NCBI GenBank assembly: GCA_965644315.1
Contig: CBFFRQ010000002.1
Coordinates: forward strand, 37,774-101,773
Reading direction: 5' to 3'
Source: Caecitellus pseudoparvulus
Lineage: Eukaryota > Protista > Bigyra: Bicosoecida
DNA: 64,000 nucleotides
Part shown: one piece after another, positions 1 to 64,000 of the stretch
How positions within the stretch are numbered: the first letter of the stretch is position 1
Layout: every line of letters begins with the position of its first letter
The notes under the pieces: generated by a model
What the model saw: the letters and a program-made list of their open reading frames with translations, nothing else
Told to the model about the DNA's origin: nothing
Databases searched by the model: none
Position numbers and translations under genes: made by a program

Positions 1-3000
1 GTTACCTCGGCCAGCGCGGAGGAGTGTGCGCCTGTTGTTCTGAGCAAGAGCACGCACACGGCACGGTATTTGAGCGGATTTGACCCCAAGCGCCACCCCG
101 AGACCTCGAAGTTTGTTGACCACGTCTTTGCGCCACGGTCGGCGGCTCCCGCGCGTGTTGGCGGCTCGTTCCACCTGCGTGCCCAGCCCGCCGCAGACGA
201 AGAAGACATCACCATGGCGCCTGCCGTGGAGAAGCCACACCTCAAGTCCCAAGCCGCCTTTGCCGGGCAAAACGCTGCTTCGACTGATCCTGTCTTCAAG
301 TCTCATCACATCACCTTCCACGCGCTGCTGACACACGTGGTTTCCGGTGACGGCGTGGTGGAGCAGGTTGATGCTGAGGACGCTTGCACTGTGGCCTTGC
401 CTGACGGGCGCCATGCCGACGACTTGCTCTGCTCCCCCCAATTCCTTGCTCGTGGCTCCACACGAGAGTTGCCGGTAGAACTGCAGTCTGCCGCTGTTGC
501 CCTCGCCGGGACAGTCCTGCAGGTGCACCCTCGTTCGCTTTCCCGCCGCCTGTTGCACGCCCCGGCACACGAGGCGCACGGCAGCACGCTGCTCGAGGGC
601 TCCTTCCTGGACCTGCCCGTGGACTCAGATGAAGGTATGCGGGAGTCCACACAGACTGTGCTGGAGCGTGTCGGGTCTGCAGGTCTGTTGGCCGCGATGC
701 TGCGCTGCTTCGAGCTGTCTCCACGGGGCGGCGGTGAGGACGTGAACACCGCCAAGGAGGCGTTTGGAGTGGACCCAGCCGCGTGTCCCCACGTCCTCGC
801 TGACGCCATGCAGCACGATCAGCACGTGCGGGGCGAAGTGTTTGCGCTCATCACGTCTCGGGAGGAGCTGGGCCTGCTGTCCAATGAGGTCGTCTCGCGC
901 TTGCTGTCCTCAGTTGCCCTGTTCGGCGACGACGAGGCACAGGCTGCGCTGCTGCACCTCATGACCTCCCAGCATGTGGATGAGCGGGGGGATGACTTTC
1001 TGAACCACATCACCGGTGCGTTCATGATGATGCCCTCCCCCAGCGAAGGCACCGTGGACTCCATGCTCCGCGAGCTGCGGGGCGAGACGCTGGACTGGTT
1101 CCACCGTGCCCGCGTGCTGCTGGCGCTGGCCTCCATGGGCAACACGTTTGACGCTGACCACCCTGCCCGGGCTCGCATTCTGTCTGCCCTGGATGAGGAG
1201 TGGACAGTGGCATCTGCTCTCCACGAGGCAGCCGACCGCGTGTGGGCGCATTACCTTGCCGAGGCGCAGCGGCACCTGGAAGACATGTCAGACATGGATC
1301 AGCACAGGTGGTTGCTGGCCGTGCGTGCGTGGGACACCCCACAGGCGTCACAGGAAGCCTGGGACCACGCAGACGAGCGCGAGCGGGCCGAGTGGAAGGA
1401 GGACCTGCTGCACGCCTTCGCCGGCGAGATCAAGGCTGCTGAGGACGACAAGCGAGCAGCGGAGGCTGCTCGGCAACACGCCGCTGAGGTGTGCCGCCAG
1501 CCTGAATCGCTGGCTCGCCATCTGCGCACGATTGAAGCCGCCTTTGCTCCCGACGGGGGCAGGAGTGCCCTGCCCCGTGAGCTGCGAGACGGGGAAGCCG
1601 ACGAACTGTCCCCTGCGGCGCATCGCCTGCTGGCGCAGCGACTGTGCGAGGGGGTGGAGGCTGAGGCCGCCCATGCCTCAGGCTCCGTGCCTTCTTTCGC
1701 CTGGAACTCTACGTCTGCTTACGATGACATCACTGCCGGGATTCCAGAGGAGGAGGTGGGGGATTTCGTGCACATTTCGTCCCGTGGCCCGACACACGGT
1801 CGCCGCGGCCTGTCCCAGCACGAGCAGTTGTTGGAAGCGCTGCCCTCGCTGGGGAACGCCATGTCTGGTCTGGCCACGCTCATCCACGCCTATGCCAATA
1901 TGCGGGAGGAGGGGCGCCTTACGCGCCTGACGCCTTTCCTGCAGCACAAGTCTCGCCACTTGCGTCAGCACGCTATTTCCGCCCTTGAGCACTGGCCCTC
2001 TGCTCTGGAAGGTCTGCAAGATGTTCTGGCAGAGGCGCTGGACTCCCCCACCGAGGACAACGTTATGCGTGCCACTGCGCTGAGCAGCTTGGCCAACCTG
2101 CCCCGTGGCACGTTGCGTCCTCGTGCTCTGCGGGCAGTTACGCACATCGTGGATGTTGGGCACGCCCGCCAGTGGCGCCGCTGCTCTGCTGCGTGCACTG
2201 AGAAGTGTGTGCGCCGCGACCAGGGCCGTTGTCAGAAGCGCTGCGACAAGCAGTGCAGCTTTGACTTCTCCATGATGCAGGCGGCTGCCCAAGTCCTGGC
2301 CAGCCACATCCCCGTGCCAGGCTCGGACGCTGGCATCCCCGAGGACTCCTTCGGGCGCCAGTACTACCAGCCCTTCCAGACCAGCGAAGCCCAGCGAGCT
2401 GCTGCAGCAGAGGACATCGCGAAGGCTGTTGGGTTCCCTTCCTCAGGCCGCGCTCTTGGCGCTGCCGCCCCTCGCCGCCGCGAGCTGAAGGAGTGGTGGG
2501 AGACCATTGCGGAGATCTTGAACCCGTCCTGGACCAAGATCTACTTCCGCCTGGGCAGCAAGGAGGGCTGGGAGAAGTGGCTGGGCAACACCGAGTTTGG
2601 CCTGTACGCTGGCATCCGCCTGGAGAACAGCCTGGAGCTGAGCCTGGGCTTGTTCGGCGGATTCTTCGAAGTGGACGTGTTCAACACGGCCCGCCTGTCT
2701 GCGTTCATCCTCGGTTTCGAGATCAAGCTCATCGACGCGAAGGCCGCGGTGAACTTTGGCTTTGAGTTTGTGGGGCTGATCCCTCGTGACCTGCTGGAGA
2801 AGTTCAACAACGCGTTCGACTCCTTCGTGACAGCTGTTAAGTCCATCATCGAGCGCATCATCGGCATTGCGCAAAAGGTGGAAGATACTCTGAGACTGGC
2901 AGTCACTTACTTTGACAGGGTGGACAACGAAGTGGCCATGTGGACCGACCGTGTCAACAACTTCATTCTCATCCTGAAGGACGCTCGCGAGTTCACGCGG

Positions 3001-6000
3001 CAGGTGGACCGTTTCATGGACCAGGCGGAAGAGTTCCTGAAGGTGGCAGATGTCATCCAGCAGATCTCAGACCAGTTCGACAAGGTTGAGGAACTCATCG
3101 ACAGCATTACGGCTGACGACATCATCGACTTCGTCGAGGAGCACTTCGAGAAGGTCAACGAGTGGTACGAGGTTGTGCGCAACTACTCCTCCAAGGCGCT
3201 GGGCGTGCTGAACACCGTGGATGGCCTCATTGGCAAGGGTGCTGGCATTGTGGACAAGGTTGCAGATGGTGCCGTTCAGGTGAACGAGACTGTGCACATC
3301 ATCACCAGCGCCATTCGCTCCTCCAAGGACACGCTCCTCATGGTGGCAGACGCCGCCGACAACTCCCTCGGGGACCTGACTGGCAACGTCGTGGGCGTGC
3401 TGGACAAGGCTCTCGGCTCTGACATTGCGGAGCTGACGAAACCCTTTGCCAACATCTCCAGTTTCATGGACGCCTCTACAAACGTCATCAAACGCTTTGT
3501 GGAGCAGCTGGATGTGTCCACGCTGGAGGACCTGGCAGCTGACCCGCTCAGTGCGCTGGCATCTGCTGCCGGCGCCGCTTTCGACACGCTGCTTGGTAAG
3601 GCGCTGCAGGAGCTGCTGGCTGGGGCGAAGGGCTTCATGAAGTCAGCTATCGGTGTAGGCCTTCCCGATGGCCTCCCGTTTGGCTCTGCGCCTGTGAAGG
3701 CCCTGGAGGGGCTTCTCGATGGCGCGTTCAGTCCGGCAGGGCTAGCGGACCTCGTCTCTGACCTGCTGAGTTCTGTGGGAGACATCGTGGGGGAGGGAGC
3801 CGGTAAGATTGCTGACCTGGTGAACGAGTTCCTGCAGGAGGGCCTGCAGGTCATCAACATGGAGGGGGCGCGCTCCGCTGTCGTCAACGCCGCAAAGCGC
3901 GTGGTGCAGGCTCTGAGTGCTGACCCCTTTGACGGCTCTGGTGCCAGCTCTGGTGGTGGTGTCCTGAGCACGCTCAGTAGCATCGCTTCGGCCAGCGGCG
4001 GTCCCGTCGCCGATGGCTCAGGCTTGGACCTGGACAGCATCGCTTCCGCCCTGGAGGCTGTGCGTGGAGACATTGGCGGGAGCCTCTCCGACGCCGCAAG
4101 CCAAGCCTGGACTGAAGCAGTGCTGCCAGCGGTGCAGCCACTGCTGGCCAACATTACGGGCGTCGCAGGCAGCTCGGTGACCGAGGCCCTGCAGGGCTTG
4201 CTCGGTGACTGCGACATTACCGCTCTGACCTGTGACACTGCCGGCCCTGCTGCAAAGGCGTTTTCCTCTGCGGTGCTGGAGCAGATTTCCGGCCACCCAG
4301 CTTTGCCAGCCCTGGAGCCCTCTGCACTCGTTAACAGCTTGATCGAGCGCATTAAGGCCTCGTTGGGACAGGAAGCCACCGGGCTCTTGAGCCTGGCCTT
4401 GCCAGCCGGTAGCGAGGCTGCCGGGTTGCTGGCCAGCGCCAAGGACATGTGGGAACAGCAATCGTCGGTCGCCTTGCGGCACTTGAAGGCTGTTCCGAAT
4501 GCCCTGCCGAAGCTGGAAAGCACCCTGGCTGAGCTCATTGATGAGGCCTCTGACAAGATTGGGAGTCTCACTTCTGAGCTTGATGGATACACTGATGCCC
4601 TGCGCTCCGAGGTGACAGACCTCTTGGCGCAGCAATCCTCCACTCTGCCTGCATATGCAGAAGCTCAGGCGGTGGCTGTTGCTCTGACGAACGTCTCGCA
4701 GGCACTTGTGCTGGCTGTGGAGAGCAGCTCGTTTTCAGGACCTGACGGGGAGCTCGGCGGCACAGTGGACCTGCTGGTGCAAGTGTCTCAGGACTGCCTT
4801 GCTGTCCCTGGTGCTGGCGTGCTGCGAAAGCCATGCTCGACTGCGTTGACCGCCGCCCGCGTCCTGCGACCCTCTGTACAGGCGATGCACGCCATCGTCA
4901 CGGCGGCGTCTGGGTCGAACAATGTCTTGACGTCCCAGGACAACCTGAAAGCTGTGTTGAACGCGGCTATGGACGCCTGGGGTGATGCCGTGGAGGACTG
5001 GCTGACGCAGTGGCAGGCGCGCGCGTCGTTTTCGACCTCCTTTATCCCGGCAGCTATTGAGTTGGCGGCAGAGGTGCAGGCTGCAGTTGTGGAATCTCCA
5101 GAGGCCCAGGCAGCAGCATGCCTTGCCGATACATTCTCTGCTGAGCAACGCCAGGGGCTTGCCAAGTCCGCAGGCTTGTGTGCCAGTGTGATTCGGGGGG
5201 TGCCTGACCTTACTCTGTCTGACGCTTTGACTGCTATTCCAGAGGCCATCTTGGCCTGCGCAGGGACGGTCCAGGCGCTAGAAGCTTCCTCTTGTGGCCT
5301 TGTCTCCCTGGACGCCTTTACAGAGGAAGCCGCTGCGCTTAGTCTCCCCGTGGGCGCATCTGAGGTCGAGTCAGGGGTCCTCACCGCCGTGGCTTGGTTG
5401 GCCCGGCTCCGCGCAGGCGCCAACCTGGTCACCGGCTCGGTCGACGCTGTGAAGAGTGCTGCACAGTTGCGCCTGCTGTCCCCCGAGGCCTTGCTCGCCA
5501 TTGTATCGTCTGAGGATGGTGGCAGTTTGATGGCCACCTTGGATGAGCTGCAAGTGGCAGCAGCTCCCATCGCACAAGCCGCAAATTCGCTCAAGGCTCA
5601 GGGCGCCGCCTTGGCTTCGTGGAAGCTTGTGCGCAGCGTGTCAGCCGGAAGCGGCTTCACCGCACCACCGTCTGTGCCATTGGAGGAGCTCTTGTCTTTT
5701 GACCTTGACGTCGCTGGATTGCTCAAGTCAATGAAGGCCGTCCGGGAGGGTGCCCGGGCCATCGGTTCTTTTGCCATGGCCACGAAAGCCGCAGGTGACT
5801 GGCTTCGCGGGATGGCGTCCGACCCATCTGCTGCTCAGGCAAGCAAGCTGAACGCGACAGTTTGGACCCTCGTCGACGCTGCCTCTGCCGCCGCGGGCGC
5901 GCTGGCGGTGATCGATGGCGGAAGTGCTGCGTCTGGACTGCATGAGGCACGCATGGCTCTCCTGTCACTGCAAGTCGAGGCTATGTCGCTGGCTGACGAA

Positions 6001-9000
6001 TTGGAGGGCCAAGTGGCGGGTTCTGTGCAAGTGCTTCGTCGCTTGAATGAGACGGTGCTTGGCGTCGCACTGGATGTTGAGATGATTTCGGACCTCGCGG
6101 CGCTGTCTGCCGCTGTAGAGGAGGCCGCAGAAGATGCGGCCTTGCGAGGCGCTCCGGTGCCTCAGGTGGTGTCTCGCACTACACAGCTGCTGGCTGACCT
6201 CGGTGTCGGTGGGGCTCTTCCTGCCCTGGCACGCCTCAGCAAGTATGTGACCGCCTTCAGCGATGTGATGCAGTTGCTTCCCCCTGTTGTCGAAGCGTGG
6301 CTTGAGGTGGACGCTTCGCTTCCTGTTGCAGTCTCTGCCGTTGCCTCTCTTGAGTTCAGTGCCAACCCGATGGAGTGGCAAGTGAACGGGGCTGTGAGTG
6401 CAGGTGCTGACGCTGCCCGCTCCGTGCACGGCGTGGTTGTCGCGGTCGAGGCAGTCCTTGTGGCGCTTCCCGACGTTCCCTTGCCTCAAGCTGCCCTCGC
6501 TCGTGTCGGTGCTGTGGCTAGCGAAGCTGTGCCGGGTGCCGCGACCCTCGCCAAGTTGCAGCGCGCGGCTGATGTGCTTGTTGCAACTGCCGAGGTTGTG
6601 CAGCACGTACCTGCGATTGTCGACGCCGTTCGGAGTGTGGTCAGCGCAGTGAGCGGGGATCCTGCTGCCTTGCTCGATGCAGGCGCTCACGTGCTTGCCA
6701 ATGAGCTTGAAGTGATGGCAAACGCCACAGACGCACTGGTCGAGTCCGTGCTGCAGCACTCAGCACTCGTGTCCCTGCCAGGGTTCACAGTGTCCCGTGG
6801 GCAGTCCCTGTCTAAAGCTGTGCGATCCGTCGTCATCTTGGCTGAGGTGTGGGCTGCCACCACAGAAGTCGTGCAAGCAGTGCCGCCCGTAGTGTCTGCT
6901 GTGGCTGGCGCCTCTTCACCGGCTGACCCTGTCCCCGCCATTCAGGCGCTGGGGGAGGAGTTGCAGGCGTGGGTGGTGCTTGTGGACCGCCACGCCTCCA
7001 ACGCGGGGCTAGATACATCTGGCATCCAAGCAGCCGCCGTTTCTGCCGCACAAAAGGCAGAGGCTGCCGCCGCTCGTGCCGTGCAGAAGTTCTTGGCGCC
7101 CATCCACAAACTGCTCCCGTCTGCCCGTGCTGTGGCCTCTTTGATTTCAGCTGTCGAGACTGGGGAAGGTGCCTTCACTGCTGCAGTTTCCATCACGTCA
7201 CTTTCTCTCGACGAAGCCGGCGATGCGCTGCTGGACGGCACGGTCGTCATGGCCGCGGCCCAGGCCGCAGATGCCATGGCGACCACCGTCGAGGTGCTGC
7301 ACGGCTCCGGGCTGCCCAAGATCGCTGCGCGACTTCCTGACCCATCCAAGCTCACCGCAATCTCCCAAAAGCTGCGCCACGCCCAGGCCCTTGGCTCGTG
7401 GCTGGTTCAGTCTGGGCGTGCCGCAGTGTCGGCAGTTGAAGCCCTTGCGTCCTCGTCGGCAGCTCGGAAGGATGTGGCTGGCGTCCTTGAGCGTACATTC
7501 AAGGCGGCGAGCGTAGCCTGCGGCACAAACTGCTCCCTGGCCATCTCTGCCCTGCCTGTAAATGTGTCGGTCAAGGTGGAAGGAGTCCGCAGCCTGCTTG
7601 TTGTGGGGGCGGAGGTCGCTGGCATCGCCGCCTCTGGAGTGCAAGCCGTGACTGGACTGGTTGAGGCCATCGGGGATGGCGAAATCCGCGAGGCCATTTC
7701 TGTCGTACGCAAGGATGTGCTGCCCCTGGTTGACCGTGTGGCTAGTTTGGGTGACCTGCCCCTGGTGAACCTTCGGCCCTTGCTTGGCTTGGCTCCAGTT
7801 GACACGCTCACGCGCGTCGCGACGGCTGCAGGAAACGCCCGAGACTCTGTTGTGAACGCCATCGCTGACGCCACTGGTCTCAAACCTGAGCACATCTGGC
7901 CATTGCCGCTTGACAGCCTGCTTTCGGCTGCGGACACGGCTGAGCGGGTCGTGGATGAGCTGAAGGGCGCCCTGAACTCAATGGGGCCTGCCATGGTGGA
8001 GGACGCAGCCGCCTCGCTGAACGCATTTGCCCAGGATGGCCCAGATGGCTACAGCTTGCTGCAACGACTGACAGATGCAGTGCAAGATTCGTTGGGCGCA
8101 TCTCTGGACGCACTGGAGTCTGGCGTGCTCCGTCGGGCCCCGGACGGCTCTGGGGCTCAGCTGGCCCAGTTGGAGTCTATGCTTGAGGCATTGAACGCGA
8201 CAAGCCTGACCACCAGTGAAGGTGCGTCCGGCGAGTTCGGCTCCTCTGCCGGCTCCATCATCGCAGCCCTCCTTCAAGGTGGCTACAACTCCAGCACCTT
8301 CGTGCCCTCGGTGTCGGGCATTGCGTCAGCTGCTCTTGCCGCTGGTCAGGATCTTGCCATGAAAGAAGTGCATTCCGCAAAGCACAAGCTGGAGCCCTGG
8401 CTGGACGAGCTTGTGGGTGTGCTGCCAGCGGGTGTGTCCAGTTCAGGGACAGGTTCCTTGCTGCAGACTGGAGCGGGCGTGTTGACTGGACGGCTCCCAG
8501 CTCAAGCCATCATGGATGAAGCAATTTCGTTTGCCTCACAGCAGGCGCTCGCGGTGTGGCAGGCAAACAAGAACTCCATAATCGAAGTCGTGGGCGCAGC
8601 ACTGCAGCACGCACGCCCAGTGCAAGCTGCTTTAGAGGCAATTTCTGCCGAGCTCAAGGCTGCCAGGCCCGCAGTCATCTTGAAAGACGCCGTTAAGCTG
8701 GTGGCGAGCATTTCAAATGCTCTTGCAGACAGGTACGAGTTTGCAGAGGAGGGCACGCAGCCGCTCTCGTATGCGCCCGCCGCTGCCGCGATCGAGGAGC
8801 TCAACGCAGCCTTGGCAGAGGTGCAGCTGCAGCTGCAACTCGCCATCCCTTGTCTGGAGAGCTGCGATGACGGCATCGATGTCCAGGCTGCCTTGGAAGC
8901 CTCATTCACCTCGGTTAACAACCTCGCAGCACAGGTCATGCGCACCGCTCGTGCCTTGGCAGCTGCAAAGAAGGCCCTGCACCCGCAGCTGCACCCCGAG

Positions 9001-12000
9001 CTGTATGCAGACTTGACACCCGGCGGAGAGGCAGCACTGTTTGACGCACGTGCACTGTTCGCCCGTCGCTCAGATGCTGGGGACCTTGCTGAGATTGCGA
9101 TCAACGCCACGCTCGTCTTGGATCTTCCCTTGGATGCCACTCTGCGGACCATCACCTCTGTCACTGCTGCGCTGCAGCTGCCAGTGTCCATCGCTGGAAT
9201 CTTCAAGGACGCGTCAGTGGCTGCGAGCCAAGGACAGCCCCCATTGGACGTCTTCATGGATGCCGTTCGATCCCTGGACGTGGCTGCTTTGACGCCTCAT
9301 GCGTGGGTGCTGCAGGCCATTCTGCCTGTCGAGCCTGAGACAGCAATCGCTGAGGTTGTTGCTGCTGTCGGGGCCGCCCGCAGTGCAGTTAGCAAGGTGC
9401 AGGGCGTCGCCTCTGCATCTGCCCGCACTGTCAAGACCCTGGCTTCGGCTTTGCGCTCCGCCGAGGTGTCTGCATCTGGCTTGAGTCGCGCCTTGTCCGC
9501 TGGAGAAAGCCCACTGGCATTGCAGCCACAAACCCAGGCACTGCTGCGCTCTACGTGCGACATCGTGCAGACTGCAGCACAGCTGCCAGAGAAGGACCCG
9601 GTCGCTCAAGCAGTTGCCCCAGCGGCCAAGGTGATTCTGAATGTCCTCCCGGCCCCGACAACTTCTGAGACTAGCTGCGCGGAGATGGAGGGGTCCGTGT
9701 CCAAGGCCATGGCAGTGCTGAACCTCGTGCAGACCCTGGATGGCCTGCCACTCAATGAGGTGCAGGATATCGGCAGTTTTGTATCCCTACTTGGCACTGC
9801 AGCAGTGCCTCTGGCGCACGGCAAGCCCACTGGCCCATTCAAGGATATTCTCCAGCTTGCCCTGCAGGGCACCCTGAACGATATGCGCGCTGCATTGAGC
9901 AGCGAGCTGTCGACCAGTGACGAGGAGACGCTGCTGGCTGCTGTTGACGGTCTGAGCTCGTTGGTTGAGGCCATTCAAGCCCGTCCTTTTTCGCTACAGG
10001 CTCTTGTTCAGGCTGCAACCAAGGCTGTGAATGTCACGGCGCCGCTTGCTGAGCTGAAGGCACCTGAGGGGCTGGCGGATCAGGTATGCACCACGACGGC
10101 CATTCCTTCCAACGTAACAGCCACACTGCAGGTGGGTGTCCCGGGGTACGAAGCAGTGATTGTTGCAGACGTTGACGTGCGGTCTGAGTGCCGAGAGGTC
10201 GTGGCTCTTCTCGATGCTGCCGGCTCCGCCACAGTGAATGCTGCCGTGGGGCTTGCAAAGTCGTCGGGCATCATTTCCCGTCTCGCACAGCTGCAGCAAG
10301 CTGTGGAGGCTGCGGCGTGGCTTAAGCCGATGCTGAGCCTCTTGGCTGACGGCGCGAAGGATGCGCTGCTGCCAGTTCTCAAGCAGGCAGTATCCCAGGT
10401 GATTGGGTCTGCTGCAGGCGGGATTTCAGATTCATCCCCTGAAGCTGCAACAGCCATGGACACGCTGCGAACGCTCGTTGGCATGTTCAAGGACGTTTTT
10501 GTCGACGGCCTCAGCGTTGAAGGCGTGGTCGACCAGATCACGTCTTCTGCAGAAAAGGCAGCGCAGGGATGTGTTGATGGTAGCATCACAGATGATGTTG
10601 CGTCCTTGTGCTTTGCGACTGCGACGCGATTCGAGCTGTCCACTGAGTGTGTGGCCACGATTGTGGACACCTGCGCGGCGGTGCAGCGCGTCAAGGATTC
10701 CGACGGTGCAGCTGCCGTTGTGGGCGGTGTGAAGTTGCTGCACAGCCTCGCACACCTGCAGGCTATTGCCCCTGGCGCTCTGGAAGCTGCCGAGGAGTGG
10801 AAAGACGTACAGGCGCTCGCAAGTGTTGTGCAGGACTCATGGCCCCAGCTCGATCTGCTCGGCAGCGTGCCTGGCTTGAGCAATGTGCTTGCCAAGTCTG
10901 GCGACATTTTCCTAGCCGTCGAGACGGTTCTGTCCTTCGCAGAGGTTCTCCGCAAGCTGCCCGACGTTGCATCGCACGCCGCTGCATCTCAATCTGCTGT
11001 AACTGCGCTGTCCCCCGGCGACGATGCTGCGTCTGTAGTCCTGAGTGCCCTAAGCAACTTGGCAAAGGACCCCGTAATGGAGTCTAGCGCGCAAATCGCC
11101 CAAGTTGGCAAGATCCTGGAGCGCAGCAAAGCGGCTGTCTCTGACCTCATTGCCACGACCCCAGGCCTTTCTGCCACTGAGCGAGATGCGCTTCGAAGCG
11201 TCGTCTCGGGCGCCGTGTCTGTGCAGGATACGCTGACTTTGCACCCCAGCTTGCAGCGCCACGTGCTTTGGGCATCTGTCAAGGCAACTGCGGACAGTGC
11301 GGCTGTCAAGGCGGTCAGCGTTCTCGGAAAGGCTTTCCGACTCTTGACGCTGGCTTCTGACGGCGTGCGCCTGGTGCAGGGCGTCGCCCAACGCGTGGCC
11401 GAGGCAGAGTTCGGCTCCGTCACAGCCATTGCAGATTTGGCTGAGGGGCTCTCTGTTGACCTCGCGGCTGGAGCAGAGTTCATGCAGGCAGCTGATGCAG
11501 AAGAGTTCAGCTCCACGTTCAGCTGGGCTTCCGCTTGGCTCGCGACAGCAGCTACAACTGCACGGTCAGCTGATAGCCTCACGTCAGAGCTGCTTGCGCT
11601 GGACGTGACGGACGCTGACTCAGTCTTTCGTCTTGCTTGTTCAGCTGTGTCCCTGACTTCAGCTGCTTCCCCCATTGGTATCCCCAGCATCACCCTCGAT
11701 GCCACCGGTTTCGTGAAGGCGCCTTTGAGTGCTCTCACGGCCGCCGGCATCGTGCAGGTGTCTGTGGGTACCGTTCCGTCGCCAGAGGAGGCGCCTGCTG
11801 GCTCCATTGCGCTGCAGAGCTCTGCTGCTGGCGCACAGCCCTGGAGGAAACTCTCCATTGGGGATGCCTTTGCTGTGAGTGTGAATAAGGCAGGGAACGC
11901 GACGCTCCCTCTTGTGGGAGACGATGGTCTCTGCATTTGGCAAAGAACCTTTGCGGAGATACTCTCCGAGGTTGCTGCTGCGGCACCTGAGTCGAGCCCC

Positions 12001-15000
12001 CTCGAGGCGGCTGCGTCCGCCCTGTCGAACACCATGGCGACCCAGGCCCCCATTCACACGATCCACTGCACAGACTGCGGCTCTGCAGACGAGGCGTGGC
12101 ATGTGACAACTATATCTGTGAACTGGCCAGACCTTACCCTGTGGAAGGCACTGGGCGCTGCATCTGCCTGGATCTCCACCACCGAAACTCTGCAGCCTCC
12201 TCCAGCAAGTGTTGTGGCTCCCCTGGCTGCCGGTCTGGAGCAATCTGTTGCGGCAAGCAAGGTTCAAGTGCTTGCAGCCAACTTGAAGGAAGGCATGGCC
12301 AAGGCTCAGGCATTCCTCCGCGGCACAGTGGGCAAGGTGCTCGACATTGCTGCCCGTCTCATGCTGGCCCGTGACATGCTGGAGCGGGTCATTTCCCCCG
12401 AAGCCTGTGAGGCAGGCTGCTCTCTCCTGTGGCAGGTGGTGTTCGGTGCCGACGCCGCGCTTGATGTCGCAATGTTCGCAGGCTTGCCAAAGGAGCCGGC
12501 CTTCGTGCTGCGTGCCCTGCTTCGCGCCTTTGCAGATCTTGCAGGGCCCGCTTCAGAAGGTCTCCCGCTTGCAGACCGCGCGCGGGCTGCGGTCGCCACA
12601 CTGCGTGACGGGTTGGAGGCGAGCGGATTGCTGGACTCAGCCTTCTCAACGTTCGAGGATGTCTTGTCTGACATTCAGATTGAGGCCACCTCGCAGTTTG
12701 ACATTGCTGGCATGACGCAGGCTGGTCGGGCTGCATCCGAAGTGATGACCCTTGCCTTTGAAATCGGCGAGTCGGCATCCACTTGCGTCGTTTGCGTGAG
12801 CACAAGCAAGTTTACGCAGTTCCTTGACACAACTTCCAAGCTCTCTGCTGCTTTGGACACCATCCCCCCCGAGAGCCGCCCAGTGGAGTGGCGGGACGCG
12901 GTTGGGCGCATGCGAGTGGTGGGCATGGCAGCCACAGCTTACAAGACAGCAGTGACCGTGCAAGTTGGCCTCGCTGGTGCAAAAGCGGCTGTTGATGGCG
13001 TCATCGCGGCAGTGGAGGATGTGGAGTACCTCTGGGAGGATGTTCGCCAAGGCCGTGCCACGATTCAACAGGTCATCACAGTGGCCCGGGGTGTTGGCGA
13101 GAGCATCTGGTCTGCACTGCTTGCGCCTGCTGCCGAGTGGGTTGACATGGTTGCTGGGCCTGAGTGGTTGGATTCTCTTCCAGCTTTACTGGATGAGGTT
13201 GCGTTGGCTGCCTCACCACTGGCAGTTCTCGACGCAAGCTCGGCTCAAGAGGGTGTCCAGCTCCTCGTCTCTGTGTCCAACTTGTGCACGCAGTTGGCCA
13301 AGGCTGCACGTGGTGGTGGCTTGGCAGCCGTCTTGTCTGGTAGCCAAGGCAAGCACACGAGCAGCATTTTGTCACACCTGCTGGTGCAAGTGTCACTCCT
13401 GCAGAAGCAAGGCCCTGATGCCCTTGCAGATCAACTTGTCTCTGCGGGTGTGGATGAGAATGCCGTTGGGTCGCTGGTGGATTTCGTAGAGGCCATTCCG
13501 TTGCCCCCCGCAGTCGCCTCAGCCGCTGCCGATCTGCTGGCCGTTGTCGCCTCTCTCGAGTCTGCAAGCGCCGTAGCTACTTTAGTGTCTGACATGAAGG
13601 CCGCCGTGGAGTCTGCGTCGTTTGACATCTCAACGCTCACGACTGCGCTGGACACCGTGCAGTACATCCAGACCTGGAGCATGACAGACGAGTTTGCCGC
13701 AGGTCACATGCTCCGGCTTGCGCTGGGGAACTCCAGCCTTCCAGTGTTTATCTCTTCCCTCCCTGCGAACGAGTCTGAGGCGTTGGTGCACGCTGCTTCC
13801 GACGTGGCTGCTGTTGCAGCACGCAGTGGCGCCATGGGCTTGGCTTCCGAGGCTCAAGCTCGTGCACCCCAACTTGCAGCCTCTGTGTTCAGTGTCTTCT
13901 CCAAGCATCAGCGCATCCTGAGCCAGCTTGCATCCGTCATGGATGTTGCGGAGAACATTGTCGATGTGGCGGGGGAGCTTGTGTCAACGGCATCGTCTGC
14001 AGGGGACCGACTCAGCGTGGTTGGCGCTGCCGGTTTCGGGCCCGAGCTGTTCAGCATCATCGTGGACCTGCTCCGCCCGCTTCGCACGACAGTGGGCACC
14101 ATCACCGCATCTGTCATAAACCCGTTCATTGGATCTGCTGCCGGCCTGGACTTGTCAGTGGAGCCTGCTGCTGCTTCCAATGGTACAAGCAGCTTGCTGG
14201 CTGAGATCGTCTCCGCTGGTCGTAAGCTTGCGGATGCGACCAAGGCTCGCCTGGTTGCAGACCTTAAAGCCGGTGCCACTGAGCGCCTTGGTGAAATTGC
14301 TGCCACCTTCAGTCCAGAGGCTGTATTCAACGTGTCGCGCTCTGAGCTAACCGATGCCGGCGTGGATGTGCTCGTGGAGGTGATCCTTTCTGGTGCTGTT
14401 AACGAGACGGCCCTCGCAGTGGCTGGTCTGACTTTGCCTGAAGGGCTGGTTCGTGTGTCCAGGGCCGCTCAGGGCATCTCCACCGCCCAAGCTGCAGTGG
14501 GCAGTGTCATTGCCGCGGTGCAAGGCGCCATGCAGGCTGCCCGAGCCGAGCTTGATGGCGGTATCGTGCCTGTGGCTCTGACGCCGCCTAGCGAGCTGCT
14601 TCAAACTGTGTTGGAAGATGAAGTAGTGTTGCGGGAAGCCCAGGCTGCGGCCATTGGCTTCGTCTCTGCCTTCAACGACTTGAAGGAAGCAAGTGAGGGC
14701 CTCCCAGTTGACTTCCTGTCGAACCTCATGCCCACTGCCTCTCCAGCACAAGTTGCTGCCGCGAACAAGGCCTGGTCATCGCTCATGTCTGCCGCGCGGT
14801 ATTTGCCAGGCGACCGTACTGTCGTTGCTGTCGCCAACGCGGCCGGTGCTTTGCACCAGCTACTTGGCGCCATTGAAGATGTGGCGGATGCAGCTGGGGA
14901 TGTCATGGACGCTCTCCCCACTGGAGAGGGAGACTTGGCAGACCCCGCCGCCGTCGCCATCTCGTTGGCAAGCGCATTGGGCGCATTTGTTCGTGTGACT

Positions 15001-18000
15001 GGCTCCCGAGTGCAGGAGGTAGCAGGTACTGCGCTGTCCATGTCAGGTACGTCTGACTTGGAGATCGAGTTGCAGATGTGCGTGCCTGGGCTGGAAGCTA
15101 GTAGTTTTGTGTCGAGCTCCACAGACTGTGACAACCTGGCAGGCCTCTGGCAGGAGGAAGTCATGCCAGCGCTGGCAGCTTTGGGCACCGCACCCAAGGA
15201 TGCTCACGTTGCCACGCTGTCCAAGTTGGAGGGAATGCTGAATGTCACCAAGCGATACGTTGCTGCATCGAAGGCGGCATTGGGCAGCACGAAGCCACCA
15301 TCACCGACTGCTGGGGACCTCATCCTCATGAAACGTGCTGATGTTGCGGGGAAAGTTTCTGGCGTTATGCGGGTGATCATCATCCTGCAACGCATGAACC
15401 AGGGCCTGCCCATCGTGCGCATGGTTGGAACAGCGGCAGAAATCTTGTCTGAGCCGTTCAACCTGGGCGACTTCCAAGACCTCCTTTCCAAGCTGAACAG
15501 GCTGCTGGCCTCTGCCTCCCTCGGCTCTGAGGACGCCCTGGGGGCGCTGTCGGCATCCCAGATGGGCTGGGTACTTCGCCCTGTGGCTGCATTGAAGGCA
15601 AAGGCTGATGCCGCTGTCGCTGAGTTGCTTGCCGAGAGCGAAGAACTCTCAGCCTACTTCCCGGACGGCATTCAGCGCGGGTCTCTCGCCGAGTCCCTGC
15701 CAGTGTCTCTGCCCGAGGGTCTGGCCCTGTTGGTGGAGATGCGCGACGCTGCAGCTGCATTGGACTCCATCCTGAAGTCCATCGCTTCTGCCGCGCCGAC
15801 ATCTGTTCCTCTCAACTCGGCATGGAATGTCTCAGAACTGGCATCGAACCTGGCAGCGAATGATGTTGCCAGTGTTTTCGGTGAGTTCCAAGACACCATC
15901 CCGTCGTTTGTGCTGGAGCAGCCTGTGCTGGGCGTTTGGTGGTTTGCAGTCAGCCTATCCAAGACCATCAGCAACGTTGAAGCTCTGGAGGCCATTCGTG
16001 ACTCGTACGAGCCAGTTGGCGCAGTCCTGCTTGCCGTGGAAGACGTTGCAGCTCCGCTCACCAACCTTGGCATCCCTTCGCTGGACGGCATCACGTCAGC
16101 TGTGAAGGCCATCAGTCTTGGTGTGGACGTCGCTGTCGCAGTGCGTGACACAGGTCTGGCTGTGTTCAGGCTCGCTTCAGACGTTGCGTCATTCGGCGCC
16201 GATGCACCCATGGCTCGCCTCTTCGGTGAAGCCGTGGACTCCATCAAAGTCACCATTGAGAAGATCCAAGTTGCTGCAAAGGCCATGTCTCTCAGCGCTC
16301 CAGCTGACGTGCTCACTGCCGTAGATGTGCCAGCTGAAGTGCAGGGCGTCGTGACCGACCTGCAAGCTGTGCTGTCTGGCACCACTTTCTCCGCCTCGAA
16401 CCGACAGAAAGTGCAGCAAGTGGCAACGGCTGCATCCACACTCATCACGACTCTGCGCACAGTGGCTGGACGCCCCCTTCACGATCTGACTGTGGCCAAC
16501 TTGGACCAAGTTGCGAAGGATGCGACTGCCTTGCGCAAGGCCATAACATCTCTTGGGGACTTGCAGGTGCAGCTCCCTGGCGCACTGCCTGCAGCGCTCT
16601 CTCAGGTGCGCTCGGTGTCTCGAGTGCTGGCCAAGGCAGCGTCTGCACAGAGCACTGCGCTGTCTTTGATGAACACTCGAGCAGTGTCTGAGCTGATTTC
16701 TCAGGGTGGTGCCCTCTTCTCAATGTTCACGACGCTCACAGACAACTCCTTGACTGTCTCAGCTCGTATCAAGGCCGTCGTGGAGCAGCTCGGGGACATT
16801 GTCTTCTCTGTGTCGTCGGTGCACCAGGCGGCCTTGCTGCCTATGCTGCGCCCACTGCTCAAGGATGCTGATTCCTTGGCGGCCACCTTCAACCAGGTCA
16901 CAGATGTTGCTGCTGTCCTTGTGGACACCAACCTACCAAGCAGCGCCTTGGCTGCTGGGGGCTCTGAGGCCACGGCTGCGTGGGATGATGCCGCCAAGGC
17001 CGCGACTGCTCTCGAGGAGGATTTGTCCCAGTGGTTGGATTTCGACACCGGTCTGCCATCCATCCAGCTTGCGCAGGACAGCCTTGCTGACACTGGCCTG
17101 AGCGTGGTCCTGCACGCAGGCCGGCTCCGCGCAGCCCTTCTCAAGTTGCCCGAGCCAGCGCTCACGGCTTTGCAGGCGCACGGCCAGTCCATCAAGAAGC
17201 TTGCCCGTGAGAGCTTGATGGGCATCCTGCCAGGCGTTCCCGACAGCCTTGGTGTGCAGGTCGTGTCAGTCTTGTCCGATGTCTTCCGCGTCGTGAACGT
17301 GATGGATGAGTTGCTCACCATGGCGTCAGAGGGAGCTTCCCCAGTCGAGCTGGTGGTGCATGCGCTGCCCACCATGGAGTGGGCGCTGGAGCAAGCTGGG
17401 TTTAACATTGAAGAGCTGAAGGACAAGATCAATCAAGCCGTCACAGACATGATCAACGGCATCATTCCGTACATTCCTAAGCCGGACCCGCTGGTGGCAG
17501 TCATGGACACCGTACTGAAGGTGGAGCCAAAGATGATCGCTGTCGCTGACACAATTGAGGGCGTTCTGGCCCCGGCAGAGACGTTCATGACAGGGCTTGT
17601 TGTGAAGATTGACGCCATTGACGCGAAGGTCACTACTGCCGTGCAGGAGGTGAACGCAACGATGTCCAAGTATGTGGGCATGGCTCGTCAGGTCATTGAC
17701 TTCATGAAAAACTCTGACGAGCTTGTGCTGCTCATCCAGGAGGAGGTGCAGACTCGCTTGGCGAACGTCATTGATAAGGTTCAAGAGTTGGTGGAGGGCT
17801 ACATTGAGGATCTGCGAGTTTTCCTGCGTGACATCGTTGACACCGGTGTGGAGGAGCTGAACCGACTGGTTGAGGCGGGCCTGGTGGTGCTGCGTGCTGC
17901 TGGCTCTCGGGCCATTCGCTACGTAAGCAACTTCACAATTGGTGCTGAGAACATGGAGAAGGCGAACGAAGTCATCAACGCCTACGCCAGCCTGAACGAC

Positions 18001-21000
18001 GAGCTGTTCAATGATGCTGACCACGTGATCGACACCGTCTTTGACTTGGGCAAGCTGGTTGTGTCCATCTCCAACGCAATTCCCGACGAAACGGGCGACC
18101 GCATGCGCACTGCAGGGCGTGCAGTTGTGTGGGTGGCTGAGCGGGCGTACGAAATCAACGACTTTGCCTTCCGCGCGAAGAAGAGCGCAGAAAAGATCAG
18201 GGATGCTGGAGGGGTGGTGGCGTTCCTGGAGGGTATCATGGATCAGCTGATCCAAAAGGCAGGGGATATTGCCAAGGGCTGGTCAGAGATGCTCCGCAAG
18301 GAGGGATACAAGTGGATGGATTACATTCCCGACCGACTGCTCAAGATTGTGGCAGCTGCCCGGAAGATGCTGGACCAGTTCATCGACGACCTCATGGCCA
18401 AGGCGCTGGAGTTTGTGCGTGAGCAACTGAAGAAGGTGGAGTTTGTTGGCGAAGAAGCTGAGCGTCTGCTTGGGTATGTGGACTATGTGTACGCGTTCTT
18501 GGACAACCGGAAAGTCGTCTCGCAGCTCATGTCTGATGTGTCTGGCGAGCTCAACAATGCCCTCGCGGTGCCCCAGGCAATCCGCGGGGCCGTAGATGTT
18601 GGCAAGGGCCTGTTCAGGCAGGTGCGCGCAGCTCGGGATATGTTTGCCAACTTTAATCCTGCTACAGTCAAGATCGCCAAGCTTGACATTGGACTTGAGG
18701 ACCTCGTGAGTCTCTTTGACAAGCAGACGTGCACGTCTGTGGCTGTGTGCTTGAAGGATGTGTTGCAGCAGCGTGTCAGCGAGATCCTGCTGGAGGTGTT
18801 GCCGATTGGCGACGGCCTGCGCGCCGTGGCTGCGTTCCCAAGCCAGGTGAAGCAAGCGGGGGATGCGCTGGTTGCCTCCTCCAAGGCTGCTGTTGACGCC
18901 ATGTCACGCACCCTGGACAGCTTGACAGCCACGATCAAGACCGTGCTGCCTGGGCGTCGACGTGCTCTGGCTGGCCCGCGCCGCCTTGGCACGATGCGCG
19001 ACATCTTGGAGGCGCTCCCTCTGGACGAAGCGGAGGACTTCTCCAACACGCTCGTTACCTACACCGAGTTCGCCCGCAGCACGATTCGCACCATCCGGGA
19101 GAAGGCAAACCCCATTATCCAAGGCGCCCGCTCCGTTCTGACGACCATTCGGGACATGAACCCGTCCAAGGAGGCCGCCCGCCGCATCTTCGAGATGACC
19201 AGGGACCTGTTCGACCCCATCGGCTTCGTCAAGGAGCAGTTTGCGTACGTGCGTCGCGAAGTCTTCGAGCGCATCTACGCTGCGAAGAAGTGGGCTCGCG
19301 ACCAGGGCCAGGCAGTGGCAGCCATTGCACGCGACGATTTTGTGGCGGCTGCTGAGTTCGCTCTGTCAGTTCTGGGAGAAGTGCGATGGATCATCGAGCA
19401 AGTGCGGCCCTACCGCGACCTGGCTGAACATGTGGCTGATGAAATTCGGTACTACATCAACCTGGTGGGGCAGTACATCGGTCGCGGGACCACTCGACCC
19501 GACCAGCTGCGCCCCTACTGCGATCCCGAGGAGCAGCCTTGCCTGCACGTTGAGAGCCGGCGTGGGCCGATTTACGAAGGCATTCTGATCGGCTCCATGA
19601 CGCACTTCTGGTACGAGAACTTCCCTCCTGCCTTTGGCTCTTGTCAAGCGTTTGGATTCCCTTGCCGCCATGATAAGTGGCGATTCACGGTCCCTGGCCT
19701 GTTTAACGATTGGCAGCCACGCGGAGTGGAGGCCATTGACTACCGCAACACCATCATCACCTACGTTGGTACGGGCGATAACGAGGGCAAAGCATCCTTG
19801 TTTGTTGTTATCGACGATCGCAACCGTGTCAAGCGCATCTTCCAGCTGGAGGAGGCGGATGGCACCCCATATGACGGCGGAGTGGGAGATGTGGCCATCG
19901 CAACGTACAGCCTGAACAAGGACAAGATCATCTGGACGTGCAGCGACAAGGCAGACTGGGAAGCAGCAGATAAGGAAAAGCGCATCGTCCCAGCCGAAGC
20001 CCGTGACGGGCACATCATTGCCTTTGACTACAATAATTTCATGCGCCAGCTGAACAGCGGGCCCACCGTGCAAACCCTGCGAGCGAAGCCGGGGTACAAG
20101 TTCTACGTTGACGTCAAGGCCAGCTCCCTTTTCATGGATGAGCGAGCCACCAGCGAGGACAGCCGCATTCTGTGGGTTGGTGAGACCTATGAGCCTGGTG
20201 ACCCCGCGACACGCCCCAAGACGAAGACCAAGGGTAAGCGAACTCGCGGCCGAGGCAACTCTCGCTCCGGCAAGCGCCCCCGCAAATCGCGCAAGACCAA
20301 GTCCAAGAAGACTGCCTTGACGCGCACCAGTGACGAAGATGACACCAACCGTTTCACTTACACTCTGGATGTTTCCCCGCACCACAAGGTCTCGGGCCAG
20401 TACAGCTCCAGCTTCTGTCGCAAGGGAGCTCACGGCCAGTACTCCTTCGGCGCAAATGGCCCAACATCGGCCAGCCCAGATGAAGTTAACAACGCTTTCA
20501 AGAAGTGTCAGAAGGGCTGGGTGGCTGGATACTCCATCGACTCGTCCAACGGCAAGCCCCGAGCTGAGGTTTCAGGGTACAGGTACAAGCCAGATGGGGC
20601 ACCATCATCCATGCCCCCTGGTGAGGAAGTGCTCATCCCGAACTTTGTAGTGCAAGCTGGCGCACGCATGAGGGGCTGGTTCACATTCAAGCGCCTTGGA
20701 TTCCTGACTGGAGCTGTCAGCAGGTGCTCGTACGCACGAGGCTACCCCAACTGTCGCATCGAGTGGCACACACTGGAAGCCTCCGGCTATGGTGCAAACC
20801 TGCTTGGAACTCTTGACGGCCACGAACTTTCAGCCGCCATCAATGCCTGGCAAGATAAGGGCAAGTGGGTGTTGGTTGAGGGCAAGGCTCCAGCTGCAAC
20901 AAGTGCTGCAAACAAGGGCAGCGGGTCTCCGAAGAAGGGCTCTGGTGGCCGCAAGCCCAAGTCGAGCTCGAGCTCCAAGGCCGCGACCAAGTCAACCGGG

Positions 21001-24000
21001 CAGAATGACCAGAGCACGGGGACGCAAGCATACGTTATGCGGGCACCAGCTGGTATTGAGTCGATGACGCTGTACCAGGACGATCGCGTGACGTTCTGGA
21101 TGGTGCTGTCCAGCGCCGGGACAAACTCTGTGAACGAGCAGCTGGCACGCATTTCGGGGTGGGTGGATGACTCCCTTTACAAGCTCACCCTTCCGGCAGT
21201 CAGGACGGTGAAGCCGCAAGTCGTGGACAATGTGCTGTACTTTAAGGTGCGCAAGCATAAACCCCCCGTCATGCAGTACGTCGTGCGGCAGCGCTGCTTG
21301 ATTCCCGGCCTGACCAAGAAGTTGTGTGACGAGCACAAGAAGGTCCCCAAGTACTCCCTGAACCGCCGCCTCTCTCAGCGTGGCTTGGCTCACGCTCGTG
21401 ACGCAGATGTGGTTCTGCATCTGAACGCAGAAGGGCAACTTAAAGATGGCATCGACTTGCACACTTTGCAGGGTGTGGGAACAGCCGCGGCAACGTCAGC
21501 CCACCGCATGTTGATGCCCAGCAGCACATATGCAGATGCGCGGCACGCTTCGTCGGCTCATGGAGTGGTGCTGCAGGCAGCTGATGGCACTTTCATTCGA
21601 GTGCTACCTGCCCACCTGAATGACCCTGCGCTTGAGGAGCGCCTGTGGGAGGTGTCCCGTGACCTCCCCCACATTCACCATGTGGCGCATAAGTCTGCGC
21701 TGCAGAGGCTGGCCCGACCTGCCGCTGACAAAGTGCCTTTTGGCGGTGTGCTGCATGGTGGTCAGTCATGGGCACCCTCAGCCGACGGCCACTTTGGCCA
21801 TCATGACTCTGCTCTGCAGGTTCGGGGCGGTCGTGCTCTGCAGCAGGCCAAGGCAGACGACGAAGAGGAGTACAAGAACTGTCTGCAAGGCAGCTTCAAG
21901 TTGGGGACGTTCGACATTCCCTTTTACCAGCTGAAGTTCCGCGTAGACGGTGTGCCGGACATTGGTCTGCGCATCGAACTGTTCGCTGGCATTCGTGTGG
22001 ACATCTTCTTCGATGTGGCTTTTTGCCTGAAGGAACAGCTGATTGTCGCGACTCTTTCTCCCGAGCTGTACCCCGCAGTGGAGGCGAAGGGTGAGGTCAA
22101 CGCTGGCATTCTCAGAGCTGGCGGGCGGTTGCTTGGTGTCCCCGCAAAGACTCGCCTCGTTCCGACCCTGCTGCTGGGCCTCACACCGGGTGGTGCCTTC
22201 CGCATTGGGCTGCGCATGGATGTCGGCATCCAAGGCCCGTCCATCGAGGCCAGCGCCTTCTTTGATATCCGCATTTGCATAAAGATCAGAATAGACTGCG
22301 GCAAGTGGATCTGCTGGCCAGTCATCAACATTATATGGTGTGGAGAGGTCGGCTTTACGTTCTTCAGGTACACTTCTCGCTGGCATGACAAGCACCTGTT
22401 CACCATCTCCAACAGGAGCCCCGACACGTCTCCCCCAGAGACGGCAGGCGCCTTTGTGGACGCACTGCAGACTGATGCGCAGACAGTGCGTGTCACGTGG
22501 GGCGGATTCTACGACCCTGAGGCCTATGTGCGCTTCTACTCTGTGGCGCTTGGAACACGGCCAGGGTCCGCTGACATTGGTTCGTGGTACAGAGATCGTG
22601 AACTGAGTGAACACGAGTTCCCAGATGTGCTATGCCCACCCGAAGGCACTCGTACATATGCCACGGTCGTGGCGGAGAACTCCGAAGGCTTGACCTCCAC
22701 TGTGTACGAGCGCTTTGTGTGTGACTCCACTGGCCCTGAGGTGCTGGACCTGCAGATCTTCGACAACTACAAGCAGCGATGGGTGCTGTCTTCGGACTTT
22801 CAAATCCTCAACAACACCAGGAACTTGGACGCCCGCTTCAAGATCCGCGAGCCCTCAGCACACGCGAACATATCGCTGGTGAAGTTCAGCGTCGGCAGCG
22901 AGCCTGGCGACGAGGACGTGATGGACTTGGTGGACCTGGGTCAAGCCGACAAGCTGCGCGCCAAGTTTGGCGGGTACTACTACGCCGAGGCCGAGCGCAT
23001 CGAGCTGAATCACGGCAACTACTACTACTTCAACGTGGAAACCTTTAACACGTTGGGTCTGCGTGCCGTGTTCTCCTCCCACGCCATCTTCATTGACCAC
23101 ACTGGCAGCTATGCAACCCACATTCACGAAGCTGGTGGGAAGAATGGATTTGCATACCGCAATGACGACGTCGTGTACTTTGGATCCAACCAGAACATGG
23201 CTGTGAAGTTTGACGCTTTCGAGGATGATAACGGCATCGAAACTGATGTGTACTGGGTGAACCTAGTTGATGTGCGCACGAACAGGCGCCTGCTACCCCC
23301 TCGTCACCCAACCCGGCCCACCTTCCCGTCCCACATGTTCATTGGCGCAGCAAGGGAGTTCGGCATTCTCATGCCACTTGACCAGCTGTTAGTGGAGGGT
23401 AGGGAGTACCAGTGGAGCATCATTTCCCGCAACTCTGCGGGGACGCACCGGGAGTCGCGTTCAGACGGCTTCATCTGCGACCCAACGCGTGCCAGCGTCT
23501 TCAACATCCGTGAGATGAAGGTTGACCCCGACGTTGACTACAAAGAGATCGAAGCAAACCCCACTCGCACGGACGACAAGACCGCGCAGCCGATTCTGCT
23601 GCCTTCTTCGTACCGAGATGACGAGCTTGACTTTGTCTCTGAGTTGCCACTGCTCCACTTGCAGTGGCAGGCGTGGGATACCCTGTCTGGTCTGAGGCGC
23701 GTGCTTGTGGGGGTTGGGCCCACGCCGGGCAGCGACCTGTACATGAACTGGCAAGAGCTGCCGCATGCGAACCAACAGGAGGCTGTCTTCTACGACATCC
23801 CCCTGCTGCCTCACATGCCCGCCTTCACGACGCTGCGCATCATGAACGAGGCCCGCGATGATCGTTGGGAGATCTCAGACGGGCTGGCTGTGGACATCAC
23901 GCCACCGTACATTGACAGGCCATACCGCTTCTTCGACTGCGACACTGACACCTCAATTTGCTACATTTGGGGGGACATCATCGCCCAAGCTGACAACACA

Positions 24001-27000
24001 AGCATGATCTCGACGTGGATGAACGGCTTCTTTGACCCACACTCCTTTGTTGGCTTCTACGACGTCTTCCTGGGCACCAAGCCCTTCTCTGACGCTGATC
24101 AGCCAGGTTGTGCAGACTATGTCGGTTTCAAGCGTAATGACATTCCTCAGGACGTGTTGGATAAGGACAAGGTGCGCAACATCACCGTGAGGCTGCCCGG
24201 CACTGCAGCAGAATGCGCGACGGCTGAAGGAGCGCCGAGCTTCTACGACCTTATTGGCCCCATTCGCCTCTCACGCTTTACGTTCCGCTACAAGTGGCAG
24301 AACCTGAGCTTCCCCTTGGAGCACAACACGGAGTACTTCACCACCATTCGTGCCACGAACCTGGCAGGCTTGGAGTCATTCGCCAGCACGTCTGGCGTGA
24401 AGATTGACATTACGCCACCCTTGCCCACGACGGTAGTGGACGGCAACCGCCAAGCTCCCAACTTCCCAAACCTGAACCCTGCTGTTGCGGACAACTTTGG
24501 TGACATGCAGTATCAACGTGGGGATGAAATTGTGTTTGCGTCTTGGATCCCTGTCGTGGACCTGGAGACGAAGGTCGTGCGAACACGGGTGTGGGCGGAA
24601 GACGCCAACGGCACGCGTGTCAGTGATGTTGGACTGCTGGCGCCCAGTGGCATCCCTGAAGAGGGCCTGGCGTACGCTACCCTTGGAACACTGTCTGGCA
24701 CGAAGCTGCAGCACGGCCACACATACTACATGGTCGTGGAAGGCGAGAACCAAGCCAAGCTACGCAGCAGCAGCGTGTCAGATGGCGTGTTTGTAGACAC
24801 GACGCCTGTGGACATCCCTTGGGTGGTGCTGGCCACGAACGACTCTGTTGCCAGCGCCATCACATCGAACGAAGTCACCCTCGGCTTGCAGTGGCGTGCC
24901 CTGGAGCCAGACTCCGAGCTGTTCACGTGCAGGTACACGCTGGGCACTTTCCCGCGAGGCGATGACATTGTGGACGAGACCCTGGTGTTCCCGTGGCAGT
25001 CTTTGGCGCCTGCCTCTGTCGAGTCCCGCGTGTCTGGGCCGCAATACCGCACACCTCCCGCAACACGAGATGGCGGCCTTGGCGACCAGGCCGGGCAGAC
25101 AGTTGGCGACGCGATGAACTCTTACGACTGGAACCGACCCGTGGAGCAGGCAGTTTCGCACTGGATCACGATGCCTGCCAGCGACATCGTGGACAGTGCA
25201 ACTGTGTATGGGCGTGTGCGCTGTGACAACCGCGCTGGTGCAATTACGTTCAAGTCTGCCGAGAACACGGTGGTCGTTGATAAGACCGACCCTATTGCAG
25301 GGCTGGTGTGGGACGGCATTCCTGGCTCGCTCGACATGCAGTTCCAGTCCATCCGCAAGATCATTTTCGCCACGTGGCTGCACTGGGCTGACTATGGCAC
25401 TGGGATTCAAGACTTCGTCGGTTGCGTGAAGAGCACGCGGGACGGCCCCTGCGACATGTCGGCGGAGATTTCCTTCGGCACAGCTACAAGCGGCGTGTTC
25501 TCCTTCCAAGACAACCCTCTTCCAGGTCACGAGGACTACTTCGTGCAGATCACGGCTGTTGACGGTGTTGGTCACACCGCGACTGTGGTGTCGGACGGCA
25601 TTTACATCGACCACACGGGGCCTTCCGACGGCTTCGGCACGTACACAGCCCATGGTTTGGTGGGTGAGTACCCTGAAGGCTTCGAAGCACGCTTCACAGG
25701 ACGCCAGGGCCGCATGACGTTCAACTGGGGTGGATTTGCCGACAACCAGACTGGCATCTTGCGGTACGATGTGGGCGTGGGCACTGCTCCGAACGAGACA
25801 GATGTCATGCAATTCCAGAGGGGTGCTCTGGCCACGCAAGGTGCAGCCCAAGGTGTTGCTCTGACGCACGGCCAAGCATACTACGGCATCATTCGTGCGG
25901 TGAACACCATTGGCCTGCATCACGTTGTCGCCACCGACCCCATCGTGTACGATGAAACGGCGCCGCTGTGCGAGGTTTGGGACGGGCCCATCCGCGGGGT
26001 TGATGCAGACGTGACACCTCAGTTCGTGCCCACCATCCAGTGGAAAGTATCGGACCCCGAGTCGGGCGTCACAGCCATCCGATGGGGTGTCGGGCGGGTG
26101 AAGGGCTCGGACGACCGGATTCCATGGCAGACAGTGCCCGCAGCTGACTTGCAGGCGCTCTCTGATGCCTTCTTCCTGTACACGCAGGACGCTTGGCCAA
26201 CCGGGGAGACGTTCTACTTGACTGTGCGCGTGACGTCAGGCACGCTTGCCACGACAACATGCAGCACCGACGGCATTCTCGTCGACCTGACAGCCCCGAC
26301 CGTTCGGCTTAACCCACGAGACGGTCCCAGTGTCATTGACGTGGACTTCACCGCAAACACTACGCATGTGCACACGCGCTTTGCGTTTGAAGACCCCGAG
26401 ACGCTCGTGGGCGACTTGGAAGTTCGCGTCGTGAAGCCGCAAACAGCTGGACTCTCTTTCGAGAGAACGGACGTGCCACTGACTGCTTGGATCGCCATTG
26501 ACGCTGAGATCGACCCGGCTGGAGGCGTCAGCGTCATCTTGCCTGTGGACCAGCCCATGGTGCACGGCGGGGGATACCTTGTGCAAGCCCGAGGCAAGAA
26601 CGCCGTGGGGCTGGGGGTGCTGGCTGAGTCGGACGGGTTCCGCATCGACTCCACTCCGCCCACAGCTCACTGGGCTTCAGACGGCGCCTCGCCCAACGCT
26701 GACATCGACCTGCAGGCCACCCGCGGTTCGCTGCCTGCTTGCTGGTCATTCAGTGAAGACGTGACAGACATTGTCCGGTACGAGGTGTCTGTGGAGCAGT
26801 CCCTGGAAGGCGAGGTCTTGACGGTTCAGCCGTGGACGTCAGTTGGTCTGGTCACATGCGCCGCTGCATCTGGCTTCGACCTTCGACAGGCAGCGACGTA
26901 TGTCACGCATGTGAAGGCTGTGAACAAGGTTGGGCTGTCCACCGTCATCTCCACTGATGGCGTGACAGTGGATATCTCAGGTCCAGTGCCAGGCATCACG

Positions 27001-30000
27001 ACCGACGGCGCAGATGTCGAGGAGGATGTGGACTTGAAGCTTGCGGACGGCGTCCTGCGGCTGACATGGAGCCGCTGGGCAGACCCCGAATCCGGCATTG
27101 TGGCATTCACCTGTGCCTTCGGCACTGCGCCCGACCTTCAGGACATCGCGCCTGCCCGTGCCGTCCCTCTGCAGCCTGGCTCTGCGGCAGTGTACTCGTG
27201 CGTGCAGCGTGGTGTAACTATGGTTCCAGGGCAGCCATACTACGGCATTGTCTCTGCGACGAACGCACTGGGGCTCACCACGATTGTGGCCACGTCTGGA
27301 GTGCGCACTGACTCCAACCCGCCAATCTCTGACTTGACCCTGCGCCCGCGCATGCTGCCCACCATCAGCTTGCCCCTGGACATGGCCCAGCAGAGCACTT
27401 GGCCTGCAAACGTCACTGGCGCATCTGTATCTGTGCCTGTGGCCATCTTCGTTGACCCTCACTCTGGCGTTGCAAGCTTCGACGTCACCCTTCAGTGGGT
27501 GCGCGGGCCAGCACTGCCTGCTGGTGTGCCACTGTTTATCGACAACATTGCGGGCGCTACTGCCACCGCTGGCACAGCACGCGTCACCTTCGAAAACGTT
27601 CGCGTGTTCAATGGCGCGGAGCTGCAGGTCGTGACCACGGCCACGAATGCTGTCGGGCTCAGCTCTAGCCCTGTCACCTCAGATCCCGTCGCAGTGGACA
27701 CGCAAGTGCTTGTGGCAGGTTCAGTGCGTGATGGCCCCGAGTCATATGGTGTGGATATTGACGCATCAAGGCGCACAACCGTCGCCCAAGCTCACTGGTT
27801 TGGCTTCTCTGACCCCCGGTATCTCCCTCGAGATATCGATTACTCCTGGTGCATGTCCACTGTGCAGCCCGCCACAGGCTTCGATGAGCCACTGTGTGAT
27901 GTGCTGCCCATGACCCACCTGGGGAAGCGTGTCAGCGAAGCTGCATTGCAGAGCGACTTCACCCCGCCTGAGGGAGTGCTCGTTTTCACAACCATTGTGG
28001 GTGTGAACCCGCTGGGGCAGGTTGCCCGTACCACCAGTGACGGTCTCGTGTATGACAGCTCAGCTCCTGAAATCGAATGGCTGCGTATTGGCGGGCCAAC
28101 CATGCCATTGGGATCTGACCACCAGCATTTCTTGTCCGTTGGGAGTGCAGTCACTGTGGCTTGGAGTGTTGTTGAGGATGAATCAGTTGGCACCCTCTGC
28201 TTCGCACACTTGGGCACCACGCCAGGGGCTGAGAATGTGGCGGCCCCCGTGTCTGTCGCCACTGCTGCAGGTTCGGGCAGCGCACTGCTGGCTGGGCTGG
28301 AGGTCGGAGAAGGGGAGACTGTCGTTGCAACCCTGGTGTGCAACAACACCGCAGGCCTCGAGGCGAGCCTGACATCCTCATGGTCCATTGTGGAGACGTC
28401 TCCCCCCTCTGCTGGCCTCGTGTACGTCGGCGTTCCCTCAAACGCGAGCGCAACGTATTTGGAGTTTGACGACGTGCTTGCGGTCGCATCCAACTCGACC
28501 CTGACTTCATTCTGGAACGGCTTCTACGACGACGAAAGTCACCTGTCGCACTACTCTTGGTGCATCGGCTCTGAGCTCGGCGTGTTTGACATCATGCCCT
28601 GCACAGAGGTGGGCCTCGACTGGCATGCGACTGCCGAGGAGCTTGCCATGCAGGATGGTAGCTACGTCTGGGTCACTGTGAACGCGACGAACGGTGCCGG
28701 GATGTGGACGGCAGCAATGTCCGCGCCTGTCTTTGTGGACGGCTCGGCACCAACGGTCCGCCCCAAGGCTGGCAACGCCACGCTCACGACTATTGTGGAC
28801 GGCGTGGAGGTGCAGGTTCAAGTCCCGCGAGAGGTGGACACTGCCCAGCTTGTGGAGGACGCGGAGCTCCTTGGGCGTGACGTGGACGTGTCCACTGATA
28901 ACCGCCAGCTGCACGTGGCATGGGACGCAAACCGATTCGAGGATGTGCACAGTGGCCTTGCTGGGTTCCAAGTTGCTTGGGGCATCATGCTGGGCGCTGT
29001 GGACGATACTGTTGCCCCCATCGATTTGCCCATTACCGCTGAATCCTGGTCCGTGTTTGACCTGAATTTGGTGTCTGGCACGTACTGCGCGGCAGTGCGC
29101 GCGAAGAACACCCTTGGCTCTTGGGGCCCGTGGTTCCGCTCCGACTGCATTGTCATTGATGTCACGCCGCCTGCGGTGGAAGTTGCAGGTGATGCAATCG
29201 CCGTCTCTGCTGCGGAGTGGATTGACCCTGCTAGTGGCGTGCAGGTTTCTTGGAACGGCTCTGCCTCTGACGCTCACAGTGGCATTGTCGACCTGCATGT
29301 CGCCATTTGCGAAGCCTTCCCACCAGCGGACACGATTGTGGTGCACCTGACTCGCCGCGAGGCTGAGGACCTGGCGCTTCCCGCCGGTGCGGCCTCTCCA
29401 GCACCCGAGGTTGGTCCAGGTGTTGTCAGAGTGACGATCCCAGCGGCAGCAGAGGCCCAGTCTGCTGGACATGCGGCCGTGATGGCGCTCCTTGCCAATG
29501 CTCCGCCCACTGGCCAAGAGCAGCCCCTGCTGTTCTCTGGAGAGGTGCATGGGGATCCGTTCTCGGGGCACCTTGTTGCACGTCAGTGTGTGCAGCCTTG
29601 GGGTGCTGTGGATGTAACAAACACCACCTTTGCAAACACAGGCGTGAAGCTGCGTGATGGCGTGGCGTACCGTGCATTCGTCCGCTACACGAACGGGGCT
29701 GGCTTGACATCCACAATCGCTTCAAATGTCTTCCACGCAGACACAACTGCCCCTGAGCCTGGCTTTGTCATGGACGGGTACGGCGGCCTGGGTGATGAGG
29801 CTTCTCCGATCATGTCGGCGGCGTCCTTCAGCGAAGCCCAGCAGCAGGATCGCGACATCCAGGACAGCTGGCAACACGTCAGCGCACAGTGGTCCCCTTG
29901 GCGGGACGACGAGAGCCCCATCGTGGACTACACCTGGTGTGTCGGTACAGAGCCAGGGTTGGATGACCTCCTGCCGTGCACTTCAGTGGGCCTGGCGAGC

Positions 30001-33000
30001 TTCGGCGCAGCCACTCTGCCCCCTGTTGCGGTGAGCGAGATGCAGGCGCTGGATGCTGCCTCATGGCCCGTTGGAGGGGCGCAGCGCGCTTATTACGTGA
30101 CTGTCACAGGCACAAACGCCAGGGGCCTGGCCTCCTCTGCGTACTCTGATGGTGTGCGCGTTGACGCGTACGCTCCCGTGGGCGGTGCTGTTTTCGACCT
30201 CGGCGCAGTTGCAGAGCTGCCGGCGGCCTTTGCCCCCGCACGTTCGACGGATCTGAACCTGACCACGCGCGGCGAAGTCGTGGCTGCATCCTGGGCTGGT
30301 TTTGACGACAAGGGCGGCGACATTGAAGGCTACTCGTGGTGCGTCGGCTCCACACCATTCACGTGCAACAAGCGCGCTGCAGAGTGGGTCGGATCCGCCA
30401 CTGCAGCCATGGCAGTGGGCGTGCCCGTGGTTAGCGGCGACGAGTACTTTGTGACAGTTGAAGCCAAGGACGAGGCAGGCAACAAGCACTCCGTGTGTTC
30501 CGATGGCATCACCATTGATGCCACCCCGCCAGTGGTGTCGTCAGTGTCGGCAGGCTTTGCCACCAAGGCCCTGCCGGGCATTTCCATCGGCGGCGCGCTG
30601 TCGCCGGCACCGCTCGTGCACAGCGACACTGACATTCTGTCTGTGTCATGGAGTGCCACCGACTTTGGTGGCACTGGCGTTGAGAACTTTGAGGTTGCGG
30701 TATGTGCACCAGGGCTGCAGGCAGTCGGCGCTGTCGACGCATGTGCGGTGGCATGGATGTCTGTCGGGTCCCGTGACAGTGTCGTGTTGAAGGAAGTTGA
30801 GTTGCTGCACGGCACGGTGTACCAAGTCATGATCCGTGCCACAGACGGTGCCGGGCACATGTCTCAGGTTTCCGTCTCAGAAGGCTTCGCAGTGGACAGG
30901 ACTCCGCCAACTGCAGGCAGTGTCTTCCTTGTGCCGCCTTCCTCTCGCTTCGCTTGTACTGTGGGTGGGGGAGGGGAAACTCTGCGGCAGGCTTCCCAGG
31001 TCGTGGACCACGCGTCGGCCGCCGTGGCTGCTGCGGCAAGCCTGCCCCTGAACTCCACTCATCTCGGGGCCAATGTCGTGGGCACACAGTGCTCCCGCCT
31101 GCCCGGCTCCACACCGACTGACACCGTGCCTTCCACCGCTCAGCTGCTCATGGCTGGCCTTGCACCTGCAACGACTGCCGCCGCCTGGTGGCCAATCGTC
31201 GTGGCGTGGGATGGCTGGTTCGATGCCGAAAGCGATTTGCAGGGTTACTCGGTCTGCATTGGAACGACCCCTGGCGCTTCAAACTTGGTGCCTTGCACCG
31301 CCTACGGCCCAGACACCCACCTCGCTGAATTCTTGGCTGCTGATGTGAACACATCGGCGCTCCTGAACGGCAGCGCCAGCGCTGGCTCCTACTTTGTCAC
31401 TGTGCAAGCTATCAACGTGCTGGGCGCAGCCTCCACTGTCATCTCACCCGCCGTGACTGTGCGGCCTCGCGCTCCGCTGGCCGACAGCGCTGCGGCGTTG
31501 GATGGTTCGGATGTGGAGGATGCTGCCTTCTACCCCGGCCGCCTCGCAGCAAGTTGGGAGGGCTTTGTCCCTGCCGATGTGGAGGTGCTGCTCACTGGGG
31601 AGCCGGCCCACGACCAGCCCATTCTGTCTGACCCTGGTCTCTGGTACAGTGTGGCTTGGGGCACTGCCCCGGGGCTGCATGATGTCGTGCCCATGACCAA
31701 CGCATCCACAGAGACGTCTCTCGTGGTGAATGGCCTTGACCTGTCACCATGGGAGGGACGGCGACTGTTTGCGACAGTCCGAGCCTACAGTCGTGAAGGT
31801 ACCTTCTCAGCTGTGTCTTCCGACGGCGCCATCGTTGTCACCATGCCACCCACACCACCAGCAGTGCTTGTCGTTGTCGAGCCACCGGCCATGAACAGCA
31901 GTGAAGGCGGGAACACAAGCGTTTCCGCTCTTGGTGGCACTTCTCCAGTGTCTGCAGACCACACCCCGTTCTCCCGGCGTGGCGACGTGCTTGCCGCTTC
32001 CTGGACTGACTTCCAGTCGCCTGCGGGGCTGGCCATCGCATCATACCGTGTGGCCGTGTGCACGGCCATCCTGGCCCTCGAGTGTGCGGACGAAGCAAAC
32101 AAGAACACCACCTGGTACACGACAGGCAACTCTACCTTTGCGCAGCTGGCCCCCCTTTCCCTCGCGGAGGGTGTTGCATACGTCATAGCTGTGGAGGCAA
32201 CAGACGAAGCTGGCCTTCGAACTGTCGCTTTCACGCCGCATGTGACGGTGGACACAACGCCTCCCTCTGTGCAGTCAGCATCGGTGGCCCTCGCACAGCC
32301 CTTCAATGGCTTTGCGGGTGCCCCTGACTCAATGCCTACGGACGTGCTGGCGGTTGTGGCGCGAGCCGCCGCGGAAAGCACGGACACTGCAGGCCTTCCT
32401 CTGTTCTCTGGTCTGGAAGGCTTGCACCTCACTGTGGATGGGCTCCACGACGCGGAGAGTCGCATTGTGAGCATCGCGTGGTGTGCGGGCAGTGAACCTG
32501 GTCTCTGCGACTTTGTGGAGCAAGTGCAAGTGTCCGACGAGCAGCGCGTAGCTCTGCTGCAAGGGCAGGCCTATGAGATCCCACAGGGTGTGGCTCCGCC
32601 GGCGCAGCTCCTGCCTCGGGTGGCTGCGGCAGCTGCTGCCCGGGAGCAGCTTTTGGACGCCATCGCTGACAGCTTCATTGCAGAGGCGACGCTGAACGCA
32701 ACGCTTGAGGAAGGCAACTCCACCCTGGCCTTAAACGGCACTTTGAACGGCAGCGTGCTGGCTCTGAACGAGACTGCAGTGAACGGCACAGTGCTGAATG
32801 GTACTGCTGTTGGGACCAACTCATCTGATGGCTTCATTCCTGAAGACCTTGCCTCGTTGGCTGCTCTCGGGACTCCCCCGCCCACGCGGGGAGGCGTGGT
32901 AGTCACCATCTTCGCCACTAGCGGTGCAGGGGACACGTCCTTGCTGGCTTCGCAAAGCTACTCCCTGGACCTGACCAACCCCACGCCCGGCAAGGTGAGC

Positions 33001-36000
33001 ACTGGCTTCGTGTCCCTGGCTGACCAGGATGGTGATGCTGGACTGGTGTTGTCGGATCCCTCGGCCGTACTGCCTGGTAACGCGTCAGGCATTGACGAGG
33101 AAGCTGCCCCATCCTTCTTGACCTCGCTTTCGCACATCGGCCACCACTGGTCCGACTGGTCAGATGTTGACTCGGACATTGTCGTGTACGTGTGGGGTGT
33201 CGCCTCTGCTGCGCGCGCCGATACACTCATGAACGAAGTGCGCGCAGCATCCCAGGCTGCAGCAGCCCAGAACCTCACGACGCCCCTGGACGTCGAGTGG
33301 CCCATTCTTGATGTACTGCCTCTCCGCTTGGTGGAGGAGGGCTCCTCAGCGCAAGACTTCACACTGTCCCTGCCTGCTGGTGCGTCCTTCCGCGGAGTTG
33401 TTGTGGGTGTCTCGAGCGTCGGGCGATTCTCTGTGGCCTTCAGCGAGGAGGTAATCACCGACGTGAGCCCGCCTGTGTTCAATGAGACCATCGCTGACGG
33501 AAACCGTGGCGGCATCCTGGATGGTGATGGTGTCCTGGACAACTCGACCTCACTGCCTGTTGTGGAGGTGGACTACATCTTGGCAGAGGGTGGCGTGTTC
33601 GAGGCGCACTGGGCGCCTTGGTATGACCATGAGTCTGGCATCGTGTCGTACGAGTGGACAGTGTTTGAGGAGTCTCCCTTCGACCCCGTCGTCTCCATCG
33701 AGCACCCTGGTTCGGATGCAGCCACCTGGCTGAACCGAGTGCAGATGATCCCTTGGGTGGACGTCGGCGAGTCCACAACCGCATTCACAGAGGGCCTCGG
33801 CTTCAAGCCCACGCACAGGTACCGCGCTGCGTTGCGCGTAACCAACGGAGCAGGCCTCGTTTCTGAAGTCGTCTCTGACGGCGTGCGCATTGATGAGGGC
33901 GAGCCATGCATCGGGCAAGTGGAGGTGGAGTCCACAGAGTATGAGGACGAAGTGTTCGTGTCATCGCCTGACACTATCGATGCCAGCTGGACGGCGTTGC
34001 TCGACAGCCAGCACATGAACAACTCCCTCATCGACTGCACACAGCTCGTGGACGCTAACGGTGCCACGGAGGACGCGCAAGTTGCAGAACAGCTGCAGGC
34101 CATCTCTGCCGCTCCCATCTCTCACTTCGAGTGGCAGCTGCGCATCCAAGTGGCGCTGTCCAACGGTACCACGCCGCCCCTGCCCGAAGATGCTGTGACG
34201 GAGACCCCCAACGTTACTGTGACGCAGAATGGCGCCATCATCCCGACCGGAACGCTTGCCGAGCCTGCTTCCGTCCCGTTGAACGACTCGGTGTCGCTCG
34301 CCTCCAGCAATAACTCCGACCCCTTCGCGACTGTCCTGCCATGGACCCAGACAGGGCCCCAGTATGCGTCTGCGTGGTCTGCCTGCTGCTCGAGCTTCAA
34401 CGAGCGCATCGTGCCTGCCAGCACCTTTGACTGGAACTGGCGGTCAACGCGCCCAGTGGCGCACTTTGGCCGCTCCGTCGTCACGGCTGGCCCCCGACTT
34501 GTCGCAGTCGGTGGCCTGGGCGGCTTTGCCGTGCTGTCTGCATTTGGGCCTTGGAGCACTTCTCGGTGGGTGCCAGTGCCGAGTGCTGGCGATGCAGGCA
34601 CAGGGGCCCTGGCAGCACACGCTGATGCATCATGGTCAAGCGTGGGCGTGCACTCCACGGCGGGAGATGCGGGCCTTGCCTGGCCCATGAACGTGACGTT
34701 TGCCATGACTGCTGAAGAGAGTGTGGCTGTGCATGCCGTGAGCATTTCCGTCACTGGGCGGGCCCGTTCCTCTCAGCGATGCCAGGTGGCCTTCCCACTG
34801 GCGTTGCCCAGTGGTGCCACTGCTTCGGGCCCTGCCCCTGGGCTGTCCAGTGTTGTGGACTTTGCTGCTGACGGCTCCACGCTTGCTTTGCTTGTGGAGA
34901 CAGCGTCAGGGTCCTCCCTGGCCACTGTGAACGCGGCCACCTGTGCCATCTCGGCCGATGTGCCTGTCACAGAGGCCACCAGTGCCACGCGCACGACTTC
35001 CACCAGCACCGAGCTGCAAACTGACGTGTCCAACTTGCTCACTCGCACCAGCATGGCCACGCCAGGTGCCGTCCTGGCCAGGCTTGCGGGCAGCAACGCG
35101 CTGGTGTCCACAGGCTCCAAGCTGTACATTGCGAGCGGCCCCTCGCTGGACCTCTCTGAGCGCGCACTTCCTGCAGCCTACACGGACGCCATCGGCTCTG
35201 CTCCGGCTGAGAGCCTTGCAGCATCTGGAGATGGCCTCGTTGTCATTGGCCTGCCGACGGGCAGCGACGGCAACGGGACCCTGCTTGTGGGCCATGTGGG
35301 CGCAACTATCTCAGCTCTGTGCGCATTTACTGGCCCCATTGACGGCGCTGCGCTGGGTGCGTCAGTGGCACTTGGCTCAGATCCAGAAGGCGCGGCGGGT
35401 GTCAGCCTCGTGTCTGCTGGTGCGCCTGGCATCTCCCGCTCCTACGTCCTGAAGGTGGATCTCGCTGCTGCTCTGGCAGAGCCTGTACCAGCAGAGGTGC
35501 ACAGCATTGGTTCCCCAGCTGCATCTGGTGGGCACTCTCCTCACTGCCGCGTTGTTGCAACACAGCAAGCCAAGACACCTGAGCCAGTGTTGGTTGCGAA
35601 CTCCACGACAGTCGCCGTGCCCACGGTTGTCGCCAACGAGACAGTGCTGATCAACACAACGCTCGTGACGGACACTGTGCTGCAGGCACCTCCCGTTGCA
35701 TCGGTGGGTGCAGCTGTGGCGTGGTCTCCCGCACACGGCGGCATGTGGCTGGCTGGCGCTCCTCGCGGGGCAACGTGGGCCTTGCCCCCGGCAGCCCGCA
35801 ACACGGAGCACGCACTGGAGATCACAGGCTCTGGCCGAGTATTTGCTGCGACGTTCTGCTGGCCAGGGCGGGCAAAGACGTACACGCGAGGCTCGCGACT
35901 GCCATTCACGTGCGCCGCTTGCAAGGAGGGCTCCCTGTCGCACGGTGGTGCCGACCCTGTGTGCACGCCCTGTGCCGGCAAGCAGTGCATTGGGGAAGAT

Positions 36001-39000
36001 GAGGTGGACTACACCATGAGCCAGACTGGACTGCCTCTCATTCTCGGGTCAGACTACCAGGTGAACGTACGTGCCGTCACAGCCACGTCCAAGACTGCCG
36101 TGACGACCTCGCGCACCTTCCGCGTGGACTACACCACGGCTGACGTCGGCGACATCGTGGACGGCTTCCTTCTGGACCTCCCGGAGGACGACGACTGTGG
36201 GCCCATGTGTGAGATTGATATTCGCTACTCCCACAACACGACCTCCCTGAGCGCCTCCTGGGCGGGTTTCTTTGACCTGCAGTCTGAGGTGGTGGAGTAC
36301 CAGGTCTCAGCGGGAACAGGGCAGGCGACTGCCGACATTGCCCCCTGGACGTCCACTGGGCTTCAGCGCAACATTACCTTCACCGACCTTGTCATGGCCC
36401 ATGGGACTGTGGCATACGTGTGCGTCGTGGCGGTCAACGGCGCTGGCTTGTCCACGGTACCCATTTGCACCAACGGCGTGTCCATTGACACGACGCCGCC
36501 CGTCATCACCAAGGTCTGGGACGGCTTTGCCATGACCGACATCAACCAGCAGACGTACTTGGACGTGTTCCATGCCCAGTACAAGTGGTTTGAGGACATT
36601 GTGCGAGGGAACATGACCACTGAGTTCGCCGTGGCGACGTTCCCTGTGGGGCAGGCGTTCAACGCCTCAGCAGGGCGTGGCGCCACCAAGGTGGGCATTG
36701 AGTGGCAGCCTGACCACCCCGGTATCATCCCTGTGCCAGATATCCTGGACTTCATGTCTGTGGGTGAGAACTCCATCGCCGCAGCCGTCCGGCAGACGCT
36801 GCTGCGGAACCTGACCATCGGCGACTCTGCCTATGTGTGGTTCCGCGTGACGAGCGAGGCTGGCCTGTCTTCCGGCTACGCCAGCACGAACGGAGTGCTG
36901 ATGGGCAAGAACGAGGCTGAAGTGGAACCGGAGGAGGGCTACGCAATGGGCTTTGACACTGTCAAGCAGGACGACGTCGACAAGCAGTTGGGGGCTGAAG
37001 TCCCGGAGACACCCCTTGGCAGTGTCAGCATGCCGCCCGGCGCGCTCCCTGCTGGAGCTCCTCAGAAGTTTGTGGCGGGAGCAGTCACAGACACTGACGA
37101 CGACCCTGATTTGGTGGACAGCGAGGCAGTGCCCCCCCCTGCGAACAACTTCAAGTTCGGCGACTACTCCTTCGCCATCAACGCCGTGGGGGACGACGGC
37201 AAGAAGATTGAGGGCTACCGATTCCAGAAGCCCATCCTTATCTCCCTCCTGTACAAGCTCGGCAACTCTGTCCAAGAGCAGGACGCGGCAGCGCCAACTC
37301 TATTCTTCTACTCCACCTCCTTGAAGGAGTGGATCAACGCAGTGGACACGTGCACTGGCGCTGACCGCTTTGAGAGCTTCGAGCCCGCCACAAACAGGTA
37401 CTCCGTGCACGTCTGCCATCTCACGCAGTTCTCTGTGTTCTCGCAATCGCGCCCGGTGGCCAGCCTCGTGCGCACCGACGCCGCGCTGGGTGCCGAGGTC
37501 AACGTGCAAGGCTCCAGCGCGGCAGCCGTCGCGACGCGGTTCGTGGACCCCGCCCTGGCCGATGGCCGCAACGCCTTCATCGCCGAAAAGCGCAACTGGT
37601 CTCCCAACTACAACGCATGGGTCATGGAGGATGCCGTGTCCCCTGACGCGTACACTGCGGACTTGATGTACGTGGACCTGGACGGCCGCGCAAGCCGCGA
37701 CCCTGATGGAACCATCGTGTCCCACTCCTGGACCGTGGATTTTGTCTCGGCCGTGCGAGACTTCTCGGAAGCCGGTCATGCCGTGCAGATGGTCGACTTG
37801 GAAGGCAGCCCGTTCTTCAAGAAGGTGGGCCCCTTCACCGAGGCGGGCATCTACTACATCACCCTGCGCCTGGTGGACAACAACGGCGCCTGGGGATCTG
37901 CTACTTCCATTGTGCGCATCAACGCCCGGCCCGTCGCGCGCATGGCGGCGCCCAGCACCCTGGACTGGCCTGCGGAGACGACTGCTGTCGTCATGGGCTC
38001 CGCATCCAGCGACACCGAGCCAGGTGCCCTGCAGTACCAGTGGCGCATCATGGATGTGCCCGAGTCCAACGGCGGCATCGCATGCGCCGGCAGCTTTGAC
38101 GATGCCACCGCTGCCGACACAGTGCTGCGTGTCAACTGTGGCGGGCGTTATGAAGTGGCCCTGGATGTGACGGATGTGGAGGGCGCCACTTCCATCGCCA
38201 GCTCAGTACTGCGCTACAACGACGCGCCGACGGCAGTCATTGATGCACCACCCGTGAATGCGCCGCTGTCCAACGTGGTGCTGGATGCCTCCAAGTCCTT
38301 TGATGACGACGCCGTGACAGGGTACTTGTGGCGAGCAGAGCTGTTGCTGGACATTCCTCGCCTCGCGACATCCATTGAGCAGGCCCAAGCGGCAGCTGGC
38401 GTGCCCCTCACCAACATCATGGACGCTGGCGTCGTCCCAGTGCCGCTGCTGTTCGACCCCTACTGGGCACAGGCCCTGGCCGCCAACGACAGCATCGCCA
38501 CGGCGCGGTGGGGCCTGCTGGCTGGGCAGCACGTGCGCACCAACTTGGCAGCCCCCTTCGACGCCGAGCGCGTGACGCTGGAGCAGCTGGGCTTCGGAGT
38601 GGACGTGCGTGTGACGCTGACAGTCACCGACAGCGACAACAGCACTGGCAGCACCTCCATGGTGCTGAGTGCAAACCGCCCCCCCATTGCTGTGGTGCAG
38701 CCTGCGTCTGCAAAGGTTCTCGCCGACACCGGCCTCACGCTGCGTCTGAACGGCGGGAAGTCCAAGGACACGGACGGCGCGGTCACGCGCTTCCAGTGGC
38801 GCATCGTCTCCAAGCCTGCTGCAGAAGGCCGCTCCCTGGCCGAGCTGACGGCAGGACTGCTGTCCACACCGCAGGCGGCAGCCACCACCATGGACGTGAG
38901 CGGTGCCGCTCAGCTCACTGCGGGCACGTACAACGTCGAGCTGCGTGTGTGGGATGACCGCACCGCCAACAGCACCTTCGTTGTCCCCGTGCAGGTCTTG

Positions 39001-40269
39001 GCAGTGCTGCAGGTGCCCGCCACCTCTGGCAAGCTTCAGGCGGTGGCTGCGGGCGCCTCTGATGCGGCTGGCGTCCCCATCGCCTCCAAGGGTTCCGTGT
39101 CCCTACGAGCTGGGTCAGGCACCGCCTTTGGACCAGGCGTGCGCATCACCAGCCTGACCTGGTCCTGCACTGGGTACTCCACTTCCCTGTCCGACGCGGA
39201 GCGCGCACAGGCCACTGCGGGCGCGCCGCTGGGTGGCTGCAGTGACGTCCGCGTCGCAGCAGGCACTGCCCACACACTGGGCCGGGGCGAGACGTGGACC
39301 CCTGAGGACATGCAGCGCCGCACGGCAGCTGAGGTATCTGGCTTCGTGAACCCAGGCAACTACACCTTCACGGCCTTGATGACCATTGTGCTGCCTGCAG
39401 CGGACGCTGCTGCTCGCGGCGGCACGCCTGTCATCGTGCGAGGCCAGTCCAGCGCCTTCATCACCCGGCAACTGCGCGCCGTCACCAGCGTGCGCATCAA
39501 CCGCAGCCCGGTGCCCATGGTCACGCAGGTCGGCACGGCAGCCACCCTGGCGGTGCCCGATGTCATCGCCAGCCTGCACGTGCCGTTCACACTGTCAGCC
39601 GCGACGTCCCTGGACCGTGACGCGGATGGCTCTGTGGGCAGGTACGCGTGGACCATCGAAGCGACCGGCGACGCCCAAGGCCAGCCGGTGAATGAGCGAT
39701 ACCAGTCGCTGCACATGGTGTCCCTGGACGCGGCGTCCCCCACCATCACGCTGCTGACCAACGTCCACGGGACATGGACCGTGACCGTGTGGGTGGAAGA
39801 CAACGACGGCGCCGGCACGAGCATGGAGCTGTTCGTGTCCACTGACGGAGCCGACGACCAGGCCGCGCCCCCAGCCCAGGCATCCACTCCAGGCTCCGGC
39901 ACCGAGGGTGGCATCAGCGCTGGGGCTCTGGCCGGCAGTGTCATTGCTGCCTTTGTCGTGGCACTGCTGCTGGCGCTGGCAGCGTGGTACTTCTTCGCGC
40001 GCAAGAAGGAAGAGGAGCCAGAGGCCCAGCCCCTGGCCCAGAGCGACGCGGCTGAAGCAGCTGATGAGTCCACTACCGAGGACTCTGACGCGCCAGCAAC
40101 GCAACCCCAATCTTTGGCTGACGAGCCAGGCGCAAGCGAGGCTGGTGATGCGACTGCACCCGATGCAGCTGACGCGCCTACCGCCGCAACTGCGCCTGCG
40201 TCGACCGAAGACTGCGTCCTTGAGATGGATGCTGAAGGAGCAAGCGAACGAGCTGCCCCTTCTGAATAA
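1..40269 (+). CDS. Giant (>13,400 aa, 5'-truncated) multidomain type-I membrane protein: vitellogenin/LLT-like N-region, long helical rod, ~30 FN3-like repeats, FG-GAP-like propeller, ZU5/GPS-like site, PKD-like repeats, TM
   Basis: Frame 1 is open from base 1 (VTSASAEECAPVVLSKSTHTARYLSGF...), so the TTG at 70 is not the real start. There is no stop until TAA at 40267-40269. Codon usage is coding-like and the repeated domains and C-terminal TM helix are recognisable. Confidence 0.95.
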   Translation, partial: VTSASAEECAPVVLSKSTHTARYLSGFDPKRHPETSKFVDHVFAPRSAAPARVGGSFHLRAQPAADEEDITMAPAVEKPHLKSQAAFAGQNAASTDPVFKSHHITFHALLTHVVSGDGVVEQVDAEDACTVALPDGRHADDLLCSPQFLARGSTRELPVELQSAAVALAGTVLQVHPRSLSRRLLHAPAHEAHGSTLLEGSFLDLPVDSDEGMRESTQTVLERVGSAGLLAAMLRCFELSPRGGGEDVNTAKEAFGVDPAACPHVLADAMQHDQHVRGEVFALITSREELGLLSNEVVSRLLSSVALFGDDEAQAALLHLMTSQHVDERGDDFLNHITGAFMMMPSPSEGTVDSMLRELRGETLDWFHRARVLLALASMGNTFDADHPARARILSALDEEWTVASALHEAADRVWAHYLAEAQRHLEDMSDMDQHRWLLAVRAWDTPQASQEAWDHADERERAEWKEDLLHAFAGEIKAAEDDKRAAEAARQHAAEVCRQPESLARHLRTIEAAFAPDGGRSALPRELRDGEADELSPAAHRLLAQRLCEGVEAEAAHASGSVPSFAWNSTSAYDDITAGIPEEEVGDFVHISSRGPTHGRRGLSQHEQLLEALPSLGNAMSGLATLIHAYANMREEGRLTRLTPFLQHKSRHLRQHAISALEHWPSALEGLQDVLAEALDSPTEDNVMRATALSSLANLPRGTLRPRALRAVTHIVDVGHARQWRRCSAACTEKCVRRDQGRCQKRCDKQCSFDFSMMQAAAQVLASHIPVPGSDAGIPEDSFGRQYYQPFQTSEAQRAAAAEDIAKAVGFPSSGRALGAAAPRRRELKEWWETIAEILNPSWTKIYFRLGSKEGWEKWLGNTEFGLYAGIRLENSLELSLGLFGGFFEVDVFNTARLSAFILGFEIKLIDAKAAVNFGFEFVGLIPRDLLEKFNNAFDSFVTAVKSIIERIIGIAQKVEDTLRLAVTYFDRVDNEVAMWTDRVNNFILILKDAREFTRQVDRFMDQAEEFLKVADVIQQISDQFDKVEELIDSITADDIIDFVEEHFEKVNEWYEVVRNYSSKALGVLNTVDGLIGKGAGIVDKVADGAVQVNETVHIITSAIRSSKDTLLMVADAADNSLGDLTGNVVGVLDKALGSDIAELTKPFANISSFMDASTNVIKRFVEQLDVSTLEDLAADPLSALASAAGAAFDTLLGKALQELLAGAKGFMKSAIGVGLPDGLPFGSAPVKALEGLLDGAFSPAGLADLVSDLLSSVGDIVGEGAGKIADLVNEFLQEGLQVINMEGARSAVVNAAKRVVQALSADPFDGSGASSGGGVLSTLSSIASASGGPVADGSGLDLDSIASALEAVRGDIGGSLSDAASQAWTEAVLPAVQPLLANITGVAGSSVTEALQGLLGDCDITALTCDTAGPAAKAFSSAVLEQISGHPALPALEPSALVNSLIERIKASLGQEATGLLSLALPAGSEAAGLLASAKDMWEQQSSVALRHLKAVPNALPKLESTLAELIDEASDKIGSLTSELDGYTDALRSEVTDLLAQQSSTLPAYAEAQAVAVALTNVSQALVLAVESSSFSGPDGELGGTVDLLVQVSQDCLAVPGAGVLRKPCSTALTAARVLRPSVQAMHAIVTAASGSNNVLTSQDNLKAVLNAAMDAWGDAVEDWLTQWQARASFSTSFIPAAIELAAEVQAAVVESPEAQAAACLADTFSAEQRQGLAKSAGLCASVIRGVPDLTLSDALTAIPEAILACAGTVQALEASSCGLVSLDAFTEEAAALSLPVGASEVESGVLTAVAWLARLRAGANLVTGSVDAVKSAAQLRLLSPEALLAIVSSEDGGSLMATLDELQVAAAPIAQAANSLKAQGAALASWKLVRSVSAGSGFTAPPSVPLEELLSFDLDVAGLLKSMKAVREGARAIGSFAMATKAAGDWLRGMASDPSAAQASKLNATVWTLVDAASAAAGALAVIDGGSAASGLHEARMALLSLQVEAMSLADELEGQVAGSVQVLRRLNETVLGVALDVEMISDLAALSAAVEEAAEDAALRGAPVPQVVSRTTQLLADLGVGGALPALARLSKYVTAFSDVMQLLPPVVEAWLEVDASLPVAVSAVASLEFSANPMEWQVNGAVSAGADAARSVHGVVVAVEAVLVALPDVPLPQAALARVGAVASEAVPGAATLAKLQRAADVLVATAEVVQHVPAIVDAVRSVVSAVSGDPAALLDAGAHVLANELEVMANATDALVESVLQHSALVSLPGFTVSRGQSLSKAVRSVVILAEVWAATTEVVQAVPPVVSAVAGASSPADPVPAIQALGEELQAWVVLVDRHASNAGLDTSGIQAAAVSAAQKAEAAAARAVQKFLAPIHKLLPSARAVASLISAVETGEGAFTAAVSITSLSLDEAGDALLDGTVVMAAAQAADAMATTVEVLHGSGLPKIAARLPDPSKLTAISQKLRHAQALGSWLVQSGRAAVSAVEALASSSAARKDVAGVLERTFKAASVACGTNCSLAISALPVNVSVKVEGVRSLLVVGAEVAGIAASGVQAVTGLVEAIGDGEIREAISVVRKDVLPLVDRVASLGDLPLVNLRPLLGLAPVDTLTRVATAAGNARDSVVNAIADATGLKPEHIWPLPLDSLLSAADTAERVVDELKGALNSMGPAMVEDAAASLNAFAQDGPDGYSLLQRLTDAVQDSLGASLDALESGVLRRAPDGSGAQLAQLESMLEALNATSLTTSEGASGEFGSSAGSIIAALLQGGYNSSTFVPSVSGIASAALAAGQDLAMKEVHSAKHKLEPWLDELVGVLPAGVSSSGTGSLLQTGAGVLTGRLPAQAIMDEAISFASQQALAVWQANKNSIIEVVGAALQHARPVQAALEAISAELKAARPAVILKDAVKLVASISNALADRYEFAEEGTQPLSYAPAAAAIEELNAALAEVQLQLQLAIPCLESCDDGIDVQAALEASFTSVNNLAAQVMRTARALAAAKKALHPQLHPELYADLTPGGEAALFDARALFARRSDAGDLAEIAINATLVLDLPLDATLRTITSVTAALQLPVSIAGIFKDASVAASQGQPPLDVFMDAVRSLDVAALTPHAWVLQAILPVEPETAIAEVVAAVGAARSAVSKVQGVASASARTVKTLASALRSAEVSASGLSRALSAGESPLALQPQTQALLRSTCDIVQTAAQLPEKDPVAQAVAPAAKVILNVLPAPTTSETSCAEMEGSVSKAMAVLNLVQTLDGLPLNEVQDIGSFVSLLGTAAVPLAHGKPTGPFKDILQLALQGTLNDMRAALSSELSTSDEETLLAAVDGLSSLVEAIQARPFSLQALVQAATKAVNVTAPLAELKAPEGLADQVCTTTAIPSNVTATLQVGVPGYEAVIVADVDVRSECREVVALLDAAGSATVNAAVGLAKSSGIISRLAQLQQAVEAAAWLKPMLSLLADGAKDALLPVLKQAVSQVIGSAAGGISDSSPEAATAMDTLRTLVGMFKDVFVDGLSVEGVVDQITSSAEKAAQGCVDGSITDDVASLCFATATRFELSTECVATIVDTCAAVQRVKDSDGAAAVVGGVKLLHSLAHLQAIAPGALEAAEEWKDVQALASVVQDSWPQLDLLGSVPGLSNVLAKSGDIFLAVETVLSFAEVLRKLPDVASHAAASQSAVTALSPGDDAASVVLSALSNLAKDPVMESSAQIAQVGKILERSKAAVSDLIATTPGLSATERDALRSVVSGAVSVQDTLTLHPSLQRHVLWASVKATADSAAVKAVSVLGKAFRLLTLASDGVRLVQGVAQRVAEAEFGSVTAIADLAEGLSVDLAAGAEFMQAADAEEFSSTFSWASAWLATAATTARSADSLTSELLALDVTDADSVFRLACSAVSLTSAASPIGIPSITLDATGFVKAPLSALTAAGIVQVSVGTVPSPEEAPAGSIALQSSAAGAQPWRKLSIGDAFAVSVNKAGNATLPLVGDDGLCIWQRTFAEILSEVAAAAPESSPLEAAASALSNTMATQAPIHTIHCTDCGSADEAWHVTTISVNWPDLTLWKALGAASAWISTTETLQPPPASVVAPLAAGLEQSVAASKVQVLAANLKEGMAKAQAFLRGTVGKVLDIAARLMLARDMLERVISPEACEAGCSLLWQVVFGADAALDVAMFAGLPKEPAFVLRALLRAFADLAGPASEGLPLADRARAAVATLRDGLEASGLLDSAFSTFEDVLSDIQIEATSQFDIAGMTQAGRAASEVMTLAFEIGESASTCVVCVSTSKFTQFLDTTSKLSAALDTIPPESRPVEWRDAVGRMRVVGMAATAYKTAVTVQVGLAGAKAAVDGVIAAVEDVEYLWEDVRQGRATIQQVITVARGVGESIWSALLAPAAEWVDMVAGPEWLDSLPALLDEVALAASPLAVLDASSAQEGVQLLVSVSNLCTQLAKAARGGGLAAVLSGSQGKHTSSILSHLLVQVSLLQKQGPDALADQLVSAGVDENAVGSLVDFVEAIPLPPAVASAAADLLAVVASLESASAVATLVSDMKAAVESASFDISTLTTALDTVQYIQTWSMTDEFAAGHMLRLALGNSSLPVFISSLPANESEALVHAASDVAAVAARSGAMGLASEAQARAPQLAASVFSVFSKHQRILSQLASVMDVAENIVDVAGELVSTASSAGDRLSVVGAAGFGPELFSIIVDLLRPLRTTVGTITASVINPFIGSAAGLDLSVEPAAASNGTSSLLAEIVSAGRKLADATKARLVADLKAGATERLGEIAATFSPEAVFNVSRSELTDAGVDVLVEVILSGAVNETALAVAGLTLPEGLVRVSRAAQGISTAQAAVGSVIAAVQGAMQAARAELDGGIVPVALTPPSELLQTVLEDEVVLREAQAAAIGFVSAFNDLKEASEGLPVDFLSNLMPTASPAQVAAANKAWSSLMSAARYLPGDRTVVAVANAAGALHQLLGAIEDVADAAGDVMDALPTGEGDLADPAAVAISLASALGAFVRVTGSRVQEVAGTALSMSGTSDLEIELQMCVPGLEASSFVSSSTDCDNLAGLWQEEVMPALAALGTAPKDAHVATLSKLEGMLNVTKRYVAASKAALGSTKPPSPTAGDLILMKRADVAGKVSGVMRVIIILQRMNQGLPIVRMVGTAAEILSEPFNLGDFQDLLSKLNRLLASASLGSEDALGALSASQMGWVLRPVAALKAKADAAVAELLAESEELSAYFPDGIQRGSLAESLPVSLPEGLALLVEMRDAAAALDSILKSIASAAPTSVPLNSAWNVSELASNLAANDVASVFGEFQDTIPSFVLEQPVLGVWWFAVSLSKTISNVEALEAIRDSYEPVGAVLLAVEDVAAPLTNLGIPSLDGITSAVKAISLGVDVAVAVRDTGLAVFRLASDVASFGADAPMARLFGEAVDSIKVTIEKIQVAAKAMSLSAPADVLTAVDVPAEVQGVVTDLQAVLSGTTFSASNRQKVQQVATAASTLITTLRTVAGRPLHDLTVANLDQVAKDATALRKAITSLGDLQVQLPGALPAALSQVRSVSRVLAKAASAQSTALSLMNTRAVSELISQGGALFSMFTTLTDNSLTVSARIKAVVEQLGDIVFSVSSVHQAALLPMLRPLLKDADSLAATFNQVTDVAAVLVDTNLPSSALAAGGSEATAAWDDAAKAATALEEDLSQWLDFDTGLPSIQLAQDSLADTGLSVVLHAGRLRAALLKLPEPALTALQAHGQSIKKLARESLMGILPGVPDSLGVQVVSVLSDVFRVVNVMDELLTMASEGASPVELVVHALPTMEWALEQAGFNIEELKDKINQAVTDMINGIIPYIPKPDPLVAVMDTVLKVEPKMIAVADTIEGVLAPAETFMTGLVVKIDAIDAKVTTAVQEVNATMSKYVGMARQVIDFMKNSDELVLLIQEEVQTRLANVIDKVQELVEGYIEDLRVFLRDIVDTGVEELNRLVEAGLVVLRAAGSRAIRYVSNFTIGAENMEKANEVINAYASLNDELFNDADHVIDTVFDLGKLVVSISNAIPDETGDRMRTAGRAVVWVAERAYEINDFAFRAKKSAEKIRDAGGVVAFLEGIMDQLIQKAGDIAKGWSEMLRKEGYKWMDYIPDRLLKIVAAARKMLDQFIDDLMAKALEFVREQLKKVEFVGEEAERLLGYVDYVYAFLDNRKVVSQLMSDVSGELNNALAVPQAIRGAVDVGKGLFRQVRAARDMFANFNPATVKIAKLDIGLEDLVSLFDKQTCTSVAVCLKDVLQQRVSEILLEVLPIGDGLRAVAAFPSQVKQAGDALVASSKAAVDAMSRTLDSLTATIKTVLPGRRRALAGPRRLGTMRDILEALPLDEAEDFSNTLVTYTEFARSTIRTIREKANPIIQGARSVLTTIRDMNPSKEAARRIFEMTRDLFDPIGFVKEQFAYVRREVFERIYAAKKWARDQGQAVAAIARDDFVAAAEFALSVLGEVRWIIEQVRPYRDLAEHVADEIRYYINLVGQYIGRGTTRPDQLRPYCDPEEQPCLHVESRRGPIYEGILIGSMTHFWYENFPPAFGSCQAFGFPCRHDKWRFTVPGLFNDWQPRGVEAIDYRNTIITYVGTGDNEGKASLFVVIDDRNRVKRIFQLEEADGTPYDGGVGDVAIATYSLNKDKIIWTCSDKADWEAADKEKRIVPAEARDGHIIAFDYNNFMRQLNSGPTVQTLRAKPGYKFYVDVKASSLFMDERATSEDSRILWVGETYEPGDPATRPKTKTKGKRTRGRGNSRSGKRPRKSRKTKSKKTALTRTSDEDDTNRFTYTLDVSPHHKVSGQYSSSFCRKGAHGQYSFGANGPTSASPDEVNNAFKKCQKGWVAGYSIDSSNGKPRAEVSGYRYKPDGAPSSMPPGEEVLIPNFVVQAGARMRGWFTFKRLGFLTGAVSRCSYARGYPNCRIEWHTLEASGYGANLLGTLDGHELSAAINAWQDKGKWVLVEGKAPAATSAANKGSGSPKKGSGGRKPKSSSSSKAATKSTGQNDQSTGTQAYVMRAPAGIESMTLYQDDRVTFWMVLSSAGTNSVNEQLARISGWVDDSLYKLTLPAVRTVKPQVVDNVLYFKVRKHKPPVMQYVVRQRCLIPGLTKKLCDEHKKVPKYSLNRRLSQRGLAHARDADVVLHLNAEGQLKDGIDLHTLQGVGTAAATSAHRMLMPSSTYADARHASSAHGVVLQAADGTFIRVLPAHLNDPALEERLWEVSRDLPHIHHVAHKSALQRLARPAADKVPFGGVLHGGQSWAPSADGHFGHHDSALQVRGGRALQQAKADDEEEYKNCLQGSFKLGTFDIPFYQLKFRVDGVPDIGLRIELFAGIRVDIFFDVAFCLKEQLIVATLSPELYPAVEAKGEVNAGILRAGGRLLGVPAKTRLVPTLLLGLTPGGAFRIGLRMDVGIQGPSIEASAFFDIRICIKIRIDCGKWICWPVINIIWCGEVGFTFFRYTSRWHDKHLFTISNRSPDTSPPETAGAFVDALQTDAQTVRVTWGGFYDPEAYVRFYSVALGTRPGSADIGSWYRDRELSEHEFPDVLCPPEGTRTYATVVAENSEGLTSTVYERFVCDSTGPEVLDLQIFDNYKQRWVLSSDFQILNNTRNLDARFKIREPSAHANISLVKFSVGSEPGDEDVMDLVDLGQADKLRAKFGGYYYAEAERIELNHGNYYYFNVETFNTLGLRAVFSSHAIFIDHTGSYATHIHEAGGKNGFAYRNDDVVYFGSNQNMAVKFDAFEDDNGIETDVYWVNLVDVRTNRRLLPPRHPTRPTFPSHMFIGAAREFGILMPLDQLLVEGREYQWSIISRNSAGTHRESRSDGFICDPTRASVFNIREMKVDPDVDYKEIEANPTRTDDKTAQPILLPSSYRDDELDFVSELPLLHLQWQAWDTLSGLRRVLVGVGPTPGSDLYMNWQELPHANQQEAVFYDIPLLPHMPAFTTLRIMNEARDDRWEISDGLAVDITPPYIDRPYRFFDCDTDTSICYIWGDIIAQADNTSMISTWMNGFFDPHSFVGFYDVFLGTKPFSDADQPGCADYVGFKRNDIPQDVLDKDKVRNITVRLPGTAAECATAEGAPSFYDLIGPIRLSRFTFRYKWQNLSFPLEHNTEYFTTIRATNLAGLESFASTSGVKIDITPPLPTTVVDGNRQAPNFPNLNPAVADNFGDMQYQRGDEIVFASWIPVVDLETKVVRTRVWAEDANGTRVSDVGLLAPSGIPEEGLAYATLGTLSGTKLQHGHTYYMVVEGENQAKLRSSSVSDGVFVDTTPVDIPWVVLATNDSVASAITSNEVTLGLQWRALEPDSELFTCRYTLGTFPRGDDIVDETLVFPWQSLAPASVESRVSGPQYRTPPATRDGGLGDQAGQTVGDAMNSYDWNRPVEQAVSHWITMPASDIVDSATVYGRVRCDNRAGAITFKSAENTVVVDKTDPIAGLVWDGIPGSLDMQFQSIRKIIFATWLHWADYGTGIQDFVGCVKSTRDGPCDMSAEISFGTATSGVFSFQDNPLPGHEDYFVQITAVDGVGHTATVVSDGIYIDHTGPSDGFGTYTAHGLVGEYPEGFEARFTGRQGRMTFNWGGFADNQTGILRYDVGVGTAPNETDVMQFQRGALATQGAAQGVALTHGQAYYGIIRAVNTIGLHHVVATDPIVYDETAPLCEVWDGPIRGVDADVTPQFVPTIQWKVSDPESGVTAIRWGVGRVKGSDDRIPWQTVPAADLQALSDAFFLYTQDAWPTGETFYLTVRVTSGTLATTTCSTDGILVDLTAPTVRLNPRDGPSVIDVDFTANTTHVHTRFAFEDPETLVGDLEVRVVKPQTAGLSFERTDVPLTAWIAIDAEIDPAGGVSVILPVDQPMVHGGGYLVQARGKNAVGLGVLAESDGFRIDSTPPTAHWASDGASPNADIDLQATRGSLPACWSFSEDVTDIVRYEVSVEQSLEGEVLTVQPWTSVGLVTCAAASGFDLRQAATYVTHVKAVNKVGLSTVISTDGVTVDISGPVPGITTDGADVEEDVDLKLADGVLRLTWSRWADPESGIVAFTCAFGTAPDLQDIAPARAVPLQPGSAAVYSCVQRGVTMVPGQPYYGIVSATNALGLTTIVATSGVRTDSNPPISDLTLRPRMLPTISLPLDMAQQSTWPANVTGASVSVPVAIFVDPHSGVASFDVTLQWVRGPALPAGVPLFIDNIAGATATAGTARVTFENVRVFNGAELQVVTTATNAVGLSSSPVTSDPVAVDTQVLVAGSVRDGPESYGVDIDASRRTTVAQAHWFGFSDPRYLPRDIDYSWCMSTVQPATGFDEPLCDVLPMTHLGKRVSEAALQSDFTPPEGVLVFTTIVGVNPLGQVARTTSDGLVYDSSAPEIEWLRIGGPTMPLGSDHQHFLSVGSAVTVAWSVVEDESVGTLCFAHLGTTPGAENVAAPVSVATAAGSGSALLAGLEVGEGETVVATLVCNNTAGLEASLTSSWSIVETSPPSAGLVYVGVPSNASATYLEFDDVLAVASNSTLTSFWNGFYDDESHLSHYSWCIGSELGVFDIMPCTEVGLDWHATAEELAMQDGSYVWVTVNATNGAGMWTAAMSAPVFVDGSAPTVRPKAGNATLTTIVDGVEVQVQVPREVDTAQLVEDAELLGRDVDVSTDNRQLHVAWDANRFEDVHSGLAGFQVAWGIMLGAVDDTVAPIDLPITAESWSVFDLNLVSGTYCAAVRAKNTLGSWGPWFRSDCIVIDVTPPAVEVAGDAIAVSAAEWIDPASGVQVSWNGSASDAHSGIVDLHVAICEAFPPADTIVVHLTRREAEDLALPAGAASPAPEVGPGVVRVTIPAAAEAQSAGHAAVMALLANAPPTGQEQPLLFSGEVHGDPFSGHLVARQCVQPWGAVDVTNTTFANTGVKLRDGVAYRAFVRYTNGAGLTSTIASNVFHADTTAPEPGFVMDGYGGLGDEASPIMSAASFSEAQQQDRDIQDSWQHVSAQWSPWRDDESPIVDYTWCVGTEPGLDDLLPCTSVGLASFGAATLPPVAVSEMQALDAASWPVGGAQRAYYVTVTGTNARGLASSAYSDGVRVDAYAPVGGAVFDLGAVAELPAAFAPARSTDLNLTTRGEVVAASWAGFDDKGGDIEGYSWCVGSTPFTCNKRAAEWVGSATAAMAVGVPVVSGDEYFVTVEAKDEAGNKHSVCSDGITIDATPPVVSSVSAGFATKALPGISIGGALSPAPLVHSDTDILSVSWSATDFGGTGVENFEVAVCAPGLQAVGAVDACAVAWMSVGSRDSVVLKEVELLHGTVYQVMIRATDGAGHMSQVSVSEGFAVDRTPPTAGSVFLVPPSSRFACTVGGGGETLRQASQVVDHASAAVAAAASLPLNSTHLGANVVGTQCSRLPGSTPTDTVPSTAQLLMAGLAPATTAAAWWPIVVAWDGWFDAESDLQGYSVCIGTTPGASNLVPCTAYGPDTHLAEFLAADVNTSALLNGSASAGSYFVTVQAINVLGAASTVISPAVTVRPRAPLADSAAALDGSDVEDAAFYPGRLAASWEGFVPADVEVLLTGEPAHDQPILSDPGLWYSVAWGTAPGLHDVVPMTNASTETSLVVNGLDLSPWEGRRLFATVRAYSREGTFSAVSSDGAIVVTMPPTPPAVLVVVEPPAMNSSEGGNTSVSALGGTSPVSADHTPFSRRGDVLAASWTDFQSPAGLAIASYRVAVCTAILALECADEANKNTTWYTTGNSTFAQLAPLSLAEGVAYVIAVEATDEAGLRTVAFTPHVTVDTTPPSVQSASVALAQPFNGFAGAPDSMPTDVLAVVARAAAESTDTAGLPLFSGLEGLHLTVDGLHDAESRIVSIAWCAGSEPGLCDFVEQVQVSDEQRVALLQGQAYEIPQGVAPPAQLLPRVAAAAAAREQLLDAIADSFIAEATLNATLEEGNSTLALNGTLNGSVLALNETAVNGTVLNGTAVGTNSSDGFIPEDLASLAALGTPPPTRGGVVVTIFATSGAGDTSLLASQSYSLDLTNPTPGKVSTGFVSLADQDGDAGLVLSDPSAVLPGNASGIDEEAAPSFLTSLSHIGHHWSDWSDVDSDIVVYVWGVASAARADTLMNEVRAASQAAAAQNLTTPLDVEWPILDVLPLRLVEEGSSAQDFTLSLPAGASFRGVVVGVSSVGRFSVAFSEEVITDVSPPVFNETIADGNRGGILDGDGVLDNSTSLPVVEVDYILAEGGVFEAHWAPWYDHESGIVSYEWTVFEESPFDPVVSIEHPGSDAATWLNRVQMIPWVDVGESTTAFTEGLGFKPTHRYRAALRVTNGAGLVSEVVSDGVRIDEGEPCIGQVEVESTEYEDEVFVSSPDTIDASWTALLDSQHMNNSLIDCTQLVDANGATEDAQVAEQLQAISAAPISHFEWQLRIQVALSNGTTPPLPEDAVTETPNVTVTQNGAIIPTGTLAEPASVPLNDSVSLASSNNSDPFATVLPWTQTGPQYASAWSACCSSFNERIVPASTFDWNWRSTRPVAHFGRSVVTAGPRLVAVGGLGGFAVLSAFGPWSTSRWVPVPSAGDAGTGALAAHADASWSSVGVHSTAGDAGLAWPMNVTFAMTAEESVAVHAVSISVTGRARSSQRCQVAFPLALPSGATASGPAPGLSSVVDFAADGSTLALLVETASGSSLATVNAATCAISADVPVTEATSATRTTSTSTELQTDVSNLLTRTSMATPGAVLARLAGSNALVSTGSKLYIASGPSLDLSERALPAAYTDAIGSAPAESLAASGDGLVVIGLPTGSDGNGTLLVGHVGATISALCAFTGPIDGAALGASVALGSDPEGAAGVSLVSAGAPGISRSYVLKVDLAAALAEPVPAEVHSIGSPAASGGHSPHCRVVATQQAKTPEPVLVANSTTVAVPTVVANETVLINTTLVTDTVLQAPPVASVGAAVAWSPAHGGMWLAGAPRGATWALPPAARNTEHALEITGSGRVFAATFCWPGRAKTYTRGSRLPFTCAACKEGSLSHGGADPVCTPCAGKQCIGEDEVDYTMSQTGLPLILGSDYQVNVRAVTATSKTAVTTSRTFRVDYTTADVGDIVDGFLLDLPEDDDCGPMCEIDIRYSHNTTSLSASWAGFFDLQSEVVEYQVSAGTGQATADIAPWTSTGLQRNITFTDLVMAHGTVAYVCVVAVNGAGLSTVPICTNGVSIDTTPPVITKVWDGFAMTDINQQTYLDVFHAQYKWFEDIVRGNMTTEFAVATFPVGQAFNASAGRGATKVGIEWQPDHPGIIPVPDILDFMSVGENSIAAAVRQTLLRNLTIGDSAYVWFRVTSEAGLSSGYASTNGVLMGKNEAEVEPEEGYAMGFDTVKQDDVDKQLGAEVPETPLGSVSMPPGALPAGAPQKFVAGAVTDTDDDPDLVDSEAVPPPANNFKFGDYSFAINAVGDDGKKIEGYRFQKPILISLLYKLGNSVQEQDAAAPTLFFYSTSLKEWINAVDTCTGADRFESFEPATNRYSVHVCHLTQFSVFSQSRPVASLVRTDAALGAEVNVQGSSAAAVATRFVDPALADGRNAFIAEKRNWSPNYNAWVMEDAVSPDAYTADLMYVDLDGRASRDPDGTIVSHSWTVDFVSAVRDFSEAGHAVQMVDLEGSPFFKKVGPFTEAGIYYITLRLVDNNGAWGSATSIVRINARPVARMAAPSTLDWPAETTAVVMGSASSDTEPGALQYQWRIMDVPESNGGIACAGSFDDATAADTVLRVNCGGRYEVALDVTDVEGATSIASSVLRYNDAPTAVIDAPPVNAPLSNVVLDASKSFDDDAVTGYLWRAELLLDIPRLATSIEQAQAAAGVPLTNIMDAGVVPVPLLFDPYWAQALAANDSIATARWGLLAGQHVRTNLAAPFDAERVTLEQLGFGVDVRVTLTVTDSDNSTGSTSMVLSANRPPIAVVQPASAKVLADTGLTLRLNGGKSKDTDGAVTRFQWRIVSKPAAEGRSLAELTAGLLSTPQAAATTMDVSGAAQLTAGTYNVELRVWDDRTANSTFVVPVQVLAVLQVPATSGKLQAVAAGASDAAGVPIASKGSVSLRAGSGTAFGPGVRITSLTWSCTGYSTSLSDAERAQATAGAPLGGCSDVRVAAGTAHTLGRGETWTPEDMQRRTAAEVSGFVNPGNYTFTALMTIVLPAADAAARGGTPVIVRGQSSAFITRQLRAVTSVRINRSPVPMVTQVGTAATLAVPDVIASLHVPFTLSAATSLDRDADGSVGRYAWTIEATGDAQGQPVNERYQSLHMVSLDAASPTITLLTNVHGTWTVTVWVEDNDGAGTSMELFVSTDGADDQAAPPAQASTPGSGTEGGISAGALAGSVIAAFVVALLLALAAWYFFARKKEEEPEAQPLAQSDAAEAADESTTEDSDAPATQPQSLADEPGASEAGDATAPDAADAPTAATAPASTEDCVLEMDAEGASERAAPSE
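660..2310 (+). other. Alpha-helical HEAT/armadillo-like region resembling the vitellogenin/MTP large-lipid-transfer helical subdomain (within giant CDS)
   Basis: Segments SVALFGDDEAQAALL, MPSPSEGTVDSML, ARVLLALASMGNT, LIHAYANM, LRQHAISALEHW and MRATALSSLANL resemble the helical-bundle motifs of lipovitellin-type domains. Judged by eye, no profile search. Confidence 0.5.
2780..19480 (+). other. ~5,500-aa predicted amphipathic helical rod: charged apolipoprotein-like ends (2780-3900, 17350-19480) around an Ala/Leu/Val/Ser-rich core (within giant CDS)
   Basis: Hydrophobic periodicity such as FDSFVTAVKSIIERIIGIAQKVEDTL and VIDKVQELVEGYIEDLRVFLRDIV; few aromatics; scattered close Cys pairs. Confidence 0.65.
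22420..36900 (+). repeat. Array of about 30 FN3/Ig-like protein repeats (D-x-T-P-P ... W-x-G-F-x-D-x-E-S-G-I ... G-T-x-P-G ... N-x-A-G-L ... S-D-G)
   Basis: I counted 31 boundary motifs, e.g. DTSPP 22423, VDITPP 23890, IDITPP 24403, IDSTPP 26644, IDATPP 30514, VDRTPP 30892, VDTTPP 32248, IDTTPP 36484. Confidence 0.85.
34420..36000 (+). other. FG-GAP/integrin-alpha-like beta-propeller plus Cys-rich CxxC module inside the FN3 array
   Basis: AHFGRSVV...LVAVGG; VVIGLPT; AALGASVAL...LVSAGAPG; SVGAAVAW...WLAGAPRG...SGRVF; followed by CAACKEGSLSHGGADPVCTPC. Confidence 0.6.
36960..37440 (+). other. ZU5/GPS-like autoproteolytic domain ending in CHL|TQFSVF
   Basis: GSVSMPPGALP and FQKPILISLLY are ZU5-like. 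W..A...C...VHVCHLTQFSVF matches the GPS-type H-L|T-x-F cleavage motif; H codon 37417-37419, T codon 37423-37425. Confidence 0.7.
37450..39840 (+). repeat. About six PKD/KIAA0319-like Ig domains
   Basis: LDGRASRDPDGTIVSHSW, MGSASSDTEPGALQYQW, LDASKSFDDDAVTGYLW, LNGGKSKDTDGAVTRFQW, ITSLTW, LSAATSLDRDADGSVGRYAW, with N-x-x-P-x-A linkers and V-x-D-x-x-G strands. Confidence 0.8.
39913..39999 (+). other. Single transmembrane helix followed by RKK stop-transfer and an acidic low-complexity tail
   Basis: ISAGALAGSVIAAFVVALLLALAAWYFFA-RKKEEE. Confidence 0.9.
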
Positions 40270-41457
40270 AGCAGGTGTCGTGGCGGGCGAGCTGACTTCG
40301 AATCAGCCCGCCTTCCCTGACTCTGCTACGTGTGTGTGATTTTCATTAGTGGCCTGGCCCAGTGTGGGCCCTAGCACAGGTCTCGCTGTCGGGAAGAGCA
40401 ATGCAATCATCCCGTGTAACTTGAGAAGTGTAGGTTGGCGTGTGATGCAGCAGCGTGAATTTGTTGGTGCGTAGCGTGCGGGCCCGCCAGGTGGGACATG
40501 AACGAATGATCTTGTGGAGGTGCTCGTGGCTTCTGTGTTGCCGAGGCTCTTGGGCACGGTTGCCTCATTTGTGACACGACCCTTGTAGACTTGCTTGCTG
40601 CAAGTTTGTCAACCCCTGGAGTTAGATCTAAAGACGCTAGCTCATGTTTCTGCGGGTGTTTGAACGTGCTTTCATTCCCGCGCAAACGCATTGACTACAG
40701 TCGTCCGCAACCTCTCCAAAGCAACAAGAGCGTGAGGTTCGCGATTAACCAGCCTGTTTGCAGTGAAAAGGCATACCTTCCCTGACCTGGCGTAATCCAG
40801 CAACGCACCTGCCGCTTGTTGCCGTTGGCGCCGCAGTTGCCGAGTTGAGAACCAGTGACCATGGAAGCTGCACCAGCCCGTGAGCACATGAGAGTCAGAG
40901 GCGCCAGTAGGAGACAGTAAGGCTGCCGTAATGGCAGTGTTTCTAAAGGCGTGGAGCAATTATCAGAGACTGAGAGGTTGGTGTGGGGCTTGTGGCGAGC
41001 ACTTGTGGCATGTGCTGGCTGATGAGTCAATTTCCGCTGAAGATGTGACAAGCCTCGGATCTCGACTGTGCTGGTGCTTGCGGGCAGCGGAAATCATGTG
41101 TAGCTTTGTCAAAGAAGAACTGTTGGGAAAGTTGCCTCGGGAAGCTCGGAAGGGGCTGATTTGTTGCTTTCACTGGGCGATTGGAAGTGGGCTGAACCCA
41201 ACGCAGGCCTGCAATGCCGAGAGAGACGTCCACAGAACAACACGCCGCACAGGCAAAACAACCATCCCAGCAAACTAACCCAGACATATGCACAGAATCG
41301 TTTGCATATAATGCCGTTGTGATCCAGCCAGCTGAGTTCAAGCCTGAAATCTTAGCAGACAGCGAAGAGAAAGGTAGGCGTGCCAGCACTCTGCCAACAG
41401 TTTCACATCACCCACGTGCACGCCCACCTGTGCGCCGTGCCCTTCATGATTGCAGCT

Positions 41458-43597
41458 ATGAGGAGCACATACCATCAGCTAGCTGCTGCTGCAGTGCTGA
41501 GCGCAGCCTGCAACTGCCTGCCAGGTGCGTGTCCGTTGGCGGCAGGGCAGACACGCCAACGCCTAGGCCATGTTCAACCAAGTGAACGAGCATGCTGGCG
41601 CCTCACCAGCACGCTCGGAACGTTGGGCATTGGCACTACATCCTGTCTTGTCTCACCACTCTGAGCCGACGCCTTCTCGCCTCTCACAACGCAGGCGCAG
41701 CGGCTGCCGGTTTGCGGGCTGCCTCGGCTGGAGACATCCGTAAGTCCCCCTGCACCTCTGCAGAAAAGCGCGGACCACAACGAACTGCCTTCTCTATGCA
41801 GGCAAAGTTGATTCTCCCCCTGAAATATTCCACGTGCCACTCGGGTGGAACTTCAATGCCCAAAACCCTGCCACTGCGGGGGACATCTTCAGGGATGGAC
41901 GCACCATGCTGTCGTTGAAGGCGGGGACTGAGAAAGACCTCCTTGGCAATGTTTTGCCTCAGAACGCCTTCATCGTGAGCGGCTCGCAGTACACTGAAAC
42001 TGTTGGTGCGGGGGTGGTGATTGACAACACCGCGTGGACCCGGTCCCAGACTTCCAGCGTCGGCATCGAGTTCAGCTTCCTGGGCCTGTTCAGCGCTGGG
42101 GTGGAGTACAGCAACATGGCACAATCCTCTTTTGCGCAGTCCACAACTCAGCACTACGCACAGATCGCTGGCAACTTGGCCCTGCAGCGCATTTCCCTTC
42201 CATTGTACGGCCTGCAGCTGGCGGATGACGTGACAGAGGCTCTGTCCGCCTTGCCGCCGCTGGGCGACTCCACCACCCTGGCCGCGTACGCGAACTTCTT
42301 CAACCAGTGGGACGCCCACATCATCACCGAGTACACCGTCGGGGGGTCTGCCCACATGTACTCGTCCTTCGACTCGACCGTGACAGAGCGGGCAAACATC
42401 GACGCAAGCACCGTCGGCGCCTTCATCCAAGCGACCTTTGCGAAGTGGGGAGCTGGTCTCGCTGGAAATCACTCGTGGACGAAAGCCCAAGGAGAGGTGC
42501 TGGTTCAAGCAAACAGCGAAACCTCAATTGCGTGCCGCGGTGGCAATGCGGCAATCTGCGCACAGTTCAACCTCGCGAACACCACCAGCACCTACGGCCA
42601 GTGGGTGAACAGCATCAATCAGGACCACCAAGCCGCCATGATCGTGACGGCCGTGTCTCCTCTCTGGGATGAACACTTTGGGTCAAACTTCCTACCTCGC
42701 CCTGGCATGGCATCTGACTTGAAGAAGGCCTACTCCATGTACTTGGCCGCTTGTCCTGGGGTCTCGGCAGACAATAACTTCATTTGCTCAGGGCGCGGAC
42801 AGTGCGACCTCACCGGCACTGCCACTGGCGGCAACGGCACTTGTGATTGCTTCAATGGGTACGGTGGGCCTACATGTGCCTGCCCGTCCCAATCCTCGCA
42901 GAGCGACTGCAGCGGGCATGGAACCTGCTCCACAGCGGCATCCCCCGGAACCTGCACCTGCGCCGAAGGCTGGGCCGGAGACGACTGCTCCAAGCCGGCC
43001 CGCCCTTGCCCGGTTGATTCCTACTTTGGCACTGGCACGTGTGGTTCAAATGCTGGCCATGGGACATGCAACCTGATCACTGGCAAGTGCAAGTGTGCAA
43101 AACACTGGAGTGGCCCCCGGTGCAACATTCCCTGCGGCGAACTGGACCTCGACACTCCCGTGGTGCCAGATGGTGATTCCTGGTGGATCGCAGCCTCCAA
43201 CTCGAGCAATACCCCAGGGTACGCGACGAAAGGTGGGGACGACACAATCTGGCTACATACCCCGGATGGCTATGAGTACGCCATGGCCTCGACGATTTCA
43301 AGCTGCCAGACAGGCAGCGAAGACCAGGCTGCGAATAATGTTTGCCAGTTCGTGTTCAACTACCTCGCTGGGCAACATGATGAGGACATTGCCAACGCCC
43401 CTGTGCAGCAAGACCCCACATATGGACCAGGCTGGACACTTGACTGGTTCAACACTCAGGTATGCCCGACAGGGGGCTACGAGGTATACCCAAACATGAC
43501 AGCTGCTGGTGTCCCACCAACAAATGTCTACTATTTGTCCGCGGCGGATGAAGGCCTGGGCTACAAGTGCAATGCCCTGTGCGTCCCGAACGAGTGA
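41458..43597 (+). CDS. Secreted MACPF (perforin-like) protein with three EGF-like repeats and an unknown C-terminal domain; 3 exons (41458-41524, 41695-41739, 41802-43597), ~635 aa
   Basis: MACPF signature spacing W-D-A-H-I-x6-G-G at 42308-42346, preceded by ALSALP...YANFFNQ. Two TMH-like segments. EGF motifs CSGRGQC..CDCFNGYGGPTC, CSGHGTC..CTCAEGWAGDDC and GHGTC..CKCAKHWSGPRC. Introns 41525-41694 (GTGCGT..GCAG) and 41740-41801 (GTAAGT..TGCAG) join an ATG and a signal-peptide-like leader in frame. Alternative ATG at 41446. Confidence 0.85.
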
Positions 43598-44256
43598 GCA
43601 TGGCTCCAGCATTCCTGGTGAAACCCCAGGCAAGGTCAGAGGAAGGAGCACTGTGATGTCGGAGCAAAATGCAAGCGCCTTCGCCCAGCCCACCGCTTCC
43701 CAACGCAGAAACGAGTTCCAGAGGTGATTTCAAGGGCTTTGCCGGCCGCAGGCACAAAGATCATCCTGCAAGCCACCCTGAATGATTCCCATGAAGCAGC
43801 AACCAATTTCCGCACTCGAGACGGTGGAGCGCGAGGTCGCTGCTCACACCAGCAAGCCGAAGAAGGGAAATGGGCTTGGGTGTGTGTAGAGAAAATGCCA
43901 GGTGTCCTGAACTTGGCTTACCTTTCGCAAAATGCTACTGTCATCGTAAAGTGTTGAAAGACATTAGGGTGAAAGTTTCTTTGAGTCGTTCATGCGAGCA
44001 GAGTGTTTTCTGACTGCCGATGTGAAGCCACTGCATCTCGTGGCCCACAAGCCCAAGAATTTGCGTCTCGGCATGATTCGGTCAAGGCGAAAGTTTTGTG
44101 TGCTGCATTCTGTGCGTTTGGGAGCAATGCTGAGAATTTGTGTTGCAAGGAGAAGTCGATTCGAAGGTGCACAAGCAGTGACCCGGGCACATTTTGGTCT
44201 CCAAAGCCGAGAGTCTGCCTAAATAGTACTCTGCTGGGCCCTGCTCTGCCACGAGT

Positions 44257-45567
44257 ATGATTCCAAGTCCAGCTGGAAGAATGGAGGTTGGATGGATCAT
44301 GCGGAATTCAGTTGGCACCCTGCTCACTCCGCCGTCTGCGACGGGGCCAGTGCCGCGGTGGAGGTCTGCGTGCAAGAAGAAAGAACATGTTGAATTACTC
44401 GAAATGCTGCGCGTTGATTCCAGCCTCGAGGCACCAGAACTGCAGGGTTTGACCTCTGCAGACACCACGCTAGCCCTGGAGCTGGCTTGTGGTGGTGGAC
44501 ATGTGGCGTTGCTGCGAGAGCTGCTGGCGCTCGCTGACCATCGAGCGGTGCAAGTGCACGCTGGACGGGAGTCCAGTTTCCGACAAGCGTGTTTCTTCGG
44601 CCATGTTGAGGTAGTGCGCGAGTTGCTAGCCCTGAGCGGCGATCGTATAGTTGACGTGCACGCGGCTGATGGCCGGGGGGTGGAGGCTGGCTTCCGCTGG
44701 GCTTGTCAAAATGGGCACCCTGAACTTGTGCACATGCTCCTTGAGCTGACTGATGAGCGAGAAGTTGATGTGCACGCAGGGGACAGGGTTGGGCCCGAGT
44801 ACGCCTTCAGGTGGGCATGCCGCAACGGACACGTGAGCGTGGTGCGCCGATTGCTGGGGCTGGCTGGCCCACGCGAGGTGGATGTGCATGCAAATGACGA
44901 GCAAGGCCCTGAAGCTGCCTTTCGAAGCGCCTGTGAGTTTGGGCACGTGGAAGTCGTGCGAGAGCTGCTGGCCCTTGTGGGGGACAGGCAAGTGAATGTC
45001 CACGCAACCGATCGCGCTGGCCCCGAGGCAGGCTTCCGTTTGGCGGCCAAGGGTGGACACGTTGAGGTTGTACGAGAGCTGTTGTCACTGGGTGGCGCCC
45101 GGGCGGTGGACGTGCATGCTGGGCGAGAGGCCAGCTTCCGCTTGGCGTGCCGCTTTGGGCATGCGGCTGTGGTGAAGACGCTGCTGGCCCTGCACGGCGA
45201 GAACTGCGTGGATGTTCATGCAGGCGATGTGGACGGACGCGACGCTGGCTTTCGGTTGGCGTGCGAGAACGGGCATGTGCACGTGGTGCGACAGCTGCTG
45301 GCGTTGGCCGGAGCCCGTGCGGTGGATGTGCATGTGGACAGCGCAGACACGGACTACGCCGCGTTCCGAGCAGCGTGTGCCAACGGGCACACGGCAGTGC
45401 AGAGAGAGCTGCTGTGGCTATCAGGTGAGCGGGCCGTCCCCGCTCACGTTCGGCGTGAGGAGGGGCGAGGTGTGCAGCGGGTGAAGGATGCCGCGTGGCG
45501 CGGAGACGGAACTCAGCACGGGCGGGGATTGATGCTGTTGCTCAGGGCTAGGGTGCGAGATCCATAA
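44257..45567 (+). CDS. Ankyrin-like repeat protein, paralog 1 (9 repeats)
   Basis: Repeats of VDVHA..GPEAxFRxACxxGHVxVVRELLAL and C-terminal KDAAW..GR..LLRA. The start may be the ATG at 44299 by alignment with the paralogs. Confidence 0.85.
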   Translation: MIPSPAGRMEVGWIMRNSVGTLLTPPSATGPVPRWRSACKKKEHVELLEMLRVDSSLEAPELQGLTSADTTLALELACGGGHVALLRELLALADHRAVQVHAGRESSFRQACFFGHVEVVRELLALSGDRIVDVHAADGRGVEAGFRWACQNGHPELVHMLLELTDEREVDVHAGDRVGPEYAFRWACRNGHVSVVRRLLGLAGPREVDVHANDEQGPEAAFRSACEFGHVEVVRELLALVGDRQVNVHATDRAGPEAGFRLAAKGGHVEVVRELLSLGGARAVDVHAGREASFRLACRFGHAAVVKTLLALHGENCVDVHAGDVDGRDAGFRLACENGHVHVVRQLLALAGARAVDVHVDSADTDYAAFRAACANGHTAVQRELLWLSGERAVPAHVRREEGRGVQRVKDAAWRGDGTQHGRGLMLLLRARVRDP

Positions 45568-45983
45568 GGCTGTATGCCTGCTGCGAGGCTGCAGGGGGGT
45601 ATGTGAGTTGCCAGGCTTGTGGCGTGGGCTGGGTGCTGGGATCTGTGGCGTGTGGCTGAGTGGGCCGACGAGGCTGGCAAGGTCTGGATTCAAGGAGTTG
45701 CGCAAGGTCAGTATGTAGTCAAGGATTGATGGGCGGTGAATGGCGTGCTTGTGTGTGTAGCGTTTGACCGCAGGGCTACAGTGCTCCGGGTCTGCCCCCT
45801 CGAGGTGTGTGTCGTTTCGTAATCGAGGGAGACATTTTTCCTCTGGAAGGTCCCCATCCGAGCTTGTGGTCAATATACCAGACCATAAGAATACGAATAA
45901 GTAGTTTAGAAACGTAGGATCTGTTTTCTTGCTTAAGTGCCTCGGCTGCGTTGCGTGGGAGGCAGGCGTGGGTTTCGTTGAAG

Positions 45984-46011
45984 GTGCGGAATCTGGACCA
46001 CCACGCCATGG
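45984..46011 (+). promoter_or_regulatory. Conserved 5' leader motif GTGCGGAATCTG-N8-CGCCATGG shared by ankyrin paralogs 2 and 3
   Basis: The identical 12-mer starts 24 nt before the ATG here and at 60957 (ATG 60981). TGCGGAAT also occurs at 44300 in paralog 1. Confidence 0.4.
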
Positions 46012-47510
46012 CTATGCAAGCGCAAGGTACAGATGTGGCGGGAGAGTGGAAAGCAGCTTGTGCCGCAGATGACGCAGATGTCCTGATGCACATGTTGTTG
46101 GGGGAAGCTAAAGGTGCCGACACCGTGATCGAGGGCCTGTGGGCAGAGGACACAACGGCTGCCTTTTTGGTGGCGTGTCGAGCAGGCCACGAGGAGCTGC
46201 TGGGCGCGTTGCTGGAATTGGATGGTGACCAAGAGGTGGACGTGCACGATGAAGGCAGTCTAGGTCCTGCATCTGGGCTGCAGGAAGCGTGTGTCCGTGG
46301 CCACGTCGGTGTGGTCCGCGCCCTGCTTGCATTGACTGGCTCGCGGGAGGTGGACGTTCACGCTGCAGACGCGGTTGGCGCCGAGTGCTGCTTTCGCTGG
46401 GCATGCAGCAACGGTCACATCGACGTTGTGCGCGAGTTGCTGGCACTGGGGGGCGCTCGCGCCGTGGACGTGCATGCGTCTGACGGGGATGGGTCAGAAG
46501 CAGCGTTTCGGTGGGCTTGTCGCAATGGGCATGTTGATGTTGTGCGAGAACTGCTGGCACTTGGTGGAGGCAGAGCTGTGGATGTACATGCCCGGGATAG
46601 ATCGGGCTTAGAGGGAGGATTCCGCTTTGCGTGTGCCAATGGGCATGTGGACGTCGTGTGTGAGCTGTTGGCGTTGAGCGGGCCCAGAGCCATTGACGTG
46701 CATGCCCGGGATTCTGACGGCCCAGAAGCCGCACTGCGGTGGGCATGTGGGCATGGACAGATCAGGTGTGTTCGAGAGCTCCTTGGTCTTTCTGGAGCGC
46801 GGTGTGTCGATGTTCATGCTCAGGACTGGGCTGGGCCTGAGGCTGCCTTCCGCATTGCCTGTCGCAACGGACACGCTCATGTGGTGCGCGAGCTGCTGGG
46901 GCTTGAAGGTGCCCGTGCAGTGGATGTGGAGGCAAGGGACGGGGATGGACCCGGCTCTGCGTTCAGGTGGGCCTGCCGCAAGGGGCACGCCGATGTGCTT
47001 CGCGAACTGCTGGCAGTGGCTGCTCCACGGCAAGTGGACGTGCACGTTCGAGACAGGAACAGTGCAGAGGCTGGCTTTGTCTGGGCGTGCGCGAATGGGC
47101 ACCGTGAGGTGGTGTCTATGCTGCTTGCGCTGTCAGGCAGCCGCGAAGTGGATGTTCACGCAGCCGATTCGCACGGGGCCGAGGCGGGGTTCCGGGCTGC
47201 CGCGCACAATGGGCACGTCGGAGTGGTGCGCGAGCTGCTGGCGCTCAGCGGGACCCGGGCGATCGACGTGCATGCACCTGATGACGAGGGGCCCGAGGCT
47301 GGCTTCAGGTGGGCGTGCGAGAACAGCCACCGGGGCGTGGCGAGGGAGCTGCTGGGTTTGACGGGCAGTCGTGCGGTGCCTTTGCAGGCGTGGCTGGCAG
47401 CAGGCGGCGTTGCTGTGCGGCCGAGGAAAGATGCCGCCTGGCTGGGGACCAGCACGCGCCGTGGACGGAGCGCATTGGTGCTCCTGCGGTGCTCCACGGC
47501 ACCCTCGTGA
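46008..47510 (+). CDS. Ankyrin-like repeat protein, paralog 2 (11 repeats of 38 aa)
   Basis: First in-frame ATG is at 46008 (GCCATGG context). 114-nt repeat unit and the same C-terminal motif as paralog 1. Confidence 0.88.
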   Translation: MAMQAQGTDVAGEWKAACAADDADVLMHMLLGEAKGADTVIEGLWAEDTTAAFLVACRAGHEELLGALLELDGDQEVDVHDEGSLGPASGLQEACVRGHVGVVRALLALTGSREVDVHAADAVGAECCFRWACSNGHIDVVRELLALGGARAVDVHASDGDGSEAAFRWACRNGHVDVVRELLALGGGRAVDVHARDRSGLEGGFRFACANGHVDVVCELLALSGPRAIDVHARDSDGPEAALRWACGHGQIRCVRELLGLSGARCVDVHAQDWAGPEAAFRIACRNGHAHVVRELLGLEGARAVDVEARDGDGPGSAFRWACRKGHADVLRELLAVAAPRQVDVHVRDRNSAEAGFVWACANGHREVVSMLLALSGSREVDVHAADSHGAEAGFRAAAHNGHVGVVRELLALSGTRAIDVHAPDDEGPEAGFRWACENSHRGVARELLGLTGSRAVPLQAWLAAGGVAVRPRKDAAWLGTSTRRGRSALVLLRCSTAPS

Positions 47511-48255
47511 GGTTAGCGAGAATGTGTCGCTCTGGGTGGGCAGTCGGCTTGGCCGCGGGTGGTGGTGCCGGCAGGCAAGATCCACAAAGAGCAAAACCTG
47601 ATTGACCGCTCAACCAGAATGGTTGGGTACTACTTGCCGTTTCGGGTGTGGTGGGAGAGGACTTGTGCGTACTTGCCAGCCGAATCAAATCGCAGTGGCC
47701 CGCCCAACTGCGCACGGCCACGGCTGATTGACCCCCAGCTGTAACGTGACCTGTGAAGGTGCCCCACGTTTTCCAGCGTCGCAAATGCGGTGGTGCTCCG
47801 GGGTCGAACAGCGAGATCACTTGGCTGCCACGTTTAGCCGCCGCGACGCAAGTAGGCAATGCCAGCCGCGTGCTGCGCGTATCACGTGGTATTTTCAGAC
47901 TATAACCCCGGCAGAAAGCCACTCGCCATTAAATGCGGGGACCAGGGTGGAATTTGTATATTTGGACTAAATCGCCTGACGGATTCAGACCAGCCACTGC
48001 GTTTTCATCGGCGTTTCAAACACGAAACGCTGACTTTGCGAGGAACCCCAAAGGGGCCAGCTGAACTGATTTTCGGCGTTTCCAAGCTAATGTTGCACGA
48101 GAGTGCAACTGAATCAAGACAAGGTTCACAGGTTTGCCCAAAAGAGACTATGTTCGCCAGCTCCATGCATTTTCATCTCATGGTGGTGGCTGAGTCGCGC
48201 GGGCGGCTCGGCGCTGTTGATGCGGTGTTCTGCTTGTCGTGCTACTTCCTCAGCT

Positions 48256-49886
48256 TCACACAGCAGGCGGGGCCCCTCGTGATAGGAGTGGAGTTGTGCC
48301 ACTGCCGCCGCCGGTAGCTCTAGGGGCCCGTCCTTTCATCTGCAAGCTCGGCGCGTCTTCCGCGGCGTGTTGGCTGGCCTCCTGAGCCTGGCGGCGACGC
48401 CAGCGCAGGAAAAGGGCGAGGGTGGCCAGCCCTATTACGAGTGCAGCTGCTCCGAACCCGACCAGTGCGGGAGGGGAACCCATCCACGAAAGGTCGGGGC
48501 CGACGGAGCCGTGATTTGAGCTCGGCAGCCCTCGAGTGGGAGAGCTTGTCGGCGCTCGAGAGGGAAAACCGTTTGAAGTGGTCGTTGGAGTTGGTGTTGG
48601 CAGTGACGTTGGTGGTAGTGAGGGGTGCGGGATGGGCCATACAGACCCCTCAGGCATACATGCAAAGGTGCCATATGGGCAGACCCACGTGCACCAAAAG
48701 CCGAGTGGCGAGAGAGAACTTATAGAATACACCGAATTTGCGCCAGAAGAGCAGGCGAACACTTCTTTGTCGGCGATAGTAACATCGCCGCAATCTCCCT
48801 CATACGCAAATTCTGTTCCTGGGGCATGCTCGTAGCCCGCTGGGCAGGAGGGAGGGCTGGCGGTGGGGGTTGCTGTTGGTGGAGGGGTTGGCGCTGGACT
48901 CGGGTCCCTACATAGTATACTCTCTGCACATGTCCATGCCGAATATAGAGCATCATTTTTTGTTGTGGTTGACTGAAGGTCTTCAAGGTAGGTGCGGATT
49001 TCAGGCGATGGGTCTGTTGGGTTACCGTCCACCCCAGGTGAGGCGCAGCCAAACCTGAAATCGTCGGCGGATGATGAAGAGTAAGTCCGCATGTTGACCA
49101 TGGGGAAGATAGGGCTGAAGCCGCTGGGACAGATCGGCGACGTTGCTTCAACGTATGACTCAATTGTTGAAAATGTTGGGTCGCTACCAGTCACACTACA
49201 CTTCACGGAGCTTTCGAAAGCGCAGAACAGCACAATGCACACACCATCCTCATTCGGGTGCGTGGCGTATGATGCTTCAAATGTGCCGCCGCTGGCAGCC
49301 CAATCTTCAGGTGTAAACAGCAGCGATGCAGCACCTTGCCGCGAGGTACCCATCAGAACAGACGACGGGATGCTGTCCATGTAGCACCAGCTAAGATGCA
49401 GCACACTCCCGAAGAGCTGACCATCACTGTTGCCTGTCACACTAAATGCAGTGGAGGCAATGGGTTGTGCGGCGCTGTTGAAGGTTGTGAACTCGTTTGG
49501 AGAGAGCACGTTTGTCCACCACTGTGGAGTTGACCCCACCCAGTCACGCTTTGTTAAGTTTGCCAGTGCCTGACCATCCTCATGCTCCCTTGTGAGGTGA
49601 GTCTTGCGCTCTTGGTCGTCAGCTTGCGCCCTGACTGCAAAGCAAGGCGGCGCCTGCGCAACTGCGCCACACAGCCACGCAGAGAGCAACAGGATGCAGG
49701 TCAGCGCCAGCCCACCCGGCCGCACGAGGACCACACCAGAGCCTGGGTTGCGTCTGCACAGATCATTGACAAGTTTGTATGCTGGTGTTGGCGCGAGTTT
49801 CGGCCGGCAAGTCTGCCCAGAGAGCAAATGCTGTGGTTGCATCCCAGCACAAGCACGTACCTCATCTTGCCCGAGAATGCCGCCAT
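48256..49886 (-). CDS. Single-pass type-I membrane protein with Cys-containing ectodomain and Pro/Thr-rich stalks
   Basis: Signal-like GLALTCILLLSAWLCGAVAQA, PAPTPPPTATPT stalks, TM PPALVGFGAAALVIGLATLALFL-RWRRR, tail ending TTPLL. A likely intron at 49754-49860 (GTACGT..TGCAG on the minus strand) joins exon MAAFSGKMR in frame. The unspliced alternative starts at ATG 49842. Confidence 0.75.
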
Positions 49887-50729
49887 AAACGCAGCCTGCA
49901 TGCCGCCAGCGCCCGCACTTGCGACTCTATCTTCCTTGAAGGCTTGCGCAGTTACTGTCTGAAGCATTGGGGAAGGGTAGGGTGCGCTTTGGCGAACGGA
50001 GTGGGCAGCAAGCTCTGCCGCAAGCGCTGCCGACAGGGCTGCGCCATCTTCAAAACCGCACCCACGCACCACTACGATGGATGGCAGTAGCCCTGGTCAC
50101 TCTTCGTTCTGGCAATGGGCTGAATGCTGTGGAATAGAGGCAAAGGGAAGGTGCGTTCGGATGCCAGGGAGGCAACAATGGAGATGATTACTGTGAGCGC
50201 AACTTCCGCACTTGCACCAGAGCACGCTCACCCGAGGCTGCCAAGACTGAAGGCAAAGCAAAAATAACTTTGAAATGTGGGCCTGTAAGAAATATGAAAA
50301 GATGTTATGGTGTTGGCAGATGCACTGCCAGCCGCACTTGGGTGTTACGCGGAAGTGTGCTCGTGGAGGGGGGAAGGGAGCACAGGCCCCGCAGCGCCTT
50401 TCAGCATTGTCAGATCATACAGCTTGCATGGGCCATGAGGAGGAACTTCACGAACTGGCTTGCTTTGGGATACGTAGCTCAATGTTGCGGAAGCTGAGAC
50501 CCACTGTCGAGTGCCATCTCGTTCGTGGCAAGAGCTCGGCGGCCCCCGTAAATCCTGAGCACCATCTCATAAACACTTTCCCACATTGTCCAAATCAGTC
50601 CTGCTGGTGCACCCCATTTTGCACTAGCATTCACAGTGCATCAAAAGTCACTCTGTCTGTGCAGGCACCCCCACCAGGCACACGCCTTGCTTGCCTCATG
50701 TACTGCCGCGAAGCACGCCAAAACCCGCC

Positions 50730-53523
50730 ATGGCCGCCATGACTCCAGCAGCCCGAGGCCCCGACCCGAACCACGACGCCCACGTCATCCCACCTGATGA
50801 TAATGAAGTGCGCTCCGTCAGCATTCCCTACAGCATGAGATGTGCGTGCGCCCTGCGGCGATGTTGCTGAGCACGACTTGTTGCGCCAGATAGCAGCAGC
50901 GCTTGTCGGAACTTCAGCAGCCAACCACGCTCATTCCTCTGACCGATTCATGAACACAGTCATCATTGATGATGCTCATCATGCTGCTCAGGCTATCGCG
51001 GCCGAAGAGGGTTGCACCATCCTGCCCTCGAATGGATGGGTGCGCCACCCTGTGGAGCCAAGTGGCACTCCGGTACAGCTTCTGACGCTGATGACGAGTA
51101 CCGGGAACGACCCGGCAGTGACGTCAGCAGCAGCAGCCAGGATTGTAGAAAGCTTGCAGAGCCTGCACAAGGTTGGCTCTGGGCCTGAGGTGGAACACGA
51201 GGCGAGCTCCGAGCCAGCCCGGCCACCTTCCCTACCAGAAGCAGCCTGTGCTGACCCCAGCGAACCGCCGCTGCCCGCCCGGGGGTCCTTGGCGAAGGAT
51301 GCCGGGAAGCAGCCAGCTTGCTTGCGGGAGCAGGCCGTGTCCTCTGGCACCTTGGACTTGCTGCTGGTACGCCTAGGGCAGCTCCAGGCGACAGGTCCCC
51401 GAGATGAAACTTGGGTTGAGCAATTTGAGGACACTGCTGTCGTGGCTGCTCGCCACGCTGCACGTGAAGCGAAGGCTGAGGCTGCTGCACGCCGCAAGGA
51501 GGAGGGCAGACATGGGGGATTCTGGGCAAAGGGCACAGGGTATGGCTATGCAGGCGCTGCCGGCACGCATTCAGAGTCGGAGTTGGCGGCTGCGGCTGCA
51601 AGACGCCTGGAGCGGCAGGCTGAGTCCATCAAGTTGCTGCAGGAAGTGAAGGCACTCCTGTCACCGCCCCGCAAAGGCCGAGAAGCTGGACAGCTCCTTC
51701 CTGAAGACACGAGCATGCGCCTGGAGAAGTCGTGCTTGCTTCCAGTCTTGCAAGCGTACCTGCGGACGACTGAAATGGACATCTTCGGAGAACCGGGGTT
51801 CTACACAATTGTATACAGCATGATTGTTTGCTTGGCGCAGAACGAGCAGCTCGTGCACCTGCTCGGACCTCTCCCGGGACAAGGGCAGAGCGTGTATGAG
51901 TTGATGAAGGAGCAGGGCGACACAGCCACAGACTATCTAAAAATGGAGGCAGGGGAAGCGTCGAAAGTCAAGGTGTTTAATGTCGCTGAACCGATCTCCC
52001 AGGCCGCCTTTCAAGAGGCCCTGGGTGCAACCCAAGCAGCCATTGACAAAGCTGCAGGCTCCACAAGCGCCACCGCGGTCTCGACACCGGTGGAGCATGT
52101 GCGACTTGTTGGATCAGGTCTGAAGGATGACAGCATAAACTTGAATGTCATGTCACTGCTCTCAGCGACGTCGGCCGTCGTACACAATGCGATGGCGGCC
52201 CACGAGGCTCGCCAAGCTGCAGCTGCCTTGCCCGCGGCAACCGGGGCTGGTGAAGCTTGCCCGTCAGAGGCCGCCTTTGGAAGTGCAGGAGGTGATAGTG
52301 CAGCCCTCAAGGAGCTGTACTGCGAAACTATGAAGAAGCACGCGTTTGGGACGGAGGCGTTTTCGCTGAAGTCAGGCTTCCGCTCCGTCTTCTCCAGCTC
52401 CATCACTTCGGAGGCCAGCAGCATGAAGGCCACCACGACAAAGCGCTGCAAGGCCGAGTTGCGTTCCATGAAGAAGAACTTGCCTTTGAGCTGGGAGTCC
52501 ACGGTGCTGTTGCGCCACGACAAGCGCCGCCCGTACATCATGCAGGCGCTGATCTTCGGCCCCGACAACACCCCATACGACTCAGGGGCCTTCGTCTTCG
52601 ATATTTACTGCAATGCTAACTATCCGAGGACTCCGCCAAACTGTAAGATCATCACGACAGGGGGAGGATCGTTCCGCTTCAACCCCAACCTGTACGCAAG
52701 TGGAAAAGTGTGCCTGAGTCTGTTGGGCACGTGGTCGGGAGGCAGCCGGGCTGAAGAGTGGAACAAGGACACTTCCACTCTGCTGCAGGTGCTCGTCAGC
52801 ATCCAGGCGCTGATCTTGGTTCCCGAACCGGCATTCAACGAGCCAGGGTACGAGCGGCAACGCGGCACGAAGAAAGGTGATGAACTCGTAAGGTATGCAG
52901 TCAATGGTGGGTATGAGAAGCTTCGACGTGGCACAGTCACGTGGGCCATGCTGGATCAACTGAGGAACCCGCCTCCAGGATTCGAAGAGGCTGTCAAGGA
53001 GCACTTCAGGCTGAAGCGCAAGTACATCATGAACCTCATTGAGGGCTGGATCGCGGAAGGGGCTGACTCCACCAACGCATCACACCTCCCCGAGCTTACG
53101 AAGAAGTACGAAGACTTGAAAGTGGAGCTCGCCAAGCTGGGGCCTTCACCTTGTGATGAGGAGGCACCTGCAGCGGCGCCAGCTGGGGGTGGAGCCGTCG
53201 CTGAGCCAGCGAGCGAGGCGGCAGGAGAAGGAACCGATACTACCTCAGCTGATGCTGAGGTTGCGAAGCTGGCAACTTTTTTGGACCTCATGGACATTCT
53301 TGGTGGTACTTATCCGGCAGGGCTCGTCCAACATGCGCTGGAGCAGACGGAGTACAATGTGGACCAAGCAGCTGACTGGGTGTTCTCTTCTGGAGAAGCT
53401 TACCTTGCACAGCACACGGAGCTACTCTCCGTGCCTGATCCCACCAAGGCAGCCAAAACAACAAAAATCCCAGCGGCCGAAGGGAAGGAAGGTGCTGCTG
53501 AAGGCGCAGCTGGCGCACCATAA
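50730..53523 (+). CDS. BIRC6/UBE2O-class ubiquitin-conjugating enzyme (UBC domain) with C-terminal UBA-like domain; no BIR domain seen
   Basis: FWAKGTGYG, LIFGPDNTPY, FRFNPNLYASGKVCLSLLGTW (catalytic Cys 52711-52713), STLLQVLVSIQ..FNEPGYE, and UBA-like VQHALEQTEYNVDQAADW. The 5' end is inferred from exon 50730-50807 plus intron 50808-50889 (GTGCGC..CCAG, phase 0). Alternative ATG at 50950. Confidence 0.85.
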
Positions 53524-55430
53524 GATGCTGCCACTTCAACAAGAGGAACGCTTGCAGCTCAACTATTTGGAGCAAAGAGCTGGGATGACGCAGATTCACT
53601 TGTGCAAGTAAGCATGTGCAGTTTCCCTCTGTATGTTGCTGTTCGACTAAGGTGAAGGCTTGGTGCCAATGCGATCCGGGAGCGAACAGACACATGTCTT
53701 TTCACCTAATCATTAGGTTAGTCAGATGTAATGCATTTCACTTCCACACTTGTTCATGTGCGGTTCAGCTGGAGCTTCACAGTAGATGTTACAAACCGCG
53801 AGGCGGTCACTCACATCAGCATGGCTACCATTTGCATGGCTCTGCAACAAACACAGACTTAAGTCCGTTATATATGTCGCCATGTGCTAGGAATCAATGC
53901 ATTGCAACCTCTTGTTTTCAACCACACTCACCTCACACTTGCTCCTCGAGAGAAGCGGGCTGCGGCGCTCGCTTGCTCAGTACACATATCTTGCACAGAG
54001 CATGGTGAGTCACCATGTAAAGTAAGCTTGTTCTTTTCAGAACATGGTCATTTAATGTTCTTCGTCGTCATTCAGGCGTTCGGCGCCTGTTGGGCGAGCT
54101 GGGCGCGGGTTTCGGCCTTGGCGTGTTGGGGGCGCCGCGGCGACCCCGCGCACACCGCGCCATCCCGCGACCCAAAACGGCCCCGCCGCGCGTTACGACA
54201 CTGGAAATTTCAGAATAACATCGTAGAATGCACTATCAACCCAAAGCAAGCTTTTATCACTCACTTTCTTGCTCCTCTGCTGCGCCACCTCGCCCGGGAG
54301 CGAGGTGGCTTGGCATGGTCCAGGCGGCAGGCGTGGCAGCCGTGTAGCGGGCTCGCCGCGCGAGGTCCGCGGCGGGCTGCCCGCGTTCCACGCCTGCGCC
54401 CTGAAGTTGAGCTTCTACCACGTGATTAAACATGGCCCCACATTACCGAATGCACGTTTTCAGGACTTTCGTCCATCCGGGAGGTGCGGCGACCACCTCG
54501 TGGGGCCAGTAGAAACTTTTGCCGTCTGCGGCACCCCCAGAATTCGGGAGCAACTTTTGCCACAAGGGCCCAACAAATGCCTCCAGTGCCTCAACGGCTT
54601 CCAGTGGGCCCTGGGACAACGTGTGTGCGTGTTTCAAACGCACGCCCTGCTTCATGTGCATTTCGTTGGATCAACACTCAACGGACGGGCAGTGGCTCCA
54701 GCGTTGGGAGAGCAGCCTTTGACACTTTCAATGCAAGCTTCGGGCCAAGCAAGAACTGGTAGTCAGGGGACTCTTGCTGAAGCTTTACTCTTCCGGGCAG
54801 GTTTCGAGGCATGCAGTGCATCGCGTGGCGAACCAGGGGCGAGCGTTGTCTCACCAGGTTGAGGCCGTGCCGCCGCAAAAGCCCACCAAACAAATAATTC
54901 TTGCAATTTTGAAATCTGGTCAGGCTGTATACACATTCCATTGCTATCGTGACTTTTGGTCAGCCATGATTTTGTGGGCAGCGGCTCGCAACAGCTGACG
55001 CTGCTGTTGGGATGAACCAGTCAACCATATCATGAAGCCTGGAAACGAGAGCCCGAGAGCTGGGACAACAGGACGGCGAGCGCGAAGTCTGAGCGCTATA
55101 GAAATTGGTCAGAGATCTGTATTTCTGATATTTATCTGCGAAAAGGGCCAGGGGGCTGTGCAGTGCAGGCAGCTGAGCTGCGGAAATTGGTTGTGCCAGC
55201 CACGACTGGCGCAGTCGATGCTGGAGAAGCTGACGCAGGGAAGGGGTGCCCGCAGCGATGGGCAGATCAATATCATTAGGGAATTGCCTTTTGCGAGGCA
55301 CAACGGCTGTGAATCCCTTCCGATGCCGCTTTTGCCCGGAGAGTTCGCCGCTGTCTGTGAGCTTGCTTGAAGCTGGCGGGTACCACGCCAAGTTAATTGC
55401 GGGGGGTCAGAGGTTCATCTGAGCTCGCCA

Positions 55431-58400
55431 GTGCTTGCATCTGGCAATGGCAAAACAAGGCCTTGGATTTACTCCACTGCCACACTGGGCGCCTTCACGC
55501 CCTCTTCGTCAGCTGCATCCACCCCCAGCAATTCTCCCTCTGTGACGCCATCAGTGACAGCAACTCGCAGCGCAACTCCGTCTTCAAGGCCGCCCGTATG
55601 GCTGTATTCGACTGTGCAGCAAGAAGTGGCCTTGAATGGGCGCACCATCGTTGCAGTACTGCACGATCCAGCGGTGTTGTTAGTTGGTGCCCAGACAGGG
55701 ACCAGTGTTGGCGCACCCCTGTTTCCATCTGACGCAGCAGACGTCGGATCTGCTGCGACACTTGCTGTTTTGAGCGTGCCTTGCATCGATGTGAGGCTTG
55801 CAGCTTGGGGTCCTTGTCTGCCCTCGACTGACTGGTGGAGGGTGACTCGAACCTTTACGTCCACGTTTCCACTCTTGGTCGTCTCCCTTTCCTTGCAGCT
55901 TGGGCCTGCCGCAGTTGATGGGCTGCCACGACTCCCCAGCGCGTACTTGGAGTCAGCTGAGACCTCGGGAGCATTTGACCTTGTGGTTCACGTCCGTGGC
56001 GTCGTGGGCTTGAATGCGACTGCAGTCGTGCCCGTGAAGGTGGTCGACTTGGCCCAAAGTTCAGCGCCACTGCCTTCCATCGCCCCGTCCAGGTCGCCCC
56101 TCGTGCGCCCGTCGAGCAGCAGAACGCCAACGCCAACGACATCCAGCAGTGCGTCCGCCCAGCCAACGAAATCACCCGGTGCCTCCCCCTCGCCCACCGC
56201 CAGCGTCACTCCCCAGCCCCTCCCGTTCCTCACCGCCTTCCCTGTCGAAGCGGCGGCCGCTTTTGAGCTCAACGGCCAGTCTGATGCAAAGTCTCAAGCT
56301 GTCATCGTGTCCAGTGCCGAACACGTGCACTGGGACGCACAGATTTCCTTTCGGGGCCAACAGCAGGGCTGGCTTACGCTGTCTGCATCCCGGAAGGCGC
56401 GACCCCCCACAAACCAAAGCCAACAAGGAGTCGTCTTGACCATGAAGTCTGCGAACCTGCCTCCTGGTCTGCACCGGGCCACTGCCACCTTCCAGGCAAA
56501 CTCGACGGCTTCAAACGAAGTGGCCGGCGGAGCAACTGGGCGACTTCGGGTGGCCGACCTTTTGCCTGTCATCGTGCAGGTTTCATTGCGGGTCATCGCG
56601 CCGATCTCGGACTTACGGCCTCGCGTGGTGGAGCGCTATGTCATCCCAGGCGGCAACAGCACCCAACAGCTTCTTCTGCGAAACGTTGGATCTGGCACCT
56701 TGACCTGGACACTTGGCCATGCAGACGCTAGCTTGGCTCCATGGCTCGCTGTGTGTTCCCCGGCAGGTGTGTGTGGCCACGCTGGAGGCACCGGCTCCGA
56801 CATTGCTTCCGTGCTTGCCAGTGAACAGGGCGTCGTTTCGGTTGGATCCTTGCGCGAAGAGTCAGGGGTGCTGCAGGGGTCTCTTGGCGTGGGTGAGCGC
56901 GTGCTCCTCACAGTGTGGCTGGTTTCTCCAGGTGCAGCTGTCAGCGGACTGTTTTCGAGCACCCTGCGCTTGCGCACGAACGAGTACGATGGCATGTCCA
57001 AAGCTGGGCAGCTTGATCAGGTGCTGCCGGTGACCATGCGCTCCACGCTGCTTTCTGTGGCCCCTGGCACCGTGTCGCTGACAGTGGCGCCAAGCAAAGA
57101 AGCCTCCGGCATCGCCATCCTGCAAACGTTGGCATCCTTCGCTGATCTACACGTGCAAGTGGTACCGTCGCAGGGCACCTTGTCCACAGCCACATGGCTG
57201 CAAACAACCACGACAAAGGATGAGCTCTTGCTGCCTGCTTCCACTGGGCAACTGGGGGTGCCAGTCAGCGTCGTGCATGGGGGCGAGCTTTGTCTTGGGC
57301 CACGGCCACCAATTGGACTTTTGTGCGGCAGCGGAGAGCTTGCGGCAACAATCCTGGTGCGCATCACTGCATCCGTGGCAGAAGGTGCGTCAGGTGCGAC
57401 AGACGTGGCCGCACTGGCCGCATACGAAGAAATCCGGGCCATCTCTGTGCGAGTACAGGTGCGCAGCGGAGGGGCGTTCTCGCACACGAGTAGATTCATG
57501 CTGCTCGATGCATTTTCGTTGCCCAAATGCGCTGATCGCGAAGTGATCACCATTCAGTCTGCCTTGAGCGGGCAACGCAACATGTCCATGGTGGATGCCT
57601 CAGCGCCTGGAGGGACAATCATTGTGTCCGGGCGGCAGCAAGTGGGGCTCTTGCTTGATGCCCGAGATGCCGCAAGTCGCGAAGTGGAGTCCCTCGTTGA
57701 GTTACCGCAAGTGCGACAGTTAGTGACTGGCAAAGCCGACCTGACTGTCGGGCTCGCCGCGCTGGACGAAGGGCGTGCCGTGCTGCAAGTCCAACCATCT
57801 CGGCCACAGACTACGCTGCTCACATCCTCTATCTCTGGGCAAGCCATGTATCCGTATCTGTCACGGGGTGCAGTGGCTGTGCCTGCTGTGGTAGTGAGCC
57901 CAACGTGCCGCACCGACAGCGAGGTGCTGGCTGACTCGCAAATGGACTGCATTTGTGCTACTGGCTGGCAGCGCCGCCAGAGCACCAATGACACTTCTGG
58001 GCTTCGTTGTGAACGCTGCCCTCCTGGAACAATCCGTGCCAATGTTGAAAACCAAGAGGCTGCATGCACGCAGTGCCCTGGCGGCACCTTCGCCAACCTG
58101 GCCCAGACCAAGTGCTTGCAGTGCCCCTTGAACGGCGTCAGCTGCGCTGCTGGGCAGTTCAGGCCTCGCCCGGGTTTCTGGTGTGACACCTGTGTGACCG
58201 ATGCGTCCATGGTGCCATCACACCCCAAGCTGCAGGAAAGGTACTGGAGCAAGCTGAAAGATGTGGCCAGTGCCGAGTTGCAGGGTGACACAACCAGCGC
58301 TGATTCGCCCGCGAGACGGCGTCTGCAAGCACTTGTGAATGAGACAGCTGAGTTGCAGGCCGCAGTCGCAGGGAAAGCGGTTCTTTACGCCGGTGCGAGC

Positions 58401-60470
58401 ATCCTTCAGTGCACGCCTCCAGATGCGTGCAGGCTTGTAGCGAACTCGAGTGGCATCTCCTGTGTGCCTGGGCACAGGGGCATCCTCTGTGGCGAGTGTG
58501 CTGAAGGCTGGGCGAGGTCCAGCCCACAGCTGCTCTGTGTGAAGTGCCCCGATGACAGTTTTGGCTTCCTGCAGAGCATCGGCTCCTGGCTTTTGTTCAC
58601 GGGGCTCCTCGTGTACTTGGCCCTGCGCACGAGTGATCGGGAGAGCAAGGAGGGTCAAAGCAGGGGACTGATCATTGGGGTGTTCCGTGTCATGACCGGA
58701 TGGGCCCAGATGTACGCAGTGCTGCTGAGTACCCGCTTGCCTCCTGAAAGCGCGTTAGATGGCATCATGGCGTGGCTCTCCTCTGTGTCAGTCGGCGTCA
58801 GCACCAACCCGGTGCCTGCCCAGTGCGCCTTGCGCACAGACATGTACACTCGCTTCTTCATCACCTTGAGCATACCCATTGCTGCAATGAGCATTCCGTT
58901 GATCGTAGCGGGTGTGACCAGCATCTTGCAGCGGCAAAGCCAAGCAGTGCTGCAGGCTGCTGCTGAGAGGTATGCTGAGGAGAAGGGTGGGGGCTCAGTT
59001 GGCGGGGAAGGCGTTGCCGAGTCTGGGGCAGTGGCCCCGCAGCCTCTTGCCGCTTCCACTCCTCCCAAGAAAGACGGTGCTTTGGTTGATGATACTTTGG
59101 CCTTCCCTGCGCCAAAAACCCTGGTGTCTCCAACTTCCAGGCCTTCCGCGCTGGTTCCAAGGTCCACCTCATTCCAAGACGACACAGGCCCGACCGACCC
59201 ATCTCCAGCAGCGAGATGGACATCTGCGTGGGCTGACTTGGACGATCTGGCCGAGGCTGATGAAGAGTCGGAAGGCTCGGTCGTCATTGATATGCGCAAG
59301 CCCCGATCAAGCCGCAGCCAGGCTGCAGCGTAGGTTGAAGCAGCTGTGATGCCTGGCGCACCGCCGGCCCACCCTGCAAGCATGCGCTCTGAGGAGAAAG
59401 CTGTGCTGGCAAAGACTGTGGATCTCTTCAAGCAGCGGGCGAGGTGTGCTGAGCAAGCGTATCGCGCAGCCTTCATCCTGCTCTTGCTGGTGCACTTCCC
59501 TGTTGTCGAGGCATGTCTGCGCATGCTGGACACGTACAACTTCCGCATCCTGGGCTTCCTGTTCCTCCGTTCAGATGTCGCACACGGAAGCATGGACTCC
59601 ATGTTCCAGACCGCCCAGCTCGCAGCATACCTTGGCTTGCTGGTGTGGGGCGTCGGCATCCCGGCCGGCAGCGCCTGTCTCGTATGCCGCCACAGGCACC
59701 ATGTCTACAAGCACAGCGTGAAGGCAGTGTACGGTGCGGTGTATGAAGGGTTCAGAATTCCCCGTGCGCACTCTGAGGACTCACCCCGCAAAGAAGAAGA
59801 CGAGCACAACTTCTGGTACTGGGAGTTGCTGGTCGTGCTGCCACGGAAAGTGCTCCTTGCTGCAGTCGCTATCACCGTGCGCAATGCCGAGCTGCAAGCA
59901 GCGCTGATCTGCCTCGTGCTGTCAGCTTCCCTTGTCGTCCATGTTGCATCCTTGCCGTACGAGGCCACGCTGATGAATGCTGTGGAAACCGCAGCACTGA
60001 CCGCCATTTGTGTGTCTGCCTTCGGAGGCCTGGCGCTGGGCGACGAACTTCTGGTCGGGGAGAAGACGGAGTTCCTGCTGCAGGGCGCCATCTTCCTAGC
60101 CAGCACACTGTTCTTGGCCATGACCTTCCTCCTCCTGCTCGGCGCAGGCGTCGCCACCCTGCGTACGCGGCACGCTGCAGTCTTTGACTGGCTGAAGCTG
60201 TACCTGCAGCAATCGCCGACGCATTCACACTTGAAGCACGTCCCACACCCAGGCCTCTGGTGCTGCACGTTTGGACCACGCAGGAGCGCAGCGGCCTGCA
60301 TTGTGCTCGGCAATTGCATTTCTGTGGATAAGGCAATCGCCCTCTCGCGTGATGTGGCCATGGTGCGGGAAGCTGGCCTGCGCCAGGAAGCAGAGGACTC
60401 GAGTGTGGAGACCCCGGCCTCTCGCACCAAGTCTCCCTTGGTCGTACGCCCTCCCATTGCTCGCTCTTAA
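55431..60470 (+). pseudogene. Large multi-pass membrane protein gene (Ser/Thr/Pro stalks, BACON/Ig-like domains, TNFR/ephrin-receptor-like Cys repeats, ~9 TM TRP-like C-terminus) interrupted by an in-frame TAG at 59331-59333; could be functional if spliced or mis-sequenced
   Basis: ORFs 55431-59333 and 59346-60470 are in the same frame, separated only by TAG. Motifs: CERCPPGT, CTQCPGGTF, CVPGHRGILCGECAEGW; 3 TMs before the stop and ~6 after, including YGAVYEGF..WYWELL..PRKVLL..LPY. No ATG or signal peptide found at the 5' end. Confidence 0.65.
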
Positions 60471-60980
60471 GGAAAGAATGGAAAGAGAGGGTGACATGGG
60501 CTGCAAAATGCACACACTCGTTTGCCTGGCTTGGTGGCAGGCACATTGTAGTACACGGTAGGTCGATTAGCTGTAAACTTCTCCTGGCTCCTTGGAGCAC
60601 TGCCGATGGCAGACGAAAAACTGCATAGATTGTCTTGCGACGTGCAACTGATCTCGGTGAAGACTAGGAAGTGGAGCGATATCTAGAGGACTATGAAGGT
60701 GTTTGAGTTGAAAAGAGAGTGAACTGTCCAGCTCGAAGAAGCTGTGGATGCAGCACAAGGCGATAGGCACAAGGGGCAGCAAACGCCACTGCCTCGGCTG
60801 ACACTTGGAGCAGCTACGGTGCGTGAGGAAAACGCGGAAGCCCAGGTGCCGTTCATGTTCAAAACTGGAATGTGAAAGTGCAACTTAGAATTTGACCCTG
60901 GTCGGCCTGCTGGAGCCTTGCTCCTTCCACAGCGCGGAGGTGCATCGAGGCCACATGTGCGGAATCTGCGCCGCAACGCC

Positions 60981-62480
60981 ATGGCGAGTGAGGCGGAAGA
61001 TGCCGGTGCCGTGGGAGAGTGGAGGGCTGCTTGCACAGGTGGTGACGTAACCACACTGATGGACATGCTCCACGGATCAAAGGCGAGTGCAGAGTCTGTG
61101 CTTGGGGCTCTGACAGGGGACGACATTACCGCTGGCTTTCTGAGAGCATGTGCAGCAGGGCACGTTGGCCTGTTGCGAGCACTGCTGGCCGTGGAGGAAG
61201 AGGCAGGCCTGGATGTCCATGCAGGTGATGAGAATGGCCCTGAGGCGGGTTTTCGATTGGCTTGCTGGAATGGGCATGTGGAGACGGTGCGGGAGCTGCT
61301 TGCGCTGAGCGGGGAAAGGGCCGTGGATGTGCACGCTGGGGATGAAGACGGGCCTGAGTTTGCCTTTCGAGCGGCCAGTTCTGAGGGCCACCTGGATGTT
61401 GTTTGCGAGCTACTGCGTCTGGGTAGCGACCGTGCAGTGGACGTGCGCGCTGGGGACTCGGCTGGGCCTGAGGCTGCCTTCCGAGCCGCGTGCTTGCATG
61501 GCCACTTGGATGTTGTGCGTGTGTTGCTGCGGCTTGATGGGGACCGTGAGATTGATGTGCATGTGGGAGATGAAGATGGGCCTGAGGCCCCCTTTCGGTA
61601 CGCGTGTGCACGGGGCCATGTTGGTGTGGTGCGCGAACTCCTGGCGCTCACAGGCCACCGCGTTGTGGACGTGCACGCTGGAGATTGGGAGGGACCAGAG
61701 GCTGGCTTTCGGAGGGCATGTCAGCACGGCCATGGTGCTGTAGTTCGCGAGCTGCTGGCTCTCACTGGTGATCGGCAGGTAGACGTGCACGCATGTGACG
61801 AGGAAGGGGCTGAAGCTGGCTTTCGGTCTGCATGTGCAGGAGGACATGAGACTGTCGTGCGAGACTTGCTCGCCCTTTCTGGCGAGCTGGCCGTGGATGT
61901 ACATGCAGGGGATGCTGATGGGCCTGAGTCTGCCTTTCGGCTCGCTTGCCGGTATGGCCACGCAATCGTTGTGCGTTTGCTGTTGGCGTTGCCAGCGGAG
62001 TGTGCGGTGGATATCCACGCGGGAGACAGAGTTGGGCCCGAGTATGGCTTCCGATGGGCTTGCTACCTTGGCCACTTGGCCGTGCTGCGCGAGTTACTTG
62101 GCGTGGTTGGCGACGGGGCGATTGATGTTCACGTTGCAGATGGGACTGGGCCAGAGGTTGGTTTTCGGAGTGCTTGCGAGCGCGGCCACGTGCAAGTGGT
62201 GCGCGAGCTGTTGGCCCTCACAGGACAAAGAGCTGTGGATGTCCATGTGGGAAGCTGGGACGGCCCTGACGTGGGCTTCCGCATGGCGTGCAGGAATGGC
62301 CACTCGCACGTGGTGCGAGAGTTGATGGGGCTCACAGGCAGCCGGGCCATGCCACGGGAAGCTGCAGCGTTGGCGGGGGACACTGCCCTGCAGGCAGGGA
62401 AGGACGCTGCTTGGTGCGGAACAAGCACGAGAAGTGGGAGGCGCCATTTTCTACTCCTCAGGGCAGCTTGCGGGCGGTGA
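60981..62480 (+). CDS. Ankyrin-like repeat protein, paralog 3 (11 repeats of 38 aa)
   Basis: ATG at 60981 (GCCATGG context). Colinear with paralog 2, including the N-cap GEWxAAC and the C-terminal KDAAW motif. Confidence 0.88.
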   Translation: MASEAEDAGAVGEWRAACTGGDVTTLMDMLHGSKASAESVLGALTGDDITAGFLRACAAGHVGLLRALLAVEEEAGLDVHAGDENGPEAGFRLACWNGHVETVRELLALSGERAVDVHAGDEDGPEFAFRAASSEGHLDVVCELLRLGSDRAVDVRAGDSAGPEAAFRAACLHGHLDVVRVLLRLDGDREIDVHVGDEDGPEAPFRYACARGHVGVVRELLALTGHRVVDVHAGDWEGPEAGFRRACQHGHGAVVRELLALTGDRQVDVHACDEEGAEAGFRSACAGGHETVVRDLLALSGELAVDVHAGDADGPESAFRLACRYGHAIVVRLLLALPAECAVDIHAGDRVGPEYGFRWACYLGHLAVLRELLGVVGDGAIDVHVADGTGPEVGFRSACERGHVQVVRELLALTGQRAVDVHVGSWDGPDVGFRMACRNGHSHVVRELMGLTGSRAMPREAAALAGDTALQAGKDAAWCGTSTRSGRRHFLLLRAACGR

Positions 62481-63319
62481 TGTTTACATGTGGTCGTCGG
62501 TCCTGGCTGCAGAGTTCAGTTCTGGGTGGCTGAGGCATTGTGAAGAGTATTTGTAGGCTTTGGCCGGATGATGCAGGTGAACGTGATCAACAGTTGAAGA
62601 CAGCAAGCTGCAGAACTCGCGAGACTGACAGAGGCTCCTGTGGCACGTTTTGAGGTCTGAACTTGAGGGGATTCCAACCTGCCAACCTTCAACTGGGTCG
62701 GGGTGCAGCGGCAGCTTCAGCGCCTTTAGCGATGTCGCTGGGCCCTTCGACGACCACGCCTTGGCAGCGCCGTGGGATGGCCGCGAAGTGTGGGACCACT
62801 TTGGGCCGGAGTCGATAATGCGGGGGGAAGCACGGCGTGAGGCGCATCGTGCCTCTTCCTCTAGGTGCTGCAACAGCCTGCTGCTGGGACGCACCCCCAG
62901 CATGTCGCCCCAGCCACTGCTGCCATGTAGCCCACGCGGGGCTGTTGAAGGATCCATTTTGTGTCACGGTGTGCGGAAGGTTGCCTAAATAATCTGAATG
63001 GTGCGGTGATAGCTAGAGCTGACGGATGTGGAAGGTCGAGCTGCGGCTCACGCAGCGTCCCTCATCGTCGCCTGAAGCTTCAATAGGTTCCCATGCTGTG
63101 AACCAAGTCATGAGCTTCCGTTGCTTCCACACTTTCTTCTGATCAAGGCGGGTGGACAGCGCTGCATGGTGACGGAGACGTGTTGCGGTGCTCTCCGCAA
63201 CCTTCCCTGCAGCACCAAGCTGTATCGAAGCCAACGTTGCACTGTGCGGACTCAGTCTGTAGCTGAATGATGTCAACATTCCTTATCGCATTACGAAAAC
63301 CTCTGTTGAAGACACTACG

Positions 63320-63975
63320 CTATCTTCAGGTGGATTTCATACCTGCGCAGTGACCGATAGCTAGGTTCGATGCTGGGGAGGCGGTTTCAGCGCACAGCTC
63401 GGGTACGGGAACGTGAACTCCATCGGAGACAACGAGCTGCCAGAGATCACAGGCAGTGTGAACCTTGGGGCTTGTGTTGCTGTGGCACAAGTTTGGGCAG
63501 GAGGCAGCCACACTTGTGTTGTGCTGGATGACGGAGGTGTCATGTGCTGGGGCTCCTCCATCGCCGGCCAAGTGGGATACGGCAATAAGGTGAGCGTTGG
63601 TGACAATGAGGATCCAGCTGCGGCGGGAGCCGTTGATTTGGGCTCTGGTGCAGCCGCTGCCCAAGTGTCTGCAGGCAAGAGCCACACGTGCGCAGTGTTG
63701 ACAACTGGGCTGCTTATGTGCTGGGGGTTTGGATCAAACGGCCGGCTTGGGTATGTGAACACCAACAGCATTGGTGACAATGAGCACCATCTGCTGCAGG
63801 CGCTGCCTACCTGGGTGCAGGCCTTGCTGCAGCACAGGTTTTTGCCAGAGACAGCCACACCTGTGCTGTGTTGACGAACGGTGGGGTCATTTGCTGGGGG
63901 ACAGCATACTCTGGTCGGCTCGGAGACAGCAACTTCAACCACATTGGTGACAACGAGCAACCTGCTGCTGCAGGT
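63320..63975 (+). pseudogene. RCC1/BLIP-II repeat gene remnant (4 repeats), truncated by the telomere
   Basis: Repeats of GxxHTCAV...VxCWG....GxLGYGN...IGDNE.P. In-frame TAG at 63362-63364 and a 1-nt deletion near 63786 (GAGCACCATCT). The shifted frame resumes PSAAGAAYLG..SHTCAVLTNGGVICWG..IGDNEQPAAAG. Confidence 0.85.
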
Positions 63976-64000
63976 CAGGGTTAGGGTTAGGGTTAGGGTT
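63975..64000 (+). repeat. Telomeric repeat (TTAGGG)n, probable chromosome end
   Basis: TCAGGG, then TTAGGG x3, then TT, running to the window edge, with the G-rich strand pointing outward. Confidence 0.85.

Follow-up and report, generated by a model that had tools for sequence, protein, structure and literature searches.

Large lipid transfer proteins (LLTPs: the MTP large subunit, vitellogenin/lipovitellin, apoB and apolipophorin II/I) have been described from animals, where they underlie yolk and lipoprotein transport (PMC1783640, PMC6717300). We searched the literature for protist counterparts and found no relevant report. The window analysed here, a stretch of 64,000 nt from the bicosoecid Caecitellus pseudoparvulus, contains nearly all of a gene whose full coding sequence of 40,860 nt specifies a protein of 13,620 aa. 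Like LLTPs, this giant protein has a signal peptide and a two-layer helical domain followed by long amphipathic beta-sheets, and its succession of sheets and extremely long amphipathic helical stretches is reminiscent of apoB. Unlike LLTPs, which are soluble or lipoprotein-bound and measure 0.9-4.5 kaa, it is a membrane-tethered protist protein of 13.6 kaa with an FN3/PKD stalk, and ~6,400 aa (helices, propeller and linker) separate its two sheets, beta1 and beta2. The likeness to LLTPs lies at the level of sequence and models.

From the N-terminus, the protein consists of a beta-rich part, a HEAT/LLT-like helical domain, four long strands (beta1), the helical region, a five-bladed beta-propeller, an 11-strand sheet (beta2), ~32 FN3 domains, a module with the motif CHLTQF, a PKD array, a transmembrane helix and a tail (Table 1). 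AF2 models, profiles, Pfam matches to PKD and hydropathy agreed with the domain order of the original prediction. The globular domain that it had placed after a helical rod is present, but has the fold of a five-bladed propeller. Its statement that no characterised protein has such a combination also held, in that all relatives found were unannotated and no matching paper was found. Searched as a whole, the giant protein had Pfam matches only to Ig_J_second and PKD, and a phmmer search of its three thirds against PDB sequences returned the PKD domain of KIAA0319L as the sole match.

Table 1. Exons of the giant gene and parts of the encoded protein. Positions are those of the window unless preceded by L004.
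Feature	Position	Strand	Evidence or remark
Exon 1	L004:9247-9313		Upstream of window; encodes MALKAFDKPALGLVLLCLAAVY, signal peptide
Exon 2	L004:9385-9772		Upstream of window; splice joints in RNA
Exon 3	1..40269	+	Starts 139 nt upstream of window (L004:9862); stop at 40267-40269
Beta-rich N-terminal region, at the place expected of the LLT N-sheet barrel	1..624	+	AF2 pLDDT <50; no Pfam match
Alpha-solenoid helical domain, HEAT-like, possibly a remote relative of the LLTP (MTP/vitellogenin) helical domain	625..2307	+	
Helical linker with conserved W..C...C...C..R....C...C...C motif	2308..2538	+	Consensus of alignment A1; AF2 helices
Beta1: four antiparallel strands of 15-19 residues, conserved GLFGGFFE motif	2539..2772	+	AF2 strands, model residues 893-970
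Helical region, ~5,500-5,590 aa: charged helical flanks around an Ala/Leu/Val/Ser-rich core	2773..19545	+	Sequence, composition
Five-bladed beta-propeller with basic low-complexity loop insertions	19546..21216	+	
Beta2: sheet of 11 strands (three with 21-22 residues) containing many conserved cysteines	21883..22410	+	AF2 pLDDT 80-89
FN3-like stalk, ~32 domains, interrupted at ~nt 34363-35835	22477..36933	+	Self-comparison, in-house HMM, profile A2
CHLTQF module, GPS/ZU5-like by motif, candidate autoproteolysis site	37093..37665	+	CHLTQF at nt 37414-37431; alignment A5
PKD-like Ig array, ~6 domains, membrane-adjacent	37669..39855	+	Pfam; PDB match to KIAA0319L PKD domain; internal repeats
Single transmembrane helix	39907..40002	+	Hydropathy peak 2.65, with no other strong peak in the protein; each paralog also has one here
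Cytoplasmic tail, 88 aa, acidic, Ala/Pro/Ser/Thr-rich	40003..40266	+	Sequence

The helices of the head, modelled by AF2 with pLDDT 85-96, come after ~400 residues rich in beta structure. Profile A6, built on the N-terminal half of the helical domain and lacking the HEAT_2-like end, had MTP as its only significant PDB match (E 2.6e-4). This match spanned MTP residues 329-432, within the MTP helical domain (residues 298-603, PMC6717300). The longer profile A1 reached MTP at E 2e-3, and in Foldseek MTP had the best TM-score among the matches to model 1, which holds the head. Vitellogenin_N exceeded the Pfam cut-off (24 bits) in six relatives (P0033, P0024, P0013, P0010, P0026 and P0007), and the matches linked the family to model positions 295-564. 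In P0033 the score was 43.8 bits and the match covered 250 model positions (295-545), while most matches in the relatives were only ~80 residues long and overlapped HEAT_2. The giant protein itself matched neither Vitellogenin_N nor Vit_open_b-sht in Pfam, had HEAT_2 at only 20 bits, and neither of the two vitellogenin families was matched when searched in the genome. Protein-language-model look-alikes of the head (0.77 to HEAT/Vitellogenin_N clusters) were a weak lead.

The most widely conserved stretch among the library matches was beta1 (GRAVY +0.39). A Pfam search at E ≤ 10 of the stretch containing it gave only sub-threshold helical matches. The helical region that follows shows a hydrophobic periodicity of 3.43 residues (20 times the mean of the spectrum), with prolines spaced ~23 aa apart. 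Its core (~nt 3643-17295; GRAVY +0.43) is very fast evolving. Paralogs could not be aligned there by BLAST, and identity in the core was 25-29% between two genes that are otherwise 62-99% identical. Over the sheets and the core together, GRAVY was +0.39 to +0.43. The sequence of beta2 found nothing in Pfam at E ≤ 10 or, as a profile, in PDB and Pfam. Its structural model (model 2) had MTP (6i7s_G) as the only Foldseek PDB match at E ≤ 1e-3, with an rmsd of 16 Å, a TM-score <0.1 and no aligned range returned. A joint structure prediction of the head (model residues 255-1000) and beta2 scored 0.00 and gave no answer either way.

The apoB/vitellogenin-like head that had been proposed was thus retained in part: the A6 profile, Vitellogenin_N in the relatives and the MTP match of the beta2 model speak for it, but the giant protein itself falls below the Vitellogenin_N and Vit_open_b-sht thresholds and HEAT/ARM proteins do equally well on fold. 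We regard a relationship between the head and the LLT module of MTP and vitellogenin as partly supported by these comparisons, and as remote homology only. The protein could instead be a giant adhesin or a matrix component, with a head that is no more than a HEAT-repeat scaffold for protein binding and resembles LLT by convergence. The helical region would then serve as a spacer, and the propeller and a lectin partner would bind ligands. The helical domain of LLTPs is itself a two-layer solenoid, and generic HEAT/ARM proteins scored equal to lipovitellin and MTP on the overall fold of the head. HEAT_2 matched 23 of the 32 family members, and alphaRep HEAT proteins were by far the best PDB matches of a full head profile (1e-29). 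HEAT/ARM proteins also led the VIA and Atlas fold lists, an MTP cluster being among the Atlas fold neighbours, and the helical core evolves almost freely. However, the profile lacking the HEAT_2-like end found MTP and no HEAT protein, P0033 aligned to a long stretch of Vitellogenin_N, MTP was also the top match of a separately modelled part (model 2), and the core is unusually hydrophobic for a spacer. We consider the scaffold explanation somewhat unlikely.

The three strands of 21-22 residues in beta2 also bring to mind a membrane-attacking or membrane-inserting device. Its long amphipathic hairpins in beta1 and beta2, together with the hydrophobic helices, would enter the membranes of target (prey) cells much as pore-forming proteins do. 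Pore forms of perforin, MAC and pleurotolysin (MACPF hairpins) were Foldseek matches 2-12 for model 2, Cry6Aa was among the weak helical matches, and a MACPF-EGF gene lies directly downstream (41834-43597). Yet the pore-form matches had probabilities of 0.04-0.35 and an rmsd >34 Å, neither MACPF nor another toxin family matched the giant protein, and the many conserved cysteines of the sheets suggest a fixed fold. Such a device is highly improbable.

The propeller has the five-bladed fold of the GH32/43/62 clan and is glutaminyl-cyclase-like. It had no Pfam match at E ≤ 10, and its protein-language-model look-alikes (0.81 to propeller-like clusters) were a weak lead. Identity to known five-bladed propellers (GH32/GH43 hydrolases, bacterial glutaminyl cyclase and the phage phi11 receptor-binding protein) was 6-12%; unlike these, it is embedded in a giant receptor and has basic loop insertions.

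The FN3/PKD stalk of the original prediction was confirmed. Profile A2 matched FN3 domains of titin, fibronectin and contactin (1.5e-11 to 1e-5; titin and fibronectin 1e-11 to 1e-6), and Pfam fn3 matched the relative P0023, though not the giant protein itself. The stretch interrupting the stalk appeared FG-GAP-like by eye and had no Pfam match. Tens of FN3 domains forming a long stalk are also found in titin, usherin and bacterial giant adhesins, but the giant protein has its own FN3 subtype (motif W.GF.D..S.I..Y), an extracellular stalk anchored by a transmembrane helix, and unrelated distal modules. The PKD array was well above the Pfam cut-off of 27 bits for both K319L-like_PKD (46.8 bits) and PKD_4 (42.9 bits). 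With a membrane-proximal PKD array of the K319L type, a single transmembrane helix and a short tail, the protein resembles KIAA0319 and KIAA0319L (AAVR), but lacks a MANSC domain and differs in all parts distal to the array.

Between the two arrays lies the CHLTQF module, the best-conserved module of the stalk (46-49% identity among paralogs, vs 30-36% elsewhere), in which YSVHVCHLTQF is invariant in four paralogs. The very large ectodomain, the PKD/Ig repeats and an HL|T-type motif ending a beta module are reminiscent of polycystin-1, sea-urchin REJ and adhesion GPCRs. The module had been called ZU5/GPS-like; its conserved CHLTQF stands, but other features of a GPS do not. The GPS motif is CxCxHL(T/S)xF, whereas VHVCHLTQF has one cysteine, directly before the histidine. 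Instead of adjoining the membrane, the motif (residue 12557) is ~830 aa from the transmembrane helix (residue 13388), with the PKD array between them; both numbers count the codon at which the frame opens, 85 codons before the window, as residue 1. The module had no Pfam match at E ≤ 10, its profile found nothing in PDB or Pfam, and Pfam GPS, GAIN and REJ had no match in the giant protein. That protein has one transmembrane helix, against 7 or 11 in the adhesion GPCR, polycystin-1 and REJ group.

A type I membrane-tethered surface glycoprotein with its N-terminus outside the cell is supported by the signal-peptide exon, present in RNA, and by the single C-terminal transmembrane helix, as the original prediction of membrane tethering had it. 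N-glycosylation sequons are concentrated in the stalk. A long helical region, FN3 domains and a C-terminal transmembrane helix, together with a low cysteine content, would also be found in an intracellular tail-anchored giant akin to nesprin or titin that would keep its FN3 domains and helices on the cytoplasmic side. This is very remote, as the signal-peptide exon is spliced on in RNA, signal peptides also lie upstream of the paralogs on C34, the PKD domains and the many sequons of the FN3 domains point to the outside of the cell, and the tail beyond the transmembrane helix is acidic and of low complexity.

The giant gene is real and expressed. Its frame contains 13,507 codons without a stop and shows a coding-type pattern of GC by codon position (GC1/2/3) along its entire length. 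The frame had been described as uninterrupted, intronless and still open upstream. It is a single open reading frame through positions 1-40269 of the window, but continues for only 255 nt (85 codons) 5′ of the window start, and the ATG, 754 nt upstream of the window (L004:9247), is reached through two small spliced exons. Exons 2 and 3 were searched separately, and exon 1 was read by eye. The two introns, of 71 and 89 nt and bounded by GT..AG, were predicted from the DNA letters before the comparison with RNA. Their joints occur in one metatranscriptome contig of 1,199 nt, the first also in a second RNA run. RNA contigs from four runs matched the first 5 kb of the gene, so that RNA covers 5 of its 41 kb. 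In the helical domain, all 15 listed environmental variants were at third codon positions; at 1..624 of the window, variants were spread over all codon positions. An artefact (misassembly, several fused genes or a dead gene) is next to inconceivable, as nothing except size favours it and it is opposed by the stop-free frame, the GC pattern, three paralogs collinear across the full length, the RNA at the 5′ end and the recovery of the same stretch in DNA runs from several studies.

On balance, the giant protein is probably a long-reach capture or adhesion receptor, an LLT-like surface glycoprotein tethered to the membrane. The signal peptide would export the N-terminus and the C-terminal helix would anchor the protein, leaving the 88-aa acidic tail inside. 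Outward from the membrane would follow ~6 PKD domains, the CHLTQF module, ~32 FN3 domains that might form a stalk of roughly 0.1-0.15 µm, the amphipathic 11-strand sheet, the propeller, ~5,500 aa of short, hydrophobic and amphipathic helices, the four strands and the LLT-like helical domain. Binding to lipidic or other hydrophobic surfaces may fall to the hydrophobic helical region and to the LLT-like sheets and helices, and binding to glycans to the propeller. Judging by the motif, the distal part might be released by cleavage at HL|T.

At three loci (C2, C34 and C66), a gene for a giant C-type-lectin/FN3 protein lies upstream, head-to-head, and the two proteins probably work together. We can imagine, although we think it rather improbable, an LLT module outside animals in a membrane-tethered giant, with two lipid-binding sheets parted by a hypervariable amphipathic helical cassette of 4,500 aa and a glycan-binding propeller, each gene being passed on together with the divergently oriented gene of a giant C-type lectin, the two forming a diversifying two-component surface system for prey or lipid capture. 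If the protist family does carry a related module, the origin of the LLT module would be pushed back, and it would seem to have had an earlier function on the cell exterior, where it bound hydrophobic or microbial surfaces. Between paralogs that are otherwise similar, the helical core has diverged almost at random, and the lectin pairing is conserved; together these make the family an accessible model for the ways in which a single-celled grazer might diversify the surface it uses for recognition. A search for LHC genes gave none, and the host is thus apparently non-photosynthetic.

The family is large, expressed in the sea, present in other marine eukaryotes and wholly unannotated. A word-index search came up empty both for giant relatives of 5.4-17 kaa with the propeller and for propeller relatives of 400-1,300 aa; this was a limitation of the method, since relatives exist nonetheless. 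The same domain order was found elsewhere, in collinear metagenomic relatives and in paralogs within the genome. At least four collinear genes of 36-41 kb were present; paralogs measured 11,839-12,430 aa, and three were collinear over the full length. With three shorter kin, on C31, C57 and C36, the family makes up ~0.8% of the 30.6-Mb genome.

The giant gene encodes a secreted and membrane-anchored protein in which an FN3/PKD stalk is combined with a propeller, two amphipathic sheets and a very hydrophobic helical region, and whose far end is a helical domain probably related to those of the large lipid transfer proteins (LLTPs: MTP, vitellogenin, apoB). As originally predicted, a single uninterrupted frame runs on the + strand from window base 1 to a stop at 40267-40269 (window location G000:C2:37774-101773, in an assembly of 30.6 Mb and 215 contigs), and a coding pattern in codon-position GC is maintained across all 40 kb. 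With 13,507 codons lacking a stop, the open frame is real and well beyond chance expectation. It had been described as still open upstream, and it does extend past window base 1, but for 255 nt only. Since no signal peptide was present at the start of the long open frame itself, DNA farther upstream was examined, and a start codon and signal-peptide exon were found there (see the table). Exons 2 and 3 were searched separately, and exon 1 was read from the sequence. The description of the gene as intronless was wrong at the 5′ end, where RNA reveals two GT..AG introns: joints at 812/884 and 1272/1362 of stretch L001 match them. A single metatranscriptome contig of 1,199 nt contains both, and a second run has the first as well. 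The spliced CDS (67+388+139+40,266 = 40,860 nt, 13,620 codons) is in frame. Below, positions in window aa are codon numbers with window base 1 as the origin, and full index starts instead at the first open-frame codon, 85 codons upstream of the window (window aa + 85).

Features of the giant gene, its neighbours and its C34 paralogs
Feature	Location	Strand	Remarks
Giant gene, exon 1	ATG at L004:9247		opens MALKAFDKPALGLVLLCLAAVY, then GTGCGT; read from sequence
Giant gene, intron 1			71 nt, ends TTTCAG; connects exon 1 to 388-nt exon 2; read from sequence
Giant gene, intron 2			89 nt, GTGAGT...CGCAG; puts exon 2 in phase with giant frame; read from sequence
Giant lectin gene	G000:C2:20567-36119	minus	start ~900 bp upstream of giant gene's ATG, head-to-head
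MACPF-EGF gene	window 41834-43597	+	directly 3′ of giant gene
Two ankyrin-repeat genes	window 44257-45567, 45951-47510		after MACPF-EGF gene
UBC-domain gene	window 50842-53523		893 aa
1,300-aa gene	window 55431-59333		weak NCD3G match, under Pfam cut-off
C34 LLT-like giants	G000:C34:103718-141007; C34:179230-214746	-; +	inverted pair

The first AlphaFold2 model, built with 32 relatives and beginning at exon 3 (residue number = window aa + 46), has a solenoid at residues 255-560 and 660-815 (pLDDT 85-96), then four strands of 15-19 residues at 893-970 (sheet beta1) and long helices; its first 254 residues gave no confident structure. Of the 32 family members, 18 matched Vitellogenin_N at E<=0.1, and six of these exceeded the Pfam cut-off; in the relative P0033 the match (43.8 bits) covered Vitellogenin_N positions 295-545, the entire helical part. 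Mostly, these matches spanned ~80 residues and overlapped HEAT_2. A profile confined to the N-terminal half of the helical domain, with the HEAT_2-like end left out, was run against 177,635 PDB sequences, and the MTP large subunit was the top and sole significant match (E 2.6e-4). The alignment, to MTP residues 329-432, falls within the MTP helical domain (residues 298-603, PMC6717300). These two matched stretches, to Vitellogenin_N and to MTP, are in an order collinear with the LLT module. In Foldseek, no match listed for model 1 had a better TM-score than MTP, and MTP was the only match at E<=1e-3 for model 2, which begins at window nt 19423 (window aa 6475). The Atlas fold neighbours included an arthropod MTP cluster and, as in LLTPs, long amphipathic sheets come after the helices. 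The predicted LLT-like head is partly backed by these links to MTP and Vitellogenin_N, but the giant protein itself was below every LLTP family threshold in Pfam and the MTP match to model 2 superposed poorly, over an unreported range. The helical domain is probably homologous to that of LLTPs, and a complete lipid-binding LLT module, barrel and cavity included, is unproven. A plain adhesin headed by HEAT repeats is the less likely reading, though one to be taken seriously.

The helical region extends to ~full index 6560. In its core (1300-5850), Ala makes up 19% of the residues, Leu 13%, and Val and Ser 10% each; GRAVY is +0.43, the hydrophobic period 3.43 residues and the spacing of prolines ~23 residues. 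No segment resembling a TM helix was found in the region. The region therefore consists of many short amphipathic helices and not of one continuous coiled coil. We consider a device inserting into membranes improbable. The propeller loops bear Lys/Arg/Ser-rich insertions (window ~20300-20450 and ~20950-21050), which were missing from distant relatives. RVKR at residue 6694 (full index), in the propeller upstream of the insertions, is the sole R-x-K/R-R site in the giant protein.

The predicted FN3/PKD stalk with a TM helix was recovered. Self-comparison and an HMM made from the repeats identified ~32 FN3 domains of ~100 aa each (full index 7578-12396), and the repeat profile matched FN3 domains of titin, fibronectin and contactin. 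In the giant protein Pfam found PKD models alone (46.8 and 42.9 bits) plus a weak Ig_J_second match. A ~490-aa stretch without a Pfam match breaks the FN3 array at window ~34363-35835; by eye it resembles FG-GAP/integrin-alpha propeller repeats (GASVALGSD..., VVIGLPTGSDGNG...). One strong hydrophobic helix (full index 13388-13419) precedes an acidic 88-aa tail. With the signal peptide, this C-terminal helix predicts a type I topology, and an intracellular giant protein is very unlikely.

The stalk is best conserved in a module that separates its FN3 array from its PKD array (46-49% identity among paralogs), in which YSVHVCHLTQF is invariant. The invariance of CHLTQF suggests a functional role, and the motif resembles the HL|T site of the predicted GPS-like kind. 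However, it lacks the CxC spacing of GPS, searches matched no model or structure of GPS, GAIN, ZU5 or REJ, and ~830 residues separate the motif from the TM helix. We hypothesise that the distal part may be shed, cleavage at the HL|T-like site being what could free it.

Three further collinear genes were found in this genome, two on contig C34 and one on C66, with open frames of 12,430, 11,839 and 12,340 aa. All three have one C-terminal TM helix, and a signal-peptide exon lies upstream of each gene on C34. Identity among paralogs was 29-36% in the head and 32-36% over the final part of the helical region (~full index 5,900-6,600) and all that follows it; the helical core gave no BLAST alignment. 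Within the C34 pair, identity was 99% in the first 600 aa, 73% in aa 600-1250 and 62% in the last ~7,000 aa, but 25-29% in the core, which therefore evolves almost freely while keeping its composition. The pattern looks like gene conversion of the 5′ end, with a hypervariable core next to it. Copies on C4 and C172 scored identically to the C34 genes, so these are probably duplicate or allelic contigs. Three shorter kin (~9,300-9,700 aa) share with the giant protein the two sheets alone, which in these kin are ~1,750 aa apart. Together, the seven LLT-like giants and shorter kin occupy ~240 kb, or ~0.8% of the assembly.

RNA contigs from two metatranscriptomes and two culture transcriptomes covered much of the initial 3.6 kb of exon 3, with no further joint. 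Where environmental RNA contigs and the genome disagree within the first ~200 codons of exon 3 (L001:1363-2000), every codon position is affected, whereas in the helical domain (L001:3500-4400) all 15 listed differences were at third positions. Constraint is therefore weaker at the extreme N-terminus. With such transcripts and collinear paralogs, an artefact can be dismissed almost entirely.

An exhaustive HMMER search with the head returned 41 matches among 1.84 billion proteins, all metagenomic. The long relatives (4,000-6,500 aa, truncated gene models) were collinear with the giant protein, in the order head, beta1, helical region of 1,000-4,600 aa, propeller with the second sheet (beta2), FN3 array. 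Seemingly head-only relatives are followed by same-strand ORFs of 4,828 and 5,672 aa; they are fragments of such genes, divided by the gene caller. P0078, “unnamed protein product [Symbiodinium sp. KB8]”, was the sole relative with an organism name and was near-identical to the minus-strand paralog on C34 over the last 1,600 aa of the latter. It probably derives from a co-cultured heterotroph in the Symbiodinium assembly, because no light-harvesting genes were found in the window's 30.6-Mb genome.

The domain types of the giant protein are all known; the architecture is not. In the literature searched we found no description of the LLT-like family or of its pairing with a lectin giant, in agreement with the original remark that no characterised protist protein is known to have this combination, and no report of an LLTP-related module outside animals. 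Lipidic or otherwise hydrophobic material may be bound by the distal part, and glycans by the propeller, which would fit an apparently non-photosynthetic marine protist needing to seize bacteria or particles.

The neighbouring lectin gene begins with a signal-anchor exon and has an open frame of 4,910 aa. Its product contains C-type lectin, ALK/LTK glycine-rich-like and FN3 domains and might contribute further glycan recognition. At least 11 paralogs of the gene were found, five with 96-97% identity to the C2 copy. The paralogs on C34 (+ strand) and C66, which lie head-to-head before LLT-like genes, are 35-36% identical to that copy, a divergence about that of the LLT-like genes. From this conserved position and similar divergence, the pair seems to have been duplicated and retained as a unit, which points to common regulation or function.
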